Virus record (IMG/VR): IMGVR_UViG_3300012013_001209
Source of the DNA: a virus
DNA: 64,000 nucleotides
Direction: 5' to 3' (one strand)
The notes beneath the pieces are model-generated. The model ran no database searches. It was given only the letters and a program-made list of their open reading frames with translations, and was not told the origin of the DNA. Position numbers and translations under genes: made by a program. Below, in pieces: positions 1 to 64,000 of the stretch. How positions within the stretch are numbered: position 1 is the first letter of the stretch; every line of letters starts with the position of its first letter.

Positions 1-1
1 T

Positions 2-919
2 GTCGCCAACGGTGTGACGCCGATGCGGATAGTCCACCGCATGCACATCTCCAGCCGTGGTGGTGTAAAACGTGTCCCGGCCTATCGTCTCCACGTCCGC
101 AATGACTGCGGCGCTTTCCATGACATGCATGCCGCTGGCCACTGCCAACGCGCGCACCCAGGATTCAGCGCTTTGGTTCTGTCGATAATATTCTCCAGGA
201 AATGTAGATGGCATGACGCCATCCAGTTTGTTAGTGTAATTCAGCAGGCCAGACGTTTTCTCCCAGCCCGCAGGTGCGAGGATCACCCGTTGCGGGAAAA
301 GAGAATCGGGATGTTCGCAGCCGAATATCAGCAAATTGCCGGATTGCCGATAATCGACGCCGAGTGCGAAATCACGTCCGGCAATATTCCGGAGACTGGT
401 CGGATACTGTCCCGGCGGAATTGGCAGAGCGTATTTCAACACGACTTCATCCTGCGTCGGGGAAATGACGGGAACTCCGGTTGGCGATGGAAACAGCCAG
501 TATTGGGAACTCTCAGTCTGGAAAAGTTTCACCCCATTCGCGTCGAGCTCATTCTCCAAAGTAAAATGCCCGCTCTGAAGATATTCCACGTCAGCCGCCC
601 GCACTCGACGCGTGACGTATCCGGTGGAGTAGCCAGAGGCAGCCCATTTCGTCAGAATGCGCTGCTGAAGAAATGGTCCGATCGCCACCACATCCCCAGC
701 CTTGAAGCTCCACCGCCGCCCAGCCCATTGCACAGCCGGAGCGCCGGCCGCCGCGCGCATGCCTCCAAGCAATGTGAACGGAGCCGAGGATCTGGCCTGT
801 AAAGACGACATGGAACGCAGCAAGACTTCCATGTCGCCGGAAAAACTTTCCACCCAGAAAGTTCCCAAGCGCCCGTGCATGGTGAACGCCTGTTCGGCAA
901 TCGGATGTTCTGACGTCAC
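2..919 (-). CDS. Baseplate wedge-type protein, 3' truncated at window edge (absent from the ORF track)
   Basis: Manual translation from GTG at 919 (GTGA overlap with the stop of 916..2670) is open to position 2 (VTSEHPIAEQAFTMHGRLGTFW...). Lies directly after the baseplate J-like gene. Confidence 0.65.
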   Translation of the reverse strand, partial: MTSEHPIAEQAFTMHGRLGTFWVESFSGDMEVLLRSMSSLQARSSAPFTLLGGMRAAAGAPAVQWAGRRWSFKAGDVVAIGPFLQQRILTKWAASGYSTGYVTRRVRAADVEYLQSGHFTLENELDANGVKLFQTESSQYWLFPSPTGVPVISPTQDEVVLKYALPIPPGQYPTSLRNIAGRDFALGVDYRQSGNLLIFGCEHPDSLFPQRVILAPAGWEKTSGLLNYTNKLDGVMPSTFPGEYYRQNQSAESWVRALAVASGMHVMESAAVIADVETIGRDTFYTTTAGDVHAVDYPHRRHTVGD

Positions 920-2670
920 AGGAGTTCCTCCACGAAAGTGATATTCTCCTTGTCGATGACGAAACAGATGGTGGCCGCTTTCGCTGCAGCTTTGGACGTG
1001 AGTTCCACGAAGTCGGCCAGTTCCAAATCAGACGTGGCGCGGATGTAAACTGCCGGGACCGGATAATTCGCGGCGTTGGCCAGAGCTGTGACGTAATCCG
1101 TGTCCGGGGTGACGCCTTCGTTCGGAATCAGCAAATGACCGGCAGACCACCAGACACGCGCGCTCACACTTATTCCACGGACGCCATGTGCCCCACGATA
1201 GAACAGCGCGTCGGAAACCTTGGCGTCTGAATATTTCTCGGGCGAGGTCAGGGTGCGCAGATACTGGTAAATCTCTTCACTCGCGGAGGCCGTGTCCACA
1301 ACCTGCCCAGGCAGCTTGGTGTAGCGGATCTGAAAATTGCTGATGATGACTGGGATGAACGGACGCGTGAGAATCTCAGCGTTGGCAGGCTTGCAGTCCG
1401 GACTGTCGAGACGTGCGGCAACAGACGCCAGCACTGGGTCGTAATAATAGCGGATGACGAATTGAGCGAACCGGTTCCCGTCCCCGTCGGTCTGCGTTAC
1501 CAGCAAATCAGAGCTGGTGACCGCATCGACCGGCATCGGAAAGGTGAGCCATAGTTGTTCTTCCGCAGTGCCGGCGCAGGTCAGGAGCGGACACCTGGCG
1601 TTGTTCAGACTGGCAGACCACACATTGGCGCTGATGCCGGGAATCAGAACGACGTCAGGATTCGACACTGAGGTGACGTCCTTGATGAATGTCGGGTTCC
1701 CCGGGAGAGCGAGTTCCGTGATGAACTGATTCAGCGCCGCCGAGTTCTGTGTGGCGAAAAACGGAATATTCACCGTGACGGACGCCAAATAATCGTAGTA
1801 GGGCGACCGCACATGCATGTCCACACGCGGACTGGCAATCCCGAGGGCATTCACAGAATCACGCAGCATGACGGCGTCACCAGTCATGCTGGGATACGCA
1901 CCTATGAGCCCAGGGAACAAGCGCGTCATGGCGCTGATGGCGCTCGCCCGCGAGGTGAGTGCGGCCGCCGGAAATGTCTGACGCGTCATCCGCGCCAACT
2001 CTGGGAGCGACGTGACAGCGCTGCCTGCGTAGAAATCATGGAGCGCTGTGGCCGCCAGCAGGTTGGCAACTGGCACGCTCGTCGCGGCTGTCGTGTTTGC
2101 GGTCACAGACTTGCCGCTGCCGCCGAGCACCCTGACATTCGCGGCGTAGCGAGAGTTCCCGAGATCGGTGAAGATCACGAAGTTCTGGCCTGGCAAGGCC
2201 ACGCCGCCCACGGGAACGAGGTTCATTGGGCCTGAGTATGGCAGATCCATGCTGAAGGAGTTGCCGTCGAGTTGGAATTGCAGGCTGCGATCCAACTGGA
2301 TGGCTGCATCGTCGGAGAGAACCAGCTGAAGCATCCCGGAGCTTTGCAATACCGCGGAATCCTGGACCGCGAAATTCTGCAGGAACGCCGACACAAAGTC
2401 GCAGTTGAAGATGATATTTTGTGCAATCTGACTCGTGTCCAAATCAGACATTAGACGTCCGGCCGCTACCTCGAGCCCGGCCATGAGGAATGCGAATGGG
2501 GTCAGCACACGATCACCGACAACACTGCCAGGTTGCATGTCCTCATCAGGCCAGCCGGCACGCAGCCACGATTCCATCCGATTGCGGGCGGACTGAACGA
2601 CCTCAGGAGAGATGTCCTTCAGCGAGGGAAAATACGAGGCAACAAAATCGGGATTCCAGATGGAGGTCAT
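916..2670 (-). CDS. Baseplate J/gp6-like wedge protein (584 aa)
   Basis: N-terminal helical region with GSVVGDRVLTP resembles BpJ N-termini; size; follows the gp25-like gene. Confidence 0.65.
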   Translation of the reverse strand: MTSIWNPDFVASYFPSLKDISPEVVQSARNRMESWLRAGWPDEDMQPGSVVGDRVLTPFAFLMAGLEVAAGRLMSDLDTSQIAQNIIFNCDFVSAFLQNFAVQDSAVLQSSGMLQLVLSDDAAIQLDRSLQFQLDGNSFSMDLPYSGPMNLVPVGGVALPGQNFVIFTDLGNSRYAANVRVLGGSGKSVTANTTAATSVPVANLLAATALHDFYAGSAVTSLPELARMTRQTFPAAALTSRASAISAMTRLFPGLIGAYPSMTGDAVMLRDSVNALGIASPRVDMHVRSPYYDYLASVTVNIPFFATQNSAALNQFITELALPGNPTFIKDVTSVSNPDVVLIPGISANVWSASLNNARCPLLTCAGTAEEQLWLTFPMPVDAVTSSDLLVTQTDGDGNRFAQFVIRYYYDPVLASVAARLDSPDCKPANAEILTRPFIPVIISNFQIRYTKLPGQVVDTASASEEIYQYLRTLTSPEKYSDAKVSDALFYRGAHGVRGISVSARVWWSAGHLLIPNEGVTPDTDYVTALANAANYPVPAVYIRATSDLELADFVELTSKAAAKAATICFVIDKENITFVEELL

Positions 2671-3074
2671 GTCGAGGTTACGTTGTGAGCGGAAGTGATC
2701 TTCTCACCATTCGCGAAGGTCATTATGGCTTGGAACTGTAAATATTGCACCCTGATTACGCGAGGGATCAATCGGATTCCACTGATCCCGATGTCGCGGT
2801 GCAACGGAGAAGTCGTCTTCCGACAAAATGACACAGCGCTCAGCGCAGCAAAGTTCGCCGAATGCTGAGCGCTGGCATTGTCGAATATCGCATTCTGCAA
2901 TCCCTGCATCAGGAGTTCGGTACCCTTCTTCGGAAATGCTTGGTCCGACCCCTCCATTGTCGTGATGATCACCAGCGCGTTCTGGTGATTGCACCCGATG
3001 CCTTCAACGCTTTCCGCGAGAATGGCGCCGACACCATTCGAGTTGATTTGAATTTTCAATCCCTTGAGAGCCAT
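2667..3074 (-). CDS. gp25-like baseplate/sheath initiator (135 aa)
   Basis: Size, TxxGS...P..GT-like segment (TMEGSDQAFPKKGTEL), position directly before the BpJ-like gene. Confidence 0.55.
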   Translation of the reverse strand: MALKGLKIQINSNGVGAILAESVEGIGCNHQNALVIITTMEGSDQAFPKKGTELLMQGLQNAIFDNASAQHSANFAALSAVSFCRKTTSPLHRDIGISGIRLIPRVIRVQYLQFQAIMTFANGEKITSAHNVTST

Positions 3075-3075
3075 A

Positions 3076-3423
3076 TTACGACGGGAAGAGGATGTTGGAA
3101 CGCGCTGCGAAATAATTGCGCAGCATGGCTTGGTTCATGGCATGAGCCTCCAGCTGACTGCGTGAAGCCAGGGCGTATTTCAGATCGCGCCGGCGGGCCA
3201 CCAGGAACGAGAGATGATTCAGTGCGGAATAGCGGGCATCGGATGAGGCTGTCCTGGCCTCCGTGTTTTTGTCCTCGATGGCTTTGTCCAGTTCGACCAT
3301 GCTCAGCGAAGCGAATTCATCGTAGACTCCAGCCTGTGATTTCTGCTGCGTCAGAAAGTTCGCAATGCTGCGCACGGATTCGTCACGCTCGCTCCTCGTC
3401 AGATCTTTGGTGTCGAGATTCAT
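3076..3423 (-). CDS. Hypothetical helical protein (115 aa)
   Basis: Coupled ORF (overlaps the sigma gene stop) with natural composition. Confidence 0.6.
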   Translation of the reverse strand: MNLDTKDLTRSERDESVRSIANFLTQQKSQAGVYDEFASLSMVELDKAIEDKNTEARTASSDARYSALNHLSFLVARRRDLKYALASRSQLEAHAMNQAMLRNYFAARSNILFPS

Positions 3424-4229
3424 GCTGTGCGTGAGAGGGCGTCCCGGATGTTGTCTATCTTTACCGCCATTCGGGCTGAGCGGCGGGAGAGCTGCACCGG
3501 AGACAGCCCCAGTTTCTGCGCGATCACATTCGGTTCCATCGGCTCGTGCTTGCCGCCATATCCCGTCTTCATTTCGATGATCGCCCTGTCCACCCGATCA
3601 GCATCGCTGTAAACGTAGCCGAGAGCTTCGTCGGAAAAATCCGTTGGCTGTTGATTGGAAAATTGCGTGGCCGCATCCCCGATCGCCGTTTGACTCACGA
3701 CTTTCCGGAACCGATGTCGAACCTCGGAAATTCTTTTGACCGGCATCTTGGCGAAATCCGCCAGCTCCTCGACATCCGGATCACGCTGATGCTTGTCCGT
3801 AAACTCCTGCTCCTTCTTCATGATGTGCAGTGCATCCAGCTGAATACGCTCCGGCACCCGCACCGTGGAACGCTCCATTCGCCGGAATCGCCGGAGAGGC
3901 TGCAATTGCTGGCTGACCCAAGTGGGCATGCCGGCTCCCATATTCGGGTCGTAGGTCCGCACCGCTTTGGTCGCCATGATCTTCGCTTTCACCGCGGTGG
4001 TCGGGTCGTCCGCACTGCCCATGGAACGTAGGACACCATTGATGGCAGGCTGGAGATGTTTGACCGTCGCATGCAGGTGCGTCGGATCCCCTGTCTCCTT
4101 CCACTGCTGGAAAGTGCTCAGGTAAGGTGGCGGCAAATTGACGCTGGCGGGTGGCGGCGGTGTGACAGTCACGGGGGTGAGTCTAGCTGCCTGTTCGCTT
4201 TCGGGCAAGCTCGCGTGCGGTGACCTCAT
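3420..4229 (-). CDS. Phage sigma70-family factor (true start may be GTG at 4172)
   Basis: Region 2 (KAVRTYDPNMGAGMPTWVSQQL..LRRF), region 3 (RVPERIQ...EFTDKHQRDPDVEELADFAKMPVKRISEV), region 4 HTH (IAQKLGLSPVQLSR). Confidence 0.85.
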   Translation of the reverse strand: MRSPHASLPESEQAARLTPVTVTPPPPASVNLPPPYLSTFQQWKETGDPTHLHATVKHLQPAINGVLRSMGSADDPTTAVKAKIMATKAVRTYDPNMGAGMPTWVSQQLQPLRRFRRMERSTVRVPERIQLDALHIMKKEQEFTDKHQRDPDVEELADFAKMPVKRISEVRHRFRKVVSQTAIGDAATQFSNQQPTDFSDEALGYVYSDADRVDRAIIEMKTGYGGKHEPMEPNVIAQKLGLSPVQLSRRSARMAVKIDNIRDALSRTA

Positions 4230-4368
4230 TATGGAACTCGGCCAGGGCTTTCTCCCGCTCTCCAGTGCAGCATTTCCCCGAGGCGGAAATTCTCTTGAGG
4301 CGGGCTTCCAGTTTCAACCAGAGGTCCGGGTGTTGATGCAGCCCAGGAATATCGTAATCAGGAGGCAT
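4183..4368 (-). CDS. Small hypothetical protein (61 aa, MPPDYDIPG...)
   Basis: ATG at 4368 overlaps the end of 4358..5059 and the ORF fills the gap before the sigma gene. Helical, with a CC pair. Confidence 0.5.
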   Translation of the reverse strand: MPPDYDIPGLHQHPDLWLKLEARLKRISASGKCCTGEREKALAEFHNEVTARELARKRTGS

Positions 4369-5059
4369 TCTCGACAGGCCACAGTTTCGAGTGAACACGC
4401 AGAGAGTATTTCCGCATCAGGTCACCTTCAGCACACTCGGGACAGTTCGGGTCTGCCCGCATGGGCTCGAGTTCCTTCTGGTAGTTGGCGCGCAGTTCAG
4501 AGCACCCGTCAAACCAGCACGGCGCTTCCGAAAAGAATGGCATGACGATCCGGAGTTTGTCCGAAATGGTGTTTGCACTCAGCGTCACGTTTCCGGCGGC
4601 ATTCGCCTTTATGCTGAAAGCCTCCATGTATTTTTTCGCGACATCCAACTTGCTAATTTTATCCAGAGCATCTGGTGGTTCCGGAGCCGGCGGCACCTTG
4701 GCTGGACTTGGTGGTTTGGGTGCCGTCCGATTCCGCAGGATCAGACTCATAATCCCGATGGCGCAGGCGAATACCCACAGACGCGCCTGGAAGGATTGAT
4801 GGTCGACCATTCCTGCAATTGTCGTCAGTGCGGCGGCGATCCACGGGATCTGACATGTGGGGCAGGTGAACAATTTGCCGAAGAATTTTGGCCAGCGCAA
4901 TGTTGCGTAGATTTTCCACTCGTCGCTGGTGAAAACATTTTTCGGACGGAAAAGCATGATCGGCAACGTCGTGTGATTCCAGGCGGAGGACACATAACAG
5001 CCGGAAAGAACCACGGCCAGAAGTGAAGCGAGAATGTGGAGGCAGTCGGAAATGTTCAT
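4358..5059 (-). CDS. DUF1360-like membrane protein with C-terminal Cys domain
   Basis: Hydrophobic segments around FGKLFTCPTCQIPW (CxxC-x-x-x-W pattern of DUF1360); C-terminal CWFDGC...CPEC. Confidence 0.6.
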   Translation of the reverse strand: MNISDCLHILASLLAVVLSGCYVSSAWNHTTLPIMLFRPKNVFTSDEWKIYATLRWPKFFGKLFTCPTCQIPWIAAALTTIAGMVDHQSFQARLWVFACAIGIMSLILRNRTAPKPPSPAKVPPAPEPPDALDKISKLDVAKKYMEAFSIKANAAGNVTLSANTISDKLRIVMPFFSEAPCWFDGCSELRANYQKELEPMRADPNCPECAEGDLMRKYSLRVHSKLWPVENAS

Positions 5060-5066
5060 ATTCTTG

Positions 5067-5094
5067 AAATTGCAGAAGAATGTTTGCGTGTCAA
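5067..5094 (-). promoter_or_regulatory. Putative sigma70-like promoter
   Basis: TTGACA-N16-CAATTT in the intergenic gap; the -10 is weak. Confidence 0.35.
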
Positions 5095-5116
5095 AGTTTT
5101 ACTCGCAACTCTGATT

Positions 5117-5686
5117 CTAAAAGAGGGTGAACGTCCCGTCAGCATTCACCGTGATGTAGCCGACAGGTGTCACGATCTGTGAGGGGCCATCGACAAAAGT
5201 TTCAATTGTTGTGATTTCTCCGGGAGAAATTGTTTTTACCTGCGTGACGCCGTGATAAGAAACGGTCACTGTCAGCGAGTTTCCAGGAGTATAATACCAG
5301 TCCGCTTTAAGGTATATCGCGGTTGACGAGGCCCACATTCCGTCCGTATGAGCGTCGTCAACACGCACGGTGTATTCCTCGTAACCTCCCACATACGGTA
5401 TCTCGTTGACGAACCAAGTCATATACCACTGGGGGCCGAGGCCGTTACTAATCCAGCCTAGACTGCGATCCAAAAACGTGATTTCAGAAAATAGGTCTAA
5501 TCCACCCTTCGGCTTGGTGTAAACCGAGCCGCCGGAAGTTTCTGTCCAGAAGCCGGGCTCATAAGGATCGGAAGTCCATGTGTATCTGATCCTCACCACG
5601 CCTCCACAATCCGTCAGAAGACTGCTGCCGGAGCAGTCCGTCAGTAGCCCGTCGTTTTCGCAATTCACTAGGAGAGTCGCGGACAT
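5117..5686 (-). CDS. Hypothetical beta-rich virion/tail-tip protein (189 aa)
   Basis: Thr/Gly/Tyr-rich ORF directly after the large repeat protein. Confidence 0.6.
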   Translation of the reverse strand: MSATLLVNCENDGLLTDCSGSSLLTDCGGVVRIRYTWTSDPYEPGFWTETSGGSVYTKPKGGLDLFSEITFLDRSLGWISNGLGPQWYMTWFVNEIPYVGGYEEYTVRVDDAHTDGMWASSTAIYLKADWYYTPGNSLTVTVSYHGVTQVKTISPGEITTIETFVDGPSQIVTPVGYITVNADGTFTLF

Positions 5687-5689
5687 GTA

Positions 5690-8600
5690 TTACATACAGG
5701 TTACTGGGGAGCTGGGCCGCGTCGGGAGCAGAGGCAACCACTCAGTATCACCAGCATCATCTTTCAACACCCACACCTTCCTATATTGCCCCTCCAAATG
5801 CCCGTCGTAAAGCCGCATTCCAACGAGCACGTCGATCTGCTCGTGCTCCACGACGAGTTCTTCTGGGCCCGCAGCCACGGTCTGTCCTGTGGAATTAATC
5901 GTTACTGGACTCACGAACGCCTTCAAATTGCCAGCGTCATTCACGAATCGGACAAAGCCAGATTTGTACAACTTGATTGAATCGTAGGTCGGCGAGAGGA
6001 TAGCATTATCGGCGTCCTTGCCCTTACCAGCCTCCGTCAAATCCCAGTAGTATGATTGGGCGACGGTTTGCGTGCCTGGCGACGGCGGCATCAGATACGG
6101 GTTCACCGCAGTCCCAGGCAGCTTGTCAATCGGTCCCCACAACGTCTGATTTATTACGGGAGCCATACTACCGTCGGGATACGACGTCATCCCCGTGATT
6201 GAGGCGAGTTCGAAATAGTAAAGCCCGTTGAGCGGATCGTTCGTCGGCGTGGTCGCTGCTTTTCCAATCGCGCGGTCGGTGAAGGTGCCGGTGGTGCTCC
6301 CGTTAGCCAACACCCTCCCATCCCATTTCACCGCCGCATAGATTTTATCACCAGTGGAAACATGCAAACTCACGGGAGTGGTTGCATTCATTCCCGCGGG
6401 AAAATCCCCAAACAAAGTGGACGGGGAGACAGTCACATACGGAGAGCCAGAAGGGAGACCTGCGTCCACGTTGAATCCGGCGGCGCTCCCTTGCGCCGAA
6501 CTCTCGGTGAATTTTTCCGGTTCCTCTTCCTGCCCCACAATTAAATCCCGCCCGGTGTTGTCTTTGGTCAGGGTGCGTCTGAATATGTAAATCTCGGTTT
6601 TGCCGCCATCGATCGGTTTTCTGTGGATGCGAACCAAATCTCCTGTCCACCCCTGTGTGACAGCGCCGTTCACGTCGAGCAGGTTGCCATCTTTGGCGCG
6701 CTCCTCCCACCATTCGTCCAACATCGGTCTTGTCAGATCGCGGTCTGGATCTGGTTTGTCCGCAACACCACCGTAGGGGCCGACGAGGCGGGCGTCATTG
6801 CATGCGAATTTGCCCGATCCCAGGACGTATGGATTAGTCGTGCACTTGCATTCCTGCAGGGAGCTCAGAAACAGTTTCGCCTCCACATCCGCGAATGCAG
6901 ACGAGAGCGGGCTGTGAAACAATCCCTCCGGCATGTCCGTAGGCCCCTCTGTCTCACAGTTCTGCGCGGCGCATTTGGCATCGCCGCCGTTCCCTGCTCC
7001 AACTGCCTTATTCGTGTAAGAGCAAACTAGCATCGCGCCCAGCAAGTCCCACGCAGAAATATTGGCCGCTCCCTGACTGACGCAGGACGGCACAGTGTAT
7101 TGATCGAGATGCGCTTTCAGATGCGCAAACGCAGAGGGTGTGGATACTACGTCCTCATCCGGAATCGGACCGCCTTCCACCTGTCCGCACACCCTGTCCG
7201 TTATTTGGTTTCCCCAGCAGCACGTGAGCATTGAATAGGCGGTATTGTAGGCCCTCACGCATGCGTCGTATCTGCTGATTTTGCTCTTGTAGGTCTTCCC
7301 CTCGATCAAGGCTGGTTGCTCGGCACTTCCAATGGCTGGTGTGACAAATCCGCCACCCAAAAATCCATTTCCGTCCCAAATGTAAGCGCTGTCCGGCAAC
7401 AGATTCATCCAGAGGGCCCAGCCCAGGGAGCTTGCGGCTCCGCAGCGCAGTGTGACACTGAAATTGTACCAGAAACAATCAAGGTGTCGGATCGCTTCCT
7501 GAAATGCCAACGTGTCTGCATGCAATTGGCTCTGCGTGCTGGCGTGCTCCGCTTCCTCCACCTTAATTGGATTTTCCAGCGACCCTGTGGAGTCAGGGGA
7601 GACCAATAGCGCAGACCCAAACCCAGAGCCGTCCGAAGGCACCAACGCTCCGGAGCCATAAACCATATTGTAGCTGCTCGGGAGCAGTGAGATGTTTGCG
7701 TCGATGGAACGCGCTCCGCACAACACGGTCGTTTTCCGGCTGAGGTAAAAGCAGTCCAGTTGTGCCATCCCGACAGACAGCGCTTGCATGTCCGCGTCGG
7801 CCTGGCTGACCGTGGAAGGGAATGAATTCGCCTCGATGAGCACGGGATGTTCCGCGGAGCCGATGGCAGTCGGATGCACGTTTAATTTGCTGAACGCGCT
7901 TTCGCACGTCACAATTTTCTCCACATTCCACCACGCGCAATTAAGCGTCGCACGGGCATCAACCAGCGCGAGAGCATTTGCATACAGCTTCTCGCGCGGA
8001 ACTCCTTCTTGCGCTTCGGTGAAAGTCGCAGGCACGTCCGCCAGGGACACCATGTAAGTATCCTTGGCGATGGTGACGGAATTTTGCAGATCGGGCGGTG
8101 ACGGCAACTGCCCGTTGATGCAGCTGTAATTCAACCGATCATTTCCGTAGCGACACTGCGTAGCTGATGGCGCCAAAGCGCTGATCGGAATCGGGAGCAC
8201 CGTGGCCGCGAGCTGTGCGGCGATGGTTGGGTCGGCATCACAGAATGTCCCGGCGGCGGCCCCGAGAGTGGCGTCATCCGCCCAGAGGCTCGTCACGAGG
8301 CTCAGCGGAACAGGGAGAGGAATTGTGCCATCAGCAACGCCGGCGTAAATGCTTTCCGGAACGCATGTCGGCGGTGTGATTGAATTGCAGTAGAGACAAT
8401 CCAGCTGCGCACGCGCAAACAGAAGGGCCATGGAATCTGCATCGGCCTGACTGATGGTCGAGACGTAGGCTGCAGCTTCCACCGTGACCGTGAGCACGGG
8501 TGATTTGGTGGAAGGGTTCATGGTCACCGACTCGGCTGGATTCAGCGGATTCGGCACAGTCTGGGCTGTGCATGTCAAAGTCAGCGGTGAGTTTCCCCAT

Positions 8601-9742
8601 TCGCAGATCAACAGAGCTTTGGCTGCATCGAACGCCTGGGCCTCGGCATCATTTGGTGATTTCGTAGAAAGAGTCACACCGAATTCCGCCGTCACTGGAT
8701 TCCCGGAGATCTGATTCTGCACAGATCCTGGTGCCTGGAGCAGCGTGCCCATCGCGCTGATGTCCTCGCAGGAATACAATTTCAAAGGGTTCAGGTAGGC
8801 GCACACCAGTTGCGACATGGCCCGATCTCGAGCCATGAGATCAGAGGTCGCCTGATTGTCCGTGACGACCGTATTTGCGAGAACTGTCACCGAGCTGACC
8901 CGCTGTATTCCGACAGGGGAGACTCCAGCATCGGTGGCGACGGGGTCGGTGAAGCCGAGATCAGCACAGGTGACGGTCACCTCGACATTCCCGTAAAAAC
9001 ACCGCAACGCGCCGAGAGCCAGCGTCTGGGCATTTGCCGTGGCGTCAGCCTCGCTGATTCGCGAGAATATAGATCCGGCCGGCACGACCGACGGATTGTT
9101 GACCCGGTCGTCAATCTGAGGATTATCCAGGGCAGTTCCGGGACATGCGGATTGTGCGACCGAATTATACCAGCCGCAAACAATGGCCGCGCGCGCTGTG
9201 GCCTCGGCTTGGGCATTCAGCGACGCCTTCATAGCAGCGGCCGCCGTTTGGATGCTTTCAGCTTGTGCGCGCGTGACGTGAAGAAGATTCATCACATCTT
9301 CCAGCGAACCGTCCAACAGAGGTCGCGTGTTAATTTGCGAAACGTCAGCGCGGGAAATAAAATCCAACTGCTCCGGCGTCAGCGTCGGAATATCCAGCCA
9401 GACAAAATCCTGCGTGATGATACTCTGCAATATTGTCACCGAGTCGCCCGACGGCCCGGCTCCCTCGACGTCCGCACACGTCAGCACAATCTCATCATTC
9501 CCGATCTGAATCGTTCCCGGAGTGTTCAGCAGCGGCGGGACGCTCGGACGATCTGTTGGAACCACAAACGGCTGTTGCACGTCAGGCGTCGCAGGATCAC
9601 ACGGAGCGGGCGGGCGTCGTACATCAGGAGGACGATCAACGATGGGAGACTCTGGCAGCGTTGTGGGAATGTTGCTGGCACAGCCGGGGGCGCGAGCAGC
9701 AGCTCGGGCGGCTTGACGTTTGGCTGCTTCAGAAGGATCCAT
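5690..9742 (-). CDS. Large baseplate/tail-associated protein with ~9-10 DUF5977-like repeats (1350 aa)
   Basis: Recurring S-x-x-S-Q-A-D-A-D-x-x-A...L-x-C-x-Y/W-x-N units (e.g. STISQADADSMALLFARAQLDCLYCN, STVSQADADMQALSVGMAQLDCFY). Confidence 0.7.
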   Translation of the reverse strand: MDPSEAAKRQAARAAARAPGCASNIPTTLPESPIVDRPPDVRRPPAPCDPATPDVQQPFVVPTDRPSVPPLLNTPGTIQIGNDEIVLTCADVEGAGPSGDSVTILQSIITQDFVWLDIPTLTPEQLDFISRADVSQINTRPLLDGSLEDVMNLLHVTRAQAESIQTAAAAMKASLNAQAEATARAAIVCGWYNSVAQSACPGTALDNPQIDDRVNNPSVVPAGSIFSRISEADATANAQTLALGALRCFYGNVEVTVTCADLGFTDPVATDAGVSPVGIQRVSSVTVLANTVVTDNQATSDLMARDRAMSQLVCAYLNPLKLYSCEDISAMGTLLQAPGSVQNQISGNPVTAEFGVTLSTKSPNDAEAQAFDAAKALLICEWGNSPLTLTCTAQTVPNPLNPAESVTMNPSTKSPVLTVTVEAAAYVSTISQADADSMALLFARAQLDCLYCNSITPPTCVPESIYAGVADGTIPLPVPLSLVTSLWADDATLGAAAGTFCDADPTIAAQLAATVLPIPISALAPSATQCRYGNDRLNYSCINGQLPSPPDLQNSVTIAKDTYMVSLADVPATFTEAQEGVPREKLYANALALVDARATLNCAWWNVEKIVTCESAFSKLNVHPTAIGSAEHPVLIEANSFPSTVSQADADMQALSVGMAQLDCFYLSRKTTVLCGARSIDANISLLPSSYNMVYGSGALVPSDGSGFGSALLVSPDSTGSLENPIKVEEAEHASTQSQLHADTLAFQEAIRHLDCFWYNFSVTLRCGAASSLGWALWMNLLPDSAYIWDGNGFLGGGFVTPAIGSAEQPALIEGKTYKSKISRYDACVRAYNTAYSMLTCCWGNQITDRVCGQVEGGPIPDEDVVSTPSAFAHLKAHLDQYTVPSCVSQGAANISAWDLLGAMLVCSYTNKAVGAGNGGDAKCAAQNCETEGPTDMPEGLFHSPLSSAFADVEAKLFLSSLQECKCTTNPYVLGSGKFACNDARLVGPYGGVADKPDPDRDLTRPMLDEWWEERAKDGNLLDVNGAVTQGWTGDLVRIHRKPIDGGKTEIYIFRRTLTKDNTGRDLIVGQEEEPEKFTESSAQGSAAGFNVDAGLPSGSPYVTVSPSTLFGDFPAGMNATTPVSLHVSTGDKIYAAVKWDGRVLANGSTTGTFTDRAIGKAATTPTNDPLNGLYYFELASITGMTSYPDGSMAPVINQTLWGPIDKLPGTAVNPYLMPPSPGTQTVAQSYYWDLTEAGKGKDADNAILSPTYDSIKLYKSGFVRFVNDAGNLKAFVSPVTINSTGQTVAAGPEELVVEHEQIDVLVGMRLYDGHLEGQYRKVWVLKDDAGDTEWLPLLPTRPSSPVTCM

Positions 9743-9750
9743 GCGTGAGT

Positions 9751-11271
9751 TTAGACAATGGGTTGCGCGTATGGTAGCTCGAAGTTTGCGGCTTCAACGT
9801 GTGTAAATTTCAACTGCGTTTCCGCCTGGCCGCGAACCTGACGTTTGTCGTCCTCCCCTTTGACGACAGTGTGCGTGATGGAGAATAGAAATCCGGTAAA
9901 CAGCAGATCATCAGATCCCGTTCCTTCCAAGGAATATCGCTTCCCCAACTCCCACGACACATCCAGAGGGATGGTCACGGCCATGGCGTCTCCGCCGATT
10001 GAGGCGTCCAAGTATTTCATGCGAGCCCACTCGGAGATTATTTTTTTGATCTCCTTCTGGGATGAGGAAATTGCGACATTCCTGGCATCGAACAGCGGCT
10101 GATAAGACCCGGACTGCAGAGGCAAAACGGCGTCCGTGCCGGGAACATCTCCGGCCGCCGCCAGATCACTGAATTTGGGCATCCAGGGTGGGAGCGGTTC
10201 TCGCAGAGACTGACCAAATATCTGGTCCGAATCTGGAGGCCACATCTCGAACACTTTCTCCGGTGGTTGCCCAGAATCATTCGAGCCTGACTTCTCCTCC
10301 ACCACGCCATCGCCAGTCACAATCACGGATGTCACGGGGAGCAGTGTGGACGGCGCGAAGGCGCTGCGGATGGAACTGATCGGCAATACCTTCCGCAGGG
10401 GAGTTTGCATGACCGACGTCACCCGTTGCAGATGTCCATACGGCTTTTTCTTGTCCATCGAAGGTACGTAGATGAGCCCGAACGCTGTGTTGAGCGTTTG
10501 CATGACCTGCAGAAAATTCGCGGAACCTTGCGAGTAAACGCTGGCGATGAATGCGGAAATTGCCAGCGTCACTCCGGCACAATTGGCAGCCTCAGCTTTG
10601 TCGATCTCGTCAATGGTAGTGGTGGCATTGCTGGCGTCCAGCAAGGCATACCAAGCCTCCAGGGAAGATGTAGGCTTCCCTTGGCGGTTCGACTTGTCGA
10701 TATTCTTCAGGATCAGAAGTGTGGAAGCATCCATTTCGACAGCGTCTCCTGTGCTGGATTTGAACTTGTCATCCCAGTGCTTGATCAAACGCACCAACAC
10801 CTCTTTTATTCTAGCAGAAATCGGCCCAGTGATAGGTCCGTCGGACGCAGCTTTCTCCTGTCCGCCGGTGCTGGCATAAATACTCGTCTGCAACTGCATC
10901 ATGAGCTGTTGCATTGAGGCGAGATTCAGGGTCATGTCGAACATCCCCTCTGACATGATGGTGAACGACGTGTCCACCAGCGTTGCTGGAATTTCCAGTT
11001 TATCGACGGTCGCCGTTCCGGATTTCACGGCGAAAAACTGGTTGAACTTTTCCTCCTGAATTCCCGCCAGTGCCTCAAACATGGGCAGGGCTACGACTTC
11101 CATCACACCACCATTGGGAGCTTCCGGCGGGCTTACACTCGCGCTGATCGACAGTCCTTGGTCAATGGTGGCAGACACAGTGATCCCGAACAGCTCGTAA
11201 TCATCGAAGCTGTCAATGTTCAGCGCTACGGCTGGTTCGCGAAATTCGACGGGTTGGTTCTGGTCAGCCAT
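9751..11271 (-). CDS. Baseplate hub (gp27/VgrG-N-like) protein
   Basis: Position after the tape-measure/tube-initiator genes. C-terminal GKRY...FTGFLFSITHTV is typical of hub proteins. Start moved to ATG 11271, just after the upstream stop. Confidence 0.55.
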   Translation of the reverse strand: MADQNQPVEFREPAVALNIDSFDDYELFGITVSATIDQGLSISASVSPPEAPNGGVMEVVALPMFEALAGIQEEKFNQFFAVKSGTATVDKLEIPATLVDTSFTIMSEGMFDMTLNLASMQQLMMQLQTSIYASTGGQEKAASDGPITGPISARIKEVLVRLIKHWDDKFKSSTGDAVEMDASTLLILKNIDKSNRQGKPTSSLEAWYALLDASNATTTIDEIDKAEAANCAGVTLAISAFIASVYSQGSANFLQVMQTLNTAFGLIYVPSMDKKKPYGHLQRVTSVMQTPLRKVLPISSIRSAFAPSTLLPVTSVIVTGDGVVEEKSGSNDSGQPPEKVFEMWPPDSDQIFGQSLREPLPPWMPKFSDLAAAGDVPGTDAVLPLQSGSYQPLFDARNVAISSSQKEIKKIISEWARMKYLDASIGGDAMAVTIPLDVSWELGKRYSLEGTGSDDLLFTGFLFSITHTVVKGEDDKRQVRGQAETQLKFTHVEAANFELPYAQPIV

Positions 11272-11272
11272 T

Positions 11273-12004
11273 TCACAGACGGGATATTGTGTCCAAAGCC
11301 AGACCGAGCGCAATCACACCCATCCCCTCTTGCGCACTCGATTGCAGCCCTGCATAAATAGGAAGGAGGTCGAACGGCTCCAGCAGATTCATCCAGGCGA
11401 CTCCCTGCTTCAACGCGGTCATCGCCAACGCATACGGAAATTCAGAAGGCTCCACGTTGAACTGAAATGAAGCCGCATGCTGCCAATGGTCCGGAATGGT
11501 GAATTGCAGATTGCCCTTCAGACCCGTCCACGCCGGCCAGGTGATGCTGAGAATATCCTGAATCAATACGGCAGAAACCACCTGCTTCCGGGCTTCACCA
11601 ATGAACTCAACCATCGCGGACTGGGCATCGATCCGTGTGAGCGTCAGCGTTTGGTCGATGGGCCACGTCTCCGCAATGCGATGCACTTGTGCGGTGCCGA
11701 AATTATCCCCCACCAACGTGACCCCCAACGGAGGTTTGAATGCCGAATACCCGACCACCGTGACACCCTTCGGGTGACCGATGCTGCGGTGATCGAAGTT
11801 TGCCATCAATTGCGGGGAACCCAGCAGAGCGCCAGCCACGCCGGCAATGAAGAAGTCGGAACTGATGACATCCAGCTTCAGCATTTCCCGTACTGATGTT
11901 GCAGCATCGGACGCTTTCACTGGAACGAATTCCACACTGCTGCTGAGGACGCCTTGGCGGAAATTGGAACGATTGGCGACGTAACGATAAATCGGTGAAT
12001 ACAT
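11273..12004 (-). CDS. Hypothetical tail/baseplate protein (243 aa)
   Basis: Continuous ORF in the tail operon. Confidence 0.6.
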   Translation of the reverse strand: MYSPIYRYVANRSNFRQGVLSSSVEFVPVKASDAATSVREMLKLDVISSDFFIAGVAGALLGSPQLMANFDHRSIGHPKGVTVVGYSAFKPPLGVTLVGDNFGTAQVHRIAETWPIDQTLTLTRIDAQSAMVEFIGEARKQVVSAVLIQDILSITWPAWTGLKGNLQFTIPDHWQHAASFQFNVEPSEFPYALAMTALKQGVAWMNLLEPFDLLPIYAGLQSSAQEGMGVIALGLALDTISRL

Positions 12005-12007
12005 GGT

Positions 12008-12532
12008 TCAGTTGGAATTGGTTTCGACGGGGATAGCACCGATCACAAAATTTTGCACATTGAATTTCGGGTCCAGTTGCCCGAGCGCGAGGGACTGCAG
12101 ATAAATGCTGTAGGCCAGCCCGCCGGGCACGGAGAGCTGCACCGGCTCTTTCTTCGTGGCGGTCCTGAATTGCGTGAACCAGTCGATCACATTACGCATT
12201 CCCGCCCCATTTCCAGTCTGACTGTTTCCAAGCAGAATTGCTCCGTGGATCGACACAGACCCGAAGGCTTTTCCGAACAGGAAAATTATCTGCTTACCCC
12301 CGAGGGTGGTTTTCGGTGTCAGCACATCCATCTCGGCAATATCTGCACCCAACAACAGAACGGGGGAAGTTTTGTCATTGCCGATCGGCGGCGTCAATTT
12401 GTAGAAGCCTGTGGTGTCCCCTTGCACTTGCTCAACCCGCAGGAGACATCCGCGGGCAGGGAAAATGTTGGTCATTCCTCCTTTGCCCCCTGAGAGGCTG
12501 GAAAGTTTTAGACTGCTGGTGATGAGACTCAT
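12008..12532 (-). CDS. Tail tube initiator-like protein (174 aa)
   Basis: Follows the tape measure gene. Pattern QIIFLFGKAFGSVSIHG resembles tube-like folds. Confidence 0.5.
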   Translation of the reverse strand: MSLITSSLKLSSLSGGKGGMTNIFPARGCLLRVEQVQGDTTGFYKLTPPIGNDKTSPVLLLGADIAEMDVLTPKTTLGGKQIIFLFGKAFGSVSIHGAILLGNSQTGNGAGMRNVIDWFTQFRTATKKEPVQLSVPGGLAYSIYLQSLALGQLDPKFNVQNFVIGAIPVETNSN

Positions 12533-15201
12533 TTTGCTTGCCTGGTATTTTGTTCGATCAATTTCAAGGTAGTTAATGTTTCCTTGGCAACATCTTTACT
12601 GCCACCCTGCAATGCTGCTTGCAGTCTCTCATTGGCGGCCAGCTGCTTTTTGACGTCTTTCTGATGATCGGCGCCCCCGCCGGTATCTTTTTCCAGCGCG
12701 TCATGCTGCGCTGCGAGAGCCGCATTGATTGTGCCAGGGTTTGAGCGGTAGAGGGCCGCTATGCTCCTGAATTCCTTCGAATTAATATCGGAGGCCTTGT
12801 CCATGAAGCCGCCTTCATTAAATTTGGAGGTTATTTTCGCAGCCTCTTTCTTGGAAAACTCAACTTCCAACGCGGCTCGGTCACCCGGGTTTTTCGCGGC
12901 TTTCAGCGCCGCTGCATGATCCGTGTATTCCTTCGCGGTTTGCTTGATCAGCTCGGCATTGGCTTCTCTTGCGTTTTCGCGGGGGATGGGTCCAGCTATA
13001 CTGTCAACATCCTGCAACTGCCCCGACAACTGCAGCATCTCCTGCGCATGTTTCGTGGCGTCCAAAATAGGCATGGTCTCCTCTGCTGCCTTTTTGCTGA
13101 CGATTTTCATCGCACCATTCGCGTCACGGGTGAACGAGACACCGTTGCGCATGAACCTCGCCAGTTTGCTCATTCCCTCTGGCGTCTGCATGGCTGTGAG
13201 GAGTTCCCCGCCGTCATTGACGTCCTTGACGCCAAGGGCCTTCCCAATATCCCCGTAGGTTCCCAGAGCCTTGGCCATTGCCAACGCACCCTCCTTTGTC
13301 GCCGGCGTATTGCCATTGAAATCTCTGATGGTCGTGACTTCCTTGCTGTTCGTGGATTCGAGGTAATTGATGACGTTCTGATCCGTCATTGTTTTGTCGC
13401 CAAGATAACCGCCCAGCATGCTTTCCATGAAGGATCCCGGAACCTTGTTGTCCGCACCTATATTGTGCTTCAGCCAGAACATGGCGTCCTCATGTTCCGC
13501 TCGGTCGCGGAGCGTCTGCTTGTCCACGTGCCCAGCCGTGCGAGACCTGGCCATCTTCATCGTTTTATCCAGCATCTGACCCACTTTAGTCGGGTCCGTC
13601 GTCATGGCGTTCTGAAGCGCGTCCAGTGCCTCTCCCTTCACGCCTGATTTGATCAGAGCATCACGGCTCTGTGTCATAATTGTTTTGGCTGCCCCTGTAT
13701 CACCCCTGCCCAATGCATCGAGCATCTCAGATTTATTCTGAGCATTGAAACTGTCCATGAACGTCGTGGCGAGATCCGCGGCTCCCGCTATGCCCATGCC
13801 GGTGTTGAACGTCTTCTGCGTGGAAGCAATCACTTGCTTGTCCAATCCCTGACTCAATTTTCCCGTGATATTCGCGATCGCGTCCTGCTGCTCAGCGCTG
13901 ATCATGTTGCGCACCTCAGCGCTACCCTTCGTGCGAGTCATGGCTCCCGCCGCAAATCCAGAATGAGCTGTGTAGGCCTGCGCCAACTTCTGCTGCGCCG
14001 CACTACGCTCCGAATCTGTGGTAGCATTCCCGAGATCCTGCATGGCACTTTCCAGAGCCGATTTAGTTCCCTCCGTGCCGAAGCCTTCCTGACTCAGAAT
14101 GGCTCCCGCTTCCGAAAGCACCGGGTTCTCCTTCAGCAGTCGCGCGTGTGAGCTCAGCGTGATTGCACTCAATTCAGAGTCCGAATAGGCGCGCACGAAT
14201 TTACCACGCTGTCTGCCCAGCGCGACTTCTTCGCGCCGCCCCCAGGCAGCCGAAGCCACGTCATCATTCGCCTGCATGCTGATGGCTCCGGCCATGCCTC
14301 CAGTGATTCCCATTTGTCCCAGCAACGCCATGTGCTGCCCTTGGCGTTGGGCCATGTCATTCAAGTTGACGCCCATGAAGTCCGCGGCATCCGACATCCT
14401 GCGAAGACGCTCCGTGATGGCTTTCGGGCCGTCGGTGCCTGCCATGCTGAGACCAGTCAGCGCGCGGGCTTCCTTGGCCAGATCGCGAATGGAGTCGCTG
14501 CCGGTGATATTTTTCACGGCCGCCAGCATTTTCGCCGTATCCTTGAAGGACTCCTCGATTTGCTTGAGTGTCTGCGGATCCAATTGGGCGGATATTCCAC
14601 CCTGCGGGGTGGTGGTCACGGATCCGCCTTTCATCCCGGCGAACATCCGATTGTTGCCCATCGTCGCGAAAATGTCTCCCATCTGAGATCGGTCGAATCC
14701 GAAGGTCTTCGCCGTATTCCCCAACCCGGTCACTGGTGAGAACATCGAATTCTGCACCTGGTTGAACGCCTGCTGTGCGAGCAAATCCGTGACGGCGCCG
14801 CCGCCAATCATCGTCCCAGTACCGCCACCCAGTCTGCCGGCCATGTTCATCCTCATGTTCGAGGCGGCGAACATTTGACTCACGCCCATGGCCATGTGCG
14901 TTCCGCTTCCGCCACCGAGCAGTCCGTTTCCGATGGTCATCCCGAGCAGTTCACGGGTGGCATTGCCCGTCTCCGATGTCATCCAGGCCGCTGCTGCTCC
15001 TTGATTACCTTTGTGCAGAAACTGGGCAGCCATGGCGGTGGCCATATTGACGCGGGTGTCCTGCACACGCAGCCGGCGGAATTGTTCCTGCTGTGCCTGC
15101 TGCCGCTGATAATTGGCCAGCCGCTCATATTCCGACGGTGCGCCGCCTGGGCCGGAATACTGAGAGGAGACCTGGTAATTCTGATCGTCGTAGTCAGGCA
15201 T
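12529..15201 (-). CDS. Tape measure protein (890 aa)
   Basis: Ala/Gly/Met-rich helical composition; directly downstream of the frameshifted chaperone pair. Confidence 0.8.
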   Translation of the reverse strand: MPDYDDQNYQVSSQYSGPGGAPSEYERLANYQRQQAQQEQFRRLRVQDTRVNMATAMAAQFLHKGNQGAAAAWMTSETGNATRELLGMTIGNGLLGGGSGTHMAMGVSQMFAASNMRMNMAGRLGGGTGTMIGGGAVTDLLAQQAFNQVQNSMFSPVTGLGNTAKTFGFDRSQMGDIFATMGNNRMFAGMKGGSVTTTPQGGISAQLDPQTLKQIEESFKDTAKMLAAVKNITGSDSIRDLAKEARALTGLSMAGTDGPKAITERLRRMSDAADFMGVNLNDMAQRQGQHMALLGQMGITGGMAGAISMQANDDVASAAWGRREEVALGRQRGKFVRAYSDSELSAITLSSHARLLKENPVLSEAGAILSQEGFGTEGTKSALESAMQDLGNATTDSERSAAQQKLAQAYTAHSGFAAGAMTRTKGSAEVRNMISAEQQDAIANITGKLSQGLDKQVIASTQKTFNTGMGIAGAADLATTFMDSFNAQNKSEMLDALGRGDTGAAKTIMTQSRDALIKSGVKGEALDALQNAMTTDPTKVGQMLDKTMKMARSRTAGHVDKQTLRDRAEHEDAMFWLKHNIGADNKVPGSFMESMLGGYLGDKTMTDQNVINYLESTNSKEVTTIRDFNGNTPATKEGALAMAKALGTYGDIGKALGVKDVNDGGELLTAMQTPEGMSKLARFMRNGVSFTRDANGAMKIVSKKAAEETMPILDATKHAQEMLQLSGQLQDVDSIAGPIPRENAREANAELIKQTAKEYTDHAAALKAAKNPGDRAALEVEFSKKEAAKITSKFNEGGFMDKASDINSKEFRSIAALYRSNPGTINAALAAQHDALEKDTGGGADHQKDVKKQLAANERLQAALQGGSKDVAKETLTTLKLIEQNTRQAK

Positions 15202-15592
15202 GGGTCGTATCCTTCACATCATCTCTTAAAATCCCGGCTTTTACAAACGCCATGTAGAGTTTCGCCAAGGATTCCGAGGACAGTGTTGGGTTCGGCTCTT
15301 TGGCGTAGAGGTTCATGTCCACGAGCTGACGGAGCCATCCAAATTTCCGCATTCGATTGCGCAGTTCTTCCCGCACCTTTTTCGCATCCAAAAACTGGAT
15401 GAAATTTAACTCCATCGTCTCCTGCTGCATCAAAGTCCGAGCCCCGCGATCGATCGCGTCGGCCTCCAACAACAACGTCTCCCTCAGAATTGACCGGATA
15501 CCATATTCGTATCTCGGCTTTACCGGCTCGTAGGTTCGGCCACCGCGATACGCAGCCAGAATCAGGCGGTAACGGTGGCCGGCCAAAAACCC
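15194..15592 (-). CDS. -1 frameshift extension of the tail assembly chaperone (GT-like C-terminal part)
   Basis: The -1 frame is open from the slippery site (GFLAGHRYRLILAAYRGG...DTTHA) to 15194. It has no good start of its own and overlaps the tape measure start. Confidence 0.75.
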   Translation of the reverse strand, partial: GFLAGHRYRLILAAYRGGRTYEPVKPRYEYGIRSILRETLLLEADAIDRGARTLMQQETMELNFIQFLDAKKVREELRNRMRKFGWLRQLVDMNLYAKEPNPTLSSESLAKLYMAFVKAGILRDDVKDTTHA

Positions 15593-16362
15593 GAGTTGGG
15601 GCCTTTCCGGTTGGCAACGGCGTCGTTGCACAATTTGATCTTCCACTCGTAAATCATGATTGCCCGGCAAATCATCATGATCTTGTTCGGGTTCATCTTC
15701 CCGAGCACGGTCTGCATCGAACTGCGCAATGCCTGCACATTCTCCTGCGCAGAATACCCGACTTGGGATTCGAACCTGGGAAATGGGGCGCCGTCGAACT
15801 GCATGGTCTGCAGCATGACCGCGTAACGCTGCAGCGCATCCAGACTCGCCTGCAACCCGATCGCCTTGGCTGTGTCCTGATCCATCCGGACTGCCGCGTT
15901 GATCAGTTCCTCGTCGCCCTGAGTCAGACCGCGGACACGAATCTTGAAAGACTTCGCTCCCTCCAACGGGATGTCGAACACCACGTCCTGATCGAGAATA
16001 AACCCCTTCCAGTAAAAGGACTTCTCCTCGTCCGTCACCGTAACATCGTCGAGCCAGGACGTATCCGCGGCCCACGACAACGCCTCCAGCGGGTTGCCCA
16101 CTTTCTTGGACCATTTCGGGTCCATTGGAATGTTGGCCCTGGGAGTCGCGACCTGGTCTTTCCCGCGCACGTCACCCAACGCGGCAGCCACTTCTGCGGT
16201 CGTTTCCGAGTCCAGATCTAGTTTGTGACCCGGGGCTGGGAATCCTGCTGGCGGATTTGATTTCAGGAGGTCCATGACCTTTCCCTGAAATTGAGCAGCC
16301 TGCGCGGCCAGTTCGTCGTCGGTGAGATTCTGATCGGGGTTTGTGGTGCTGGATTCATTCAT
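15562..16362 (-). CDS. Tail assembly chaperone (G-like, 266 aa)
   Basis: Acidic ORF upstream of the tape measure gene, with a slippery heptamer just before its stop. Confidence 0.75.
   Translation of the reverse strand: MNESSTTNPDQNLTDDELAAQAAQFQGKVMDLLKSNPPAGFPAPGHKLDLDSETTAEVAAALGDVRGKDQVATPRANIPMDPKWSKKVGNPLEALSWAADTSWLDDVTVTDEEKSFYWKGFILDQDVVFDIPLEGAKSFKIRVRGLTQGDEELINAAVRMDQDTAKAIGLQASLDALQRYAVMLQTMQFDGAPFPRFESQVGYSAQENVQALRSSMQTVLGKMNPNKIMMICRAIMIYEWKIKLCNDAVANRKGPNSGFWPATVTA
15586..15592 (-). promoter_or_regulatory. Programmed -1 ribosomal frameshift site G GGT TTT
   Basis: X XXY YYZ heptamer in the correct phase (codons TCG GGT TTT); the -1 frame stays open to 15194. Confidence 0.8.
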
Positions 16363-16364
16363 AA

Positions 16365-18821
16365 TTAGACCCGATATTTAGACCCGCGCTTCAGATACGC
16401 AAACTGATATTTCGCCTTTTTCAAGTCCGTGTTCACATTCAGCGCGCGCCCTGACTTCGAGGAAGGAAGAAACAACGACTCCCCGCCTGTGTGCTGTTTG
16501 CAGTTCGCACCAGATCCCGGGAACGGCGCTGACACTGACACGTTGTCGGCCTGCAGCAGTTTTTCACTTTCAGGATTCGTAAATCCCCATTGCCCCGTCC
16601 ACGGAGTGTTCGGAATATCCAGCCGGACAAATTGCTGCGCCAGAGATTCCATGAAGATGTCATCGTCCGGAACGTAGGAGGCGAATGTGTCGAAACGGAA
16701 TGACAGATTGCCCATCACAGGAAATAATTTCATCGGTGTCACGATCACCTGATCCGTGACTGCTGTGTCCTCCGTAAGCTTGTCGTTCTGTGCAGGCGTA
16801 GGATCGTAATTCACCAATTGATCCTCGGGAATTTTGCTCACGTGCCCGCTACGCGAGAGAATGCTTCCAATAGCCGACACGCTACGGAAACGTCCCCGCC
16901 TCGCCCGAACTTCCCCGCCTGTCACATCAAACCCTTTGCCAACTCGGAAACTCTGACGCACCTCGGCAAAAACATTGGCAGCCTGCATCACGATGGAGCG
17001 GGCCTGAGATTTGAGCAGCATCCACCCCTCTGAAACCGTGAAGGCCATACCCGTCTTCGCATGCGTGATGATACCTCCCAACGTCGACTGGATTACCACA
17101 GAGCCGGAAATGTCGTTCGGACCATTGTCGTCCGGAGCTCCTGAGACGGATAGCATCAGGGTGCGTTTGGAATCAAAAGTCATGCGGCCCCGCGATGTCT
17201 CCATGAGGATGGCGGCGTCATTGAGAATCACCTCCGGATCTTCCTCCGGGTTCGTAATGGCCGGCGTCTCGAATCCCTTTGCACTCGGATCCGAAGCATC
17301 CGATTTGAGCCACAGGGTTCCCAGTTCGCAGAGCATGTGGAAGAATGCGCGGGCTTTCATTCGGATGCCTCCGAAGACAGCCGACAATTCCACACTGCGA
17401 CGGGCCTTCATGTAGATGTTCTGTCCTGCCTCCACGCTGATATCCCCGCCAGCTGTCAGGCGCATGTTGCGTGTGGCGGAGTGGTAAATATTCCCGTGCG
17501 AATAAACACTGCCGCCGCCAGTGCCGTCCCAGATAAGAATGGAGCCATCTTTCATGATGCGAATGGTGGCATAAACATCATAGGAGGAGCGCGGGCTCGT
17601 CTTATTGGCGGTCTCAGCGTCCGCTTCCTTCGAGGTCCATTCCGGAGCTGGTGTGTCCGATTCCGACGGGACTGTGAATTCTCCTTTCTTGGCCAGCTGA
17701 TGAAAGCGGGCCATCGACTGAAACTGTGCGAGGTAGCGCGCATATTCCCGGAGTTGGAAACACGTCTGATACATGTCCAATGGGTTCTTCGGCTGACTCC
17801 ATACGGTCAGAAAATCCTGCTCGAGATTTTCAAAATCAGCAGCCTTCATCCCGGTAGGATCCTCGTGCCGTTTATTCCGATACGGCACCGGAATACGATG
17901 CACCCGTTCGAAAGCAATTTCCGAAACCGACTGCACCAGCATGGTTCCGTCGTTGCCCACATACTCCCGGAATTTACCGCTGCGCATCGCCTGAGAACCT
18001 GACTCCGCCATGACGGCAACGGGATCGGTGACGAACCGATTGATGAATCCGCCGAGGAACCCTTTGTATTCCGAGAAACGCCAGCGCGCATGATCGAGCA
18101 CATCTTCCACCGCTGGCACACCAGTGATGTCGGCTTGCAGTTTCCGATCCTTTGGCGAATTGATGCCGAACACCTCATGCGGGTAGCTGGTCTGATGAGT
18201 TTCTTCATTGAGACGTCCGTCGTTGTAAATCTCCTGATCACCAATTGCGGAGTGATGCTTGAAAACCCGATCCACAATACGCACCATGTCGTTGTAGAGA
18301 TGGGCCTCCACTTTGGCATGCTCACCCGCCACCAGCTTGGAAAATCCGAACAGCATCTGCAAGCCAACCCCAAATAAATTCGTGAGATCCAATTCCCCAG
18401 GAAGCAGATCGCTCGGCAGATCGCCACCATCCCGCACAGGAGTGCCTGGATCCACATCAGGGTCGTAAGCATTCAGATCAGTACGCGCGCCTCGCTCCGT
18501 GGTTGCGGAATGAATCTTCCGGGTGTTCGGGTCGCCGGGCTGATCCAGATAGGCTGCGATGATCAGATTCGGAGAGCCTGGCACCACGGCCACCGGTGTC
18601 CCTTCCGGCAAGGTGAACTCACTGTTGATCCCCAGCATGCCTGCGATGTAGGACGTGGCATATTTGCAATTCCGCAGCAGGGAATTCATGCCTCCGACCT
18701 GGACGGAATAAACCTTCGTTCTTCCGCCGGAGAATTGCGCTACCCTACCAGTGTAAACCCGGCCGTTTTCCAGGCTTCGAGTTTGCGCATTCTGAGCAGC
18801 TGATTCATCGGATTTTTTCAT
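16365..18821 (-). CDS. Baseplate central spike (gp5/VgrG-like, 818 aa)
   Basis: N-terminal OB-fold-like YTGRV...VYSVQV; C-terminal short beta-repeat segments (NMRLTAGGDISVEAGQNIYMKARRSVELSA). Confidence 0.65.
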   Translation of the reverse strand: MKKSDESAAQNAQTRSLENGRVYTGRVAQFSGGRTKVYSVQVGGMNSLLRNCKYATSYIAGMLGINSEFTLPEGTPVAVVPGSPNLIIAAYLDQPGDPNTRKIHSATTERGARTDLNAYDPDVDPGTPVRDGGDLPSDLLPGELDLTNLFGVGLQMLFGFSKLVAGEHAKVEAHLYNDMVRIVDRVFKHHSAIGDQEIYNDGRLNEETHQTSYPHEVFGINSPKDRKLQADITGVPAVEDVLDHARWRFSEYKGFLGGFINRFVTDPVAVMAESGSQAMRSGKFREYVGNDGTMLVQSVSEIAFERVHRIPVPYRNKRHEDPTGMKAADFENLEQDFLTVWSQPKNPLDMYQTCFQLREYARYLAQFQSMARFHQLAKKGEFTVPSESDTPAPEWTSKEADAETANKTSPRSSYDVYATIRIMKDGSILIWDGTGGGSVYSHGNIYHSATRNMRLTAGGDISVEAGQNIYMKARRSVELSAVFGGIRMKARAFFHMLCELGTLWLKSDASDPSAKGFETPAITNPEEDPEVILNDAAILMETSRGRMTFDSKRTLMLSVSGAPDDNGPNDISGSVVIQSTLGGIITHAKTGMAFTVSEGWMLLKSQARSIVMQAANVFAEVRQSFRVGKGFDVTGGEVRARRGRFRSVSAIGSILSRSGHVSKIPEDQLVNYDPTPAQNDKLTEDTAVTDQVIVTPMKLFPVMGNLSFRFDTFASYVPDDDIFMESLAQQFVRLDIPNTPWTGQWGFTNPESEKLLQADNVSVSAPFPGSGANCKQHTGGESLFLPSSKSGRALNVNTDLKKAKYQFAYLKRGSKYRV

Positions 18822-18845
18822 CGGCCCTGGTGGGCAGAATCAGGT

Positions 18846-19304
18846 TTACGTCGTGGCGCTGCGGACGCTCATCGCCCCAACGCGAATGCCAACGCCCTCC
18901 GTCACAGCCACAGGGCCGGACTGGAACGAGACATTGAAACTCTCGGCCATGGCGCCCGCAAAGCTGATACCACCGCCGCCACCCTTCAGACACCCATTGC
19001 CTGTGCGTACGTCGATGGAGACCTTGTCGATGGCTCCACAGCTGCCCGAGAGATTATTGAAGTTCACGAAGAACCCCTTCGAGCCGACGGCCGCGTTCAC
19101 GTTGATGTTCCCTTCGCTGGCGCCCTGATTGTAATAAACCACGGAAGCGCCGGCTTCGAACATCGACTGGATTTGGCGGGCATACTGTGCCTGGCAAGAC
19201 TGGACGAGCGCCATGCGACCGCCGAGCGAAACATTGGCAAACTCCGACGTGAGAATTGCGCCGGGGCCTTCGATTGTTTTTTCGTAACCAAAGATGTCGA
19301 TCAT
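18846..19304 (-). CDS. Tail tube protein (152 aa)
   Basis: Directly after the sheath gene; size; VQSCQAQYARQIQSMFEAG...YY pattern. Confidence 0.7.
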   Translation of the reverse strand: MIDIFGYEKTIEGPGAILTSEFANVSLGGRMALVQSCQAQYARQIQSMFEAGASVVYYNQGASEGNINVNAAVGSKGFFVNFNNLSGSCGAIDKVSIDVRTGNGCLKGGGGGISFAGAMAESFNVSFQSGPVAVTEGVGIRVGAMSVRSATT

Positions 19305-19322
19305 AATGAGTGAGGTGGTGGA

Positions 19323-22133
19323 TTAGGAGATGACGGGAGCCAGAGTGACGTCCTGGACGACGTTGACGTAAATATCCCCGATGTTGAACGGGAGCGAGAA
19401 CACCCAGGTGACCAGTATGCGTGCGCGGTCTTTGAGAATCGCGTCAGGAACGATCTGCAGCCCGCTGAACGCGCGTAGAAGCGGGCCGGCGTCGTTGCCG
19501 TAGCTGGACTGCGTGGCACTCGTGTAGATATCGTGCAATTCGTTCCGCATGTCCGTCATGGTTTCCGGAGTGAGGTTCTTGACGCCGATATATTTGTTCA
19601 CCACGGTCACGGTCTGGTTCGAGAGCACATCGACACCGACACCGACGGAGTCCTCGTAGGCGAGAGCGCCCTCGGTAGTGGACGAGGTCAGCTGATGCCG
19701 GATATACACGTCGGATCCTTCGGATTCCTGCGTGACAATCCACGTGCCGTTGGCCGCGATCGTGTCGAGCAGCGTATTGGAATAGCGCAGATACATGTTC
19801 GGCGCATTCGTGATCGTCGTGACTTGCGTACGTGTCAGACCCTGCTGCGGGAGCAATGCGCAGCGGAGGCCTGCGATGTGCGCGGCGAGGAAACGATTCG
19901 GGATGACTGTGGTGACACCGTTAACAGTTGTGGCGCCATTCTCCACCCACACATTGGCCGCGCGCCGGCTGGCCAGCGCCTTCGAGTTTGCGATCACGAA
20001 GTTCGCATTGTTCAGCGGCGTGTCCGCAAACATGATGACGCAGGCCGACATGTAGCTGCCCGAGGGCGTCGGCGGAGTGACCGTCAGATCCGTGGCAGAC
20101 ACAGTGAGAATCGTGAGATTCACGACGCTGCCGGAAATGCTTACCGTGATGTAATCCGAGCCGGTCGTAAGACCGAGCGTGGTGAAATCAGTTCCGGAAG
20201 CCAGAGCATTGAAGGTCACCAGGCCGCCGCTGTTGATGTTCGCGGAGAGTCCGGATACTGCCGCGCGCGCCCCGGGGCTATCGGTGCCGACGTAGCAGCG
20301 ACGGAATTGCTTTTTGGTCGGACCAGACATCGTGTCGCAATGCTCAGCAGTCACCACAGCGGCTTCGAAGTCATCGGTCACTGCCGCGAAGGCATACACG
20401 AGATTTGAATTTTCTACTTTGACGAGCGCCGCCGCGAAAGCCGTCGCGTCCCGCCCGTTCACGCGCAGGGCGTAACAGGTGACCTGATTCTGAGCGCCGT
20501 TCAGCATTTCCCGCGCGCCGAAGCCCATGTCGTTCGCCATGTCATTCACGCCGAGACTCGCCGCGATGTCGGACTCCGCAGTGAACGGAATCAGACCCTC
20601 GGTCGAAGGCGCAATATTGAGCAGGCGGTAGTAGAGAGCGAGCGTTCCTTTTGCGTTCGCAAATTCCGCAGTGCCACCAGTCCAGCCTGCGAAGGAAACT
20701 GCCATCACCGCGGCGGGAATGCCCATCGCATTCGGGACATCCACACCATCCGCGGTGAGAGTCCAGCCCGCCGTGGCCGGAATTGCACCGGCGAAGGGTT
20801 GCCGGAATTCGATGTCGGTCAACGTGACCGGATATGATCCTGGCACCGAAACATCGATGGCCGGCCCGTCGAGCAAAACTTTGTCGAACTCGGTGGTGCT
20901 GTTGGTAGCCGCCACGCAGGCGATCGTGTAAACGTCTCCCACGCGGAGTGCTCCCTGCGGCATGCCAGAGGCGAACGACGGGAAGATGATGGACACACCG
21001 AACCCAAGGGACTTCGTAGTGCCAGACAATGCCGAGCTCGCGATATTGAACGGAGTGATCAGGCCGGCTGTGTCCGAGATCTGCAGAGTCGCCACGGACG
21101 TCGCCGGGGTTGCGTTGTTGGCATTGCACGCAGACGCGAGCACCGAGACGAGGAATGTTGTGTTTGCCGCGCCGGTGTAGGTGCCGGACGAAGTCGTGAC
21201 GATGCGTGTAAACTTCTGCTTGTAGGTGAACACGAGGACATCGTTCGCCACGAGTTCTCGAGCGAGGGCCGTGCGATCGAGCGTAATTACGGTCGCACCA
21301 CCCATCGTCGCCGTAGTGCCGGTGAAAACGAGATTCGCCGTATTGTTTGCGCGGCTGGCGCAGGTGAGTTGGCCAGAATAAAGGCCGCTGGCCGAAGTGA
21401 CATTCACCACACAGAGGTATCCTGCGGAACTGGACTGCGAAACCACCGTGAAGGTGAAAGTATCGCCGACGAAATTACCCGCGATGAGAGCGCCTGTCTG
21501 CGCGCCGTTCATCAAATCACCCGTGGTCAATGTCGCCCACGTGCCGGAGCCGGCCGTGGTGGAAACCAGCGCGATGGTGGAACTCGCCGCAGTGACCGCA
21601 TTGTAGGTGCCCTGCGCAGGACTGCCGGTCGTGGCCGCTGCGCTCACCCCTCGGAATCCCGTCACCTTGCGCCGGATCGTACCGCCGTTGTAGGTGACGT
21701 AGGCGATGTCGCCGACTTGCACGGGGCGTCCGGAGAGATCGGTTTCCAGAGTGCCGCCGACCCAATTATCGGAAGGGGCAACCACGGAGTCAGAGGTGAT
21801 CGCGGAGGTGATGGTCGGAGAGGCGACGGTGGCGACACTGGCTTCCAGGCCGGTGCCGTAGAGATTCGAGCCGGAAGCGTCGGCGAAGTCGAGATCGGCG
21901 GATTGAGTCGCGGATTTCGTTTTGAGGGTGCCGCTCGAATCGTAGTATTGGAACGGGATAGTCGAGCCTGTCGTGGAGAATGCGGTGGTCGGCACCAGGC
22001 TTTCAACGCCGCTGCGGGAGAGCGTGTAATGTGGGGCGATGATCAGCGGATTCACTCGCCCGGAGGCGCCTGCAGTGACGTTCTGCAAGAATTGAAAGAG
22101 CCGGGTCTGCGGGTAGGTGTAGTTCAGAATCAT
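19323..22133 (-). CDS. Contractile tail sheath protein with large Thr/Ala/Ser-rich insertions (936 aa)
   Basis: C-terminal sheath-type core (HIAGLRCALLPQQGLTR...NGTWIV...YIRHQLT...EDSV...); position before the tube gene. Confidence 0.85.
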   Translation of the reverse strand: MILNYTYPQTRLFQFLQNVTAGASGRVNPLIIAPHYTLSRSGVESLVPTTAFSTTGSTIPFQYYDSSGTLKTKSATQSADLDFADASGSNLYGTGLEASVATVASPTITSAITSDSVVAPSDNWVGGTLETDLSGRPVQVGDIAYVTYNGGTIRRKVTGFRGVSAAATTGSPAQGTYNAVTAASSTIALVSTTAGSGTWATLTTGDLMNGAQTGALIAGNFVGDTFTFTVVSQSSSAGYLCVVNVTSASGLYSGQLTCASRANNTANLVFTGTTATMGGATVITLDRTALARELVANDVLVFTYKQKFTRIVTTSSGTYTGAANTTFLVSVLASACNANNATPATSVATLQISDTAGLITPFNIASSALSGTTKSLGFGVSIIFPSFASGMPQGALRVGDVYTIACVAATNSTTEFDKVLLDGPAIDVSVPGSYPVTLTDIEFRQPFAGAIPATAGWTLTADGVDVPNAMGIPAAVMAVSFAGWTGGTAEFANAKGTLALYYRLLNIAPSTEGLIPFTAESDIAASLGVNDMANDMGFGAREMLNGAQNQVTCYALRVNGRDATAFAAALVKVENSNLVYAFAAVTDDFEAAVVTAEHCDTMSGPTKKQFRRCYVGTDSPGARAAVSGLSANINSGGLVTFNALASGTDFTTLGLTTGSDYITVSISGSVVNLTILTVSATDLTVTPPTPSGSYMSACVIMFADTPLNNANFVIANSKALASRRAANVWVENGATTVNGVTTVIPNRFLAAHIAGLRCALLPQQGLTRTQVTTITNAPNMYLRYSNTLLDTIAANGTWIVTQESEGSDVYIRHQLTSSTTEGALAYEDSVGVGVDVLSNQTVTVVNKYIGVKNLTPETMTDMRNELHDIYTSATQSSYGNDAGPLLRAFSGLQIVPDAILKDRARILVTWVFSLPFNIGDIYVNVVQDVTLAPVIS

Positions 22134-22147
22134 GGCGTGCGATTTGG

Positions 22148-22176
22148 ATTAAACGATTTTTTTTGCGAAAGGTCAA
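22148..22176 (-). promoter_or_regulatory. Sigma70-like promoter for the sheath/tube operon
   Basis: TTGACC-N17-TTTAAT on the minus strand just upstream of the sheath ATG. Confidence 0.65.
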
Positions 22177-22847
22177 GATGCGACTATCGGGGTCTCCGAG
22201 CTCTGCTCTGCCGTTTGTTCCAAGACCACTTTCTTCAGGCGATGACTCTCGGTGTGCAGTGCAATGACGTGATTGTATTTCATGATGCCGCGCAAATCCA
22301 CTCTGAAGTATGGGATCTTGTCCGGCGGCGAGATTCGCACGGGCATGTCGATTTCGTTCATGTGGAAATGCCGGAGACCTACCTGGTCAATCAGCATTCT
22401 CCGGATGGCGCTGAAAAATGAGAACAGAGTTTCCGCCAAATTCGAACACAGATCATCCTCAGTGGCGTAGGAAACCCATTGCAATGGTGTGGTCGCCTCC
22501 ACGACTTTATATTCCACGGAATTATCCGCGTTGTGTCCGGCGTAATTCCCTATCACTTCCTCTTCCATGGTGGTCTTCCCGACCCCGACGGAAATGCACG
22601 GCAGGAAATCCTGAATTGGCCCGACATTATATTGGTGCTGCAATTCGATTTTGATCTTCCGCGTCTTCGGGTCATCGGTCCAGATCAGTCCGGAGAGGAC
22701 GTCCCGGAGCGGGCCGAAATTATGGTCGTCGGCGAAATGGGCGCGTGTCAAGATGAGGAACAGCTTGCGCATGTTCGTCGTGTTGGGAATTGCGTTTAGC
22801 GCTCCCCAAACAGACTTCTCGGCACTGGTGACGTTGGTGAGGTTCAT
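22173..22847 (-). CDS. Tail terminator/completion-like protein (224 aa)
   Basis: Size and position immediately upstream of the sheath gene. Confidence 0.5.
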   Translation of the reverse strand: MNLTNVTSAEKSVWGALNAIPNTTNMRKLFLILTRAHFADDHNFGPLRDVLSGLIWTDDPKTRKIKIELQHQYNVGPIQDFLPCISVGVGKTTMEEEVIGNYAGHNADNSVEYKVVEATTPLQWVSYATEDDLCSNLAETLFSFFSAIRRMLIDQVGLRHFHMNEIDMPVRISPPDKIPYFRVDLRGIMKYNHVIALHTESHRLKKVVLEQTAEQSSETPIVAS

Positions 22848-23665
22848 AGCGTCTGGAACATTTCATCCGGCACCGGCGGCACCGGCAAATTATACGCCTC
22901 ATGCGACCGCGGCAGCGGCAGCAATTGCACCTCGTATCCAACCGGCACAATTCCCCGGAACAACAACGGCTTGATCACCGGCCCAATCTCGTAACGCTCA
23001 TCAGAAATTGGCTGCACCACCATGAAACGCACTGCCGGCCGAGGATATGCCAACAACCGCGCATTCGCCGCCTGACCCACAGAATTACCATGCCCATCCT
23101 CACTCGGGCTCTGACGCATATCCAATTCCCCGAATTTGTGCATCCAGGTCAACGCTGGACGTCCGAAGCCTCCCTGGTAGGCCTGCCCGAAACTGTCCGA
23201 GCCGGTGGAATGCATCTGGTTGGTCACCGGGTCAAATCCTGCGGACGGAACTCCTCCCAGCAAAGGTGCAAAGATGTAAATCGGAACACCGTTGCCGGCA
23301 CGTAGGGATCGGATCTCATTCCACATCATGTCGATGAGAATACCGTATTCTTTTTTCGTGATCCGGCTGAATGGATTCACCACGGGAGAATCATGCACCG
23401 TGCCGTCTGGCATCTGCAGAGCCATCCGGTAATGGAGATTCGCCACGGAAGAACTCTTCTCAGCGCGGATGTCATCCACGTAATATCCAGCCGCTCCAGG
23501 AACCCCGACCTCGTTGATCAAGTCCCACGGTGGGAGGCCACCATTGACGGAGCGGTAAATGAAAATGTGGCCGTCCTTGAATCCAGGGTTCAGATTCCAC
23601 GTGAGCGCGGTCTGACCCTTGCCGTAGGCGGGTTGGATTTGGATTTGTGAGAAAGCGTTGCTCAC
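22844..23665 (-). CDS. Head closure/neck-like protein
   Basis: Start moved to GTG 23665 (GTGA overlap with the upstream stop). Position between the adaptor and the tail terminator. Confidence 0.5.
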   Translation of the reverse strand: MSNAFSQIQIQPAYGKGQTALTWNLNPGFKDGHIFIYRSVNGGLPPWDLINEVGVPGAAGYYVDDIRAEKSSSVANLHYRMALQMPDGTVHDSPVVNPFSRITKKEYGILIDMMWNEIRSLRAGNGVPIYIFAPLLGGVPSAGFDPVTNQMHSTGSDSFGQAYQGGFGRPALTWMHKFGELDMRQSPSEDGHGNSVGQAANARLLAYPRPAVRFMVVQPISDERYEIGPVIKPLLFRGIVPVGYEVQLLPLPRSHEAYNLPVPPVPDEMFQTL

Positions 23666-24600
23666 AGTCTGATTAATTTTCGGAGATTCTTCAACCCTGA
23701 CAGCACGCGGGTTCCAAAACTGGGAGACTGAATCAAGTGTGGACCGAATGCTTTGGGTATTGAGGCCCCGGAGACTCTTGATAAAGCGAGGGCGGGCATA
23801 CCATCCGCCGCCCGAACATGCCGCGCTCCGTATTGTCCCAGCCACTTGGGCGTATTTGTCGGCGACACATGCGCCGTCGTTTCGTAACTCGGGTTCACCG
23901 ATCCAAATGTTTGCACCATGCTCTTGGAGCCTGGATACCGAGCCGCGGGTATTTCACGATTTACGTTTACCGCCGCAGGACCTTCCGGACCGCCTGTTGA
24001 CTGCGTACGCAGGGTATCGAACGAATCCGCCTTGTAAGCATTAAACGGGCGCTGCTCCGCGTGCAGTTGTCGGTTGGTTCGACCAGACGTTACATCGCCG
24101 CGACGACCCATCGCGTAGTTTGCAGCCACATCAGGATGCTTCGAGAAGAACTGGACCTGGTCTGGTAAAATATCCCCGCCTCTAAAAATAGAACCGGAGT
24201 TCGGAGGATTGATCCTTCCCGTGACTTCAGCATTTACACCTGCTGGAATTACATACTCATGCGGCAAGGCCAAATGCCGCCCAGACGTCATCGTCTTTAT
24301 GTCCTGCAAGCGATCAGCAGCCAGCATCGGAGTCATTGGTGTCACCGCGTATCTTTCAGGATAACTAAGCAGAGATTGACCGAGAGAACGCATCTCCCGT
24401 CCCTTAAAAATTTCCCCTGTGCCGGATTGACCACGTCGAGCCTCGGTGTTCAGAAACTCCAAAATTCTACGACTGTCTGAACTGAATGCCGTAGGGTCGC
24501 TCAGCATCCTTGCGTATTCCCTACCGTGGCGTGTGTCTGCGCGCTTCACCATGTCGACCGCTGCCAGGATATGAAACGCTAATTCGGTATTCGCATTCAT
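23662..24600 (-). CDS. Leader-bearing cargo protein with possible ADP-ribosyltransferase-like fold (312 aa)
   Basis: N-terminal MNANTELAFHILAAVDMVKRA leader; IFRGG...FFSKHPDVAANYA...YE motif order resembles R-S-E ART enzymes. Confidence 0.5.
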   Translation of the reverse strand: MNANTELAFHILAAVDMVKRADTRHGREYARMLSDPTAFSSDSRRILEFLNTEARRGQSGTGEIFKGREMRSLGQSLLSYPERYAVTPMTPMLAADRLQDIKTMTSGRHLALPHEYVIPAGVNAEVTGRINPPNSGSIFRGGDILPDQVQFFSKHPDVAANYAMGRRGDVTSGRTNRQLHAEQRPFNAYKADSFDTLRTQSTGGPEGPAAVNVNREIPAARYPGSKSMVQTFGSVNPSYETTAHVSPTNTPKWLGQYGARHVRAADGMPALALSRVSGASIPKAFGPHLIQSPSFGTRVLSGLKNLRKLIRL

Positions 24601-24603
24601 AAA

Positions 24604-25335
24604 TCATCCAACACGTCCCCATCCCCTGCGGACGTTGGCAATTCGTTTCTCAGCCTTCACCGTTTCCCTGAACCGATCCCCGAAGAATTTCGCAATCGCC
24701 ATGAAATGCGCGACCTTCGTGGCGCTGACGCTGACATCCACGTTCCCCGCCTTGTAAGCCACATCGTGACGCATTTCATCCTGCAGCTTTTGCAGGTAGA
24801 GAAAGTATGCAGTACCATCCAGGAACATATTGTCTGACTTCTGCAGACAATTCGGGTCCGCCGTCTTCACATACGGAGGTGTGCCATTATATTCCCGAGC
24901 TGCCGAGCGCATCGCCGCCACAATCTCACTCGGGGCGAAATCCAGATCTGCCCCGCCACGGTTCTCCCGCTGCAGCTCAGTGTCCGCGATGTATTGGCGA
25001 ACATCCCATTCCGTCAGCGATTGGGAATTGAAAGCCGTCACCCGTCCTGCCAAGGCTGCGCTCTGCAATGCCACGCTCCGGAATATTCCCGGATCGCCGG
25101 CCACATAGGCGAGGACGTAATTCGGGGAGTTCGGAGCCATGTCCAGCTTGTAGGAAAATCCCTCCGCTGTGACGCCGGAGATCCAGGCACTGATGGTGAA
25201 CACGAACTGCCTGGCGTCGGTCAGGTTCTCCACGGCAGGAATTACCATGGTAGGGGCCGAGGCCAGCTTGGTCGGGAATTTGGCGTCGCCTTTCAATTCC
25301 CCCGCCTTCAACTGAATGGATCCGGTGAAAACCAT
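24604..25335 (-). CDS. Head-tail adaptor-like protein with N-terminal small beta domain
   Basis: Helical C-terminal half typical of adaptors. N-terminal domain resembles those of 57449..58258. Confidence 0.5.
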   Translation of the reverse strand: MVFTGSIQLKAGELKGDAKFPTKLASAPTMVIPAVENLTDARQFVFTISAWISGVTAEGFSYKLDMAPNSPNYVLAYVAGDPGIFRSVALQSAALAGRVTAFNSQSLTEWDVRQYIADTELQRENRGGADLDFAPSEIVAAMRSAAREYNGTPPYVKTADPNCLQKSDNMFLDGTAYFLYLQKLQDEMRHDVAYKAGNVDVSVSATKVAHFMAIAKFFGDRFRETVKAEKRIANVRRGWGRVG

Positions 25336-26583
25336 TTACTCGATGGGTGCGTAGTTGGTGTTCCTTGCCTGCTCCAGAAGCTTCTGCTGGGAATTCAAGC
25401 GTTCAATCATGTCCGCAGCCGTTTGCTGCTTCTGCTGGATTCTGTTGTCCCCGCCATGGATCAGGCGCGGAAGGAAATTGCCGATCGTGGACGGACCCTC
25501 GCGGAGCTTCGTGAGCCTGTCGAAGTCGCTCTCGAACCTTGGACGCACTCGATTCACTGAGCCCAAACCGTCGCGCGCTGCTCTATGCAGGTTCTCCTGA
25601 TCCGATTTCAGATTCTGCGTGAGCCTGCTCATCTGCCCTGCGTATCCGTTACCCTCCACGTCCAATTCTTTCAGACGCGTCTGGAGTCCCGGGACCAAAG
25701 AATGATTGCCGCTCTGTCTGGCGTCCTGCAATTGCCGCGCAGTATCGGCTTTCAGTTTCATCACACTCTGTTGCTGCCCTTGCAGATGCTTTAACTGCGT
25801 CACGCCAGTGTGCGACCTCACGCCACCTCCGGAACTTCCACCACCACTCCCACCGCCGGAAATATCAGCACCAGACGCGCCGGAATATGTCCGGTTGATG
25901 TAGTCGAAGGGGCTGCTGGCCCCGCCACCGCCGCCGCCACCATCATACGACGAGCCCGAGGAACCTCCGAGAATGCCGTTCGGCAGTGCGCGCAGCGCAT
26001 TACCAATTTCGGCGTCATTGTGCAGTTTGTTCAACCACATGCCAGCCCCTGTTCCAACGGCCGCAGTGGTCGCGGCACGAGGGATTGAGCCGAACAAGGC
26101 TTTCGCGACTCCCGGAATCCTCTTGATACCCGACATGATACCTAGGCCTGCGGCTCCGGCAACAGCCGGAACTCCTTTGGTGACACCTTTGCTGAGGCCG
26201 CCGAGCACTTTGGATCCCAGCCAGTCCACACCTTTTCCGATGATGCCGAATGGTCCGGCATTTTTCACAAAGGCAGCCTTGTCCATTTCCATCGTTGCAA
26301 CATGTCCGAGGGCGCGCTGGGCGGTATTTGTGCCGAGGATTTTCTCGCCGGCTTCAATCAGCATTCGGGAAATCTGTTTGCCACCTTCGAGAGCCTTCGG
26401 CCCAACTTTGGCGATTGTCTCGAGCATGGCGGATTTCTCGAACTGATCACGATATACGGGATCCTCGGACATTTCTTTCTGCTGAGCATTGTCGAGCAGC
26501 GCCGCGGTCGTCTCCAGCGACAGGCCGGCGATGCAGCATTGTTTCACAAATTCTTCGATGAAGATTGGGTCGGTAGATTTCAT
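25336..26583 (-). CDS. Gly-rich putative internal head protein (K-x-A motifs)
   Basis: EKSA, DKAA, VKNA motifs, GxxxG helices, poly-Gly linker, coiled-coil C-terminus. Start set at ATG 26583. Confidence 0.6.
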   Translation of the reverse strand: MKSTDPIFIEEFVKQCCIAGLSLETTAALLDNAQQKEMSEDPVYRDQFEKSAMLETIAKVGPKALEGGKQISRMLIEAGEKILGTNTAQRALGHVATMEMDKAAFVKNAGPFGIIGKGVDWLGSKVLGGLSKGVTKGVPAVAGAAGLGIMSGIKRIPGVAKALFGSIPRAATTAAVGTGAGMWLNKLHNDAEIGNALRALPNGILGGSSGSSYDGGGGGGGASSPFDYINRTYSGASGADISGGGSGGGSSGGGVRSHTGVTQLKHLQGQQQSVMKLKADTARQLQDARQSGNHSLVPGLQTRLKELDVEGNGYAGQMSRLTQNLKSDQENLHRAARDGLGSVNRVRPRFESDFDRLTKLREGPSTIGNFLPRLIHGGDNRIQQKQQTAADMIERLNSQQKLLEQARNTNYAPIE

Positions 26584-26688
26584 AAAATTGTTTTTCACAA
26601 TGGCACTTTCAAATGGCGTTTTTTACAAATGGACGAAACAGTGAAGTCACAAACACCACCTTAAATGATTCGGAATTATTTGTCCCGT

Positions 26689-26728
26689 AAAAACAAACCG
26701 GGCCACCAGATTTCTCCAGTGGCCCGGT
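26689..26728 (-). terminator. Rho-independent terminator after the major capsid gene
   Basis: Perfect 10-bp stem (26697-26706 / 26719-26728) followed on the minus strand by TTGTTTTT. Confidence 0.85.
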
Positions 26729-26753
26729 CGTGATTAATCGAAGTCGCGATTCG

Positions 26754-27716
26754 TTACGGAGCGATGATGTGCTTGCTCCGCTGAACGGCATTCACGTTCG
26801 GGATCGAAACCCCGATGAATTCGTCGGCATGCATCGTGATCGTGTGCTCCTCGCGCTTGATGTAGGTCTTGATGTCCTGCAAGCGATAGGCACGACCGAG
26901 ATAATCGGGCTCGGCGAATTTGTAGATGACGTTGTCGGGCACGAGTGTCTTCTTGATCGTCGCGATGTGCGGGATGTTGAAGAACTTGTATTCCGTGAGT
27001 GCTTCGAGACCCTCAATGAGGAGGTCCTGACATTTGTCACCGCCGACTTCGTCGCGATACCATTTCAGGAACTCAATTGGGGTTGTTCTGTTCGTACAAA
27101 ACACGGAATTATTCAGGTCGCGGTCGAGCAAATGGCGGAGATTATCCGCGTAATTCGCTCGGCTGATGCGGCCGACAATTTCGAAGTTCTGCTTGACGCC
27201 GGAAGCGCCAACACCGACGGGCGAACCAACGATCTGGTCGAGACCCTTGAACCACTGAACGTCCTCCGCAGTGTGCATGTCTTTGAGCATATTGCCCATG
27301 ACCATTTCACGGAGGTTGTTTTTGTAGGTCGAGAGCTGCCACACGTTCTTCGTGAATTTCCGTGAGGAGATCCGGTAGAAGTTCGTGTCGAAGTAGTCGC
27401 CGCGGTAGAACGCCGTGTCCGCCGAATCATTGTAATTCAGACAGACAGCAGCTTCCTGCTCGGGTTCCATTTCCTCGCGGATATACTGCGACTCGTTGCC
27501 GTTGTACGTGAGGTCCTCGGGCTTGACGTCCTTGAAAGGCTGAACCTTCCGTTGGACGCCCGACTCGCGGATCTTGCGTTTGATGAGACCTTGACCGATG
27601 GCCGACGCGTTCTTGCACATATCGCCAGGCATTGCGTCCTGGAGAGCTGTGAGGAATTCCTGGTCCAGGATTTCCGGCGACATTTCCTGCTGATCAGGAT
27701 TGTTTTTGGTATTCAT
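26754..27716 (-). CDS. Major capsid protein (320 aa)
   Basis: Size, strongly biased codon usage, position after the protease/scaffold/decoration genes, dedicated terminator, K35-N-A37 after a short N-terminal segment. Confidence 0.75.
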   Translation of the reverse strand: MNTKNNPDQQEMSPEILDQEFLTALQDAMPGDMCKNASAIGQGLIKRKIRESGVQRKVQPFKDVKPEDLTYNGNESQYIREEMEPEQEAAVCLNYNDSADTAFYRGDYFDTNFYRISSRKFTKNVWQLSTYKNNLREMVMGNMLKDMHTAEDVQWFKGLDQIVGSPVGVGASGVKQNFEIVGRISRANYADNLRHLLDRDLNNSVFCTNRTTPIEFLKWYRDEVGGDKCQDLLIEGLEALTEYKFFNIPHIATIKKTLVPDNVIYKFAEPDYLGRAYRLQDIKTYIKREEHTITMHADEFIGVSIPNVNAVQRSKHIIAP

Positions 27717-27725
27717 GGATTTGGA

Positions 27726-28430
27726 TTAGACGTCGGTCGTGGTGCGGAGGTTCTTCTGGTAGTTGGTCTGGAGCTGGAGCACCAGGACTTCCCCGTTGGC
27801 GTCAGGCGCGACGTTCGAATTGGTGCGGCCGATACCGGGAGTGGTATTGGACGGACCGACATCGATCGGGCCTGCGAATTTCGAGATCTTGCCGAGGACG
27901 GTGCAGGTGCCACTCGCAACCGGAATCACGTAACCAAGACCCGCGTTGCTGATGTCGCCCGTGAGCCAGGCGTTTGCAGCGTAGGTCGTGGCGATGGTGG
28001 CGCCGGTGGGAGCAGTGCCTGCGACGGTCGCGCCGCCGGCTGCACTCGAGTGACGGAAGTAGGCCGTCTGAAGTTCGTAGTTGTCAGCGCATGAGAGCGC
28101 CGAAAACAGACCCGAACTGGTGATCATCGTGTCGTTGTAGTCGTACTTCGCGAAATGCGGAGTCGCATTCACGTCATACGTCCAATCCGCTGCCGACGCC
28201 GCGTTGGCGGTGCTGGCTGCGGTGATGGCCGTCGCGACTGGGCTCCAGCCGATTACGAAGTCTTCGTAACCGAGGGCGGAGTTCCAGAGAAGCGAGCAGA
28301 GCATCCCGGACATGATTTGATGACCAGCACGAATCGGAGCAACCGTCTCGCCATTGCTGGTACCGTTAGGGTCCCAGCCACGCAGGACGACGAGGGCGGC
28401 TTTCGCGCGCTGGATCGTTCCAATGTTCAT
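27726..28430 (-). CDS. Capsid decoration/cement-like protein (234 aa)
   Basis: Thr/Ala/Gly-rich beta protein immediately upstream of the capsid gene. Confidence 0.55.
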   Translation of the reverse strand: MNIGTIQRAKAALVVLRGWDPNGTSNGETVAPIRAGHQIMSGMLCSLLWNSALGYEDFVIGWSPVATAITAASTANAASAADWTYDVNATPHFAKYDYNDTMITSSGLFSALSCADNYELQTAYFRHSSAAGGATVAGTAPTGATIATTYAANAWLTGDISNAGLGYVIPVASGTCTVLGKISKFAGPIDVGPSNTTPGIGRTNSNVAPDANGEVLVLQLQTNYQKNLRTTTDV

Positions 28431-28458
28431 GGTGTTGTTCTTTTTTCTTGCTGATTAC

Positions 28459-28953
28459 TCACGCACGCTCGGCCTGGATTCGACGGACGGCAGCGATCTC
28501 TTCCTCCGAGGGGGAGTCGGGATCATTGCTATTCGTCACAGCTCCAGGGCTGGACAAGTATGCGCGTTTCGGCACACCAGTTCCCACTCGGTGGGCTGAT
28601 GTCGAAATTGGTGAAATCTGGCAGTAACGCCGGATTGAAGCGAGGGCGATCTTCGGATCGGAGCGGAGATCTGAGGCGAATTTCGTGGCCAGTTCGGCGG
28701 GACAGAAGTTGGCTTCAACAGCAGCCTCGACGGTCGCCGTAATATCCTCGTCCGAATAAATCGGCGCCTCAGTTTTCTTAGCACTGGCCACCTTGACCAA
28801 TTCCAGATTCGCCTCCGCATTGCGCTGCGCCACCACCGCGAAATCCCGTTCCTTGTTCGCCTGCTTGACAGCGGCGATTGCCTCGTCCACCACGGCCAGA
28901 GCTCCTGGCAGTAATGTGGACAATTTTTCGGGTGAGATGAGGGTGGCAGCCAT
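28459..28953 (-). CDS. Scaffold/core-like helical protein (164 aa)
   Basis: Coiled-coil, KVAS and KRA motifs, head-module position. Confidence 0.5.
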   Translation of the reverse strand: MAATLISPEKLSTLLPGALAVVDEAIAAVKQANKERDFAVVAQRNAEANLELVKVASAKKTEAPIYSDEDITATVEAAVEANFCPAELATKFASDLRSDPKIALASIRRYCQISPISTSAHRVGTGVPKRAYLSSPGAVTNSNDPDSPSEEEIAAVRRIQAERA

Positions 28954-28958
28954 CTGGA

Positions 28959-30095
28959 TTAGTTTGCGGGTTGGAATACAGAGTTGATCATCGCGATGGC
29001 TGCAGAGGCTTCCTTGGTCGCCTCTGCTTCAGGGTCGCCACCCATCGGAGGAGCGCCACCTTCAGGGCCGCCACCCATCGGAGGAGCGCCACCTTCAGGG
29101 CCGCCGCCACCCTGCTGCAGCGCCGCAGCGAGTTCTTGCAGCATTTTCTCGCCCTCTTCCTGCGGGATCTCCCCGGACTGCACCAGCATCATTATGAGCT
29201 GCGCCAGGTCCTCGGGAGACGGGGTCTGATCTCCACCTTCCGGATCTTCGGGTGCAGGGGCACCTTCAGGGCCTGCTGCTTCGGAATCGGCGTCGGCGTC
29301 GGCCGCACCACCCGCGTAAGCGTCCTTGATCCAGGGATGGTCAGGAAGCTGGGAACGGACCTTCTCGTGAACGGACGCCATCTTGATGATGCGCGCCTGC
29401 TCTTCCGGGGGCTGCGCGTCGAACGCGGCCTTGATGTCGTCGAGATATTGATTTGCGGACTCCTGCTGCGCCGAGGCTGCCTTTTCCATTTCGTCGGCGT
29501 ATTCCACTTCGGTCAGGAATGCTGCGTGACTGTCGAATGCGTTCTTCACGATCGCATTCGCCTCTTCCTGTGCGTGATTCTTGAGAAGGAATTGGCGGGC
29601 GAGTTCAGCGCCGCCTTCAATGGCGAAAATCGAGTGCGCCAGTTTCACAGCGAATGCCGGCGTGATTTCCACATTCGCGTCAGGGCTCGCCGCCGCAGTT
29701 TTCGCTGGTGCGCTCGTCGTAGCCGCGGTCGCCGGATTCGTGAGGTCTGCGAGCAGATTGCGGAAATTCGCTTGGACCGCCGCCAGCTTGTCGCCAGACT
29801 GCGGATGCTCCGAGGCTGACGGAATATCCTCGCCGAGACCTGTGGGGGTGGTGGTCTTGGTAATGACAGAACCCGCTTCCACTCCGCCGTACGCCCTTGG
29901 CTTGCCGTCCTTCGGCATTTGCATGCGGCCGCGGTCGTCGGCGTCACACGCAGGCTGTGCAGCGCCAGCCACGGTATTGGTGGCGTCCGCCCGATCTGCA
30001 TCGGGGGAAGTGACCGCGTGTCCGGCTGCTGCGGATTTGGCGGTGGCGGCTGCGGCGACTTTCTTGAAGAGTTGGTTACGATCGAGGACTTTCAT
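28959..30095 (-). CDS. Scaffold/core-like protein (378 aa)
   Basis: Acidic Ala-rich; KVAA, KSAA, KTAA, KAAS, KMAS, KEAS motifs; located between protease and capsid genes. Confidence 0.55.
   Translation of the reverse strand: MKVLDRNQLFKKVAAAATAKSAAAGHAVTSPDADRADATNTVAGAAQPACDADDRGRMQMPKDGKPRAYGGVEAGSVITKTTTPTGLGEDIPSASEHPQSGDKLAAVQANFRNLLADLTNPATAATTSAPAKTAAASPDANVEITPAFAVKLAHSIFAIEGGAELARQFLLKNHAQEEANAIVKNAFDSHAAFLTEVEYADEMEKAASAQQESANQYLDDIKAAFDAQPPEEQARIIKMASVHEKVRSQLPDHPWIKDAYAGGAADADADSEAAGPEGAPAPEDPEGGDQTPSPEDLAQLIMMLVQSGEIPQEEGEKMLQELAAALQQGGGGPEGGAPPMGGGPEGGAPPMGGDPEAEATKEASAAIAMINSVFQPAN
29037..29102. repeat. Two perfect 33-bp tandem copies (GPEGGAPPMGG)
   Basis: gccacccatcggaggagcgccaccttcagggcc x2. 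Confidence 0.9.
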
Positions 30096-30119
30096 GTGTG
30101 GTGATAGTTGAGTGTTGGG

Positions 30120-30148
30120 ATTGTGATTATTATTTCGACGGATGACAA
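30120..30148 (-). promoter_or_regulatory. Putative sigma70-like promoter upstream of the scaffold/capsid genes
   Basis: TTGTCA-N17-CACAAT in the intergenic gap. Confidence 0.45.
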
Positions 30149-30154
30149 GGAAAA

Positions 30155-31669
30155 TTATTGGTGAAACTGCGAGGACGCGAAAAGAACTTCCATGGGTTCC
30201 GTAATTGGAACTCCATAATCGGACATTGTTTGGAATGCTGCAAGCTTATACATTCCGTAAACTCCTGCCAGGAATTGAGCGCCCTCCTCATCAGGCCCGC
30301 GGAATTCGGAAACAACTTCGGGGTAATTGCCGCGCTCCGTCGAGCCCGATTTGATAATTGTGATGCGGATGACACGCGCCTTCACAGCCTCCGGATCTCC
30401 CGTGTATTTCTGCCCCAATTTCCCCATGAGTTTATTCACAGGATCAGTCACACCAGGATCAACCGAAATGGTCCCGGCCGAGTCGCCCGAGAATACCTGC
30501 GGGTCCATCGCCTGACACGCACAGCCATTCTTCACCAGTTGGCGGAACAGCTGCGGGAGTATTTTCTCCGCCGCGAATTTTACGCACGGATCTGAATTGA
30601 GATCCTTCATCGTCCGCCCGGTGGCGTAAGACAGGAAACTGCGGAAAGGAAGAATGCTCGCAGACTTGGCCATCTTGCCGAAGAACGTCGGAGGCCTGAC
30701 GTGACGGAGTTCGTGAATCTCCTCGTCCGTCAATTCATCCGCCCAATAAAGCGGCGCGATATTCCGGACGAATGCAACCTTCGCATTGTCGCTGGAACTG
30801 TCCACGTTGTCAGATATCCACTGCTCGTGGGCTGCCATCTTCTCCATCATCCGAGTCTGCCACGCGTTCAGTTTGAGATTGTGATGCTCATACTCATCCG
30901 CGCCATAAAACTTCGCCCAGTCGACACCAGTGATGACCGGGCGATTTGCGCTGGCTGCCTTTTTCATGTCCTCATCCGGGAAGGCGTATTCGATGTAGTG
31001 CGCCAGGCGGTCTGCCGGATACCCGACATCGGAAGCATCGAAGTAGGTGGGGTTCGGGTTGTCGACGTAGGCATACTTCTGAAACTCGGGAACCCACTGG
31101 TTCATTTTCTCCGCGGCGTGCTTGCAATAATATTGCGGGCTCGGGGACTTCTGGTTGCAGCAGGAGCACACGTCGAATTTCACACGCGCAGACATGGAAT
31201 TGCTGCGCGCCTCTCCCTTTTTGAGGGACTCGTAAATGTCGTTCGCCTTCTTGATGTTGCCCCAGACGATGAGTTCCACGCGGGCCATCGCCGGATTGTA
31301 GGCCGCATACTTCACGTCACCAATCGAGAGATCCCGACGTTTGTGATTGTGCTCACGATAATACGCACCCTCCGTCACGAACGTCGGGTGCCGCGTGAGG
31401 TTGGCCTGCTTGGACCAGTAATCCCCATTGCGGTTTGCCCCATACGCTTCGCCGTCACCCATGATGATCATGTGCTGCGCGAAATATCCTTTTGGCGGTT
31501 TGAACTCGGAAATGATCTGACGTGTGATCACGTCGGACGACGCCGACTTCACGCGGGAGTCTACATCGAGAAGGAAATTCATGTGGCCGCCACACGCCTT
31601 GAACAGCGCTTCCTGATCGTCCTGCGCGTGACATTTGACCATCCAATCTTGTTCGGTGAGCAGGTTCAT
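30155..31669 (-). CDS. Prohead (capsid maturation) protease with Zn-finger-like segment (504 aa)
   Basis: ANRNGDYW, YREHNH (candidate catalytic His), GDV...AYN, SNSMSA (candidate Ser), followed by DVCSCC...YCKH; located upstream of scaffold/capsid genes. Confidence 0.7.
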   Translation of the reverse strand: MNLLTEQDWMVKCHAQDDQEALFKACGGHMNFLLDVDSRVKSASSDVITRQIISEFKPPKGYFAQHMIIMGDGEAYGANRNGDYWSKQANLTRHPTFVTEGAYYREHNHKRRDLSIGDVKYAAYNPAMARVELIVWGNIKKANDIYESLKKGEARSNSMSARVKFDVCSCCNQKSPSPQYYCKHAAEKMNQWVPEFQKYAYVDNPNPTYFDASDVGYPADRLAHYIEYAFPDEDMKKAASANRPVITGVDWAKFYGADEYEHHNLKLNAWQTRMMEKMAAHEQWISDNVDSSSDNAKVAFVRNIAPLYWADELTDEEIHELRHVRPPTFFGKMAKSASILPFRSFLSYATGRTMKDLNSDPCVKFAAEKILPQLFRQLVKNGCACQAMDPQVFSGDSAGTISVDPGVTDPVNKLMGKLGQKYTGDPEAVKARVIRITIIKSGSTERGNYPEVVSEFRGPDEEGAQFLAGVYGMYKLAAFQTMSDYGVPITEPMEVLFASSQFHQ

Positions 31670-32007
31670 TTTTCGAGTTCTTGTGTGGGGGCTTGCGCGG
31701 TCGGCGAGGAATCCGCCTGGAGATAATCCTCACTCAGGATCACAGCGTCCTCCGCAGATGCACGCTTGAACCAGATGCCGTTTACGCGCATTCCTGCCAC
31801 GGGCGCGGCAAATAATTGATCCATGTCGAACGGGAGATTCGACAGATCGACAGACATCATCGGCGGGCCGACCTCGTATTTCATGTCAGGGACTCCGATC
31901 CCAAACGTGTCCACGGCGGAGTCGGCTGGAATACCGTCAGACAGCGCTTGCGGTCCAATTGGAATTACTTTGCGGCAGACCCGGATTTTGACGTCGTCGG
32001 TGTTCAT
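31666..32007 (-). CDS. Hypothetical protein (113 aa, KRAS motif)
   Basis: Coupled ORF in the head module. Confidence 0.6.
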   Translation of the reverse strand: MNTDDVKIRVCRKVIPIGPQALSDGIPADSAVDTFGIGVPDMKYEVGPPMMSVDLSNLPFDMDQLFAAPVAGMRVNGIWFKRASAEDAVILSEDYLQADSSPTAQAPTQELEK

Positions 32008-33056
32008 GATTCAAAAGGGTGGACTCCCAAAATGTTCATGATCCCGTCCCCAATTTCCGGGATGAAATATCCAGCCGCCGCACCGCCGCCGAGGCGCGCG
32101 AGTGATCCGCCCATGCGCAGCTTATTGTTATTGAAACGATTCAGATGCCGTTTCCCGAACAGACCGGCACGCTCTTTCCAACCCTTGCCATAATTGTAAC
32201 CGGCGTTGTTAAGTTCCTCAAGTATTCCTTCAGCTGTCCCGGCACCGGCATTGGCATCCGTGATGAATTCTCGCGCGTTCGGTGTGGTGGACCGCCCCAT
32301 AAATTCAGTCAGGGAGTGTCTGGCCGCGTCAGCGTCGAACGCCTTATTGACCGGCTGCTTCATCGTGTCCTTAAATTTCTGGAAGATGTCTTGATGTTTA
32401 CTTCCTGCTGCAGCAGCTGCTGCTCTTGCTGCAGCATGCTCCTCAGCCAATATGGGAGTAATAGAAGGTGCTGCAGGCACCGGCGCAGCTTTTGCTTTAC
32501 TCAGTAAATTGTGGAGACTTTCCAAAGAAGCATCTGCAGGACTTTTACCGCCAGCGCCAAGGCCATACCGATGCCCCGCGCCCGCACCGACCAGCGCCCC
32601 AATCCCGCGCACCACCGGTGAGTGAGTCGCATGCGTGATTGGATCCACATCACCCTTCGGCAATGCCGTCGCAATCTGATCGGAACCGTAGCCAAGGGCT
32701 GCAGTCGCTCCCGCACCAAGGCCGCCGGCCAACGCTGCATTCCCGAGCACCCGCAGGGTCTTGCGACCGAGACCCTCGCCTTGCTTCCTGGGAGCCAGCG
32801 CTGCCATGCCGCCGCCGAGAAGAGCTGACCCTAGACCGACCTGCACCGCGCGATTGTGTTGCACGGCATTCATGACTTTATCCAGGACGGACGGGCCAGC
32901 CTCGGCTGAGGCATATTTTACGAGCAGGGCAATGCGACGGGCCTTCGGAGAAATGCCAGAGAGATCCTCGGCGGACTTGCAATTCGCCAGGCTCTGCGGA
33001 TTGCGTGCGGCTGAAGTCGCAATGATTGCGTTGAGGAGTTTTTGCAGATCGGCCAT
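32004..33056 (-). CDS. Glycine-zipper putative internal/ejection protein (350 aa)
   Basis: KSA and KYAS near the N-terminus; several hydrophobic GxxxG helices. Confidence 0.6.
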   Translation of the reverse strand: MADLQKLLNAIIATSAARNPQSLANCKSAEDLSGISPKARRIALLVKYASAEAGPSVLDKVMNAVQHNRAVQVGLGSALLGGGMAALAPRKQGEGLGRKTLRVLGNAALAGGLGAGATAALGYGSDQIATALPKGDVDPITHATHSPVVRGIGALVGAGAGHRYGLGAGGKSPADASLESLHNLLSKAKAAPVPAAPSITPILAEEHAAARAAAAAAGSKHQDIFQKFKDTMKQPVNKAFDADAARHSLTEFMGRSTTPNAREFITDANAGAGTAEGILEELNNAGYNYGKGWKERAGLFGKRHLNRFNNNKLRMGGSLARLGGGAAAGYFIPEIGDGIMNILGVHPFES

Positions 33057-33058
33057 AA

Positions 33059-33811
33059 TTATTCGCGCGTAGTGGTCCAGCGACCGCGTCCAGTTGTGGA
33101 GATCGCTAATTTTTCGTCTACACCAACCTGAATTGCGTCTTCAATTGCCTGACGCCAGAACTCCGCCTGAGGTTGCGTGTCGGTGTCAGAAGTACCGGCC
33201 CGCACGAAGATCTGCTTGTAGGGGAATTGCGATGGAAAGCGCAATTGATTGCTGGGCAGGACCAACGGGGTGATGGTGGAATCGGTACCGCCATTGAGAT
33301 GCCCGTTGACATTGCTCCAGGCCAGCCCGGAACTGCTCTCCGTCGCGACAACTGAATTGCCGGCAGTGCCTGGCGTAATTGCAGTCACGGTGAGCGCTGG
33401 GTTCACGCCGCCGGTATTCAACGCAGACGTCACACTCTCGTTCACGGTCGTGCCGGCTCCGTAGGTGGTGCCGATGCCAAGGCCACCGGTGAGGGCGGCG
33501 AAAAGATTGTTGGAGGAGATCAATTTTGTCGCCCCCACCAGCACCTGGTCGGCGCCTGAAGTGAGGGCTGCCACGAAATTGTAGGTGCGACCTCCGATCA
33601 CAGTTGAATCGCCCGCGGTGACATTGTTCGTGAAGTTCAGCACGTTGGCCGCGTAGGTTGCGCCGAACAGCCCGCCGAGTTCGATGATGGGCTCACCGAA
33701 CGCGGCGAAGGCCCGCCGTTCGGCTTCGGACAAGGCGTCCTCCTGAGCATCCAGGCCAAGAGTCACGTGATAAGCGAATCCGATAATATCGGTGCGTGAG
33801 GAGATGATCAT
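33059..33811 (-). CDS. Virion protein with an inserted Thr/Gly-rich beta domain (250 aa)
   Basis: Central NVTAGDSTVIGGRTYNFVAAL...LTVTAITPGTAGNSV...LNGGTD segment flanked by unrelated ends. Confidence 0.6.
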   Translation of the reverse strand: MIISSRTDIIGFAYHVTLGLDAQEDALSEAERRAFAAFGEPIIELGGLFGATYAANVLNFTNNVTAGDSTVIGGRTYNFVAALTSGADQVLVGATKLISSNNLFAALTGGLGIGTTYGAGTTVNESVTSALNTGGVNPALTVTAITPGTAGNSVVATESSSGLAWSNVNGHLNGGTDSTITPLVLPSNQLRFPSQFPYKQIFVRAGTSDTDTQPQAEFWRQAIEDAIQVGVDEKLAISTTGRGRWTTTRE

Positions 33812-35304
33812 GTCTGGTAAAGTGCTTCGCGGTTTTCGCGCACGAATGTCTCAGCCTGGGCCTTGTTCTTGTGGATCTCGGCCAGGGTCTTCGAGGTTTG
33901 CGCAGGAATGCCACCGTAAGTGAGAGCTTCGCGCAGTGCGAAACGAAGTCGGTTTGGATCGTGCCCGATGGTGGGATCGGACTGCTGCAAATCATTGAAC
34001 AGTCCGACCAGCTTCTCCGGCTCGGCCTCAGACAGAATCGGGTCGGTGAGCATCATGCGTTGCAAATTCGTCACCTTTTGCACGTCGTGCACGCCCTGGT
34101 CGATTTTCCGCTGCCGGACGCCCGGAGACAAATGATTACCGAGCAGACTCTTCAACAGGCCCGGCTCACGCGGACCTGTCATGTGGTCCACGACTTCTGC
34201 AGGGCCTGGCACCTTTGCCGCCAGGTTGCCGATCGCTGTGCCGATCGCGGCAATCACGTCGGTTTTATTCTCCGGCTTCTTCCCTTTTCCTCCTGCGCCA
34301 GCGCCGCCCAGATATTCCACAGAGGCATCACCTTTTGCAGGGGCCTTCGGCTTGCCGCCGGGCTGCCCTCCGGCTCGCGGCGCTGTGGGCTGAGCTTCCT
34401 GCCGCGCACCCGGACCGGTCATTTTCTGCTCAGTGTTTTTTTTTCCATCAGAATCACGCGTGCTCGGCGTGTCCTGATCGACAGGCATGTTCGGCATGGC
34501 GGACTTCAACATTTCCTGACAGGTGTCGAGCATGTGCAGGCAGTCCGCAGCCTGTTCAACATCCGTATTCATGCCAGTGCGGTCCTCCACGAGAAACCTT
34601 GGGGCCGCTGCGTATTTCGCAATCACCTGATCCAAATCACGGGTGAATTGCTTGGTGGCGTCGTAGCCGGAGATTTGTTTCCGCACGTGCGCCATTACCC
34701 GAGGCACAGTGGCCGAGGCTGATTTGCTGAGATCGCAGAACAGTGCTGGAATCAATTCCGGATTGTCCATCAGCCGATCCTTGATGATGGACGCCTTCTT
34801 TGCGAAGTCCTCCACCAGGTCGTCCCGGATTCCGCGCAGGGTGTCGAAATTCAGAGTCTCCACGTAACGGTCATTCACCGCATGACCATTGCGCTCACCG
34901 AGGGTGGATTCGCGGGGATTCTCAGGGGCGTCCGAAAATGCCATCTTCACCGCGGGAGCCTCGTCCCGGAAGAAATTGGGGACATTCGCGCGCACCTTGA
35001 TTGCGCTGGCAGGAGTCGCGGCCGATGCGACTTTCACGGTGGCCGTCTTCGCTGCCGGCGTGGTGTAATCTTCCTTCAGCTTCTCGGTGTCGATCAATGG
35101 GACGGTGGCGCCGCGCGCGTTGGGATTATTCTCCATCCACGAGAGGGAGCGGCACGTATTCAGGGTCCAAGCCATTTTCACGAGCTGAGCAGGCGCGAGG
35201 TTGTGTTCGCGCGCATACTCGAGCAGGATGGGTTCAGCCTTGCCCGCGGATTTGATTCGCGGCAGCAGATTCTGAATTGTGGTGAGAACTTGGGCCGGTG
35301 ACAT
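33808..35304 (-). CDS. Putative head core protein with many K-x-A motifs (498 aa)
   Basis: KSAG, KTAT, KVAS, KKAS, KSAS, KYAA, KSAM. Confidence 0.65.
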   Translation of the reverse strand: MSPAQVLTTIQNLLPRIKSAGKAEPILLEYAREHNLAPAQLVKMAWTLNTCRSLSWMENNPNARGATVPLIDTEKLKEDYTTPAAKTATVKVASAATPASAIKVRANVPNFFRDEAPAVKMAFSDAPENPRESTLGERNGHAVNDRYVETLNFDTLRGIRDDLVEDFAKKASIIKDRLMDNPELIPALFCDLSKSASATVPRVMAHVRKQISGYDATKQFTRDLDQVIAKYAAAPRFLVEDRTGMNTDVEQAADCLHMLDTCQEMLKSAMPNMPVDQDTPSTRDSDGKKNTEQKMTGPGARQEAQPTAPRAGGQPGGKPKAPAKGDASVEYLGGAGAGGKGKKPENKTDVIAAIGTAIGNLAAKVPGPAEVVDHMTGPREPGLLKSLLGNHLSPGVRQRKIDQGVHDVQKVTNLQRMMLTDPILSEAEPEKLVGLFNDLQQSDPTIGHDPNRLRFALREALTYGGIPAQTSKTLAEIHKNKAQAETFVRENREALYQT

Positions 35305-35310
35305 GTTCGT

Positions 35311-35339
35311 AGAATATCGAAGCGGATCGGAAATGACAA
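35311..35339 (-). promoter_or_regulatory. Putative sigma70-like promoter
   Basis: TTGTCA-N17-TATTCT in the intergenic gap upstream of 35304. Confidence 0.55.
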
Positions 35340-35347
35340 CTGTGGAA

Positions 35348-36283
35348 TCAGGCAGCTTGGGTGACCGTCGCGTCCACGGGGATCGTCTTCATATAAGCCT
35401 GCCGCCTGGTCAGAGTCATCGAGCGGTGACGATGAATATCCGCCAGAATCGCCCGGCCAGGATTCTTGTCGAAGAACGGAGACTCCGTGGAATCCACACC
35501 CGAGGCCTTGGCCGCCTGCAAAATCTGCCGCGCCTGATAAACCCCGACGCTCGTCGCCGGCCCCTGATTCATCCAACCATTCCGAGCCTGTACCAATCCG
35601 TTCGCCATGAACAAAGCTTCGAGGCGGGCCGGCGTATCCTTGTTGTCGTATTTCGCGAGGGCGTCAGACGGAAATCCCGCCAGGTAGAGCATGTCGTAGG
35701 CGCCGTTGTTGTATCCCGCGCGCATCAGCAAATTGTCGAACGTCTCGTTGTAAACGTAGCGGTCGTAATATTCGACGATGCGACCTTTCGGATAAACGAT
35801 CGACGAAATGAAAAGGTGATCGGATTTCCGGTCCAGCACATTGAAGAAAAGTGTCTCGTATGCCGACACCACTTCCTCGGGGAGCTTCATGTCCTCGGCC
35901 ACCGACTTGACCGTCGCATTTGGCGCCACCAGCAACGCATCGATGATCGCCTTCTCCTTCGCCATTATGGGATGGATAAATTGTTTGGCCCACAGGAACG
36001 TCCGATCCCGAAACCTGTGGTGATCACGGTTGAAACAGAAAGCCTTCCAAATAATGGCATCATCTTTCCGTAGGGATATTCCCAGCGAACGCTCATTGAA
36101 TGCCATAGTCTGCGCGAACCGCCACCCGAATTGCAGATCCTTGTAAGCAGTGAGAAACCGAGTGGTCTGATAATCATCCTGCCCCGCACTGACACTGCGT
36201 TCCATCCGGTAATTGTTCACGAAACGATCCTCCTCGGGAGGAGGCATCACGTTGCACATTTGCTGGATACGCGAGGAATTCAT
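35348..36283 (-). CDS. Hypothetical protein with possible HTH (311 aa)
   Basis: NATVKSVAEDMKLPEEVVSAYETL resembles a helix-turn-helix; long ORF with natural composition. Confidence 0.65.
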   Translation of the reverse strand: MNSSRIQQMCNVMPPPEEDRFVNNYRMERSVSAGQDDYQTTRFLTAYKDLQFGWRFAQTMAFNERSLGISLRKDDAIIWKAFCFNRDHHRFRDRTFLWAKQFIHPIMAKEKAIIDALLVAPNATVKSVAEDMKLPEEVVSAYETLFFNVLDRKSDHLFISSIVYPKGRIVEYYDRYVYNETFDNLLMRAGYNNGAYDMLYLAGFPSDALAKYDNKDTPARLEALFMANGLVQARNGWMNQGPATSVGVYQARQILQAAKASGVDSTESPFFDKNPGRAILADIHRHRSMTLTRRQAYMKTIPVDATVTQAA

Positions 36284-37026
36284 TTGTCCAAGGCGCCGTA
36301 GATATCCCCGCCCGGCAACGCTGAACGAATCGGATGCTGAGCCAACGTCCGGATCGCGCGCGCCTGTGATTCACCCGAAGTATTTTTGTGAATCGCCGAA
36401 TTCACCGCACCACCAATTCCACCTGCTACCGCGCCGCCAGCCGCCGAAGCCAATCCTCCGGTCGCCGCGCCCGCAAGAGCCCGCATCAGACGGCTCTCCC
36501 CAGGCTGAGCAGTAGCTGCGGAAGCGAGGCCGCCGAGGCCTGCGCCCAGGAGTCCCGCAGGCAATGCGAGTTTCCCTGCGCTGTGCAAAGCATTCCGCCC
36601 AATCGAACGCTCCTCCAGACCTTCATGCGTGTCGAGCAAACTGCCTTCGCGTCCTTTTTCCGTCAGACCTTGAGAGGCGACCGACTGTGCAGCTTCGTGA
36701 GTTCCGAGGAGTTTGCTGAGCAGCAACCCTGTGAGAGCCCCGCCACCGCCGGCGAGGATTTTGTCCCTGAGATCACCTCCCGTCAAATGCGCAGCGCCCG
36801 CGCCCAAGCCAGCTCCAGCCAGCATTGGCAGACCGGCGCCAGCCATTCTTCCGACCATGGAACGAATCGGGTGATCGATGGCTGCTTGCGAGCGTAGTGC
36901 CTTCGCGTTCAGCCAGCGGCCGGCCGCATTGGAATTGGAGGGTCGCTCCTTTTCACGCTTCTCCGCCGATTTGATCATACCGTCGGCGTAAATGATATGG
37001 AACGCGAGCGCGGTGTTTGTGTGCAT
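36280..37026 (-). CDS. Leader-bearing glycine-zipper cargo protein
   Basis: MHTNTALAFHIIYADGMIKSA leader; multiple GxxxG hydrophobic helices. Start set at ATG 37026. Confidence 0.7.
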   Translation of the reverse strand: MHTNTALAFHIIYADGMIKSAEKREKERPSNSNAAGRWLNAKALRSQAAIDHPIRSMVGRMAGAGLPMLAGAGLGAGAAHLTGGDLRDKILAGGGGALTGLLLSKLLGTHEAAQSVASQGLTEKGREGSLLDTHEGLEERSIGRNALHSAGKLALPAGLLGAGLGGLASAATAQPGESRLMRALAGAATGGLASAAGGAVAGGIGGAVNSAIHKNTSGESQARAIRTLAQHPIRSALPGGDIYGALDK

Positions 37027-37030
37027 GGAA

Positions 37031-39412
37031 TTATTTCCCAAGCGCAGGCGAGCCGTTGCGACTCGACGCGGTCTCGGTCGTATTGCGCTGACGCATCTCC
37101 AGGATCTGGTCGCCCAGAGCCTTGAAGCAGGAAATCAATCCCTGCTCCTTGTCCGCCATGTCGTCCACGCCGAACGCTTTTTCCATGTCTTTCGGCTTCC
37201 AGTAGAACAGGAAGAGCGTACGCCCAAGACGATCCAGGCAGGCCTCGAATGCCGGCTCATATTTGTCGAGCATGGCGGCAGCGTCGAACGTCTTCACCAA
37301 ACTGCTGAGCACACCGTGTTCAAAGGCGAACGGGGTGTCCTTCTGTTTCTGCATCCGCTGAATATCCTCAGGAGATGCGTGCATCAGCGTTTCCTGATCG
37401 AGATTCTTCGCGTTTGCGATCTCTGACCGCGGCCCCTGAGTATGCCCGCCGCGACCGCCCGCGGGATCCCAGACCTCATTGAGCGGGATGTCGCGAATTG
37501 GCGGCTGCGAAGTGATCGTGTCGAGTCTGAAGCTCTGCGGGAATTCCAACTCGGTACCGAGCGTGGCGTCGTAATTCGTCCGGAATTGCGGATGACTGGA
37601 GATTGTCGTCACACCGTAGGCGGATTTCTCCATCACGAAATCGACCCGCTTCTTTTCCAGCATGCCATCCACCAATTCCATCACCGTTTCTCCGGGGATG
37701 CGGTAGGCATGGGCGAGACAGGCAGCGGCCGATTTTACCGTCTCGAACGTCAGCAGATCCGTGTGCGCGAATTTGATCTCGAATTTGTCGTCCTCACGCT
37801 TCGCCAAATACCCGCTCTGGAAATTCCCGCGGGCCAACTCAGCTGTGAGGGCGGAAGTAGGCATGATCGCCGGAACATCCACCAAACGCATTTTCGGCAC
37901 CGTCACCACCTTGCCAGCAGTGTGACAAAGATTGGAGACATCGGGTTCGTTGTCCCGTTTCGTCTCTTCCTCCGTGTCGAGCTTGATGAAGAGGACGTCT
38001 TCATTGAGGATGCCAGTCTCCCAATCCGTGCGCGGGGCGTCTGGATTGAGCATGATCGACAGACCGCGCCACGGCTGCACGCCATCCTGCGAAATCGGGA
38101 CGATGATGGCGTTCTTCACGCCGCCAGTGCTCGAGGAGATTTCCGCGAAATAATATGCGCGACGTGACGCCATCCCAGTACGCTTGTCGAAAATGAGATA
38201 CGCCTCGCCTTCCTTCGGGGACTTCTTGCCCTTCGGCTCCATCACGTCCGACAATTCCTGTCCCGTCACGCGTCCCATAATGGAACGCCGCTTGCCGTAA
38301 TCAGCTGGAGCTAGGAATGTGTTGCCGGGTTTCAGGAAAAGAATGCCCATGCTGTCCTCGGACTGCGTTGCTCCCGGAGGGCACGGATACGGACTGGACG
38401 AGGACAGATCGCTGCCGGACAATTCCTGCGTGCGAACCATCACCGCCTCACCGCCGGATTCCCCGATGACGGGCAGATCGTAAACTCCAGGGGAATTGAC
38501 TTCCTCCCAATTACCGGCCGGCTCGTAAACTGTGGAGAGCCCTTTGACGTCGCGATTGTCCTCGATGGCAAATCCGTATTTGCACATGGCTGAGATGCCG
38601 TCCTTTTTCAGCGCGGCATTTTTCACACCTCCCACATGGATCACCAGCTCGGCGATCTCGGCCGAAGCGGATTTGACCACTGGGTCCGGCAGATCCGCGG
38701 GCATGATCATGTCGAGGTTTCCATCGATGCACTGCATCAGCATCTCAGCACAGACTGCGCTGGATTTGATGATGTCCGCGATGTAGCCGATGGCCGGGCG
38801 TCCGCCGTCCTCGACGATGAATTTCCGGATCATGTTCCCGGGGACGTAATTCGCGTATTTGTCCATGCTGGACATGTCCGCGATGATTTCGTCTATCATG
38901 TCCTGGCGAGCGGCATCGGGATTGATGGATTGGAATGCGAAGTTGGCGTTGGCGTATTTCGTCCCGCGACCTGGGATGATCAACGGTGCCAGATCCGTGC
39001 CGGTGGGCAGACGGTTCAGGCGAGAGCGGTCCTGACCCTCTCCCAATTTATGCTCGGCCTTCTTGGTGAGTTCCTTGACCCAGCCTTCGGTGAGCGGCAC
39101 GAACAATTGCGGGCCGACGCGGTAGAGCAATTCTTGACCCTTGATTTTGCCGTTCAGGAAGAAGATTGGCGCGTAGAGCAAGTCCTTGTTCACGCGGAAT
39201 GCGAAGATGCCGACGAGACGATTCTTCTCCTCGTTGCTGTAGATCATCTCGAACCCGAGGAAATGATCTTTGTCGAGGAGCTTGCCGGCCCGCTGAGCCA
39301 CGGCAGAATATGCCTGGCTCGCGAATTCTTTTTCGGTGCTGTCGTTGTCCAGCACCTCCTCGGCGGATTTGATCCAGTCGTAACTGGGCTTCTGCATCGT
39401 GGCTGTTTTCAT
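37031..39412 (-). CDS. Large putative head core protein with K-x-A motifs (793 aa)
   Basis: KTAT, KSAE, KYAN (x2), KSAS, KSAA, KSAY motifs spaced through the protein. Confidence 0.7.
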   Translation of the reverse strand: MKTATMQKPSYDWIKSAEEVLDNDSTEKEFASQAYSAVAQRAGKLLDKDHFLGFEMIYSNEEKNRLVGIFAFRVNKDLLYAPIFFLNGKIKGQELLYRVGPQLFVPLTEGWVKELTKKAEHKLGEGQDRSRLNRLPTGTDLAPLIIPGRGTKYANANFAFQSINPDAARQDMIDEIIADMSSMDKYANYVPGNMIRKFIVEDGGRPAIGYIADIIKSSAVCAEMLMQCIDGNLDMIMPADLPDPVVKSASAEIAELVIHVGGVKNAALKKDGISAMCKYGFAIEDNRDVKGLSTVYEPAGNWEEVNSPGVYDLPVIGESGGEAVMVRTQELSGSDLSSSSPYPCPPGATQSEDSMGILFLKPGNTFLAPADYGKRRSIMGRVTGQELSDVMEPKGKKSPKEGEAYLIFDKRTGMASRRAYYFAEISSSTGGVKNAIIVPISQDGVQPWRGLSIMLNPDAPRTDWETGILNEDVLFIKLDTEEETKRDNEPDVSNLCHTAGKVVTVPKMRLVDVPAIMPTSALTAELARGNFQSGYLAKREDDKFEIKFAHTDLLTFETVKSAAACLAHAYRIPGETVMELVDGMLEKKRVDFVMEKSAYGVTTISSHPQFRTNYDATLGTELEFPQSFRLDTITSQPPIRDIPLNEVWDPAGGRGGHTQGPRSEIANAKNLDQETLMHASPEDIQRMQKQKDTPFAFEHGVLSSLVKTFDAAAMLDKYEPAFEACLDRLGRTLFLFYWKPKDMEKAFGVDDMADKEQGLISCFKALGDQILEMRQRNTTETASSRNGSPALGK

Positions 39413-39430
39413 GTGTGGGATCGAACTGGT

Positions 39431-40555
39431 TCAGGACATTCCGTCGACCGCCGCGGACGCGCGCGGAGCCGCACCGAAGAAGCTCGAAGAGGGCGATCGA
39501 ACACCCGGGGCCGTCTGCGGCGGAGTCCATCCTGGCGGACGTCCGATGCTCTGAATGAAGTTGCCAATTCCCTCGCCAGTGCTCGTCGGACTGAATACCG
39601 TGCCGAGGCCGAGCTTCAAACGGTCCATCAAGGGCATGTTCTGCAAATTCTTGGCCGCCTCAGCCGCCATGTCCTGCGCTTGACGTGCACCGGACAATTC
39701 ACCTTCCTTGCCTTTGACGTAACCGTGGATCTGACCGCCGACCGAATTAGGGCCCAGTGCGATGGTGCCTGCGGTTGTGCCGGCCCAGCCGAGACCTTTG
39801 ACAGCGTTCTGCTGCCATTTCGGCATGGCCTTGAAGGCGTCGCTGACTTCTCCGCGCATCCCGCCCCAAATCCGTTTGCCGGTGGTGGGGTCGAATTTCG
39901 GGACGGCACTGCCGAACAATTCTTTGTTGGCGCCTGCCAACGCGGATACACCTTTGGCACGCTGAGCCAGCGCTGCCGCGACCTCGGGGCTCTCGGCGGC
40001 AAGACCTTTTTCAGCAGCCGCCACGAGACCTTTGCCGCCGCGCATCTTGTTCCACCACCCGGCAATGCGGGTCGGGGCACTTGTGATTAATTTCCCAGCA
40101 TAGGGGAGGGCCTTGCCGATCAAGTCGCCAATCCCTGCTGATTTCTCCCATCCATTTTCATGGATTTCGATGACGTTGAGAATCCCAATGGCGAGATCGG
40201 AATTGTATGCCGCAGTCTTTTTCTGCTGCTTCTTGTTCGCTCGCTGATTCAGCAAGTGACTGAATAATCCGGCGAGACCGGCAGTGCCGACCACTGCACC
40301 AGTACCGATGAGCGCCTTGGACAGTGTCGGATGATTTGGGATCATCGCGCGCTCTCCCTGGATTTTCTCCATTATGTCGAGGCTGTTGCGCGCGCTGGCT
40401 TCCTGAAGCTGCTTGATCCGCTGCGTGATTTCAGGCGGTAGCGTGGGCGTGGGTCTTGAAGACAAATTCTTTCCGGCCTCCCCCAATAGGGTGGCCGATT
40501 TCACGATCTCCGATGCGGCGAGTAGGTGAAATGCGATGTCGGTGGAAGGTTTCAT
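39431..40555 (-). CDS. Leader-bearing two-part cargo protein (374 aa)
   Basis: MKPSTDIAFHLLAASEIVKSA leader plus an internal leader-like copy ending in WEKSA; hydrophobic Gly-rich helices. Confidence 0.7.
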   Translation of the reverse strand: MKPSTDIAFHLLAASEIVKSATLLGEAGKNLSSRPTPTLPPEITQRIKQLQEASARNSLDIMEKIQGERAMIPNHPTLSKALIGTGAVVGTAGLAGLFSHLLNQRANKKQQKKTAAYNSDLAIGILNVIEIHENGWEKSAGIGDLIGKALPYAGKLITSAPTRIAGWWNKMRGGKGLVAAAEKGLAAESPEVAAALAQRAKGVSALAGANKELFGSAVPKFDPTTGKRIWGGMRGEVSDAFKAMPKWQQNAVKGLGWAGTTAGTIALGPNSVGGQIHGYVKGKEGELSGARQAQDMAAEAAKNLQNMPLMDRLKLGLGTVFSPTSTGEGIGNFIQSIGRPPGWTPPQTAPGVRSPSSSFFGAAPRASAAVDGMS

Positions 40556-42249
40556 TGTCCAAGGTAGGCGTTGAGCACTTTTGCGCTTTTCGGGGGATGG
40601 TTAAACATCATATTTGAAGCCGGCGTGGCCTTGGGTTTTGGCATGTTGTTGTAGCCGTGAATTGCTCCTGAGGCTGCTCCTGTGGCTCCTCCGAGCAGCC
40701 GTGCCAGGAATTTTGCCTTCAGGTCTCCTCCGGCCAACGCAGCCAGACCGTGGCCACCCATCATTCCAAGAATTCCACCGCCAGTAGCGTTTAATCCAGT
40801 ATTCAAACCGCGCAGCGCCCCTTGACCTGCACCTTGACCGCTGGGCAATACAGCGCCGCCGAGTGCGCCGAGCAAAGGATATGCAGTCAGCGCGGCTGTC
40901 GTAGCACCAGGAAGCGCGTATGATAGATGTCCGGCAAGACCTTTTGTCACGGACGGCATCGATTCACCCATAGCCTTGAATAAGGCGTCACCCACACCGG
41001 CGCGCTTCACACCACCCATCGGTGCGCGGCGCTGCGAAGCCGCATACTGCGAGGGCGACATGGTATTCTGACTGTCCAGCCGCGACGACCGCGCCCCTCC
41101 TCTGGCTGCCTGGGCCGCCATCATCTGCTGCATGCTCGCCACATCGCCCTTGCTGTTCGGATTGAAACGCGACTTGGTGGCGACCTGGAAATCGCGCATA
41201 GCTTGTGCCGACGGCTGCTGCGGACGTGCTTGCACGGTCGCCTGAGGGATGCTCGGCGGGACGGCCCTGGTCGGTTCCGGCGCTGAAATATCCATGGGCG
41301 GCGGAGTCGCGAACGTGAGACCGGGGGCGGACTGCACAGGCCTCTCCGAAGCCATCGACATCTGCGCTGGAGGAGCCGGAGGCAGATACGAGTCGGAATT
41401 AAGCGGGGCAGGGGCGGCGATGGCGCTCTCAGGCCTCTCCGAAGCCATCGACATCTGCGCTGGAGGAGCCGGAGGCAGATACGAGTCGGAATTAAGCGGG
41501 GCAGGGGCGGCGATGGCGCTCTCAGGCTTCTGCATCTGCTGACTGGTAGCAAGATTCTCGGGATTCGTGCTATCATCCAGACCTTGCAACGAGCGTTCAT
41601 CGACAGGCCCCTGCATGGGGGGTGGGGCTTGCGGGGCAGACTCAGGAACCACAGCATCCCCCATATTACCGGGGAGATGAGCGCCCTGCAAATTGTCAAG
41701 CGCGGGCACATTAGAAAGACCGTAGGTGTTCGACGGAGGGCGCGCAGGCTCCGGAGTGGTCAGGCCGCGAGTGGTCTGATTCCAGGCTGGGTTCGCGGTC
41801 TGAGGCGTGATGCCTTGCGTGTTCCAGCCCTGCACAGGACCCGTATTCGGGTTCAGCTGGATACGTCCGGGCTGGGCGGGCTCGCCGACACCGCCGCCGT
41901 AATCGGCTTTGGGGCTGATACCTGGAATCGCAGCGGCGGGTGGCTTTCCAATCCCGCCGTTGAATGCTGGTCCCATTGACTGGTCTGATCCGCTATTGAG
42001 AGCGCCAACGCTGCCCGCACCAAGTCCACCCGCGGCGATTGCCGTCGCTGGACCTCCCAATTTATTGATTACTTTCGGTACCGTCGGAGGAATTTTGCCG
42101 ATGCTTGGAATGGCTTTGACGGCGGGTCGCAGAGATTGCATGCCGCGGAGTGCGAGCTGGCCGGTGCGTGCGAGGGCCTGACCGTAGCCCGATTTGATCA
42201 TTTCTTTGGCGGACAGGATGTGAAAAGACAGAGCAGTAGTGGAACGCAT
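40552..42249 (-). CDS. Leader-bearing Pro/Gln-rich and glycine-zipper cargo protein
   Basis: MRSTTALSFHILSAKEMIKSG leader (ATG 42249); low-complexity middle; KRAG before the C-terminal GxxxG helices. Confidence 0.7.
   Translation of the reverse strand: MRSTTALSFHILSAKEMIKSGYGQALARTGQLALRGMQSLRPAVKAIPSIGKIPPTVPKVINKLGGPATAIAAGGLGAGSVGALNSGSDQSMGPAFNGGIGKPPAAAIPGISPKADYGGGVGEPAQPGRIQLNPNTGPVQGWNTQGITPQTANPAWNQTTRGLTTPEPARPPSNTYGLSNVPALDNLQGAHLPGNMGDAVVPESAPQAPPPMQGPVDERSLQGLDDSTNPENLATSQQMQKPESAIAAPAPLNSDSYLPPAPPAQMSMASERPESAIAAPAPLNSDSYLPPAPPAQMSMASERPVQSAPGLTFATPPPMDISAPEPTRAVPPSIPQATVQARPQQPSAQAMRDFQVATKSRFNPNSKGDVASMQQMMAAQAARGGARSSRLDSQNTMSPSQYAASQRRAPMGGVKRAGVGDALFKAMGESMPSVTKGLAGHLSYALPGATTAALTAYPLLGALGGAVLPSGQGAGQGALRGLNTGLNATGGGILGMMGGHGLAALAGGDLKAKFLARLLGGATGAASGAIHGYNNMPKPKATPASNMMFNHPPKSAKVLNAYLGQ
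41338..41527. repeat. Perfect 93-bp tandem duplication (31 aa)
   Basis: Units start at 41338 and 41431 and appear identical (RPESAIAAPAPLNSDSYLPPAPPAQMSMASE). Confidence 0.95.
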
Positions 42250-42303
42250 AAGTTTGGATTCTGAACGATTTTTGAAATTAAGCAAGACTCAAGGATTTGA
42301 AAA

Positions 42304-42504
42304 TCACACGGCTCTGCCGTTGGGCCGCTTTTCACTCTCCGCTCGAAAGGCTTCTCTCAGCTCGTCTGCGGTGCATACACCTTTTGCGACTAGCACGCGA
42401 TTCATCGCGGAGATGGAGAATTTGAGTAACTCAACCGCGCCCTCTCTCCGCTCGATGTTTTTCGCCAGCGAACGGCCCTTGTGGGAGTTTGGAGGCGTTT
42501 TCAC
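42304..42504 (-). CDS. Small hypothetical protein (66 aa)
   Basis: ATGA overlap with the upstream gene; helical RVLVAKGVCTADEL segment. Confidence 0.55.
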   Translation of the reverse strand: MKTPPNSHKGRSLAKNIERREGAVELLKFSISAMNRVLVAKGVCTADELREAFRAESEKRPNGRAV

Positions 42505-43886
42505 GGGCAGCCTCCCAGCTGTGCGATATCCATCAGCGCGAACGCCAAATATCGCGCAGCTGCCGACTTGAGCAGACGCTCACCGTTCGGTCCAAGGAAG
42601 TCACTGTATTCCGGCTCCGGCACTGCACCAGGGATCTTCACTTTACGAAACGGAATATTCAAATCACCATTTACCGCGGACTCCGCCGGCAACGGAATTT
42701 TATTCCCTCCCGGCCCCAATATCCTGCTGAAATTAATGCCGGACAAGTTGCCAGCCGCGCCAGCCGTCGGAGGGACTTCCGGAGCCGTCGGAGCCGCGTT
42801 CATCAGACGATTCAATGCCTCGTTGACCGCAGCAGGTTCTCCCCCGCGCAGTTTCTTGTCGCCCATCAGAAGTTTGTTCACACCAGGCCCCATGTTCCCC
42901 GGATGAATGATCAAACTCTTGGCAGCATCCGACGAGATGGCCGGCGCCGCGACCGGCATTGGCAGTTTGCCTTTCAATTTCACCGGGCTTGTGAACATGT
43001 TCACGAAGGCGCGTCCAAAGCTTCCGAGCGAATCAATTTTCTCGTGCGGGTGCAGGCCAAAATCCCAGTTGTCCTCGAAGGTGCCGTCCGGCTTCACATG
43101 GAAATTACCGGGAACTCCACGGGATGACACCAATTGGGATCCGTCTGCATTTCCTTTGGGAATTTCACCTGTGTGAATATCGGTCATCGGCTGTCTGATA
43201 TCCCGAACCATCGACTTCAGCTCGCTCTGCGCCTCCCGACTCTTCGGGTTGTAATGCAGGACTCCTTTTTCAGTCGGATCTGCCGTGAAGAATTTACGGA
43301 ACGCCCGCGGCTTCAAACCGAATCCCATGCGGTAGGGAACCTCACGTGCCGAATATGGTCCGCGTGTGGTGACCTCATTGGGAAACTTCGCGGCCTCGTA
43401 AATCGGCTTGTCCTTCACGACGGCCTTGATCATGTCCATGATCTTGTAGCCCTTCAACTTCTTGATTTTTTCCGCCGTCTCGTAACTCCGAGGCTCCACC
43501 AGATTCGTCAAAATCCGACCCATTCCCCTCTGCGCCATTCCAGGCGCGAACCGCCCAAATAATCCACCACCAACAGCGCCGCCGAGCGCGCCCTTCATCT
43601 TGTGTCCCTTGTCGGCATTGAGGCCGCCGATGCCTGCGCCGATGGTTGCGCCGCCGGCCACGTTCTTCAGGCGGTTCGCAGGGTCCACGAAATTGTAGGA
43701 CATTACCTTGCGCAGCAGTTCTTCCTTTTTTCCACCGCCGGAATTGAGCCACCCGAATATGTCGAGGCCTTTGCCTAAAGCACCCTCGGCCGCAGGCAAC
43801 GCGTGACCGAGGACCTTTGCGGCTGCCGCGTTGGCATTCTTCTCGAAATCAATTGCCGCGAAGGCGATGGCAGTGGACGGGTGCAT
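42501..43886 (-). CDS. Leader-bearing cargo protein with an unassigned globular domain (461 aa)
   Basis: MHPSTAIAFAAIDFEKNA leader; glycine zipper; central domain ending GNFHVKPDGTFEDNWDF; KSA near the C-terminus. Confidence 0.7.
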   Translation of the reverse strand: MHPSTAIAFAAIDFEKNANAAAAKVLGHALPAAEGALGKGLDIFGWLNSGGGKKEELLRKVMSYNFVDPANRLKNVAGGATIGAGIGGLNADKGHKMKGALGGAVGGGLFGRFAPGMAQRGMGRILTNLVEPRSYETAEKIKKLKGYKIMDMIKAVVKDKPIYEAAKFPNEVTTRGPYSAREVPYRMGFGLKPRAFRKFFTADPTEKGVLHYNPKSREAQSELKSMVRDIRQPMTDIHTGEIPKGNADGSQLVSSRGVPGNFHVKPDGTFEDNWDFGLHPHEKIDSLGSFGRAFVNMFTSPVKLKGKLPMPVAAPAISSDAAKSLIIHPGNMGPGVNKLLMGDKKLRGGEPAAVNEALNRLMNAAPTAPEVPPTAGAAGNLSGINFSRILGPGGNKIPLPAESAVNGDLNIPFRKVKIPGAVPEPEYSDFLGPNGERLLKSAAARYLAFALMDIAQLGGCP

Positions 43887-45727
43887 TAGAATTTTCCGGT
43901 TTTTCTCACATTCTTTCCGAAGCCGACGCCGATCATCAGTCTCGGCGCGAAGTTGACGTTGCTCTCCACATTCGTATCGAGCCCTCTGGTTGCTGAATTG
44001 AGCAAATTTTTCGACTGGTAGCTGGACGTCAGCTGCTGCGCCCAGTCCTCAGTATTGTGGGAAGCCGTGCGAAGCCGGCTCATCTCCGGTTCGAATCCAG
44101 GAGCTTCTTCGGAAACTGGAACGGAATCAAATCCATGCGTCTCCATGTGCTTCGCCATTCGGGGAGTCAGCTTCGTCCCGATCGTGTAATGCAACGCTGG
44201 CCCGTGCAAATATTGCCCCACCGCGGAACTCGGCTTCATCAGCTTGGCGGAAGCCGGCGGTGTGTAATTGTGAGCGAGCACATTGTAGCTGACCACATCA
44301 TCCGGCAAATAATCACCCAAACCCTCAGGGTCCGTAATCCGCACATGATCGATTGCTCCGCGAGCAATCATCTCCGTGTGCTTCATGTCCGTCTTCACGC
44401 CGGAGTCGTCCAGGATTTGCTTCAGCCTCTTCGCGTAGTATCGCCGACCCTCACCCAATCCGCGCAGCCTGACCATGTCCCGAGGATCCACGATGCCGTC
44501 GGCCAACTGATCCCCTGCTTCCACTTCCTGCCCTGGCTTCACTGACACCTCGTAGCCTGGCAACGCGTAATGGTCTTCTTCCTCCACACGGATAATTTTC
44601 CCACCCTGGGGCGCATCCCGAATATCCCGAACCAACCCGCTGATCTCCGACACAGGGGCGCGATCGGGGAACGACTCGGGTGATTGGACGAATTGTTCGA
44701 TCGCGCTGAGCCCAGAGAATACTTTTTTGGACCCAGTCATTCCTGCCGTGTGTTTTTCGCGCAAGGATCCCTGCGTGACCGGTTCGGAACTTGCATGAGC
44801 GGAGACGAGGCCGACCATGTCGCCAAGATTCGGCAACCTTCCACCTCTGCGTGCGCCAGCGGATTCCGCAGATATTCCTTCGGCCGAATTATCTGTGAGT
44901 GGCGAATGCACCAACACTGACGCCACCTTCTGCTTTTTCAGACTGGCCAACACGCGCCCATCAATCATGGTCCCGGCAGGCCAGCCGCCAGCCGCGCGTG
45001 CCATGAACCGATACTTCAACGAGTCATCTTCCACGTCCAGATCGATGCCGTTGGTGTGTCCTGTTGCTCTGCTGGTGACAACGAGTGGGGAAGTGATCTG
45101 TACCAATTGTTTTCCCAAATCGCCGCCGCGCGCTGTTCCCGCTTTCGTGGAATAAACCGCCGCACGCGCTCCAAAGGTAGAGGCGAGGAATTCCATCGGA
45201 CGCAATCCTTCGCTGTGGGAGTTTCGGACGAACATCGGAATGGTGCGACCCTGTCCGTCTGCATAAACACCCGGAGTGGTGAGCATGGATTTCATCTGGG
45301 CGGCGGAACCGCGCGCGCCAGACACCACAGACATCGCCACGTTATTCCCCTGCGTCACTCCCGCCTTCAATGTGTCTTTCTCGAGCTGACCGGAAAATCG
45401 TTTCCAGATGGCCTCCCTGCGTGCCCGATACTCTTCACGGTTGGGGGATTCTTTTTTCGCGAGAGCTACCTCCCCGTCCATTTCCGCAAAAACCTTGGCC
45501 TTGTCGATCAGCGGGCGCAGATCATTCATGGTGATCGTCTCGCCCTGACGCCAGGAGGCTTCACGACCGTGCCTGGCCAGCTTGTCGATGATCGGGGCGT
45601 AATGCTCCGGATAGCGATGCCCCACGTCCGCGAGGATATCATTGATCGCCCCCGCGTTGTAGGTGCGCCCGTAATTGCGCATGTCCTCGGGAAGTTCGGA
45701 CTCCAAGAGCAGATGGACTGCTTTCAT
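43886..45727 (-). CDS. rpoC: Phage RNA polymerase beta' subunit, C-terminal part (613 aa)
   Basis: SGARGSAAQM; EGLRPMEFLASTFGARAAVYSTKAGTARGGDLGKQL (bridge helix); GDMVGLVSAHASSEPVTQGSLREKH (trigger loop); C-terminal RLMIGVG. Confidence 0.93.
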   Translation of the reverse strand: MKAVHLLLESELPEDMRNYGRTYNAGAINDILADVGHRYPEHYAPIIDKLARHGREASWRQGETITMNDLRPLIDKAKVFAEMDGEVALAKKESPNREEYRARREAIWKRFSGQLEKDTLKAGVTQGNNVAMSVVSGARGSAAQMKSMLTTPGVYADGQGRTIPMFVRNSHSEGLRPMEFLASTFGARAAVYSTKAGTARGGDLGKQLVQITSPLVVTSRATGHTNGIDLDVEDDSLKYRFMARAAGGWPAGTMIDGRVLASLKKQKVASVLVHSPLTDNSAEGISAESAGARRGGRLPNLGDMVGLVSAHASSEPVTQGSLREKHTAGMTGSKKVFSGLSAIEQFVQSPESFPDRAPVSEISGLVRDIRDAPQGGKIIRVEEEDHYALPGYEVSVKPGQEVEAGDQLADGIVDPRDMVRLRGLGEGRRYYAKRLKQILDDSGVKTDMKHTEMIARGAIDHVRITDPEGLGDYLPDDVVSYNVLAHNYTPPASAKLMKPSSAVGQYLHGPALHYTIGTKLTPRMAKHMETHGFDSVPVSEEAPGFEPEMSRLRTASHNTEDWAQQLTSSYQSKNLLNSATRGLDTNVESNVNFAPRLMIGVGFGKNVRKTGKF

Positions 45728-45733
45728 GTGGAA

Positions 45734-46459
45734 TTAAAATCGCCAAGATGCACTCTGCATCAGCACCGTCACGACGCCCGCAGTGGCCGTGTCACGCACC
45801 GCTTTGATGTAGCCGAGCGGACCGTTCGGCAGCTTGTAAATACCCGTCGGACCAACGGTGACGCCTCCGTCCCCGGTAACCAAATCCAGACGCCACTCCG
45901 CTTTGATCTCAGACCAATTGGATCCGTCCAGCGACGCATAAAGCTTGATCGTGGCACTGCCGGCATTGATGACATGAATGCTGCGAAACATGAACTGGTC
46001 GCAGCGCATATACATCTGTGTGCTGGCCGAGGCCGCCGAAGATGCCGCATTCAAATCCACCGTGGACTTCAGTGTGATGACAGCGCCGGACGCCAGCGGC
46101 GAGTCCAACGGGCGATCCAACTTGATGTGTGTGCCGTCCACCACTTCCGTGATGACGTAGGGGATGCCTGCCGGATTGCCGGCGAAATAATTGAGCTGAT
46201 CACCAGGGACTTGCCCAGACACTGGGGCGAGGCCGACAGGATCGAGTCGGGAATATTGCGCAGGAGTGCTGGAGAATTGAAGGACGTCACCCACCACCAG
46301 CGTACCACTGTCTTTCGTGATCGTGATGGCGCTGGCGTTGCTGTAGCCTGCGGGATAATGTCCCGAGACTGCTCCGTTGACGAGCGTGCCTACGGCGCCG
46401 ACCGCATTCTTCAGGAGGTAGATCAGCGCGTGGGAGTCAGAATTCAGGAAAGCGGGCAT
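45734..46459 (-). CDS. Putative virion structural protein (beta-rich)
   Basis: Start set at ATG 46459; Thr/Ala/Gly-rich; C-terminal jelly-roll-like TIKLYASLDGSNW segment. Confidence 0.6.
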   Translation of the reverse strand: MPAFLNSDSHALIYLLKNAVGAVGTLVNGAVSGHYPAGYSNASAITITKDSGTLVVGDVLQFSSTPAQYSRLDPVGLAPVSGQVPGDQLNYFAGNPAGIPYVITEVVDGTHIKLDRPLDSPLASGAVITLKSTVDLNAASSAASASTQMYMRCDQFMFRSIHVINAGSATIKLYASLDGSNWSEIKAEWRLDLVTGDGGVTVGPTGIYKLPNGPLGYIKAVRDTATAGVVTVLMQSASWRF

Positions 46460-46553
46460 AAAATTCAGGTGTTTGGATTTTCGGAAATACGGGCGCGTGG
46501 TTTTGGAACAAGCATGATTTCCACCAGGAGAAATTGCAATTGTAAAATCCACT

Positions 46554-46886
46554 TCACTTCGGTGCAACCACGCTGGTGGCAAAGGAATCACGCCACTTCT
46601 TCAGTGCCTCTATGTCCGACCACAGCTTTCCGTAATCGCCATCCAGCTTTGCGATTGCCGACTGTGCCGTTTTGGCTTGCGTGACCATTCCCGTATCCTT
46701 TTCTGTGCCGAGCAGCAGTTCCTTGAATTGCCGATGCTCATTCTGCCAGTCACGCTTGGCCACTGCATTGTCGATGGTCCAATTCCACGCCTTGTATCCG
46801 ATGACCACGACGGCCACAATGGTCGAGACCACCTTGAAGGTTTTGTCGGTGACCGTGAATCGGAACTGTGGCGTCTCCTCGGGCAT
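46554..46886 (-). CDS. Single-TM plus coiled-coil protein (spanin/holin-like)
   Basis: One hydrophobic helix followed by a coiled-coil; adjacent to the endolysin. Confidence 0.55.
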   Translation of the reverse strand: MPEETPQFRFTVTDKTFKVVSTIVAVVVIGYKAWNWTIDNAVAKRDWQNEHRQFKELLLGTEKDTGMVTQAKTAQSAIAKLDGDYGKLWSDIEALKKWRDSFATSVVAPK

Positions 46887-46892
46887 TTGGAT

Positions 46893-47825
46893 TTACAACG
46901 GTGAGCGGTGGACGGCGGGCATGCCGGCAAATCCACATGAGGCACGGATGGCGAGCAGATGCTGCTGGAATGCCGGGCCGGGATCATTCTTGCGCTGCGT
47001 AATTCTGTCGTGACCAGTCACGTCACGCAGTCCGTAATGCACGACCAGCAGCTTGCTGAGTGCCAGCACCGAGGCGATCTGTGCCGGATAGAAAATCTCC
47101 CACTCATCTCCACCGTTTTGTTTTCCCGACCAATGAGCAACGAGAAGCGTATCGAACCCTGGGACATTTTTGCGTCCCCACGCGAACGCGCCTTTCGAGT
47201 CGCCTAGGTTCGCAATCTCAATTCCGATGGCTTCGTCGTTTCCGCCTTTACCATTGGCGGAACTGTAAAGTATGCCGGTCGTGGGATCGACCCACTGGCT
47301 CCGGCCTGCGTGAAATGCTTTCTGATTGCAGGGAACGTGCTGCACGATTGTTCCGTCGCGGTCCACGGTGAAATGCGCCGAGACGCCTCGCGACTTCATA
47401 ACGTCCACGGCACCGTCGACGTCCTTGATGAAGTCGCCGTTCAGATCCCCGTCACCATCCGCACCTCCGGTGAAGTGCTCGACAAGGTAGCGCGGCTTCA
47501 AGGGGCCTCCCCCAGGAAGCGGCTGTCGCCACACGCCAACGAGCCAGTGATCCGATCCCATATTCAGCCCACCGGGAATCAGGACGTCGATCTTGGGGGC
47601 TTCCTGTCCTGCGATTGCAGTCTGAAGGCGACCCTCGGACTTCACGCCCCAGCGTCCGTCCACATCGTCACCCTCGAATCCGAGGACGGTCTGCACGAGC
47701 TTGATCGTCGCCCTGTCCGCCTGGTTGAGGGCCGTGCGTGACTTCCGTCCGAAGTCGTTGTCGATTTTGAATGGATAAAACCCTGCGTCCTTCAGGGTCT
47801 GTTGGACGCGTTCGATCTTGGTCAT
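46893..47825 (-). CDS. Endolysin: peptidoglycan-binding domain plus N-acetylmuramoyl-L-alanine amidase (Amidase_2)
   Basis: VQQTLKDAGFYPFKIDNDFGRKS (PG-binding); EHFT, SAHF, AFHAG, GIEI, GHD...KNDPG amidase motifs. Confidence 0.92.
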   Translation of the reverse strand: MTKIERVQQTLKDAGFYPFKIDNDFGRKSRTALNQADRATIKLVQTVLGFEGDDVDGRWGVKSEGRLQTAIAGQEAPKIDVLIPGGLNMGSDHWLVGVWRQPLPGGGPLKPRYLVEHFTGGADGDGDLNGDFIKDVDGAVDVMKSRGVSAHFTVDRDGTIVQHVPCNQKAFHAGRSQWVDPTTGILYSSANGKGGNDEAIGIEIANLGDSKGAFAWGRKNVPGFDTLLVAHWSGKQNGGDEWEIFYPAQIASVLALSKLLVVHYGLRDVTGHDRITQRKNDPGPAFQQHLLAIRASCGFAGMPAVHRSPL

Positions 47826-47836
47826 GATGCGGTGTT

Positions 47837-48052
47837 TTACTGAGGATTAGGCTCTTGGGCCTCGTCCGGTTTGATGCTCGAAGGCGGAGTGGCGAACAAT
47901 TGCGCGATGGCGTGGAAGCCGTTGATGAAACAGACGGACACGAGCACGATGACAGCCCAGAGATCTTTCGGTGCGGCGGTGGAGGCCGCGATGGTTGGCA
48001 GTGCGCCTTGGAGGAATACGCGGAGGACGCGGAATTTTGACGTGGTGTTCAT
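47837..48052 (-). CDS. Holin-like 2-TM protein (71 aa)
   Basis: Basic N-terminus, two hydrophobic segments, directly upstream of the endolysin. Confidence 0.6.
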   Translation of the reverse strand: MNTTSKFRVLRVFLQGALPTIAASTAAPKDLWAVIVLVSVCFINGFHAIAQLFATPPSSIKPDEAQEPNPQ

Positions 48053-48058
48053 GAATAA

Positions 48059-48466
48059 TTATTTCGCGAAGACATCCAAGGCCTTTGCGAACTCCTCGAG
48101 TTTCTGAGTGGTAACTGTCTGCCCGTTCGCGGCCGGCGAGCTGATATATCCGGAGTAGCTGGCAACGATGAGATCGATGAGATCTGAATACGCCTGGAAT
48201 TTCTTCGGGAGCCATTGCCGAAGCTGTGCCTCGAGTTTCGCCGTATCGAGCGGGTGGGCAGGATTCATGGCCCGAATGATCATGGCAGTCGATGAGATGT
48301 AATTGCGCACTTCGACCTGCTGCGCGGGCGACAGTTGATTCAGGGCGATGCGTGCGGCTGTCTTTTCGAGGATCAGGGCCGCCGCTGGATTTTTGCTCAC
48401 GTATGCGCAACCCGCGAATACGACGGCAATGAAAGTGAGGACGATGGTGAGCAGTTTGTTTTTCAT
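48059..48466 (-). CDS. Lipoprotein (135 aa)
   Basis: MKNK + hydrophobic stretch + lipobox FAGC. Confidence 0.75.
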   Translation of the reverse strand: MKNKLLTIVLTFIAVVFAGCAYVSKNPAAALILEKTAARIALNQLSPAQQVEVRNYISSTAMIIRAMNPAHPLDTAKLEAQLRQWLPKKFQAYSDLIDLIVASYSGYISSPAANGQTVTTQKLEEFAKALDVFAK

Positions 48467-48478
48467 GTGGGTATGGGT

Positions 48479-48868
48479 TTATTGATTGAAAACGAGTTTG
48501 TTCTTTGACCAGGCCAACGCCCCGCCGAGCCGGACGCCTGTCCAAATACACCACCGGGTCAACCAGGAGGTGCCGTAAATCTTCATCACCTGAAACAGAA
48601 TATGGTCTGCCTGCCTACGAGTGAAGAACCTTTGCAGACTGCGGTAAATCACATCATGCACGATGGCCGCCACCCCGTAACGCTGCCCGTTCGGAGGGAA
48701 GATACTCCAGAGGAGCCGAGGTACGCTGGCGTAGTCCGTGATGAATCCCTCGGGCACAATGAAGGGCTCGGGCCATCCGGGGACCACGACACGCATCTCC
48801 TTCATGACGGTCCAGGTGCCGTCGAGATTGTCCTGCATCACAGGCTTGTAGAGTTCGCAGGGACTCAT
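48479..48868 (-). CDS. DUF1353 family protein
   Basis: VPEGFITDYASVPRLLW...AAIVHDVIY...ADHIL. Start set at ATG 48868 (ATGA overlap). Confidence 0.88.
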   Translation of the reverse strand: MSPCELYKPVMQDNLDGTWTVMKEMRVVVPGWPEPFIVPEGFITDYASVPRLLWSIFPPNGQRYGVAAIVHDVIYRSLQRFFTRRQADHILFQVMKIYGTSWLTRWCIWTGVRLGGALAWSKNKLVFNQ

Positions 48869-49482
48869 GGCCGGAGAGATCTGGTCAGCGCCGTCGTGAC
48901 TCCGTCCGCGATGGATTTGGAGGCCTCCGACTGGTTCTGATTGAGGCTCCCCAACATGAGCATGCGGGTGCCGTTCGGGAGGACCATGACGAACAACTGT
49001 TGGGCGATCACGTTGGTGCCCAGCGCGGCCCTCACGAACTTGTGGTCTCCGGCCTGGTAGCGCGTGACAGTGCAGGCGGTGAGCAGGCAGAGGATGAACG
49101 CGAGCAGTATCCGGATGACCGGAGGAGTCACCACGAACGTCAACGATGGAGCACCAGGCGCCGATCTTGGATTCGGGACACAGCATTGTTTTCGGGCGTC
49201 CGGATTGAATTTGCGCCAATTGCCGTGATGCCCCAATTTCAAATGACATTGATGCCCGATGGCTTCACACAATGTGAGCAAATTGGTGGGATCCAATTCG
49301 CGCGATGGATTGATGTGAAACGGTTCGCAATGATGAACCTCCAAATTCGATATTCTTCCACACCCGCGGCACCAGCCCTCAATGGCCAGATGTGCGCGAC
49401 GAATCGTCGGCCAATGCGAGCTGCGCTTAGGAGCACCTCGCTCAGCCAGAGCCTTGTCGATGGTCACGAAGGGATTGCGCAT
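48865..49482 (-). CDS. HNH endonuclease continuous in frame with a lipoprotein-like C-terminal half
   Basis: CRGCG...LEVHHCEPF...NLLTLCE...CHLKLGH, followed by RILLAFILCLLTAC (lipobox). Confidence 0.75.
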   Translation of the reverse strand: MRNPFVTIDKALAERGAPKRSSHWPTIRRAHLAIEGWCRGCGRISNLEVHHCEPFHINPSRELDPTNLLTLCEAIGHQCHLKLGHHGNWRKFNPDARKQCCVPNPRSAPGAPSLTFVVTPPVIRILLAFILCLLTACTVTRYQAGDHKFVRAALGTNVIAQQLFVMVLPNGTRMLMLGSLNQNQSEASKSIADGVTTALTRSLRP

Positions 49483-49548
49483 GCATTTAATTTACGTTTG
49501 CGGACGGGTAATGTCCAGCCTGGAATTGCCTTGCCGCCGCTCAGGGCT

Positions 49549-49872
49549 TCACCGCTTCACCGCACGTTGCAGCTCCTTCAGATCCTCTTGCTGCGCCTGA
49601 GTCAACGTGCGCAATGCCGAGATGGCCTTATCGTTTTCACGGTCGACTCTCTCGATCCGGGCGTGCAGTTCGGTTTGCATCCTTTTCGCTTCGATGAAGT
49701 CATGCTGCAGTCGGGAGACTCGTTCTCCCGTGACCGCATTCCCGGCCCAGAACGACAGGAAGCCGGAGAGGATGCCGACGGCGATGCCGAGATACGCAAC
49801 GGTTTCTTTTTTGCCGTTGGCGTTCGTTCGCATCTCCCGCAAGAGTTGGAGGATTTCTTCATTTCCGGGCAT
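49549..49872 (-). CDS. Single-TM plus coiled-coil protein (holin/spanin-like)
   Basis: YLGIAVGILSGFLSFWAG TM followed by heptads. Confidence 0.6.
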   Translation of the reverse strand: MPGNEEILQLLREMRTNANGKKETVAYLGIAVGILSGFLSFWAGNAVTGERVSRLQHDFIEAKRMQTELHARIERVDRENDKAISALRTLTQAQQEDLKELQRAVKR

Positions 49873-50389
49873 ATTGTCTAGGTAAGCAGGCTTTCAGCAT
49901 GACGATGCACTCCGTTCGATCACCCTCGACGAACTTGCGTTCCATGCTCTGCGAGAATCGGATCACGTTTTCCTTTGTGCGGGAGTAAGGCATTCGCTCG
50001 TTCCAGCCGAGCATCGCGACGGGTTCTCCGTCACGGTAGAGCCACCAGCCCTTTGTTTTGATCAAAATCATCGCGCCGGTCGTCTGATCCTTCGCGCAGA
50101 ACGTGTCGTGGAACACGGCGCGCAACTCCTTCGATTTGTCCATTGATCTACGCACCGTCACACGGTCATCGTCCGCCCACAGCATCGCGTCGAAACCCTC
50201 GTAGGTCGTGGGGTATTTTCCAGGCGGCAGCCCATACACCCGGCAGATCGCCGTGTTTCCGTAGAGTTCGCCGGTCTCCAGATCCCACCACCAGTAGCCG
50301 CGCCCGATGGCGTAGCCCCATGCGATTTTCAGGCGCATGAGCCATCTACGCCACCAGGGCCACGGCAGGAGTTTGGCGGGTGTGAACAT
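49859..50389 (-). CDS. Stand-alone PAS (PAS_3-like) domain protein (176 aa)
   Basis: YWWWDLETGELYGNTAICRVYGLPPGKYPTTYEGFDAMLWADDDRV...IKTKG...RDGEPVAMLG matches the PAS/PAC pattern. Confidence 0.75.
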   Translation of the reverse strand: MFTPAKLLPWPWWRRWLMRLKIAWGYAIGRGYWWWDLETGELYGNTAICRVYGLPPGKYPTTYEGFDAMLWADDDRVTVRRSMDKSKELRAVFHDTFCAKDQTTGAMILIKTKGWWLYRDGEPVAMLGWNERMPYSRTKENVIRFSQSMERKFVEGDRTECIVMLKACLPRQYARK

Positions 50390-50395
50390 CGGCGA

Positions 50396-50731
50396 TTAAA
50401 CCGTGATCAGGATTTTCCCGTCCACCACCGTGAACGGCTTCACCTTCGCAATGGCCGCGTTGATGAGAGCCAGTTCCGGCGCCGGCGGATTCTGCGCGAC
50501 GAGGAACGCTACCAGCTCCCTGGAGCGCGTGAAAAGTTCCACCGAGGAGCCGCCATCGGCTTCGAGTGCGTCGAGCACGGCCTGCGGGTCGGCATCATTC
50601 CAGAGGAGATCGATCCCCTGCTCCCACTGGTGGAGGGTCTGGTTGAAGATCTGCGCGGTGCTCTGACGAAGCTGGCGGGCTTTCTGAGCGGCGGGCGAAA
50701 CGGTGTTTTCGATCGGATTGAGTAGGGACAT
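50396..50731 (-). CDS. Hypothetical helical protein (111 aa)
   Basis: ORF directly downstream of the sulfotransferase; A/C-rich leader. Confidence 0.65.
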   Translation of the reverse strand: MSLLNPIENTVSPAAQKARQLRQSTAQIFNQTLHQWEQGIDLLWNDADPQAVLDALEADGGSSVELFTRSRELVAFLVAQNPPAPELALINAAIAKVKPFTVVDGKILITV

Positions 50732-50752
50732 ATATGTGGTTGGTGGTTGATT

Positions 50753-51583
50753 TTAATAGCCGAGGGCGGAGAAATACCAGTCGAAGTCCTTGCGGATGAC
50801 ATCGGAGAGCTTGTCGGGCAGCACGCCATTCCAGTCTTTCAGAGGGGCAATCTTGCCGACGACGTTGTGATCCCCGAACACCCCATACTGCTTGGTGTCC
50901 TCCTCGACTTCTTTCCTGATGTTGTCGAAGTCGTGGGCGAACTCCGGGAGCTTGAGGTAGGCGTAGATGCGGCTCATCGTGGCCGCTGGAGCTTTGGTCA
51001 AGTCCTCGCACTTCACGAAAAGAACCTTCTCGGCGGTGCCGTCCATGAACAGTCCGCGCAAACGATTGAGGGCAAGGCCGACCGGAGGCGATCCTACGTT
51101 CGGGTTGTTGGCAATCGGCTGGGCGTTCAAATTGAGCCAGTTGAAAACCCGTGCATCGAGTTGCAGCGGAAGGGCCGCGCACTCCGTGGTGTCGGTGTTC
51201 TTTCGGTAGAGGCGCTCCATGCTGGCGATGATGCCCCGGAGGTCGCGCACCATGACGATCATCTTGGGCTGGTCGGCCCATGTGCTCGTCCAGTTGTAGT
51301 TCGCGGCCCAGCCACGATTCTTGTCGCACACGATAGGGCGGTCGGTGATGGCGGAGTAGTAGCCCTCGGCAGCGGCCTTGCAGGTGCGGGCAAACGCTGT
51401 CCGCATGAGGTCGCGGGGTTGGGACTGCACTTCCGTCAGCCCGGTGTTGGCCCGCATCCCGTAAAGGAACTCCAGCAGGGGTGAGGTAGCGGAGCCGTAG
51501 ATGTCCGGGTTCTGGTGAAGCAGGACTTGCAGCAATTCGGAGCCGCTGCGGGGCATTGATGAGTTGAACAGGATTTTTTTCAT
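50753..51583 (-). CDS. PAPS-dependent sulfotransferase family protein
   Basis: 5'-PSB loop SSMPRSGSELL and 3'-PB motif RDLRGIIAS. Start set at ATG 51583. Confidence 0.85.
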   Translation of the reverse strand: MKKILFNSSMPRSGSELLQVLLHQNPDIYGSATSPLLEFLYGMRANTGLTEVQSQPRDLMRTAFARTCKAAAEGYYSAITDRPIVCDKNRGWAANYNWTSTWADQPKMIVMVRDLRGIIASMERLYRKNTDTTECAALPLQLDARVFNWLNLNAQPIANNPNVGSPPVGLALNRLRGLFMDGTAEKVLFVKCEDLTKAPAATMSRIYAYLKLPEFAHDFDNIRKEVEEDTKQYGVFGDHNVVGKIAPLKDWNGVLPDKLSDVIRKDFDWYFSALGY

Positions 51584-51591
51584 GAGAGTAT

Positions 51592-54500
51592 TTACCCGAC
51601 TTGAGTGATATTGACCTGCGCCGTCCACTTGATGTTGGTCGCCGCAACTCCGGTGCCTTCGATCTTGAGTGCGTCGTTGGTGTTGTCAGCCGTAATAGCG
51701 ATGGTCGCAGTTAGTCCACCACCCAGCACGTTATCCGTCCCGATGGTGTCGAGAGCCGAGATTGTCACCGCCCCGGCGTTGTTGCCGATCAGACCGCGAC
51801 GAGTCCATGTCTTTGCATTGGCCGTGGCGGTTTCCCGCGCCACAATTATCGCCACGAAAGACCAAGTGGAGTTAGCCGGGATGTTGATGCGGTTCGTCGC
51901 ACCCTCCGCTGCGCCGCCAAGGGTAAGCGTGGTCGGGGTGGCGTCGGTCGTGGAGGCTTTGGCTACTACGTCGATGATGCGGGCAAACTCCCCGCCGCCG
52001 TGGACACGGGCGTAGTCGAGGGTGTTGCTGTTCGCGTTGTAGCCGCTGATCTGGCAGTAGTCGCCGGTGTTGCTGTAGTTGCTTTGGCCGCTGATCTGGC
52101 AGCGGCTGCCGGAGTTGTTGTAGTTGTTGTAGCCGCTGATCTGGCAGTAGTAGCCGGTGTTGCCGGTGTTGCTGTAGCCGCTGATCTGGCAGTATCTGCC
52201 GCTGTTGCTGTAGTTGCCTTGGCCGCTGATCTGGGAGCGGCTGCCGCTGTTGCTGTGGTTGTTTTGGCCGCTGATCTGGCAGTAGTAGCCGGTGTTGCCG
52301 GAGTTGGCGTAGCCGCTGATCTGGCAGTAGTAGCCGGTGTTGCCGGAGTTGGCGTAGCCGCTGATATGGGAGTGGGTGCCGGAGTTGCTGTAGTTGTTCT
52401 GGCCGCTGATCTGGCAGTAGTGGCCGGTGTTGCTGTGGTTGGTGTAGCCGCTGATCTGGCAGAAGCTGCCGGTGTTGCCGGTGTGGGCGTAGCCGCTGAT
52501 CTGGCAGTAGAGGCCGCTATTGCCGGAGTTGCCGGAACCGCTGATATGGGAGTGGGTGCCGGAGTTGCTGTAGTTGTTCTGGCCGCTGATCTGGCAGTGG
52601 GTGCCGGAGTTGCTGTAGTTGTTCTGGCCGCTGATCTGGCAGGAGTTGCCGGAGTTGCTGTAGTTGCTGATGCCGCTGATCTGGCAATAGCGGCCGCTGT
52701 TGCTGTTGTTGCCGTAGCCGCTGATCTGGCACCAGCTGCCGGTGTTGCCGGTGTTGGCGTAGCCGCTGATCTGGCAGGAGTTGCCGGAGTTGCTGGAGTT
52801 GCCGTGGCCGCTGATCTGGCAGTAAGAGCCGGAGTTGCCGGAGTTGCCGTAGCCGCTGATCGAGCAGCGGCTGCCGGTGTTGCTGTAGTTGTTGCGGCCG
52901 CTGATCTGGCAGTAGCTGCCGGTGTTGCCGGAGTTGCCGTAGCCGCTGATCTGGCAGTAGCTGCCGGAAGATGAGTTACCGCTACCACTGATGAGGTTAA
53001 AGCTATCCACCGACCACGACGCAGAGGTGTTGGTGACGATGGAGTTGGTGGAGATCGTGATGCGCTGATTGAGGCCGAGTTGAATGATCTCAGAGGCATC
53101 ATTCGCCTGCACCGTCACAAAGCCCGTGCTCAGATTGTGAATGGTGACTTCCCAACCGAGCACAAGGGTCGTCACGTCGGGCATGACGAGCGTTTGCGTC
53201 GTCGATCCCGTGAACTCTTGGAATGTCGCACTCGTCACAGTGAGCGTGGTGGTGCCCGCTGCCGTGGCGGTCGTGGCGAAGGAAACGGTCGGCACTACCG
53301 CCCACACTGCCGCACCTTCGGTCACGTCCGTGCATTCATACCTGGTTCCATCCGCCATTTCCCACGTCGTGTCCGTGGTGTAGCCGAGCGTGGTGTCGTC
53401 GGTGACGGTTGGGGTTGCCGGGGCGTAGAGGACTTTGCGAACCGTCGTGCTATTGTCCGAGAGGACGAACAGGAAGCCGAGGGCAAACTTGTACTCGTAG
53501 CCCGCAGAGCAAATGATTGAGAATCCTGCGTCTCCGGCAATGCCCATGTCCTGCGTGCTCTGCTGCCACTTGGAGCCGTTGAACAGATTGACGATTGCAT
53601 CCTCATCCATCGTGCCGCCCGCGAGAGGGAGCTTGGTGGCGTCGCCGCCGCCGCCGCCGCTGCTCGCAGTCGTGAGCACGCAGCGCCATTTGGACGTGAC
53701 TGCGTTCCAGACGAACAGCACGTCGAGCCGGTCGGTCGAGACGGTCGTGGTCGGCAGGGCGGCTGCACCATTCTCGAAGGATGCGCCCCATGTGATGGCC
53801 CGTGCCGCCGTGCCCTTGACGGAAATCCAAAGTGCCTGCCCGTTCGTCGGCGTGCCGCTGAGATTGCTGGTGAAGGATGTAATGTCCGCCGCCTGCGCCG
53901 TGAGGTCGTAGCGATCCACGTTGTCGGTGTTGATCGTCGGCGTGGTCGAGGAAGTCGCGGAGCCGATGCGCGGAGTGATGCGCTTGTTCGTGAGTGTCTC
54001 CGTGACAGCGGCCAGCAACGCTGCCTGCGCCGTCGCATCCGCCGCCTGGAGCATCGCAAGCCCGGCAGCCGTGATGCCGGTGATGTTGGCCTGGCCGACG
54101 ATCCAGCTCGTGCCCACCGATGCCTGCGTGCCACCTGCGTTGTCTCCGACGCACATGATGAGATCCGCGACCTCCACGACGACGCCGGATGCGCCGCCGA
54201 CCTTGCCCGCGACCGAACAGCGGTAATAATCTCCGTTCAGTGCGGCCGGGTAATTCGGGTTGGCGCTGCAATCCAGTGGTCCTTTGTTTTTCGCGACGCC
54301 GGCCAGGACGCTTGCGACGTAGGTGCGGGTGGCTTTTTGACTGGCGACCCTGGTATCGCTGTTTGCCGCCATCGTGCCATCGGTGTCGAGGGCGCTGGCA
54401 TCGAGCTTGTCTCCCAACGCGGTTGTCGCGTCGTCGGCTGTTGCTTGTGCAGCTGCCGCGGCAGTTCGTGAGACGTGGTCCGAAGCTGTCACCACCCCGT

Positions 54501-54651
54501 CCTCATCTCGGGAATAAATAGCCAAATCGGTACCGACGAATAAACGCACTTCATCCACAACCGCATTCGGGATCGAAGCACCCGAGGGTGCGACTTTGTT
54601 GAGGATCAGAGAATCCTCAGCGTTCAGGTTGTCGATGTGTTTTGTGCCCAT
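51592..54651 (-). CDS. Mosaic tail fibre/receptor-binding protein with beta-helix repeat block (1019 aa)
   Basis: Fibre-type modules (TETLTNKRITP, TTTLTVTS...GSTTQTL), 21 x 15-aa repeats, C-terminal beta-sandwich-like tip. Confidence 0.8.
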   Translation of the reverse strand: MGTKHIDNLNAEDSLILNKVAPSGASIPNAVVDEVRLFVGTDLAIYSRDEDGVVTASDHVSRTAAAAAQATADDATTALGDKLDASALDTDGTMAANSDTRVASQKATRTYVASVLAGVAKNKGPLDCSANPNYPAALNGDYYRCSVAGKVGGASGVVVEVADLIMCVGDNAGGTQASVGTSWIVGQANITGITAAGLAMLQAADATAQAALLAAVTETLTNKRITPRIGSATSSTTPTINTDNVDRYDLTAQAADITSFTSNLSGTPTNGQALWISVKGTAARAITWGASFENGAAALPTTTVSTDRLDVLFVWNAVTSKWRCVLTTASSGGGGGDATKLPLAGGTMDEDAIVNLFNGSKWQQSTQDMGIAGDAGFSIICSAGYEYKFALGFLFVLSDNSTTVRKVLYAPATPTVTDDTTLGYTTDTTWEMADGTRYECTDVTEGAAVWAVVPTVSFATTATAAGTTTLTVTSATFQEFTGSTTQTLVMPDVTTLVLGWEVTIHNLSTGFVTVQANDASEIIQLGLNQRITISTNSIVTNTSASWSVDSFNLISGSGNSSSGSYCQISGYGNSGNTGSYCQISGRNNYSNTGSRCSISGYGNSGNSGSYCQISGHGNSSNSGNSCQISGYANTGNTGSWCQISGYGNNSNSGRYCQISGISNYSNSGNSCQISGQNNYSNSGTHCQISGQNNYSNSGTHSHISGSGNSGNSGLYCQISGYAHTGNTGSFCQISGYTNHSNTGHYCQISGQNNYSNSGTHSHISGYANSGNTGYYCQISGYANSGNTGYYCQISGQNNHSNSGSRSQISGQGNYSNSGRYCQISGYSNTGNTGYYCQISGYNNYNNSGSRCQISGQSNYSNTGDYCQISGYNANSNTLDYARVHGGGEFARIIDVVAKASTTDATPTTLTLGGAAEGATNRINIPANSTWSFVAIIVARETATANAKTWTRRGLIGNNAGAVTISALDTIGTDNVLGGGLTATIAITADNTNDALKIEGTGVAATNIKWTAQVNITQVG
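52015..52959 (-). repeat. 21 in-register 45-bp repeats (xCQISGxxNxxNxGx)
   Basis: Counted manually: 21 x 45 = 945 bp with no indels. Confidence 0.92.
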
Positions 54652-57452
54652 CAGTGTGTGTAGTTGAAACTTACCGTGAAATAATACGAGGTGCCATCAT
54701 AAAACCACTTGATCAAATCATCCTTCGTTACCGATGGTGACGTCGAGAGCGTCACCACGTTAGCCGCCACGCCAGAACCCTGCGGACCCAATTTCGCGTT
54801 TTCGTCACTAAACGTCAGAGTCCATGCACTTGCATTCGCCGTCGATGTTACCCTGATCGTCCCGCTCATTCCAGCCGCAGGCGTTCCTGCCATCACAATT
54901 GTGCTGTTCGCCACTACCGTCATTGTGGCGTTCTGATGGAAATACCCAGTGAGCAATGTGAATGTGAAGGCGTTCACGACCGGCGTCAGAGCTGTGACGA
55001 TTGGGTTCACGGAAAATGTTCCACCGGATACTGTCGGCACAGCCACCGTGTTCAGGGACGTGGCAGTGGCAACTCCCAATGTTGGAGTGACGAGTGAGAC
55101 GCCGTCTTGGATTTTCGCCGAGGTGACAGCCCCCGTATTGATTTTCGCCGTGGTCACACTGTTCGTAGCCAAGTCGTCGGCCGTAATTGTGGCATCGAGA
55201 ATTTTCGCCGAGGTGACAGCCCCCGTATCGATTTTCGCCGAGGTGACAGCCCCCGTATTGATTTTCGCCGTGGTGACATTGGAGTCGTAAATCTTGTCTG
55301 CGGTGACACTGTTCGTAGCCAAATCGGCGTTCAAAATTGACCCGTCTTGAATCTTGGCGCCAGTGACATTTCCGTCCGCGATTTTTGTGGTGGTGACACT
55401 GTCCGATGCGAGATTGGCAGCTGTAATTGTGGTGCCGGCAATCTTGGCACCGGTGATGGTGGCGGCTGCCAAATCGGCTGCCACAATTGTCCCGTCCGCG
55501 ATTTTTGCCGAGGTGACACTGTCCGTAGCCAAATCGGCGGCCACAATTGTCCCGTCCGCGATTTTTGCCGAGGTGACACTGTCCGTAGCCAGATCGGCGG
55601 CCACAATTGTCCCATCGAGAATCTTCGCCGAGATGACACTGTCCACCGCCAGATTGTCGAACGTAATTGTGGTGGCCGCAATCTTGGCGCCGGTGATGGT
55701 GGCGTCGAGAATCTTTGCCGCGGTGACAGCCCCCGTTGCAATATCCGCCGTACCCACTGCTCCAGCCGAAAATACCGGATTGTTCAGCGTCGGCGCGGTG
55801 AGTATGATGCTGGCTGCAATATCCGCCGTGCCGATGGCGTTCGCTGAGAATATCGGGTTTGTGAGCGTGGGGCTGGTGAGTGTGACTCCAGACGCAATTT
55901 TCGCCGTGGTGACAGCTCCCGCTGCAATATCCGCAGTGCCGACGGCGTTCGCTGAGAATATAGGGTTTGTAAGCGTCGGCGTGACGAGCGTGACACTGGC
56001 TGCGATGGCTGCCGTATCCACAGACCCCGCAGCAAATGTCGGATTGGGATACGTGCCCGCCAACACACCCCCAGCCGCCGAGCCTGGCAGCAGACCGGGT
56101 GACGCAGTGGAAACTGCAGTGATCTGGCCTTGCGCATTCACCGTGATGATTGGGATGGCCCCGGCGCTGCCGTAAGTATTCGCCGCAACTCCAGTCGTGG
56201 CCAATTTCGCGGTGGTGACATTGGCATCGAGAATTTTCGCCGTGATGACACTGTCCGATGCAAGATTGGCAGCCGTAATTGTGGTGCCGGCAATCTTGGC
56301 GCCGGTGACTGCGAGCGCCTGAATATTGCCAGTGGCCACAGAGTCCGTCGCAAGTGCCGCATTGGCGACACTGCCGTTGTTCAACGTGAAGCCGCCGCCC
56401 CAGGTGCCAGCGAGCACACCGCTTCCGCTGATGGATCCGAGAAATGAATCAGCCGAACTGGAATTCATTTTCCCCTGCATGAAACTGGAGATCTGCACCT
56501 GACTGAAAGCACTGGTGGCCCCAGTGGAAACCAGCATGTAGCCCGAGCCCGTCATGGCTGACAGTCCGGTGCCGCCGTAGGCTACGCCGAGCGGATTCGT
56601 AGGAGTCAAATTGGTGGCGATCAAATCCCCTCCCACAGTCATCGGGATGCTTGTCGTGAGAATTCCGCCGTTGTTGTAGAGCGAAGCCCCACCAATCAGA
56701 AATTTTCCCGACGAGGTCGCATTGGGGAATGTGGCAATGGAATTGCAAGTGAACGTCGTGCCCACTCCAGCTCCAGTCGTGAGAGCGCCGGTGAATGTGC
56801 CGCTCGCAAAGGTGACGGCATTCGCAGTGCCAAGGCCGGCAGCATTTGCCACTGTGGCTCCTGAGGCCGCCGTCCACGTGGTACCATTGCCGACGATGAC
56901 ATTGGATCCTGGGGTCAGGGCGGCGAGAGTTGTCAGGTCGGCATCGTATGCCTGGACATTTGTGCCGATGACCAGCCCGAGGGCGGAACGGAAACTGGTT
57001 GCGGAGGGACCATCGATGGTGATCGCATTGTTGCCGCTGATTGTGAGGCCGCCGGTGAGGGTGGTGGCACCGCTGAATGAGTTTGATCCCAGCCAGGTGT
57101 TGGTTCCGGTCAGGGTGATGACGGAGCCGCCGGAAGAAATAGTGCCGGTGACATTCAGATTGCCGGTGACGGTGAGAATATTGGAAGCACTACGCCAGAT
57201 GGCAACGTCCGAACCCATTCGGATGCCCTGGGTGATCAGCGTAGGAGTGCCGCCGGGAAAAATGTGAATGGCTCCGGTGCCGACCGTGACATTATTTGCT
57301 GCCGCGACGACGAGGGCTCCAATATTATTTGCGGTCTGACCATTACCGTCCAGTGTCGTGGTCAGTTTCCCGTTGGTGATGGGCTGCACGGTGGCCGCGT
57401 GCGTCGTGGCCAGGCTCAGGAATGCCCAGAGTAGGAGTCTCAATTTATTCAT
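54651..57452 (-). CDS. Long fibre-like protein with VTxAKI/IVAADLA repeats and an apparent N-terminal signal peptide
   Basis: Start set at ATG 57452 (ATGA overlap): MNKLRLLLWAFLSLATTHAA; repeats such as DSVTSAKIADGTIVAADLA. Confidence 0.75.
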   Translation of the reverse strand: MNKLRLLLWAFLSLATTHAATVQPITNGKLTTTLDGNGQTANNIGALVVAAANNVTVGTGAIHIFPGGTPTLITQGIRMGSDVAIWRSASNILTVTGNLNVTGTISSGGSVITLTGTNTWLGSNSFSGATTLTGGLTISGNNAITIDGPSATSFRSALGLVIGTNVQAYDADLTTLAALTPGSNVIVGNGTTWTAASGATVANAAGLGTANAVTFASGTFTGALTTGAGVGTTFTCNSIATFPNATSSGKFLIGGASLYNNGGILTTSIPMTVGGDLIATNLTPTNPLGVAYGGTGLSAMTGSGYMLVSTGATSAFSQVQISSFMQGKMNSSSADSFLGSISGSGVLAGTWGGGFTLNNGSVANAALATDSVATGNIQALAVTGAKIAGTTITAANLASDSVITAKILDANVTTAKLATTGVAANTYGSAGAIPIITVNAQGQITAVSTASPGLLPGSAAGGVLAGTYPNPTFAAGSVDTAAIAASVTLVTPTLTNPIFSANAVGTADIAAGAVTTAKIASGVTLTSPTLTNPIFSANAIGTADIAASIILTAPTLNNPVFSAGAVGTADIATGAVTAAKILDATITGAKIAATTITFDNLAVDSVISAKILDGTIVAADLATDSVTSAKIADGTIVAADLATDSVTSAKIADGTIVAADLAAATITGAKIAGTTITAANLASDSVTTTKIADGNVTGAKIQDGSILNADLATNSVTADKIYDSNVTTAKINTGAVTSAKIDTGAVTSAKILDATITADDLATNSVTTAKINTGAVTSAKIQDGVSLVTPTLGVATATSLNTVAVPTVSGGTFSVNPIVTALTPVVNAFTFTLLTGYFHQNATMTVVANSTIVMAGTPAAGMSGTIRVTSTANASAWTLTFSDENAKLGPQGSGVAANVVTLSTSPSVTKDDLIKWFYDGTSYYFTVSFNYTH
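55100..56330 (-). repeat. Array of 10/20-aa (30/60-bp) degenerate repeats
   Basis: e.g. 60-bp copies at ~55483-55620 and 30-bp copies at ~55201-55270; boundaries approximate. Confidence 0.8.
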
Positions 57453-58258
57453 AGCGGTGAAGTGGCGTCGTAGGTGATAGAATAATTCCCGGTGGGCGGC
57501 GCGGTGCTGAGAGTGACAGTGAAATTGGCTGTGGTCGTCGCCGTCCGAATGCCCGTGATCATGAAGGGAGTCGCGTCTGAACACGAGATCGAAAATATCA
57601 CATCGGGCGTGTTTGGGAAGATTTTATCCGTCAGGAACGGGATCACTTGCACCTGGTTGCCGCTCGTCAATGCCACGGTCTCGCGAATTCGTTTGCGGGC
57701 GGTGTCGGGAATATTCCAGCCCGTGTTCGCCAAACCCACCCGAGCAAACGAAGTGCCGTTGAATGCATACAGGTATCCGCCGCTGACGAATATTTGATTG
57801 GTGAGTGACGTGCCGCCCAGCGAATCATTCGGGCTGACTGGCGCTCTCGACAATGCCGACAGAAATGTTTGCCGCAATACGGAAAACGGAATCACCAAAC
57901 TGCGCGGCGTCGGATTCATCTGCACCATCGCCATCAAATCGTTGTCCTCCGGGATGGCCGCCATGAGGGTCATCTGCGTGGCCCTCACTCCCAACGTGGA
58001 CAACGGGAGTGTAGTGAGAACGGTATCCGCGGCAATCCACCCGAGGGAATAATCGTCCGTGTCATCGGGGACATGATCCAATTCGTAATCGAATCCGGTC
58101 GTGGTCACGTTGGCAGGATACGCGCTGATCAGATTGTCGCCGGTCACGCGTTGGACCCATACGCTGATGGCAGGGACAAACTCGAAGGCCAGAGGAAATA
58201 CTACGCTGCCTGTGATCAGGCTCGAGCGATTCAGCGGAGATGTGCCTACTTGCAGCAT
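57449..58258 (-). CDS. Fibre-associated protein with two copies of a small beta domain
   Basis: N- and C-terminal segments (VTTTGFDYELDHVPDDTDDYSLGWIA; ATTTANFTVTLSTAPPTGNYSITYDA) resemble each other and the N-terminus of 24604..25335. Confidence 0.65.
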   Translation of the reverse strand: MLQVGTSPLNRSSLITGSVVFPLAFEFVPAISVWVQRVTGDNLISAYPANVTTTGFDYELDHVPDDTDDYSLGWIAADTVLTTLPLSTLGVRATQMTLMAAIPEDNDLMAMVQMNPTPRSLVIPFSVLRQTFLSALSRAPVSPNDSLGGTSLTNQIFVSGGYLYAFNGTSFARVGLANTGWNIPDTARKRIRETVALTSGNQVQVIPFLTDKIFPNTPDVIFSISCSDATPFMITGIRTATTTANFTVTLSTAPPTGNYSITYDATSPL

Positions 58259-58261
58259 AAA

Positions 58262-58489
58262 TTATTCGGGTGACGGCATTGGGATGGTTTTCACTTCAGA
58301 TGGTTTCAGTGAAAATATGCCCGCGTAATTACGGAACTCTTCATCCTCAGGCCTGCAGATTTTGATCTGCTGATGTCCCGCAATGATGACGATCCCAGGA
58401 TTGCCGTCGAGATCGAGAATCTCGATGAACTTCGCATCCTCCGGCAATGCGACGACCGATCCATTGGTACGACGTAAACGAATTTGCAT
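58262..58489 (-). CDS. Small hypothetical protein (75 aa)
   Basis: Packed ORF with beta-rich pattern. Confidence 0.6.
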   Translation of the reverse strand: MQIRLRRTNGSVVALPEDAKFIEILDLDGNPGIVIIAGHQQIKICRPEDEEFRNYAGIFSLKPSEVKTIPMPSPE

Positions 58490-58498
58490 TTCGCGAAA

Positions 58499-59149
58499 TT
58501 ATCCCTGTGGCATACCGGGCGCCCCACCAGCCGGCGCAGGCGCTGCAGCCTGGTCATACTGTTGACTGGCGTGATGATCCAGCCCGGGTGCCGGTGAAAA
58601 TGAAGTCGGCTGTTGCAAGGCTTTCATCGCCTGCGCCGACATGGCGCGCACCACCGCGAATTCCTCACGGGTCTTCGCCATCTGCGCATGCAATGCTTCC
58701 TGAGCCTTTTCGTTGCGCTGTGCAATGGCCAGAGTTTTCTCGTTGGTCTGCTGCAATTGCTGCAAAACCTGCGCCAATTGACCCGGGTCAATCCCTCCAC
58801 CCGGAGGTGCCCCTTGCTGCTGCGAAGGATCTCCCGGAGGCGGAGCACCACCAGCCGCCGGATCACCTGGAGGTGGACCTTGCTGTTGCGAAGGATCTCC
58901 GGGAGGTGGACCTTGCTGCTGCGAAGGATCTCCGGGAGGCGGGCCTTGCTGCTGTGACGGATCTCCGGGAGGCGGACCGGGAGGCATGGGTTGACCTTGG
59001 GACGGATCTACCGCGGGTGGAGCGCCGATGGGTGCCGTCTGACCTTGCGGCATATTTCCTCCTGGCGGGCCTGGCGGTGGCTGGAACGCGAGTTTAATCA
59101 GGTCCGCCATCAGCGCGCGCGTTTTCTCGAGATCGGAGAGTAGAGACAT
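58499..59149 (-). CDS. Pro/Gln/Gly-rich protein with coiled-coil
   Basis: Start set at ATG 59149; IKLAF near the N-terminus; PPGDPSQQQG repeats. Confidence 0.6.
   Translation of the reverse strand: MSLLSDLEKTRALMADLIKLAFQPPPGPPGGNMPQGQTAPIGAPPAVDPSQGQPMPPGPPPGDPSQQQGPPPGDPSQQQGPPPGDPSQQQGPPPGDPAAGGAPPPGDPSQQQGAPPGGGIDPGQLAQVLQQLQQTNEKTLAIAQRNEKAQEALHAQMAKTREEFAVVRAMSAQAMKALQQPTSFSPAPGLDHHASQQYDQAAAPAPAGGAPGMPQG
58812..58976. repeat. 33-bp repeat array (PPGDPSQQQGP), four good copies
   Basis: Units at 58812, 58878, 58911 and 58944. Confidence 0.85.
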
Positions 59150-59159
59150 GCGTTGAAGA

Positions 59160-59420
59160 TTACAATGAACCGCCTGCCTTATGCGAGTCATTTCCGTGGC
59201 CTTTTGCGAAACGCCGTGCCCAGGACTGCACCATGTGCAATTCCGGTTGCTTCCCGACGTTGTGCGGCATCTGTCGCCAATTGGAACAGCACTGACATAC
59301 CGGCTCCAATTTCTTTCCGCCGCAATTCGGGCATTTCAGTCTGAAAACTCGAAACGCTCCGCGCAGTGTCGCGAATGTTCTTGGTTGTTGGAGCGGGGCG
59401 GGTTCGGATTTGGTATTCAT
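59160..59420 (-). CDS. Small Zn-ribbon protein (86 aa)
   Basis: CPNCGG...CQCC; GGAGG Shine-Dalgarno upstream. Confidence 0.6.
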   Translation of the reverse strand: MNTKSEPAPLQQPRTFATLRGAFRVFRLKCPNCGGKKLEPVCQCCSNWRQMPHNVGKQPELHMVQSWARRFAKGHGNDSHKAGGSL

Positions 59421-59468
59421 CAGCCTCCAATATCACCGGCCGGGAATACTTGGCAAGCCTCGCGTTGA

Positions 59469-60032
59469 TTACACCTTCTCAGCCTCGTCCACCGGAACGT
59501 CGGCGATCTCCACGTCTCCGGGAGTTTCAGCCGGAGCCTCGTCCAGAACAGTCGGAGCTTCATCCGGAGCCTCGTCCAGAGCAGCCGGGGCCGGAAGAGT
59601 TTTCTCTTCGGGGTCTCCGCCATTGATCAAAGCCGAGACAACCTTCACATTTGCCACCACGACTTCGGTGGTTTCGTCGGCGTGCATGGTGACGACCTCC
59701 GCGGGTTCGGCAGGCACGGTGATCGGCGTCTCGGGATGATTGGAAATATCCTGGATGAGTTCCACCGCTGCGTGATCCAGTGCTGCGACCTGATCGTGGA
59801 GTGCCGTGCGAAGCTTCGCCGCGGCTTTCTGGCGGGCGTCAGCCGTCTTCAGACGGTCGGCGATATTCACGCCTTGCGCGACTGTGGTGGATTCTGCCTG
59901 CTGCAGTCGCATCACTTCGACATCGCTTTGGTTGGAAGTCGCCGCATCGAGCGAGGCCAGGAGCCCTTTGATCATTTCGCGGTAGTTGACGATGACGGCG
60001 TAGGAACGGATGACAAGTGTGGAGATATTCAT
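59469..60032 (-). CDS. Acidic helical hypothetical protein (187 aa)
   Basis: Coiled-coil N-terminal half, Asp/Glu/Pro-rich tail. Confidence 0.65.
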   Translation of the reverse strand: MNISTLVIRSYAVIVNYREMIKGLLASLDAATSNQSDVEVMRLQQAESTTVAQGVNIADRLKTADARQKAAAKLRTALHDQVAALDHAAVELIQDISNHPETPITVPAEPAEVVTMHADETTEVVVANVKVVSALINGGDPEEKTLPAPAALDEAPDEAPTVLDEAPAETPGDVEIADVPVDEAEKV

Positions 60033-60042
60033 GGTGCGGAGG

Positions 60043-60070
60043 ATATTACGGCAATTGGCGAGTTTGACAA
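60043..60070 (-). promoter_or_regulatory. Putative sigma70-like promoter
   Basis: TTGTCA-N16-TAATAT immediately after the beta' polyprotein stop. Confidence 0.5.
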
Positions 60071-60071
60071 A

Positions 60072-63000
60072 CTATTTCACGACAGGAGGCAGCCCCTGAG
60101 TTTTCATCTCCATTTCCTCACTGCCCGGAAATACGATCGAGTCATGCAATGGCACCGTCCCTTTGCGCACCGCAGCCAAGGCCTCGGCATGTGAAGGGAA
60201 ATTCCAGACCTTGACGGATGCCCGCGCCCCCGCGTTGTGTAATGACAGCAACGACTCATGTTTGATCGTCGGCATTACCTTGTCCTGGTCCCGAATTGTG
60301 AACAGCATTTTCGATGGCATCAAGATGTCGCGGGTTTCCTTCAGAACCTCTTCGGAAGTCGGCGCGTGCACGTTAATAGCGTCCCCGTCGAAATCGGCGT
60401 TTAAGCCAGCTGTAACATAAGGGTTGATTTGAATTGTATTCCCATCAAACAGTTTCGGCATCGCCCCCAACGTCGAGAACTGATGCCACGCCGGAGCCCG
60501 CGAATACTGCACCGGATGATTCGGCACCACATCTTCCAATGCCCTCTTCGCATGGTCATCCCGATCACGCAGCGACAATGCCGCATCCGCCGGGGAAAAT
60601 CCCTTCTTCACCAAATGCCGATGCAACTTCGTGTCGAATATATCCCACGCCATCTCCCGCGGAATGCCAATCTCATCAAGCCCGAGATCGGGATTGATGG
60701 TGATCGTGGCTCGCCCGACATTGTCCACTGGCTTGGAGAGGAGACGTCGCTGAGCGTAACCAAATTTCGGCGAGCTGCCGGTGATCTGTTCGAAGAAGCC
60801 TGTAACGCCGCGCGCGCGGGCCTTGTCGTTGACGGGCTCGCCGAATCCATAAACGGCGCGCACTGCGTTGTAGAGATTGTGTGCGGCCTCGCCTTCACCT
60901 TCAGGACCCAATTCACGTTTCGCCTCGTCATAAACTTTCCGGTTGGTGAACAGGTCTCGATACAGTTCGTTGGCGTTGCCTGGAATGAATGAGGAGCCGG
61001 CCAAGGAATATGGGCGGAATGCTGCGGGGATGACGGGGACGTGGTTGATCATCAATTCCCGTGGGTGCAATTCATTCCGGCGCATCCCCTCGACAATATT
61101 CAGGATCTTCACTGCCTGATCACGCTTGGACACTTTGCCGGATTTTACGAGCGCGTGGTTCTGCGCTTCGAGATCGTCGAGGTTGATGCGACCCAGATGA
61201 TATGCGAGGGCCTCAGGGCCGGTGGTTGGAATTGCCTTTGCTACGGCGGCCTCTTTCTCATGCTGCGAGTCCATCAATTCATGAATGGCTGCGAGTTGCA
61301 GGAATCGGTGTCGGAGCATTCCGCCATCGGAATCGTGTTCAGGGTGTGCGATCTGGTCCTGCAAATGCGCCACCGCTTTCGAAATCGGAATACGCATGCT
61401 GCCAGTCAATTCATCACCCTCCTTCGACGTCGGCTTGCCACTCGATTTCAACCACCCCGAGAATACATGCCGGCGGCTGCCCTGGAATTTGGCATACTTC
61501 TCCGGCTTGTGCTGTTCCATGTCGGGATGCCAGATGATCTGCGAATGCCCATGCCCAGTCATCCCGTGACCGGTGACGCCTGCCTCTTCCATCATCTCAC
61601 GTTCCAGGCCCTGCTGAATGCTTTCGCCCTCATCAATGCCGCCGCCGGGGAATTTGAGGAATTTCTTCCCACCATGCCCTTCAGCCAATATTCCCACCAG
61701 GTCGTCTCCATCACGCAGAATGACCTCGGCAGACTCCCGGAATGGCAGCTTGTCCCGCGAGGGCACATTTACCGGACGCACGGAAGCAACCTTGTGCATC
61801 AAGGCATTCACCAGTTTGGCTGTGCCTCTGCCGGCCGTCGCCAACATCGCGGACATCGCCGTATTGAACCCCGCCGCGTTCCAGTAGGTCTTCCGGAAAT
61901 TCCCGATGATCGGATCTGCCGTGCTAATATTTCCAGCTGAGTCCGCATGATATTCTCCGGCGATGGTGGGGATGAACCCGGTCGCCGTACCTCCGCCGGT
62001 GAGTGCAGGGGCCAACAGGGGTGACCGCTTGTGAAGCAGGGCGCCGAGTGGCATGGCGAGGAGTTGGGACCATCCGGACAGGGCTTGACCAGGGCTGCGG
62101 AGTTTGTGAGCCCAGTCATGGTCCCACATTTTGGAGTGACCCATTTCGTGACGCATCACGGATTCGTTGTTGAATTCGGGGCGTGGGTCGTAGCCGATCA
62201 AGCCGTGGGCTTTCGCCAGCGCGTGAATGTCGGGGGAGAGACCTTCAATGGGTTGGTCCTGTTGAAAATTCTCCTTCGGCACGAACATGGCATTCCGCAG
62301 GCCGGGGATCGGGATGATCGGCATTTTCGGATTAGGCTTCAATTCCTCGCGGAGTTTGTCCCATTGGTCAGCGGCGTGTTTGACGATCTCGGGTGTGAGG
62401 AATTCGTCGGCGTCGGTCACGGTTTCCGCCTGGGAGATGGCGGCAGCTTCCTCCGGTGACATCTGATGCCCGGCCAAGGCGAAAGCCTTTTGAATCTTTT
62501 CCGGCTTGGCGTAATTGCTTCCGCCGCTGAGATGGTCCACGGAGAATGGAATATTCTGATCTCCGAATATTTTCTTCCAGCGTTCGATACGGTCGTAGAA
62601 TTTCTTGATCTGCGCATTCGCGCCGAGCACCGGGAGATTCAACCCTGTGCGCTGCGCAATCAGCATCTGGGCGGCGTAGGCGGAATCCCCCAACTCCTCT
62701 TTCAAATTCTCCCAATCCAGATTCTTGATGGCTTCACCCACCTCACCCAATTCGCCGGTGAGATAGCTGACCGGATAATTGCGGCCGCCCATGATGTCGC
62801 GGGTGAGATCTTTGCTCCAATGCAATGCCGACTTCTCCCAATCTTCATCGGGATCGTGGCCGGCCTTGTCCAAATGTTTCCGGACTTTGGCGAGCACTGC
62901 CTGTTCCGGCGAAAGCCCTGCAGATTTCTCCGCGTCCGGAAACTCCAGGAACTCCGGATCGATTTTCCCGTGCGGAGTAATGACATGCGCGTGCGGTACG

Positions 63001-64000
63001 TTGCCAGAGTATGTCTTGCCCTCGGGATCGTTGTAGTGCTGCCACATCTCCTTCGGATTCTTCGCGCGCTGAATGAGTGCGGAAATCTCCTTGGGAGTCA
63101 GATCATGATGACGCACCCGCACGTGCTTGTCCTTTTCCTCTTCGGACATCGTGTCGTATTTCTCGTTGAACGGCACCAGCTCCGCCCCATGCAATTTCGT
63201 GCCCGGATGTTTGACCAGCAATTGCGCGAGACGAATGCGAACCGGCACGGACTTGAAACGCTTCGTCGGATGTTTGTCATGCAGCTTCCCCTCATCCGGC
63301 GGCCCGAACATTGCGCTGGGACCGGAGTACGAAGTATTCCATGGTTTGTCCTTCAATGCCTGCGCGCGTCGTGCCAGCCATCCCTCTGCGCCGCCACCGT
63401 CATCAGCGGAGCGTGCCAGGTTGAGGAGATGCCGATTCTCCGGCTTCGCCAATTCATTCCCGCTCAGCAGTCCGTGTTTGCGAATTGCCTCCAGTGCGGG
63501 TTCGGGCACGTAGGAAATCAAATGCTCCGGCTCTGACTGCAATTTCGCCGGCGGGATCTCCGTCCGCGGAATGTGCATCCGGAAGCCCGTGGGTCGGTGC
63601 GTAATTCCCACGACGTGCGAACTCTCCTCAGAAGGCTCCACATCGAATTCATCCCCATGCGAAACCATGAGGCCGCGAATAATGCCAGCCTTGGTTTTGT
63701 AATCACCGCGATCTGAATGCTCCTTGGCGATTTTCAATTCCTGAAGGAGCGAGGCATTCTTTTCCGTTTCGTCGTCAGCCTCATCCGGAATAATTTCCGT
63801 GAACCGCATATCCGCAAATGCAGTCTTCACCGCCTCCTGCAATGACAGCGGCTCTCCATAGAATGTGTGGAAGGCAGATGATTTCTGGTCAGCGGCGAAG
63901 CGTGCCTGAAGTTCCTGTATAGCGACTGGAGACCAGCCTTGCTGGGCGGCGGCGGACTTCGACGCATCCTCCAAATCCTCCTGATCCTTCGCCGTCCATT
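60072..64000 (-). CDS. rpoC: Polyprotein (>1300 aa, 5' end beyond window): ART-like + MazG-like + HExxH/membrane + Nudix + RNAP beta' catalytic part
   Basis: NADFDGD at 60381-60401; RAPAWH; KPVDNVGRATI; VPVIPAAFRP; Nudix box at 61578-61643; HEMGH at 62136-62150; MazG-like ELGEVGEAI...LKEELGD. Frame stays open upstream of 63974 (WTAKDQED). Confidence 0.92.
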   Translation of the reverse strand, partial: WTAKDQEDLEDASKSAAAQQGWSPVAIQELQARFAADQKSSAFHTFYGEPLSLQEAVKTAFADMRFTEIIPDEADDETEKNASLLQELKIAKEHSDRGDYKTKAGIIRGLMVSHGDEFDVEPSEESSHVVGITHRPTGFRMHIPRTEIPPAKLQSEPEHLISYVPEPALEAIRKHGLLSGNELAKPENRHLLNLARSADDGGGAEGWLARRAQALKDKPWNTSYSGPSAMFGPPDEGKLHDKHPTKRFKSVPVRIRLAQLLVKHPGTKLHGAELVPFNEKYDTMSEEEKDKHVRVRHHDLTPKEISALIQRAKNPKEMWQHYNDPEGKTYSGNVPHAHVITPHGKIDPEFLEFPDAEKSAGLSPEQAVLAKVRKHLDKAGHDPDEDWEKSALHWSKDLTRDIMGGRNYPVSYLTGELGEVGEAIKNLDWENLKEELGDSAYAAQMLIAQRTGLNLPVLGANAQIKKFYDRIERWKKIFGDQNIPFSVDHLSGGSNYAKPEKIQKAFALAGHQMSPEEAAAISQAETVTDADEFLTPEIVKHAADQWDKLREELKPNPKMPIIPIPGLRNAMFVPKENFQQDQPIEGLSPDIHALAKAHGLIGYDPRPEFNNESVMRHEMGHSKMWDHDWAHKLRSPGQALSGWSQLLAMPLGALLHKRSPLLAPALTGGGTATGFIPTIAGEYHADSAGNISTADPIIGNFRKTYWNAAGFNTAMSAMLATAGRGTAKLVNALMHKVASVRPVNVPSRDKLPFRESAEVILRDGDDLVGILAEGHGGKKFLKFPGGGIDEGESIQQGLEREMMEEAGVTGHGMTGHGHSQIIWHPDMEQHKPEKYAKFQGSRRHVFSGWLKSSGKPTSKEGDELTGSMRIPISKAVAHLQDQIAHPEHDSDGGMLRHRFLQLAAIHELMDSQHEKEAAVAKAIPTTGPEALAYHLGRINLDDLEAQNHALVKSGKVSKRDQAVKILNIVEGMRRNELHPRELMINHVPVIPAAFRPYSLAGSSFIPGNANELYRDLFTNRKVYDEAKRELGPEGEGEAAHNLYNAVRAVYGFGEPVNDKARARGVTGFFEQITGSSPKFGYAQRRLLSKPVDNVGRATITINPDLGLDEIGIPREMAWDIFDTKLHRHLVKKGFSPADAALSLRDRDDHAKRALEDVVPNHPVQYSRAPAWHQFSTLGAMPKLFDGNTIQINPYVTAGLNADFDGDAINVHAPTSEEVLKETRDILMPSKMLFTIRDQDKVMPTIKHESLLSLHNAGARASVKVWNFPSHAEALAAVRKGTVPLHDSIVFPGSEEMEMKTQGLPPVVK

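Follow-up and report, generated by a model that had tools for sequence, protein, structure and literature searches.

Lys-x-Ala as a candidate cleavage motif of a predicted prohead protease in the head-gene cluster of a virus contig

The prohead protease of T4 (gp21, MEROPS S77), which has a catalytic fold like that of the protease described here, and its relatives in phiKZ (gp175) and SPN3US (gp245) have Glu at P1 of their cleavage sites, with Leu/Ile or Ala/Ser/Gly at P3. For SPN3US gp245 the sites were mapped experimentally and gave the logo V-A-x-E|S (PMC10052503). Herpesvirus assemblins cut protease-scaffold fusions with Ala at P1 and Ser or Thr at P1', as in YLQA-T and VQA-S (PMC4498786). 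The window analyzed here, 64,000 nt of DNA from a large uncultured phage (IMG/VR record IMGVR_UViG_3300012013_001209), contains a cluster of head genes in which Lys at P3 and Ala at P1 may take this role. No description of a Lys-x-Ala specificity was found in the phage literature searched. A preliminary description of positions 25,336-43,886 had noticed the recurring K-x-A motif and proposed such a specificity, and we compared its claims with the statistics of the motif, the conservation of the sites and the structure of the proteins.

K-x-A in the proteins of the head cluster

The motif counts were pooled over five proteins of the head cluster, for which the following features are relevant:

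30155..31669, minus strand: 504-aa predicted prohead protease whose C-terminal half is helical and scaffold-like (14 K-x-A, AF2 pLDDT 86)
28959..30095, minus strand: Ala-rich acidic scaffold-like protein, 378 aa (11 K-x-A)
28459..28953, minus strand: small head protein, 164 aa (5 K-x-A)
34498..35304, minus strand: first 269 of the 498 residues encoded by 33808-35304 (all 9 K-x-A copies)
37031..39412, minus strand: virion protein of 793 aa, homologue of the abundant structural protein gp218 of Salmonella phage Arash (11 K-x-A)

Each protein was compared with 2000 composition shuffles, and shuffling within 20-residue blocks served as a second null. In the pooled set K-x-A was observed 50 times versus 18.0 expected, an about threefold excess (z 8.6 with composition shuffles and 7.4 with block shuffles). 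The excess was strongest for the protease gene (14 vs. 3.5, z 6.2) and was also seen for 28959-30095 (11 vs. 3.9), 37031-39412 (11 vs. 4.8), 33808-35304 (9 vs. 4.2) and 28459-28953 (5 vs. 1.7). The preliminary description had located the motif correctly, but its figures of about 6-7 copies were too low for three of these proteins (11, 11 and 9 observed). No overall enrichment was seen for the genes starting at 32004 and 25336, for those with leaders or for the capsid gene, which have single sites near the N-terminus. K-x-A was at chance in the remainder of the window.

Because the product of 19323-22133 could not be confirmed as a sheath protein by PDB sequence search, we defined the tail side as the genes of 916-23845, among which a VgrG-like DUF2345 match is the one assignment with support, and this is weak. 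The motif had been thought to be rare in the sheath, tube, spike and baseplate proteins. This was not the case for plain K-x-A, which occurred there at chance level (24 vs. 29 expected); the strict form [VILMF]K.A[SA] was found 0 times versus 1.6 expected. The enrichment of the head over the tail side, for which the preliminary description had requested a test, was evident from the comparison with shuffles.

Since the five proteins had been chosen with the motif as a guide, a test on orthologues mitigates this selection, although orthologues share descent. Orthologues were taken from a protein database and its contigs and came from eight related contigs (L001-L008) with 25-55% identity; a search of the viral contig collection with the protease as query found no relative. 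The orthologues of the five proteins contained 329 K-x-A versus 111 expected (z about 23, and also 23 with 20-residue block shuffles), and K.A[SA] was found 162 times versus 21. The gene order protease, scaffold-like protein of 378 aa, 164-aa protein, 234-aa protein and capsid protein was kept in L001-L004 and L006-L008, while L005 stops just downstream of the protease. Many sites were conserved in position where the flanking sequences diverged. The 50 sites in the window are encoded by 45 distinct 9-mers; this codon diversity ruled out a DNA-level motif and places the signal in the protein.

Several of the proteins carrying the motif are Ala-rich and helical, and K..A also showed a weak excess (z 2.9), so that K-x-A might simply follow from the composition or structure of helical proteins rich in Ala and Lys and have no signaling function. 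We regard this as highly improbable, and the data already disfavor it. K.A ranked first of all residue pairs with gaps of 0-4 in the five proteins, whereas KA, AK, A.K and A..K were at or below expectation, and K...A, K.S and K.G were at or near chance in the head proteins. The excess persisted in the block shuffles of both the window and the orthologues, the Ala-rich proteins of the tail side showed no excess over composition shuffles, and conserved sites also lie in non-helical leaders and at the N-terminus of the capsid protein. The extended consensus was [L/F/M]-[V/I/E]-K-x-A-[S/A]-[A/V]. Motifs based on Glu, counted as a proxy for cleavage after Glu, were at or near chance, both in the head proteins ([SAG].E 39 vs. 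41, [LIV].E 36 vs. 28) and in the orthologues (281 vs. 269 and 203 vs. 179). Together with the enrichment of K.A and the conservation of the sites, this supports the Lys(P3)/Ala(P1) specificity that had been proposed, as an inference. An enrichment that is strong, specific for spacing and confined to proteins of the head cluster counts in favor of reading K-x-A as a cleavage motif.

The protease and the capsid protein

Both the protease and the capsid protein had been assigned in the preliminary description, and for both we obtained supporting evidence. Their domains and predicted processing sites are:

31016..31651, minus strand: protease domain, residues 7-218, with a fold match to T4 gp21 and invariant His66, His107 and Ser158
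31541..31549, minus strand: K41-S-A43, predicted N-terminal auto-processing site (K and A in 44/45 homologues, S45 in 44/45)
30953..30961, minus strand: K237-A-A239(-S), predicted site for release of the protease from the scaffold-like half (K in 44/45 homologues, A in 45/45, P1' S in 34)
26754..27716, minus strand: major capsid protein with HK97 fold, 320 aa, by profile match to 6wkk, Atlas features and homology to Arash gp226
27606..27614, minus strand: K35-N-A37 followed by S38, predicted capsid maturation site (invariant in 8/8 orthologues, PSSM score 3.8)

In the AF2 model, residues 7-218 of the 504-aa protein aligned with T4 gp21 (5jbl) with Z 11.6 and an rmsd of 3.0 over 147/165 residues (VIA-align). 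The herpesvirus proteases came next (VZV 1vzv Z 5.9, HCMV 8j3s Z 4.6, KSHV 1fl1 Z 2.5), with values below the level that is safe alone, and the next unrelated structures reached Z of about 4. The top three Foldseek matches of the protease model were all 5jbl, with probability 1.00. His66, His107 and Ser158 were invariant in the sequence alignment of all 45 homologues. By sequence the protein had no Pfam match at E <= 0.1, including Peptidase_S77/S78, and no match to a head-protease PHROG, and its family profile retrieved nothing from the PDB sequences at E <= 10. Its language-model similarity to S78/S77 clusters (0.88-0.90) is a lead only. On the strength of the model, the N-terminal domain of the 30155-31669 product has the fold of a T4 gp21-type prohead protease.

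Residues 233-503 are all helical in the same model. The architecture is therefore predicted to consist of an N-terminal protease and a C-terminal scaffold-like half with a putative release site at the junction. The two motif copies that had been named as flanking the catalytic region, K41-S-A43 and M-K-K-A-A-S (K237-A239), are both present: K41-S-A43 sits in a coil ahead of the protease fold and K237-A-A239 in a linker of lower model confidence (residues 220-270). The 45 homologues contain on average 13.9 K.A versus 3.8 expected, with an excess in every one, and within the family the K and A of the motif were conserved at 0.66 and 0.72 compared to 0.35 and 0.33 for other K and A, which is about twofold. 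The catalytic half and the scaffold-like half were each about 3.6-fold enriched. Since the catalytic domain is itself enriched and the near-invariant site 198 (sites 41, 198 and 237 are kept in 43-44/44 homologues) is modeled in a beta strand, some copies may be structural or otherwise employed.

The profile of eight capsid orthologues matched PDB 6wkk (phage G gp27) over residues 165-311 with E 1.1e-4. The Atlas features of the capsid protein were 0.96-0.98 similar to capsid clusters, and blastp found gp226 of Arash, which carries the annotation of a major capsid protein, with E 4e-20. By this sequence evidence the product of 26754-27716 is the HK97-fold major capsid protein. The position reported for K35-N36-A37 (27606-27614) was correct. 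K35, A37 and S38 were invariant in 8/8 orthologues despite divergence of the first 30 residues, and the PSSM score of the site lies above the 99th percentile of the null.

The conservation of Lys raises another possibility. Apart from Ala, no position of the motif is more constrained than Lys, and the HK97 protease cleaves after Lys; the motif could thus mark proteolysis that takes place at another bond, such as after Lys, or that is carried out by another enzyme, such as a host protease. To us this appears very unlikely. R.A was not enriched, so the signal does not reflect a liking for basic residues in general. Two residues after Lys stands an invariant Ala, followed preferentially by Ser/Ala, and this argues for cleavage between Ala and Ser in the manner of the assemblins. 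In addition, the motif accompanies the protease in each of the 45 homologues and also in the distant cultured relatives.

Leaders, other head proteins and a proposed order of processing

Sites near the N-terminus were not restricted to the capsid protein. A short N-terminal leader ending in K-x-A was found in 12/16 proteins of the head cluster and in 10/33 others (Fisher p 0.005). One leader type was common to five proteins, one of them encoded just beyond 25,336-43,886; these leaders and the remaining sites are:

40493..40555, minus strand: leader of 21 residues, M-K-P-S-T-D-I-A-F-H-L-L...I-V-K-S-A, of 39431-40555 (from sequence and PSSM)
36964..37026, minus strand: leader M-H-T-N-T-A-L-A-F-H-I-I...M-I-K-S-A of 36280-37041 (PSSM 3.5)
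42187..42249, minus strand: leader M-R-S-T-T-A-L-S-F-H-I-L...M-I-K-S-G of 40552-42285 (from sequence; Gly replaces Ala)
43833..43886, minus strand: leader M-H-P-S-T-A-I-A-F-A-A-I-D-F-E-K-N-A of 42501-43886 (PSSM 2.9)
24538..24600, minus strand: leader M-N-A-N-T-E-L-A-F-H-I-L...M-V-K-R-A of 23662-24600
39362..39370, minus strand: K15-S-A17, where the leader of the 793-aa protein is predicted to end (7/7 orthologues; N-terminal model segment of low confidence)
32910..32918, minus strand: K47-Y-A49(-S-A) in 32004-33056 (PSSM 6.8, the top single site of the window; 3/3 aligned orthologues)
26428..26436, minus strand: K55-S-A57 in 25336-26598 (PSSM 3.2; K.A within 4 columns in 3/4 orthologues)

The scaffold-like protein of 378 aa showed 87 K-x-A versus 28.8 (z 12) in seven orthologues, and its sites 151, 184 and 238 were kept in 5-6/6. 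In orthologues of the 164-aa protein 27 copies were found versus 7.5, with site 54 conserved in 4/4. The N-terminal 269 residues of the 33808-35304 product read as a propeptide. No K-x-A is present in the conserved domain at the C-terminus (about residues 395-498), which is homologous to Arash gp221. For the 793-aa protein the orthologues gave 76 versus 35.9. K15/A17, K264/A266 and K596/A598 were invariant in the alignment, sites 15 and 596 in 7/7 orthologues. Its AF2 model was poor (pLDDT 56, 7 sequences), and the 7/11 sites that fell into low-confidence or linker segments of this model were not significantly above chance. PDB profile and Atlas searches gave no usable match for this protein. 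It showed no homology to gp204, the protein annotated as portal in Arash, and none of the genes in the 64-kb window could be assigned to a portal. When 30 proteins of the window were compared with PHROG and Pfam, almost no matches were obtained for the head genes.

The motif terminates shared leaders on unrelated proteins and recurs in scaffold-like proteins, for which shell binding is a requirement. This would also fit a capsid-targeting or scaffold/shell docking signal that directs incorporation into the prohead and is itself left uncut. Such a signal would not be expected at the junction of protease and scaffold-like half, in 14 copies in the protease or with a strong preference for Ser/Ala behind it, and the P4 and P1' flanks agree with a mapped protease logo. 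We therefore consider an uncut docking signal unlikely. Targeting and cleavage are not necessarily alternatives, since the targeting sequences of T4 have a cleavage site at their end.

The motif statistics, the conservation of the sites, the identities of the proteins and the fold of the protease were established in this analysis. The placement of the sites after leaders, at the protease/scaffold junction and in the N-terminal half of the 33808-35304 product fits processing. We think it probable that the prohead protease encoded by the phage itself recognizes K-x-A and cleaves there, before Ser or Ala. That cleavage occurs, that this enzyme is the agent and that the scissile bond follows Ala are all three what we infer from these results. 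Lys would occupy P3 and Ala P1, in the fuller form [L/F/M]-[V/I/E]-K-x-A followed by [S/A], and the enzyme would be the assemblin-fold domain at the N-terminus of the 504-aa protein, synthesized in fusion with the helical scaffold-like half. Inside the assembled prohead the protease would first release itself at K41-S-A43 and K237-A-A239. The capsid protein would then lose its first 37 residues, and as a third step leaders of 17-30 residues would be clipped, which had probably carried internal or ejected proteins into the prohead. Finally, the scaffold-like proteins, the long propeptide of 33808-35304 and lastly the protease would be cut mostly into pieces of 10-35 residues, with a few longer ones, and these fragments could exit the shell before DNA entry.

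Relatives and comparison with known maturation proteases

The closest known systems among related phages are Salmonella phage Arash (OQ632216), the Vibrio phages D69/D148/D181 and Bacillus phage G, all of them distant (22-29% identity). Arash gp222 is homologous to the protease (29% identity, E 4e-24 by tblastn and 2e-29 by blastp), as is phage G gp19 (E 4e-6), and Arash, with its head cluster gp220-gp226, also shares with the window a homologous capsid protein, beta' fragment and gp218-type protein. K-x-A was in excess in Arash gp220 (10 vs. 3.0), gp223 (8 vs. 2.9) and gp225 (7 vs. 1.8) and in phage G gp19 (8 vs. 2.3 expected). The Arash capsid protein gp226 has K27-E-A29 near its N-terminus. 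The wider family does not share the code throughout, since the capsid protein of phage G contains no K-x-A. Published descriptions of these relatives omit the motif, and the Arash protease is annotated only as 'structural protein'. The proteomic coverage in Arash is non-discriminating: at 86.6%, the capsid protein has 41 residues outside the coverage, room enough for the predicted propeptide of 29 residues, and the K-x-A-rich proteins gp221, gp223 and gp224 have 100%. Pfam and PHROG families cover hardly any head gene of this clade. Here the motif would provide an annotation rule, which flags protease, scaffolds, propeptides and head-packaged proteins and predicts mature N-termini; with Arash as a cultured phage the prediction is directly testable.

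A wider reading is tentative and in our view rather doubtful. A large and mostly uncultured clade of phages of about 120-500 kb, reaching to Arash, the Vibrio phages and phage G, might use one Lys-x-Ala|Ser code for packaging and processing, with leaders that define all head-loaded and ejected proteins, including the modules of the RNA-polymerase polyprotein. The Ala|Ser bond would then be shared with the assemblins by descent, and the Glu specificity of T4 and phiKZ would be derived.

Like the T4 gp21 group, the locus has the protease gene beside scaffold and capsid genes, and multi-site propeptides, removed leaders of internal proteins and sites within the protease, as known for that group, are predicted here as well. 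The mapped SPN3US sites likewise form a P3-x-P1 unit; their P4 is V and their P1' is S (PMC10052503), compared to V/I and S/A here. In contrast to that group, the protease is fused to a scaffold-like helical half of roughly 265 residues, and it differs from MEROPS S77 in having no Pfam Peptidase_S77/S78 or PDB sequence-profile match. If confirmed, Lys(P3)/Ala(P1) would be added to the Glu specificity of the T4, phiKZ and SPN3US proteases.

The match to the herpesvirus assemblin/pUL26 fold (MEROPS S21) is far weaker than that to T4 gp21, as given above for VZV and HCMV, and the sites differ: YLQA and VQA have a hydrophobic P3 and a polar P2, whereas the motif of the window combines Lys at P3 with a hydrophobic P4 and any residue at P2. 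The herpesvirus proteins have two or three sites instead of dozens, and host and virus lineage also differ. The order of N-terminal protease, junction site and C-terminal scaffold, with its R- and M-sites in the herpesviruses, is nevertheless the one predicted here, and some assemblins carry internal sites, as this protease does. They cut between Ala and Ser/Thr (PMC4498786), close to the Ala|Ser/Ala bond we propose. Confirmation of this bond would link the maturation proteases of phages and herpesviruses by the scissile bond besides the fold.

K-x-A content of the window proteins

All genes of the window are located on the minus strand, and Pfam and PHROG scans recognised very few of their products:

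3420-4229, minus strand, sigma-70 region 3
16365-18821, minus strand, VgrG-type DUF2345 (weak match)
43886-45727, minus strand, C-terminal fragment of RNA polymerase beta'
46893-47825, minus strand, amidase endolysin

The source phage is large, very divergent and myovirus-like. As called by longest ORF, 22844-23845 begins at a GTG and shares 184 bases with the leader-bearing gene 23662-24600; its true start is probably further downstream.

The preliminary description had noticed the recurrence of Lys-any-Ala (K-x-A) in the head proteins and its scarcity in tail proteins. The recurrence exceeded chance in five head proteins when each was compared with 2000 composition shuffles.

Table. K-x-A in five head proteins (minus strand), observed vs expected
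30155-31669, 504-aa protease: 14 vs 3.5 (z 6.2)
28959-30095, 378-aa protein: 11 vs 3.9
37031-39412, 793-aa protein: 11 vs 4.8
33808-35304, 498-aa protein: 9 vs 4.2
28459-28953, 164-aa protein: 5 vs 1.7

Taken together, the five proteins contained 50 copies vs 18.0 expected (z 8.6), whereas the 17 proteins encoded at 916-23845 on the tail side showed no excess (24 vs 29 expected). The difference was also seen with the strict pattern [VILMF]K.A[SA], which occurred 10 times vs 0.7 expected in the head set and 0 times vs 1.6 in the 916-23845 proteins. Local Ala/Lys richness was not the cause of the excess, since z was still 7.4 when shuffling was confined to 20-residue blocks. When every residue pair with a gap of 0-4 was scanned without bias in the five head proteins, K.A ranked first (z 7.5), followed by M.K and VK, which are related to it. 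K..A was only weakly over-represented (z 2.9), and KA, K...A, AK, A.K, A..K, R.A, K.S and K.G were at or near chance. Comparable enrichment was also not seen for the Glu motifs [LIV].E (T4) and [SAG].E (phiKZ or SPN3US) in these proteins. The 50 sites comprised 45 distinct 9-mers with varied codons, so it is the protein sequence that carries the signal.

Over the whole window, Cys pairs were in strong excess outside the five head proteins (CQ 22 vs 5.8, C...G 34 vs 12.4, C.I 23 vs 7.3), which suggests a Cys-repeat module within one or more large proteins.

The protease and the capsid protein

The product of 30155-31669 had rightly been called a protease; more exactly, it combines a T4 gp21-like fold with a scaffold-like half. 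A model built with a 45-sequence alignment reached pLDDT 86, and its residues 7-218 matched T4 gp21 (5jbl) with Z 11.6 and rmsd 3.0 over 147/165 residues, followed by the proteases of VZV (Z 5.9) and HCMV (Z 4.6) and then by unrelated folds (Z ~4). His66, His107 and Ser158 were invariant among the homologues and are candidates for the catalytic residues. Residues 233-503, the scaffold-like half, were predicted to be all helical, and the linker around K237-A-A239-S was the part of lowest confidence.

We found 59 database homologues of this protein; the metagenomic contigs that encode them reach 217 kb. Each member of the 45-homologue alignment was enriched in K-x-A (mean 13.9 vs 3.8 expected), and motif K and A were about twice as conserved as non-motif K and A. 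Sites 41, 198 and 237 were kept in 43-44 of 44 homologues and sites 277, 335 and 364 in most. Enrichment of the catalytic domain (268 vs 75 over 45 homologues) equalled that of the scaffold half. Site 198 is placed in a beta strand of the predicted structure, and a structural or other role is therefore possible for some copies. Intein or LAGLIDADG insertions (PF14528, PF14890) were present within the protease gene of three homologues (P0038, P0051, P0055) and within the beta' fragment gene of two related contigs (L003:1-2850, L008:1-111).

Judged by its sequence, the major capsid protein is the 320-aa product of 26754-27716. Its eight orthologues, combined in a profile, matched phage G gp27 (PDB 6wkk, E 1.1e-4), the annotated capsid protein of the cultured Salmonella phage Arash matched with E 4e-20, and Atlas features gave 0.98 to capsid clusters. 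K35, A37 and S38 were kept in 8/8 orthologues, while the residues before them diverged. Directly upstream of the capsid gene, 27726-28430 encodes a 234-aa protein rich in Ala/Thr/Gly with few Lys. Its position is the counterpart of that of the decoration protein gp26 in phage G, and it is a possible decoration protein.

Orthologues and other head proteins

Orthologues were taken from eight syntenic loci (L001-L008) and assigned by BLAST. The same groups were enriched again.

Table. K-x-A in orthologues from L001-L008, observed vs expected
Protease: 133 vs 36
378-aa protein: 87 vs 29
164-aa protein: 27 vs 7.5
498-aa protein: 56 vs 20.5
793-aa protein: 76 vs 36
Capsid protein: 21 vs 10

Orthologues of the tube, the neck-region genes, the 311-aa protein and beta' in these loci were not enriched. 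When the orthologues of the five head proteins were pooled, K.A reached 329 vs 111 (z 23) and K.A[SA] 162 vs 21. The logo built from orthologue sites alone read [L/F/M]-[V/I/E]-K-x-A-[S 4.2x / A]-[A/V]. A matrix trained solely on these sites found 29 high-scoring sites in genes 25336-43886, 2 in 7471 residues of tail-side proteins and 5 in 60072-63974. This last open frame (1300-aa-plus) had K-x-A at chance overall (11 vs 9.0); its five sites, at residues 72, 381, 532, 728 and 907, scored higher than 95% of the null.

The conserved 311-aa protein (35348-36283) had no K-x-A despite its position in the middle of the rich cluster (8 vs 10.7 in 8 orthologues). The 936-aa protein 19323-22133 is sheath-sized, but a PDB sequence search gave no hit that would confirm it as a sheath. 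It was depleted of K-x-A together with its orthologues in L001-L004, L007 and L008 (4 copies across 7 orthologues, where 15.8 were expected; z -3.2). The protein may avoid sites for the protease, or the depletion may be due to its composition.

The 378-aa and 164-aa proteins, encoded downstream of the protease, are Ala-rich and acidic; from where they lie they are putative scaffold or core proteins. In the 498-aa protein all nine copies were within the first 269 residues, and the conserved C-terminal domain had none. Sites 15 and 596 of the 793-aa protein were kept in 7/7 orthologues, and K264/A266 was invariant in their alignment (A3). The model of this protein was poor (pLDDT 56), and only 7 of the 11 sites were in segments of low confidence, to which 42% of the protein belongs. 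Its homologue in Arash is gp218, which is abundant in the virion (1149 spectra; PMC10585845) and is not the protein annotated there as portal.

K-x-A was present in the first 60 residues of 12/16 head-cluster proteins vs 10/33 others (Fisher p 0.005). Five proteins shared a recognisable leader of 18-21 residues, x-S/N-T-x-x-A-F-H-I/L-L...I/V-K-S/R/N-A:

23662-24600, minus strand, shared leader
36280-37041, minus strand, shared leader
39431-40555, minus strand, shared leader
40552-42285, minus strand, shared leader ending in K-S-G, not K-S-A
42501-43886, minus strand, shared leader

The 577-aa product of 40552-42285 is Pro/Ala/Gly-rich and has an exact tandem duplication of ~35 residues (P-E-S-A-I-A-A-P-A-P-L-N-S-D-S-Y-L-P-P-A-P-P-A-Q-M-S-M-A-S-E-R-P).

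Predicted cleavage and comparison with known systems

K-x-A is best read as the predicted cleavage motif of the 504-aa protease, in which Lys would occupy P3, Ala P1 and either Ser or Ala P1'. Cleavage at K-x-A would cut the 378-aa protein mostly into pieces of 8-33 residues, plus two of 83 and 104, and these sizes support the reading. T4 gp21 destroys itself once the core is digested; a similar self-destruction would explain the 14 copies in the window protease and is a parallel in favour of cleavage.

In a tblastn search of a phage collection, the protease matched Arash gp222 with E 4e-24 at 29% identity; phage G gp19 and three Vibrio phages were also found. K-x-A was frequent in Arash gp220 (10 vs 3.0), gp223 (8 vs 2.9), gp225 (7 vs 1.8) and gp222 (7 vs 3.2), and the flanks in the head genes were the same as in the window, e.g., G-I-V-K-V-A-S and E-L-V-K-E-A-S. 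The Arash capsid protein has G-L-V-K27-E-A29-G. The Arash virion proteins were published as coverage values, without peptides in the supplement, and coverage of the capsid protein was 86.6%, i.e., 41/307 residues were uncovered (PMC10585845). This gap is compatible with loss of the predicted 29-residue leader, without discriminating. K-x-A is absent from the phage G capsid protein, which counts against cleavage. Further points against it are the equal enrichment of the two halves of the protease, the beta-strand placement of site 198 and, in the poor model of the 793-aa protein, the modest share of sites in low-confidence segments. The phage G protease gp19 is K-x-A-rich (8 vs 2.3), and the motif also occurs in gp7, gp21 and the portal N-terminus.

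In the literature searched we found no phage prohead protease described as having Lys/Ala specificity; in the phage G multi-omics paper the protease appears solely as an annotated gene. Fold and process are known, and the predicted specificity would be new. The mapped sites of SPN3US gp245 are A-x-E at P3-P2-P1, and Val is favoured at P4, as is Ser at P1'. Multiple copies are present in several propeptides, and the substrates include the capsid protein, the portal and abundant ejection proteins (PMC10052503). K-x-A shares this frame and these flanks and differs in two positions, a parallel that supports cleavage. A further parallel supporting cleavage at K-x-A is herpesvirus pUL26, in which protease and scaffold are fused: the fusion frees itself at YLQA-T/S and the scaffold is trimmed at VQA-S, and some herpes proteases also have internal sites (PMC4498786).

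Follow-up and report, generated by a model that had tools for sequence, protein, structure and literature searches.

The window analysed here is a 64,000-nucleotide stretch of DNA from a large freshwater tailed phage. At one end of it, within the virion gene block, a single minus-strand ORF combines a helical adaptor, an ART-fold domain resembling DarT and Tpt1, a MazG domain, an HExxH module, a Nudix domain and the first half of an RNA polymerase (RNAP) beta' subunit, beta'N. The six parts and the K-x-A motifs of the ORF are arranged as follows:

60072..63998, minus strand: polyprotein ORF, at least 1308 aa, 5' end truncated at the window edge
63948..63959, minus strand: KSAA, residues 14-17
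63750..63761, minus strand: KNAS, residues 80-83
63549..63749, minus strand: helical/beta "adaptor" domain, residues 84-150
62928..63539, minus strand: ART-superfamily domain with DarT/Tpt1-like fold, residues 154-357
62916..62927, minus strand: KSAG, residues 358-361, at the C-terminal edge of the ART fold
62823..62834, minus strand: KSAL, residues 389-392, where MazG homology begins
62409..62831, minus strand: MazG-type nucleotide pyrophosphohydrolase domain (Pfam and fold), residues 390-530
62370..62381, minus strand: KHAA, residues 540-543
61794..62369, minus strand: zincin-like HExxH module, residues 544-735, which includes hydrophobic segments rich in Gly/Ala
61782..61793, minus strand: KVAS, residues 736-739
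61257..61781, minus strand: Nudix hydrolase domain with intact Nudix box, residues 740-914
61245..61256, minus strand: KEAA, residues 915-918, 8 residues ahead of the conserved TGPEA start of beta'N
60075..61244, minus strand: beta'N, a minimal clamp plus catalytic double-psi beta-barrel with NADFDGD, 387 aa

The first-pass annotation of this DNA had described unrelated domains chained ahead of beta' in one ORF, and Pfam and fold comparisons bear this out for an ORF that is still open at the window edge. Five domains are recognisable within the window and at least seven in a complete relative, P0002. By homology to P0002, ~477 further N-terminal residues, comprising an InPase domain (PF18823, E 1.7e-55 in P0002) and a Gly/Ala-rich region, lie outside the window. 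The first-pass annotation had suggested looking for beta in the same ORF; this ORF, complete in the nearest relative, begins there with InPase, not beta, and a family-I pyrophosphatase is also present upstream in this relative. The fused layout is common to at least 26 relatives, and enzymes acting on pyrophosphate bonds dominate the cargo (InPase, PPase, MazG and Nudix, with HAD in relatives).

The ART domain has no sequence-level match in PDB or Pfam, and its modelled kinship to DarT and Tpt1 is safe at the fold level only, given the range of Z scores. Residues 154-360 align with DarT (7omw) with a Z of 8.5 and an rmsd of 3.9 over 148 aa; the domain matches 7omu with a Z of 8.4 (Foldseek probability 1.00) and Tpt1 with a Z of 7.0. 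The earlier label "ART-like" holds at this level. The domain alignment has invariant His, Glu, Arg, Tyr and His columns, and the domain is widespread as a stand-alone or embedded module, although it is missing at the same place in the relative L002. The adaptor is also found after K-x-A sites or N-terminally in relatives. Both the MazG and the Nudix assignments made earlier exceed the curated Pfam cut-offs (25.4 bits against 22, and 36.1 bits against 21.1, respectively); MazG has the all-alpha NTP-pyrophosphohydrolase fold (2yxh, Z 7.4), and the Nudix box reads G-x5-E-x7-R-E-x2-E-E-x-G in the translation. In the HExxH module, the motif is HEMGH (residues 617-621), with H, E and H invariant in an alignment of seven modules, but the accompanying "membrane helices" are better described as Gly/Ala-rich hydrophobic stretches. 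A structure model of the cargo is confident for domains spanning residues 80-355 and 390-530, and uninformative for residues 540-921.

It had been claimed that a K-x-A motif sits at each module boundary, and all six motif coordinates quoted were correct. Module limits derived independently of the motif coincide with the motifs: ART matches stop at residues 353-362 and MazG matches begin at 389-393 (857 database hits), and the HExxH and Nudix limits agree. The claim fails at the adaptor-to-ART boundary (~residue 152), which has no K-x-A motif. The K and A of KVAS, which closes the HExxH module C-terminally, are invariant in seven sequences that share 18-47% identity; homology to the relative L001 begins 13 residues upstream of KHAA. 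As anticipated for homologous boundaries, K-x-A-[ASG] (K-x-G-S in one case) lies upstream of beta'N in ~22 of 26 relatives with 43-70% identity, conserved in a linker that is otherwise variable, and unfused beta'N homologues begin no more than 13 residues from the KEAA point. The motif is absent from this position in 2-4 of the 26 (P0026, P0032 and, arguably, P0016 and P0029); in P0026 and P0032, beta'N is preceded by a beta-like part. The suggestion that motifs falling inside folded domains would count against the idea has a mixed answer. The cargo model has a low-confidence 27-aa spacer after KSAG, extending to KSAL, but KSAA, KNAS and KHAA fall in predicted helices.

Is K-x-A a genuine marker? 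Six of the 11 K-x-A tripeptides in the window polyprotein had been picked out, and the bare tripeptide is not enriched there (9.1 expected). However, the extended form K-x-A-[ASG] occurs six times against 2.1 expected, and across the cargo of the 26 relatives it is found 106 times, against an expectation of 30.5. In an unbiased scan, K-x-A tops all 400 X-x-Y residue pairs (z 6.8), and K.A[ASG] is found 83 times and its reverse 23 times; there is no enrichment of E-x-A[ASG] or of other control patterns. The beta' parts of the same 26 relatives are depleted in K-x-A-[ASG] (8 seen, 20.5 expected) and hence the motif is under present selection. The cargo of three further relatives is devoid of the motif. 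We regard the motif as real on comparative sequence evidence, not on counts in a single protein.

Cargo differs even between close relatives whose shared parts are 93-94% identical at the DNA level. In the comparison that the first-pass annotation had called for, these swaps break exactly at the motifs while boundaries and beta' stay fixed. Breakpoints between the window, L001 and L002 are at KSAA, KNAS and KSAG; at KNAS, the three are unlike upstream and identical from the motif on. Identity between P0002 and the window extends as far as KSAA and vanishes directly beyond it. Within lake populations, breakpoints fall at KEAA, where contigs diverge at 61235 and 61255, and at KSAA, where they diverge at 63954. 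Mis-assembly had been raised as a concern, but contigs from metagenomes of other lakes span 61452-63060, 62715-63650 and 59693-61235, and the Nudix-to-beta'N joint is uninterrupted in two independent assemblies (L001 and L002).

The second half of beta' is encoded elsewhere in the window:

43886..45727, minus strand: beta'C (Rpb1 domains 4 and 5), separate second half of beta'

Since beta'N aligns with positions 167-541, and beta'C with positions 619-1098, of the same 1216-position PHROG profile, beta' is split. The best PHROG for the RNAP part is an unannotated family, and Pfam Rpb1 domain 2 scores 69.7 bits (curated cut-off 25.3). Beta'N ends 108 aa past DFDGD, as in its closest relatives (92-109 aa among intein-free members). 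Within the window we found one RNAP/beta' set and no beta gene; a sigma70-like factor is present.

Two genes of the head module bear on how the polyprotein might be processed:

30155..31669, minus strand: prohead protease, 504 aa, with a gp21/assemblin-fold domain (~residues 29-218) and a helical scaffold-like domain
26754..27716, minus strand: major capsid protein, which carries K35-N-A-S

The protease had been named as such from the sequence, and its fold agrees: the domain aligns with T4 gp21 (5jbl_B) with a Z of 10.4 and an rmsd of 3.2 over 136 of 164 residues, and with herpes proteases with Z scores of 6-8. H66, H107 and S158 are invariant in 26 sequences. K-x-A-[ASG] occurs nine times in the protease against 0.82 expected, seven times against 1.29 in 28959..30095 and five times against 0.98 in 33808..35304, whereas counts in the tail and baseplate genes of the window are at or below expectation. 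By these counts, the motif is concentrated in head-module proteins, namely capsid, protease and scaffold-like proteins. In the capsid protein, K-x-A is conserved at position 25-37 in ~50 homologues, down to 23% identity. In the protease, K41 and A43 never vary, and MKKAAS, directly past the catalytic domain, is nearly invariant; the K41 and K236/237 sites are in segments with pLDDT <50 on either side of that domain, and another site is near the C-terminus. Two further matches lie within the folded core, so not every K-x-A-[ASG] match can be a site. The N-terminus of P0002 lacks the leader found on other head-module genes.

The first-pass annotation compared the motif with the Glu-ending sites of T4 and phiKZ. 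Phage gp21-type proteases studied so far do cut after Glu (T4, phiKZ, and SPN3US at A-x-E; PMC10052503), but the enriched motif here is K-x-A-(S/A/G), and cutting is likely to be after Ala, as in herpesvirus assemblin. Assemblin sites in PrV are YLQA-T and VQA-S, and the enzyme combines protease and scaffold in a layout that includes sites for release and for maturation (PMC4498786). The window protease is similarly fused to a scaffold-like C-terminal part, its site positions match the herpes release and maturation sites, and the predicted P1 Ala with P1' Ser or Ala resembles herpes sites of the form x-x-A followed by S/T. We know of no P3 Lys requirement described for either the gp21 or the assemblin group.

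Together, the computational data support the architecture, the coincidence of motifs and boundaries, cargo swapping, the protease fold and the sharing of the motif with head proteins; they confirm the first-pass observation itself and partly support its interpretation. We consider it somewhat likely that the ORF encodes a modular polyprotein with interchangeable cargo enzymes, predicted to degrade nucleotides or to modify DNA or RNA, and with beta'N always last, packaged and cut at K-x-A-(S/A/G) by the prohead protease. Going by the sequence, K-x-A at the joints is probably where the capsid protease cuts. We infer packaging, cleavage and the exact bond, ejection and the role of each enzyme. 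The polyprotein would be made alongside virion proteins and built into the prohead, where the product of 30155..31669 would cut it at exposed K-x-A-(S/A/G) sites, probably after Ala by analogy with assemblin. Freed beta'N could then join beta'C, a beta subunit whose gene would lie outside the window and perhaps also the phage sigma factor, to form a virion RNA polymerase that, together with the released enzymes, would enter the host along with the DNA.

A virion location is supported indirectly, by a distant homologue. Among cultured phages, Salmonella phage Arash has the closest beta'N (34.6% identity). Its Gp206 (1525 aa), whose gene adjoins the portal gene, is a fusion of beta to C-terminal beta'N, so that its N-terminal part is beta where the window ORF has enzyme cargo. 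In mass spectrometry of virions, Gp206 yielded more spectra than any other protein, and both RNAP halves (Gp206 and Gp216) rank among the most abundant; no processing of Gp206 is reported (PMC10585845). Since the 116 proteins listed for this virion sample include ribonucleotide reductases (PMC10585845), contamination is possible.

How does this arrangement compare with known systems? The closest concept is a combination of polyvalent virion effectors and a split virion RNAP. Phages of the phiKZ type (phiKZ, 201phi2-1 and SPN3US) are giant phages with a multisubunit virion RNAP, including a split beta', that is packaged in the head and ejected. The window phage resembles them in encoding beta' in separate parts, but it is not phiKZ-like: there is no phiKZ-type phage among 33 tblastn hits and hence no close kinship detectable by tblastn, it has a sigma70-like factor, its motif is K-x-A rather than (S/A/G)-x-E or A-x-E, and its N-terminal extension is an enzyme chain rather than a propeptide. 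T4 Alt and internal proteins are host-modifying enzymes, an ART among them, that T4 packs into its head and that its prohead protease trims at a short motif; the polyprotein, too, carries an ART fold. However, each of these T4 proteins has a small gene and a 10-20-aa leader of its own, whereas the window phage concatenates several enzymes in one ORF with internal sites.

The earlier statement that this architecture had not been described needs qualifying. In 201phi2-1, the beta subunit of the virion RNAP loses a long N-terminal propeptide to the prohead protease (PMC5694885). InPase, ART, metallopeptidase and NUDIX-linked domains are already known from polyvalent virion proteins, for which processing has also been proposed (Iyer, Burroughs, Anand, de Souza and Aravind 2017, who defined InPase; PMC5512222). 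These also combine unrelated effector domains in one polypeptide near head genes, with an overlapping repertoire (InPase, ART, zincin, InPase-NUDIX), and packaging and injection were predicted for them, as we infer here. Both the window ORF and P0002 fall within the range of 2-15 unrelated domains in one polypeptide that marks polyvalent proteins of phages and conjugative elements, and they contain effectors of that repertoire: InPase (P0002), the ART fold and the HExxH module, the kinship of which to the MPTase family is putative. There are three differences. The C-terminal module here is invariant and is half of a multisubunit RNAP beta', whereas the RNAP example among polyvalent proteins is of the single-subunit N4 type; the joints carry a conserved K-x-A-(S/A/G) shared with capsid, protease and scaffold-like proteins; and processing is predicted to depend on the prohead protease, not on a peptidase embedded in the protein.

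We tentatively propose, as a possibility a little short of even, that K-x-A-(S/A/G) is an Ala-cutting, gp21/assemblin-type cleavage code for plug-and-play cargo, with modules recombining at the sites. If so, an enzyme module of any kind, if flanked by K-x-A sites and located upstream of beta'N, would be encapsidated, released and injected with a ready-made polymerase.

An alternative explanation, which we consider rather unlikely, is that this is an uncleaved polyvalent virion protein in which K-x-A-(S/A/G) is a linker or a docking element for scaffold or protease, uncut or rarely cut. Some polyvalent proteins are reportedly transferred at full length (PMC5512222), the SPN3US virion RNAP beta subunit retains its long N-terminal region (PMC5694885), and several motifs are predicted to be helical. 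However, depletion of the motif from beta', together with its placement ahead of the mature part of the capsid protein and at disordered sites flanking the catalytic domain of the protease itself, is typical of cleavage rather than docking sites. It is improbable that the RNAP is instead cytoplasmic and non-virion, with hydrolases that work in cis, either on transcripts or on pools of nucleotides (for example, by removing 5' pyrophosphate or clearing pyrophosphate) and motifs that are relics of leader peptides. The preponderance of pyrophosphate-bond enzymes, which could plausibly serve transcription, and the single RNAP set in the window are consistent with such a role, but cargo that varies between close relatives is not expected of an obligate cis partner; the virion-block location, the abundance of the Arash homologue in virions and present selection on the motif also argue against it.

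Slightly less probable still is processing that does not involve the prohead protease, whether through the embedded HExxH zincin (by autoproteolysis inside the head, or once ejected) or through a host protease. The invariance of the HExxH residues across the module family fits this explanation, and autoprocessing by metallopeptidase domains has been proposed for polyvalent proteins (PMC5512222). However, nine K-x-A-rich relatives have no HExxH in their cargo, and the motif's conservation throughout the lineage, in capsid and scaffold-like proteins as well as the protease, points to the head protease, which is universal. Lastly, chance or an assembly artefact, with separate genes joined and motifs cherry-picked from Ala/Lys-rich sequence, could draw on the near-expected count of the bare tripeptide and the calling of the L001 locus as three genes, but is largely excluded by the recurrence of the same joints in independent assemblies and contigs, the fused layout of the relatives, the unbiased statistics that single out K-x-A and an inserted 213-aa gene that accounts for the split at L001.

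The polyprotein ORF (60072..63998, minus strand; residue numbers count from its start at the window edge) is one uninterrupted frame of 1308 codons, truncated by the window end. Its flanking genes are on the same strand, within a block of phage virion genes, and several studies of freshwater and lake metagenomes contain DNA near-identical to the window. Pfam searches identified the following domains:

residues 411-439, MazG, over the curated cut-off
residues 756-874, NUDIX, over the curated cut-off
residues 964-1016, Rpb1 domain 1, weak match
residues 1155-1227, RNA polymerase Rpb1 domain 2, over the curated cut-off

The first-pass annotation described ART-like, MazG-like, HExxH and Nudix modules ahead of a beta' fragment of ~390 aa, and listed six Lys-x-Ala (K-x-A) motifs. 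These modules and the fragment were borne out, and all six motif coordinates are correct. The ART-like assignment comes from fold searches only: residues 154-360 align structurally with DarT DNA ADP-ribosyltransferases (7omw: Z 8.5, rmsd 3.9, 148 residues aligned) as well as with Tpt1/KptA (Z 7.0), and sequence searches of the PDB with this part gave no match, either with the single sequence or with a 34-sequence profile. For residues 389-456, the structural match is to MazG proteins (Z 7.4). Our AlphaFold model covers residues 1-921 (alignment of 66 rows), with confident blocks at 80-355 and 390-530. Residues 540-921 have low confidence because the alignment holds few homologues there; the model is silent on the KHAA, KVAS and KEAA sites, which we judged from module alignments instead.

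The last module, beta'N, is one of two separately encoded halves of RNAP beta'. Its NADFDGD motif is intact, and its C-terminus lies 108 residues past DFDGD. On a 1216-position PHROG profile, the polyprotein ORF matches positions 167-541 and the 613-aa product of 43886..45727 matches positions 619-1098; the latter also has Rpb1 domains 4 and 5. Since the two products match successive parts of one profile, beta' is split over two genes that lie 14 kb from each other. In the nearest relative (P0002), the complete ORF (1759 aa) has InPase at its start and a family-I pyrophosphatase segment as well. Beta, which had been suggested as a possible part of the same ORF, is absent from it.

A database search recovered a beta'N family of at least 26 proteins, 834-2087 aa long. 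beta'N is invariably last, and the N-terminal extension is variable, with HAD-like, InPase, pyrophosphatase, Nudix, MazG, ART, acetyltransferase or LysM domains. In ~22 of the 26 relatives, K-x-A-(A/S/G) (in one, K-x-G-S) precedes the conserved TGPEA start of beta'N by 5-30 residues, within a linker that shows no other conservation; beta' identity is 43-70%, leaving aside two near-identical relatives. All four unfused family members start no more than 13 residues from the same point. Intein/LAGLIDADG domains (PF14528, PF14890) interrupt beta'N near DFDGD in P0012, P0013, P0018, P0020-P0025 and P0027-P0030, and are also found in the prohead-protease homologues P0160, P0173 and P0177.

Within this one protein, bare K-x-A occurs 11 times against 9.1 expected, and the first-pass annotation had named six of the 11. 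This count is not significant; hence, we dropped it as stand-alone evidence and built the case on comparison with relatives. Relative to shuffled sequences, K-x-A-[ASG] occurs 106 times in the family's cargo (the enzyme modules ahead of beta'N) versus 30.5 expected, and 8 times in its beta' parts versus 20.5 expected. When all 400 X-x-Y pairs were scanned in 20 less redundant proteins, K-x-A ranked first (160 versus 98.6, z 6.8). We considered a composition artefact from EAAAK-type helical linkers rich in Ala and Lys. Local Ala/Lys richness is ruled out as the cause, since K-x-A-[ASG] occurs 83 times, the reversed pattern 23 times and related patterns 14-46 times, i.e. 2-6 times more rarely; such an artefact is also contradicted by invariant single K and A columns amid variable surroundings.

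Module limits set independently of the motif coincide with it. In a full-database search with residues 1-921 (857 matches), matches to the ART module stop at residues 353-362, where KSAG occupies 358-361, and MazG matches start at residues 389-393, where KSAL occupies 389-392. One Nudix match covers residues 741-912, flanked by KVAS at 736 and KEAA at 915. Structural alignments gave identical limits, and the same coupling is present along the relatives. Among seven HExxH modules with 18-47% identity, the invariant residues are the H, E and H of the zinc motif, one Gly, three Pro, one Trp, and the K and A of a terminal K-x-A-S. A single boundary, the adaptor/ART joint near residue 152, lacks the motif.

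Close relatives differ in their cargo. The window and two related loci, L001 (on a 168.8-kb JGI contig) and L002 (on an ENA contig), have 93-94% DNA identity in their common parts, and this identity begins or ends exactly at KSAA (residue 14), KNAS (80) and KSAG (358); near KHAA, identity among close relatives begins 13 residues upstream. In L001, a HAD module directly follows K-S-A-S, and the same module is N-terminal in other family members. Contigs from other lakes cover window positions 61452-63060, 62715-63650 and 59693-61235, and diverge from it at two places, 61235/61255 (compare KEAA, 61245-61256) and 63954 (within KSAA, 63948-63959). Together, the comparisons indicate that the long ORF is not an assembly chimera and that the population is a mosaic whose breakpoints fall on the motifs. 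Cargo swaps while boundaries and beta' stay fixed, the pattern that the first-pass annotation had proposed to look for.

The motif is not confined to the polyprotein. K-x-A-[ASG] clusters in head-module genes of the window; counts in tail and baseplate genes do not exceed expectation. The head-module counts are:

28959..30095, minus strand, K-x-A-[ASG] 7 versus 1.29 expected
30155..31669, minus strand, K-x-A-[ASG] 9 versus 0.82 expected
33808..35304, minus strand, K-x-A-[ASG] 5 versus 0.98 expected

PHROGs and Pfam gave no matches for the protease, the capsid protein or most head genes. The products of 28959-30095 and 33808-35304, themselves without database matches, are candidates for scaffold or internal-core proteins that would be cut into small pieces. 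The product of 26754..27716 (320 aa) is major-capsid-protein-like (language-model score 0.98) and has K-N-A-S at residue 35. About 50 capsid homologues from related viral contigs have K-x-A at position 25-37, even at 23% identity, with variable preceding residues. Four otherwise unrelated head-module ORFs (36280-37041, 39431-40555, 40552-42285 and 42501-43886, all minus strand) share a leader of ~20 aa, M-x-x-S-T-A-[IL]-A-F-H-[IL]-L ... [IV]-K-S-[AG], with a K-x-A-type end. This leader may be a capsid-targeting sequence; the N-terminus of P0002 lacks it.

The 504-aa product of 30155..31669, which has 59 homologues, is probably the prohead protease, as the first-pass annotation had suggested. 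In its model (mean pLDDT 74.9), a beta-rich domain precedes a helical one. For the N-terminal domain, structure comparison gave a match to the T4 gp21 prohead protease (Foldseek probability 0.98; Z 10.4, rmsd 3.2, 136 residues aligned), with herpesvirus proteases next at Z 6-8. In an alignment of 26 family members, K41, A43, H66, H107 and S158 are invariant, and the conserved N-terminal half has a site of the M-K-K-A-A-S type behind it; pLDDT is <50 in the stretches that hold the K41 and K236/237 sites. The helical C-terminal half (residues 264-504) has conserved K-x-A at ~277, 335, 364 and 475. This layout, with a protease, a site directly behind it, a scaffold-like tail and a conserved site ~30 residues from the C-terminus, resembles that of herpesvirus pUL26, where the counterparts are protease, release site, scaffold and maturation site. 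In pseudorabies pUL26, cleavage is predicted at YLQA-T and VQA-S (PMC4498786). Known phage members of the gp21/assemblin family cleave after Glu, e.g. A-x-E in SPN3US (PMC10052503). For this phage, we infer that cleavage would follow the Ala of K-x-A.

Salmonella phage Arash is the nearest cultured relative of beta'N (34.6% identity). Its Gp206 (1525 aa), whose gene adjoins the portal gene, comprises a beta-like part and then beta'N, and had the top spectra count of all proteins (3516) in virion mass spectrometry; Gp216, annotated as an RNA polymerase subunit, had 1210 spectra, and a sigma factor was also present (PMC10585845). Since 116 proteins are listed for these virions, some carry-over is possible. 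The Arash beta-beta'N fusion (L003:2590-7167, plus strand) is annotated merely as "beta subunit", and its N-terminus, M-P-K-S-A-S, has K-x-A-S at residues 3-6. The window has a sigma70-like gene among the baseplate genes (3420..4229, minus strand; Sigma70_r3, 27 bits versus a cut-off of 25.3).

How might these observations fit together? We propose that the polyprotein is a late product taken into the prohead, where a gp21/assemblin-type protease would cleave it at exposed K-x-A-(S/A/G) sites. beta'N, beta'C, a beta encoded elsewhere and perhaps sigma would then form a virion RNA polymerase, which would leave the capsid with the DNA and the freed enzymes. We consider this whole mechanism reasonably probable. 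The strongest of the alternatives, in which the polyprotein remains uncut and K-x-A is a linker or docking element, is unlikely. We regard a cytoplasmic RNAP, with hydrolases working in cis, as less likely still. Slightly weaker again is processing by the embedded HExxH domain or a host protease: nine motif-rich relatives lack HExxH in their cargo, and we reject the HExxH module as a general processing enzyme. Chance or an assembly artefact is very improbable. The cargo (DarT-like ART, MazG, Nudix, two pyrophosphatases and HAD) suggests an early attack on host nucleotide pools or nucleotide-based defence signals.

The first-pass annotation knew of no description of this architecture. The general idea is known: polyvalent virion proteins, the definition of InPase and a processing proposal were described by Iyer et al. 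2017 (PMC5512222; see also PMC9503650). phiKZ-like phages package split RNAPs and remove a 275-residue propeptide from the virion RNAP beta subunit (PMC5694885); the phage of this window is not phiKZ-like. As far as the searched literature shows, three aspects are new: a polyvalent-type protein in which the fixed last module is half of a multisubunit RNAP beta', a defined K-x-A at the joints that is common to capsid, protease and scaffold-like proteins, and, for a phage protease of the gp21/assemblin fold, a predicted preference for cleavage after Ala with Lys in the P3 position. Cleavage at these sites would mean that a dsDNA phage uses a true polyprotein strategy for the proteins it injects, anchored by its own RNA polymerase subunit. 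The gp21/assemblin family would gain a new substrate specificity resembling that of herpesviruses, with a bearing on the common ancestry of phage and herpesvirus capsid maturation, and a simple sequence rule would predict packaged proteins and mature ends in an uncultured, widespread freshwater phage lineage. A motif that tolerates module exchange could double as a design rule when capsids are to be loaded with foreign proteins.

At the L001 locus, three genes are called because an inserted 213-aa Cys-rich ORF (L001:9367-10008, plus strand) divides the polyprotein gene into genes of 998 aa and 1008 aa. The sole match of the inserted ORF is a sub-threshold one to the I-TevI DNA-binding domain, and the ORF possibly encodes a free-standing homing endonuclease. 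In the downstream half, the adaptor domain comes first. The gene at L001:1169-2536 (plus strand), some 8 kb ahead of the polyprotein gene, has a precomputed AcrVA2-like Pfam match (PF26125). DarT-like and MazG modules recur in hundreds of other proteins (P0182-P0327), either stand-alone (134-260 aa) or within giants of up to 2577 aa, mostly without beta'; in this set, too, K-x-A-[ASG] has about twice its expected frequency (339 versus 163).
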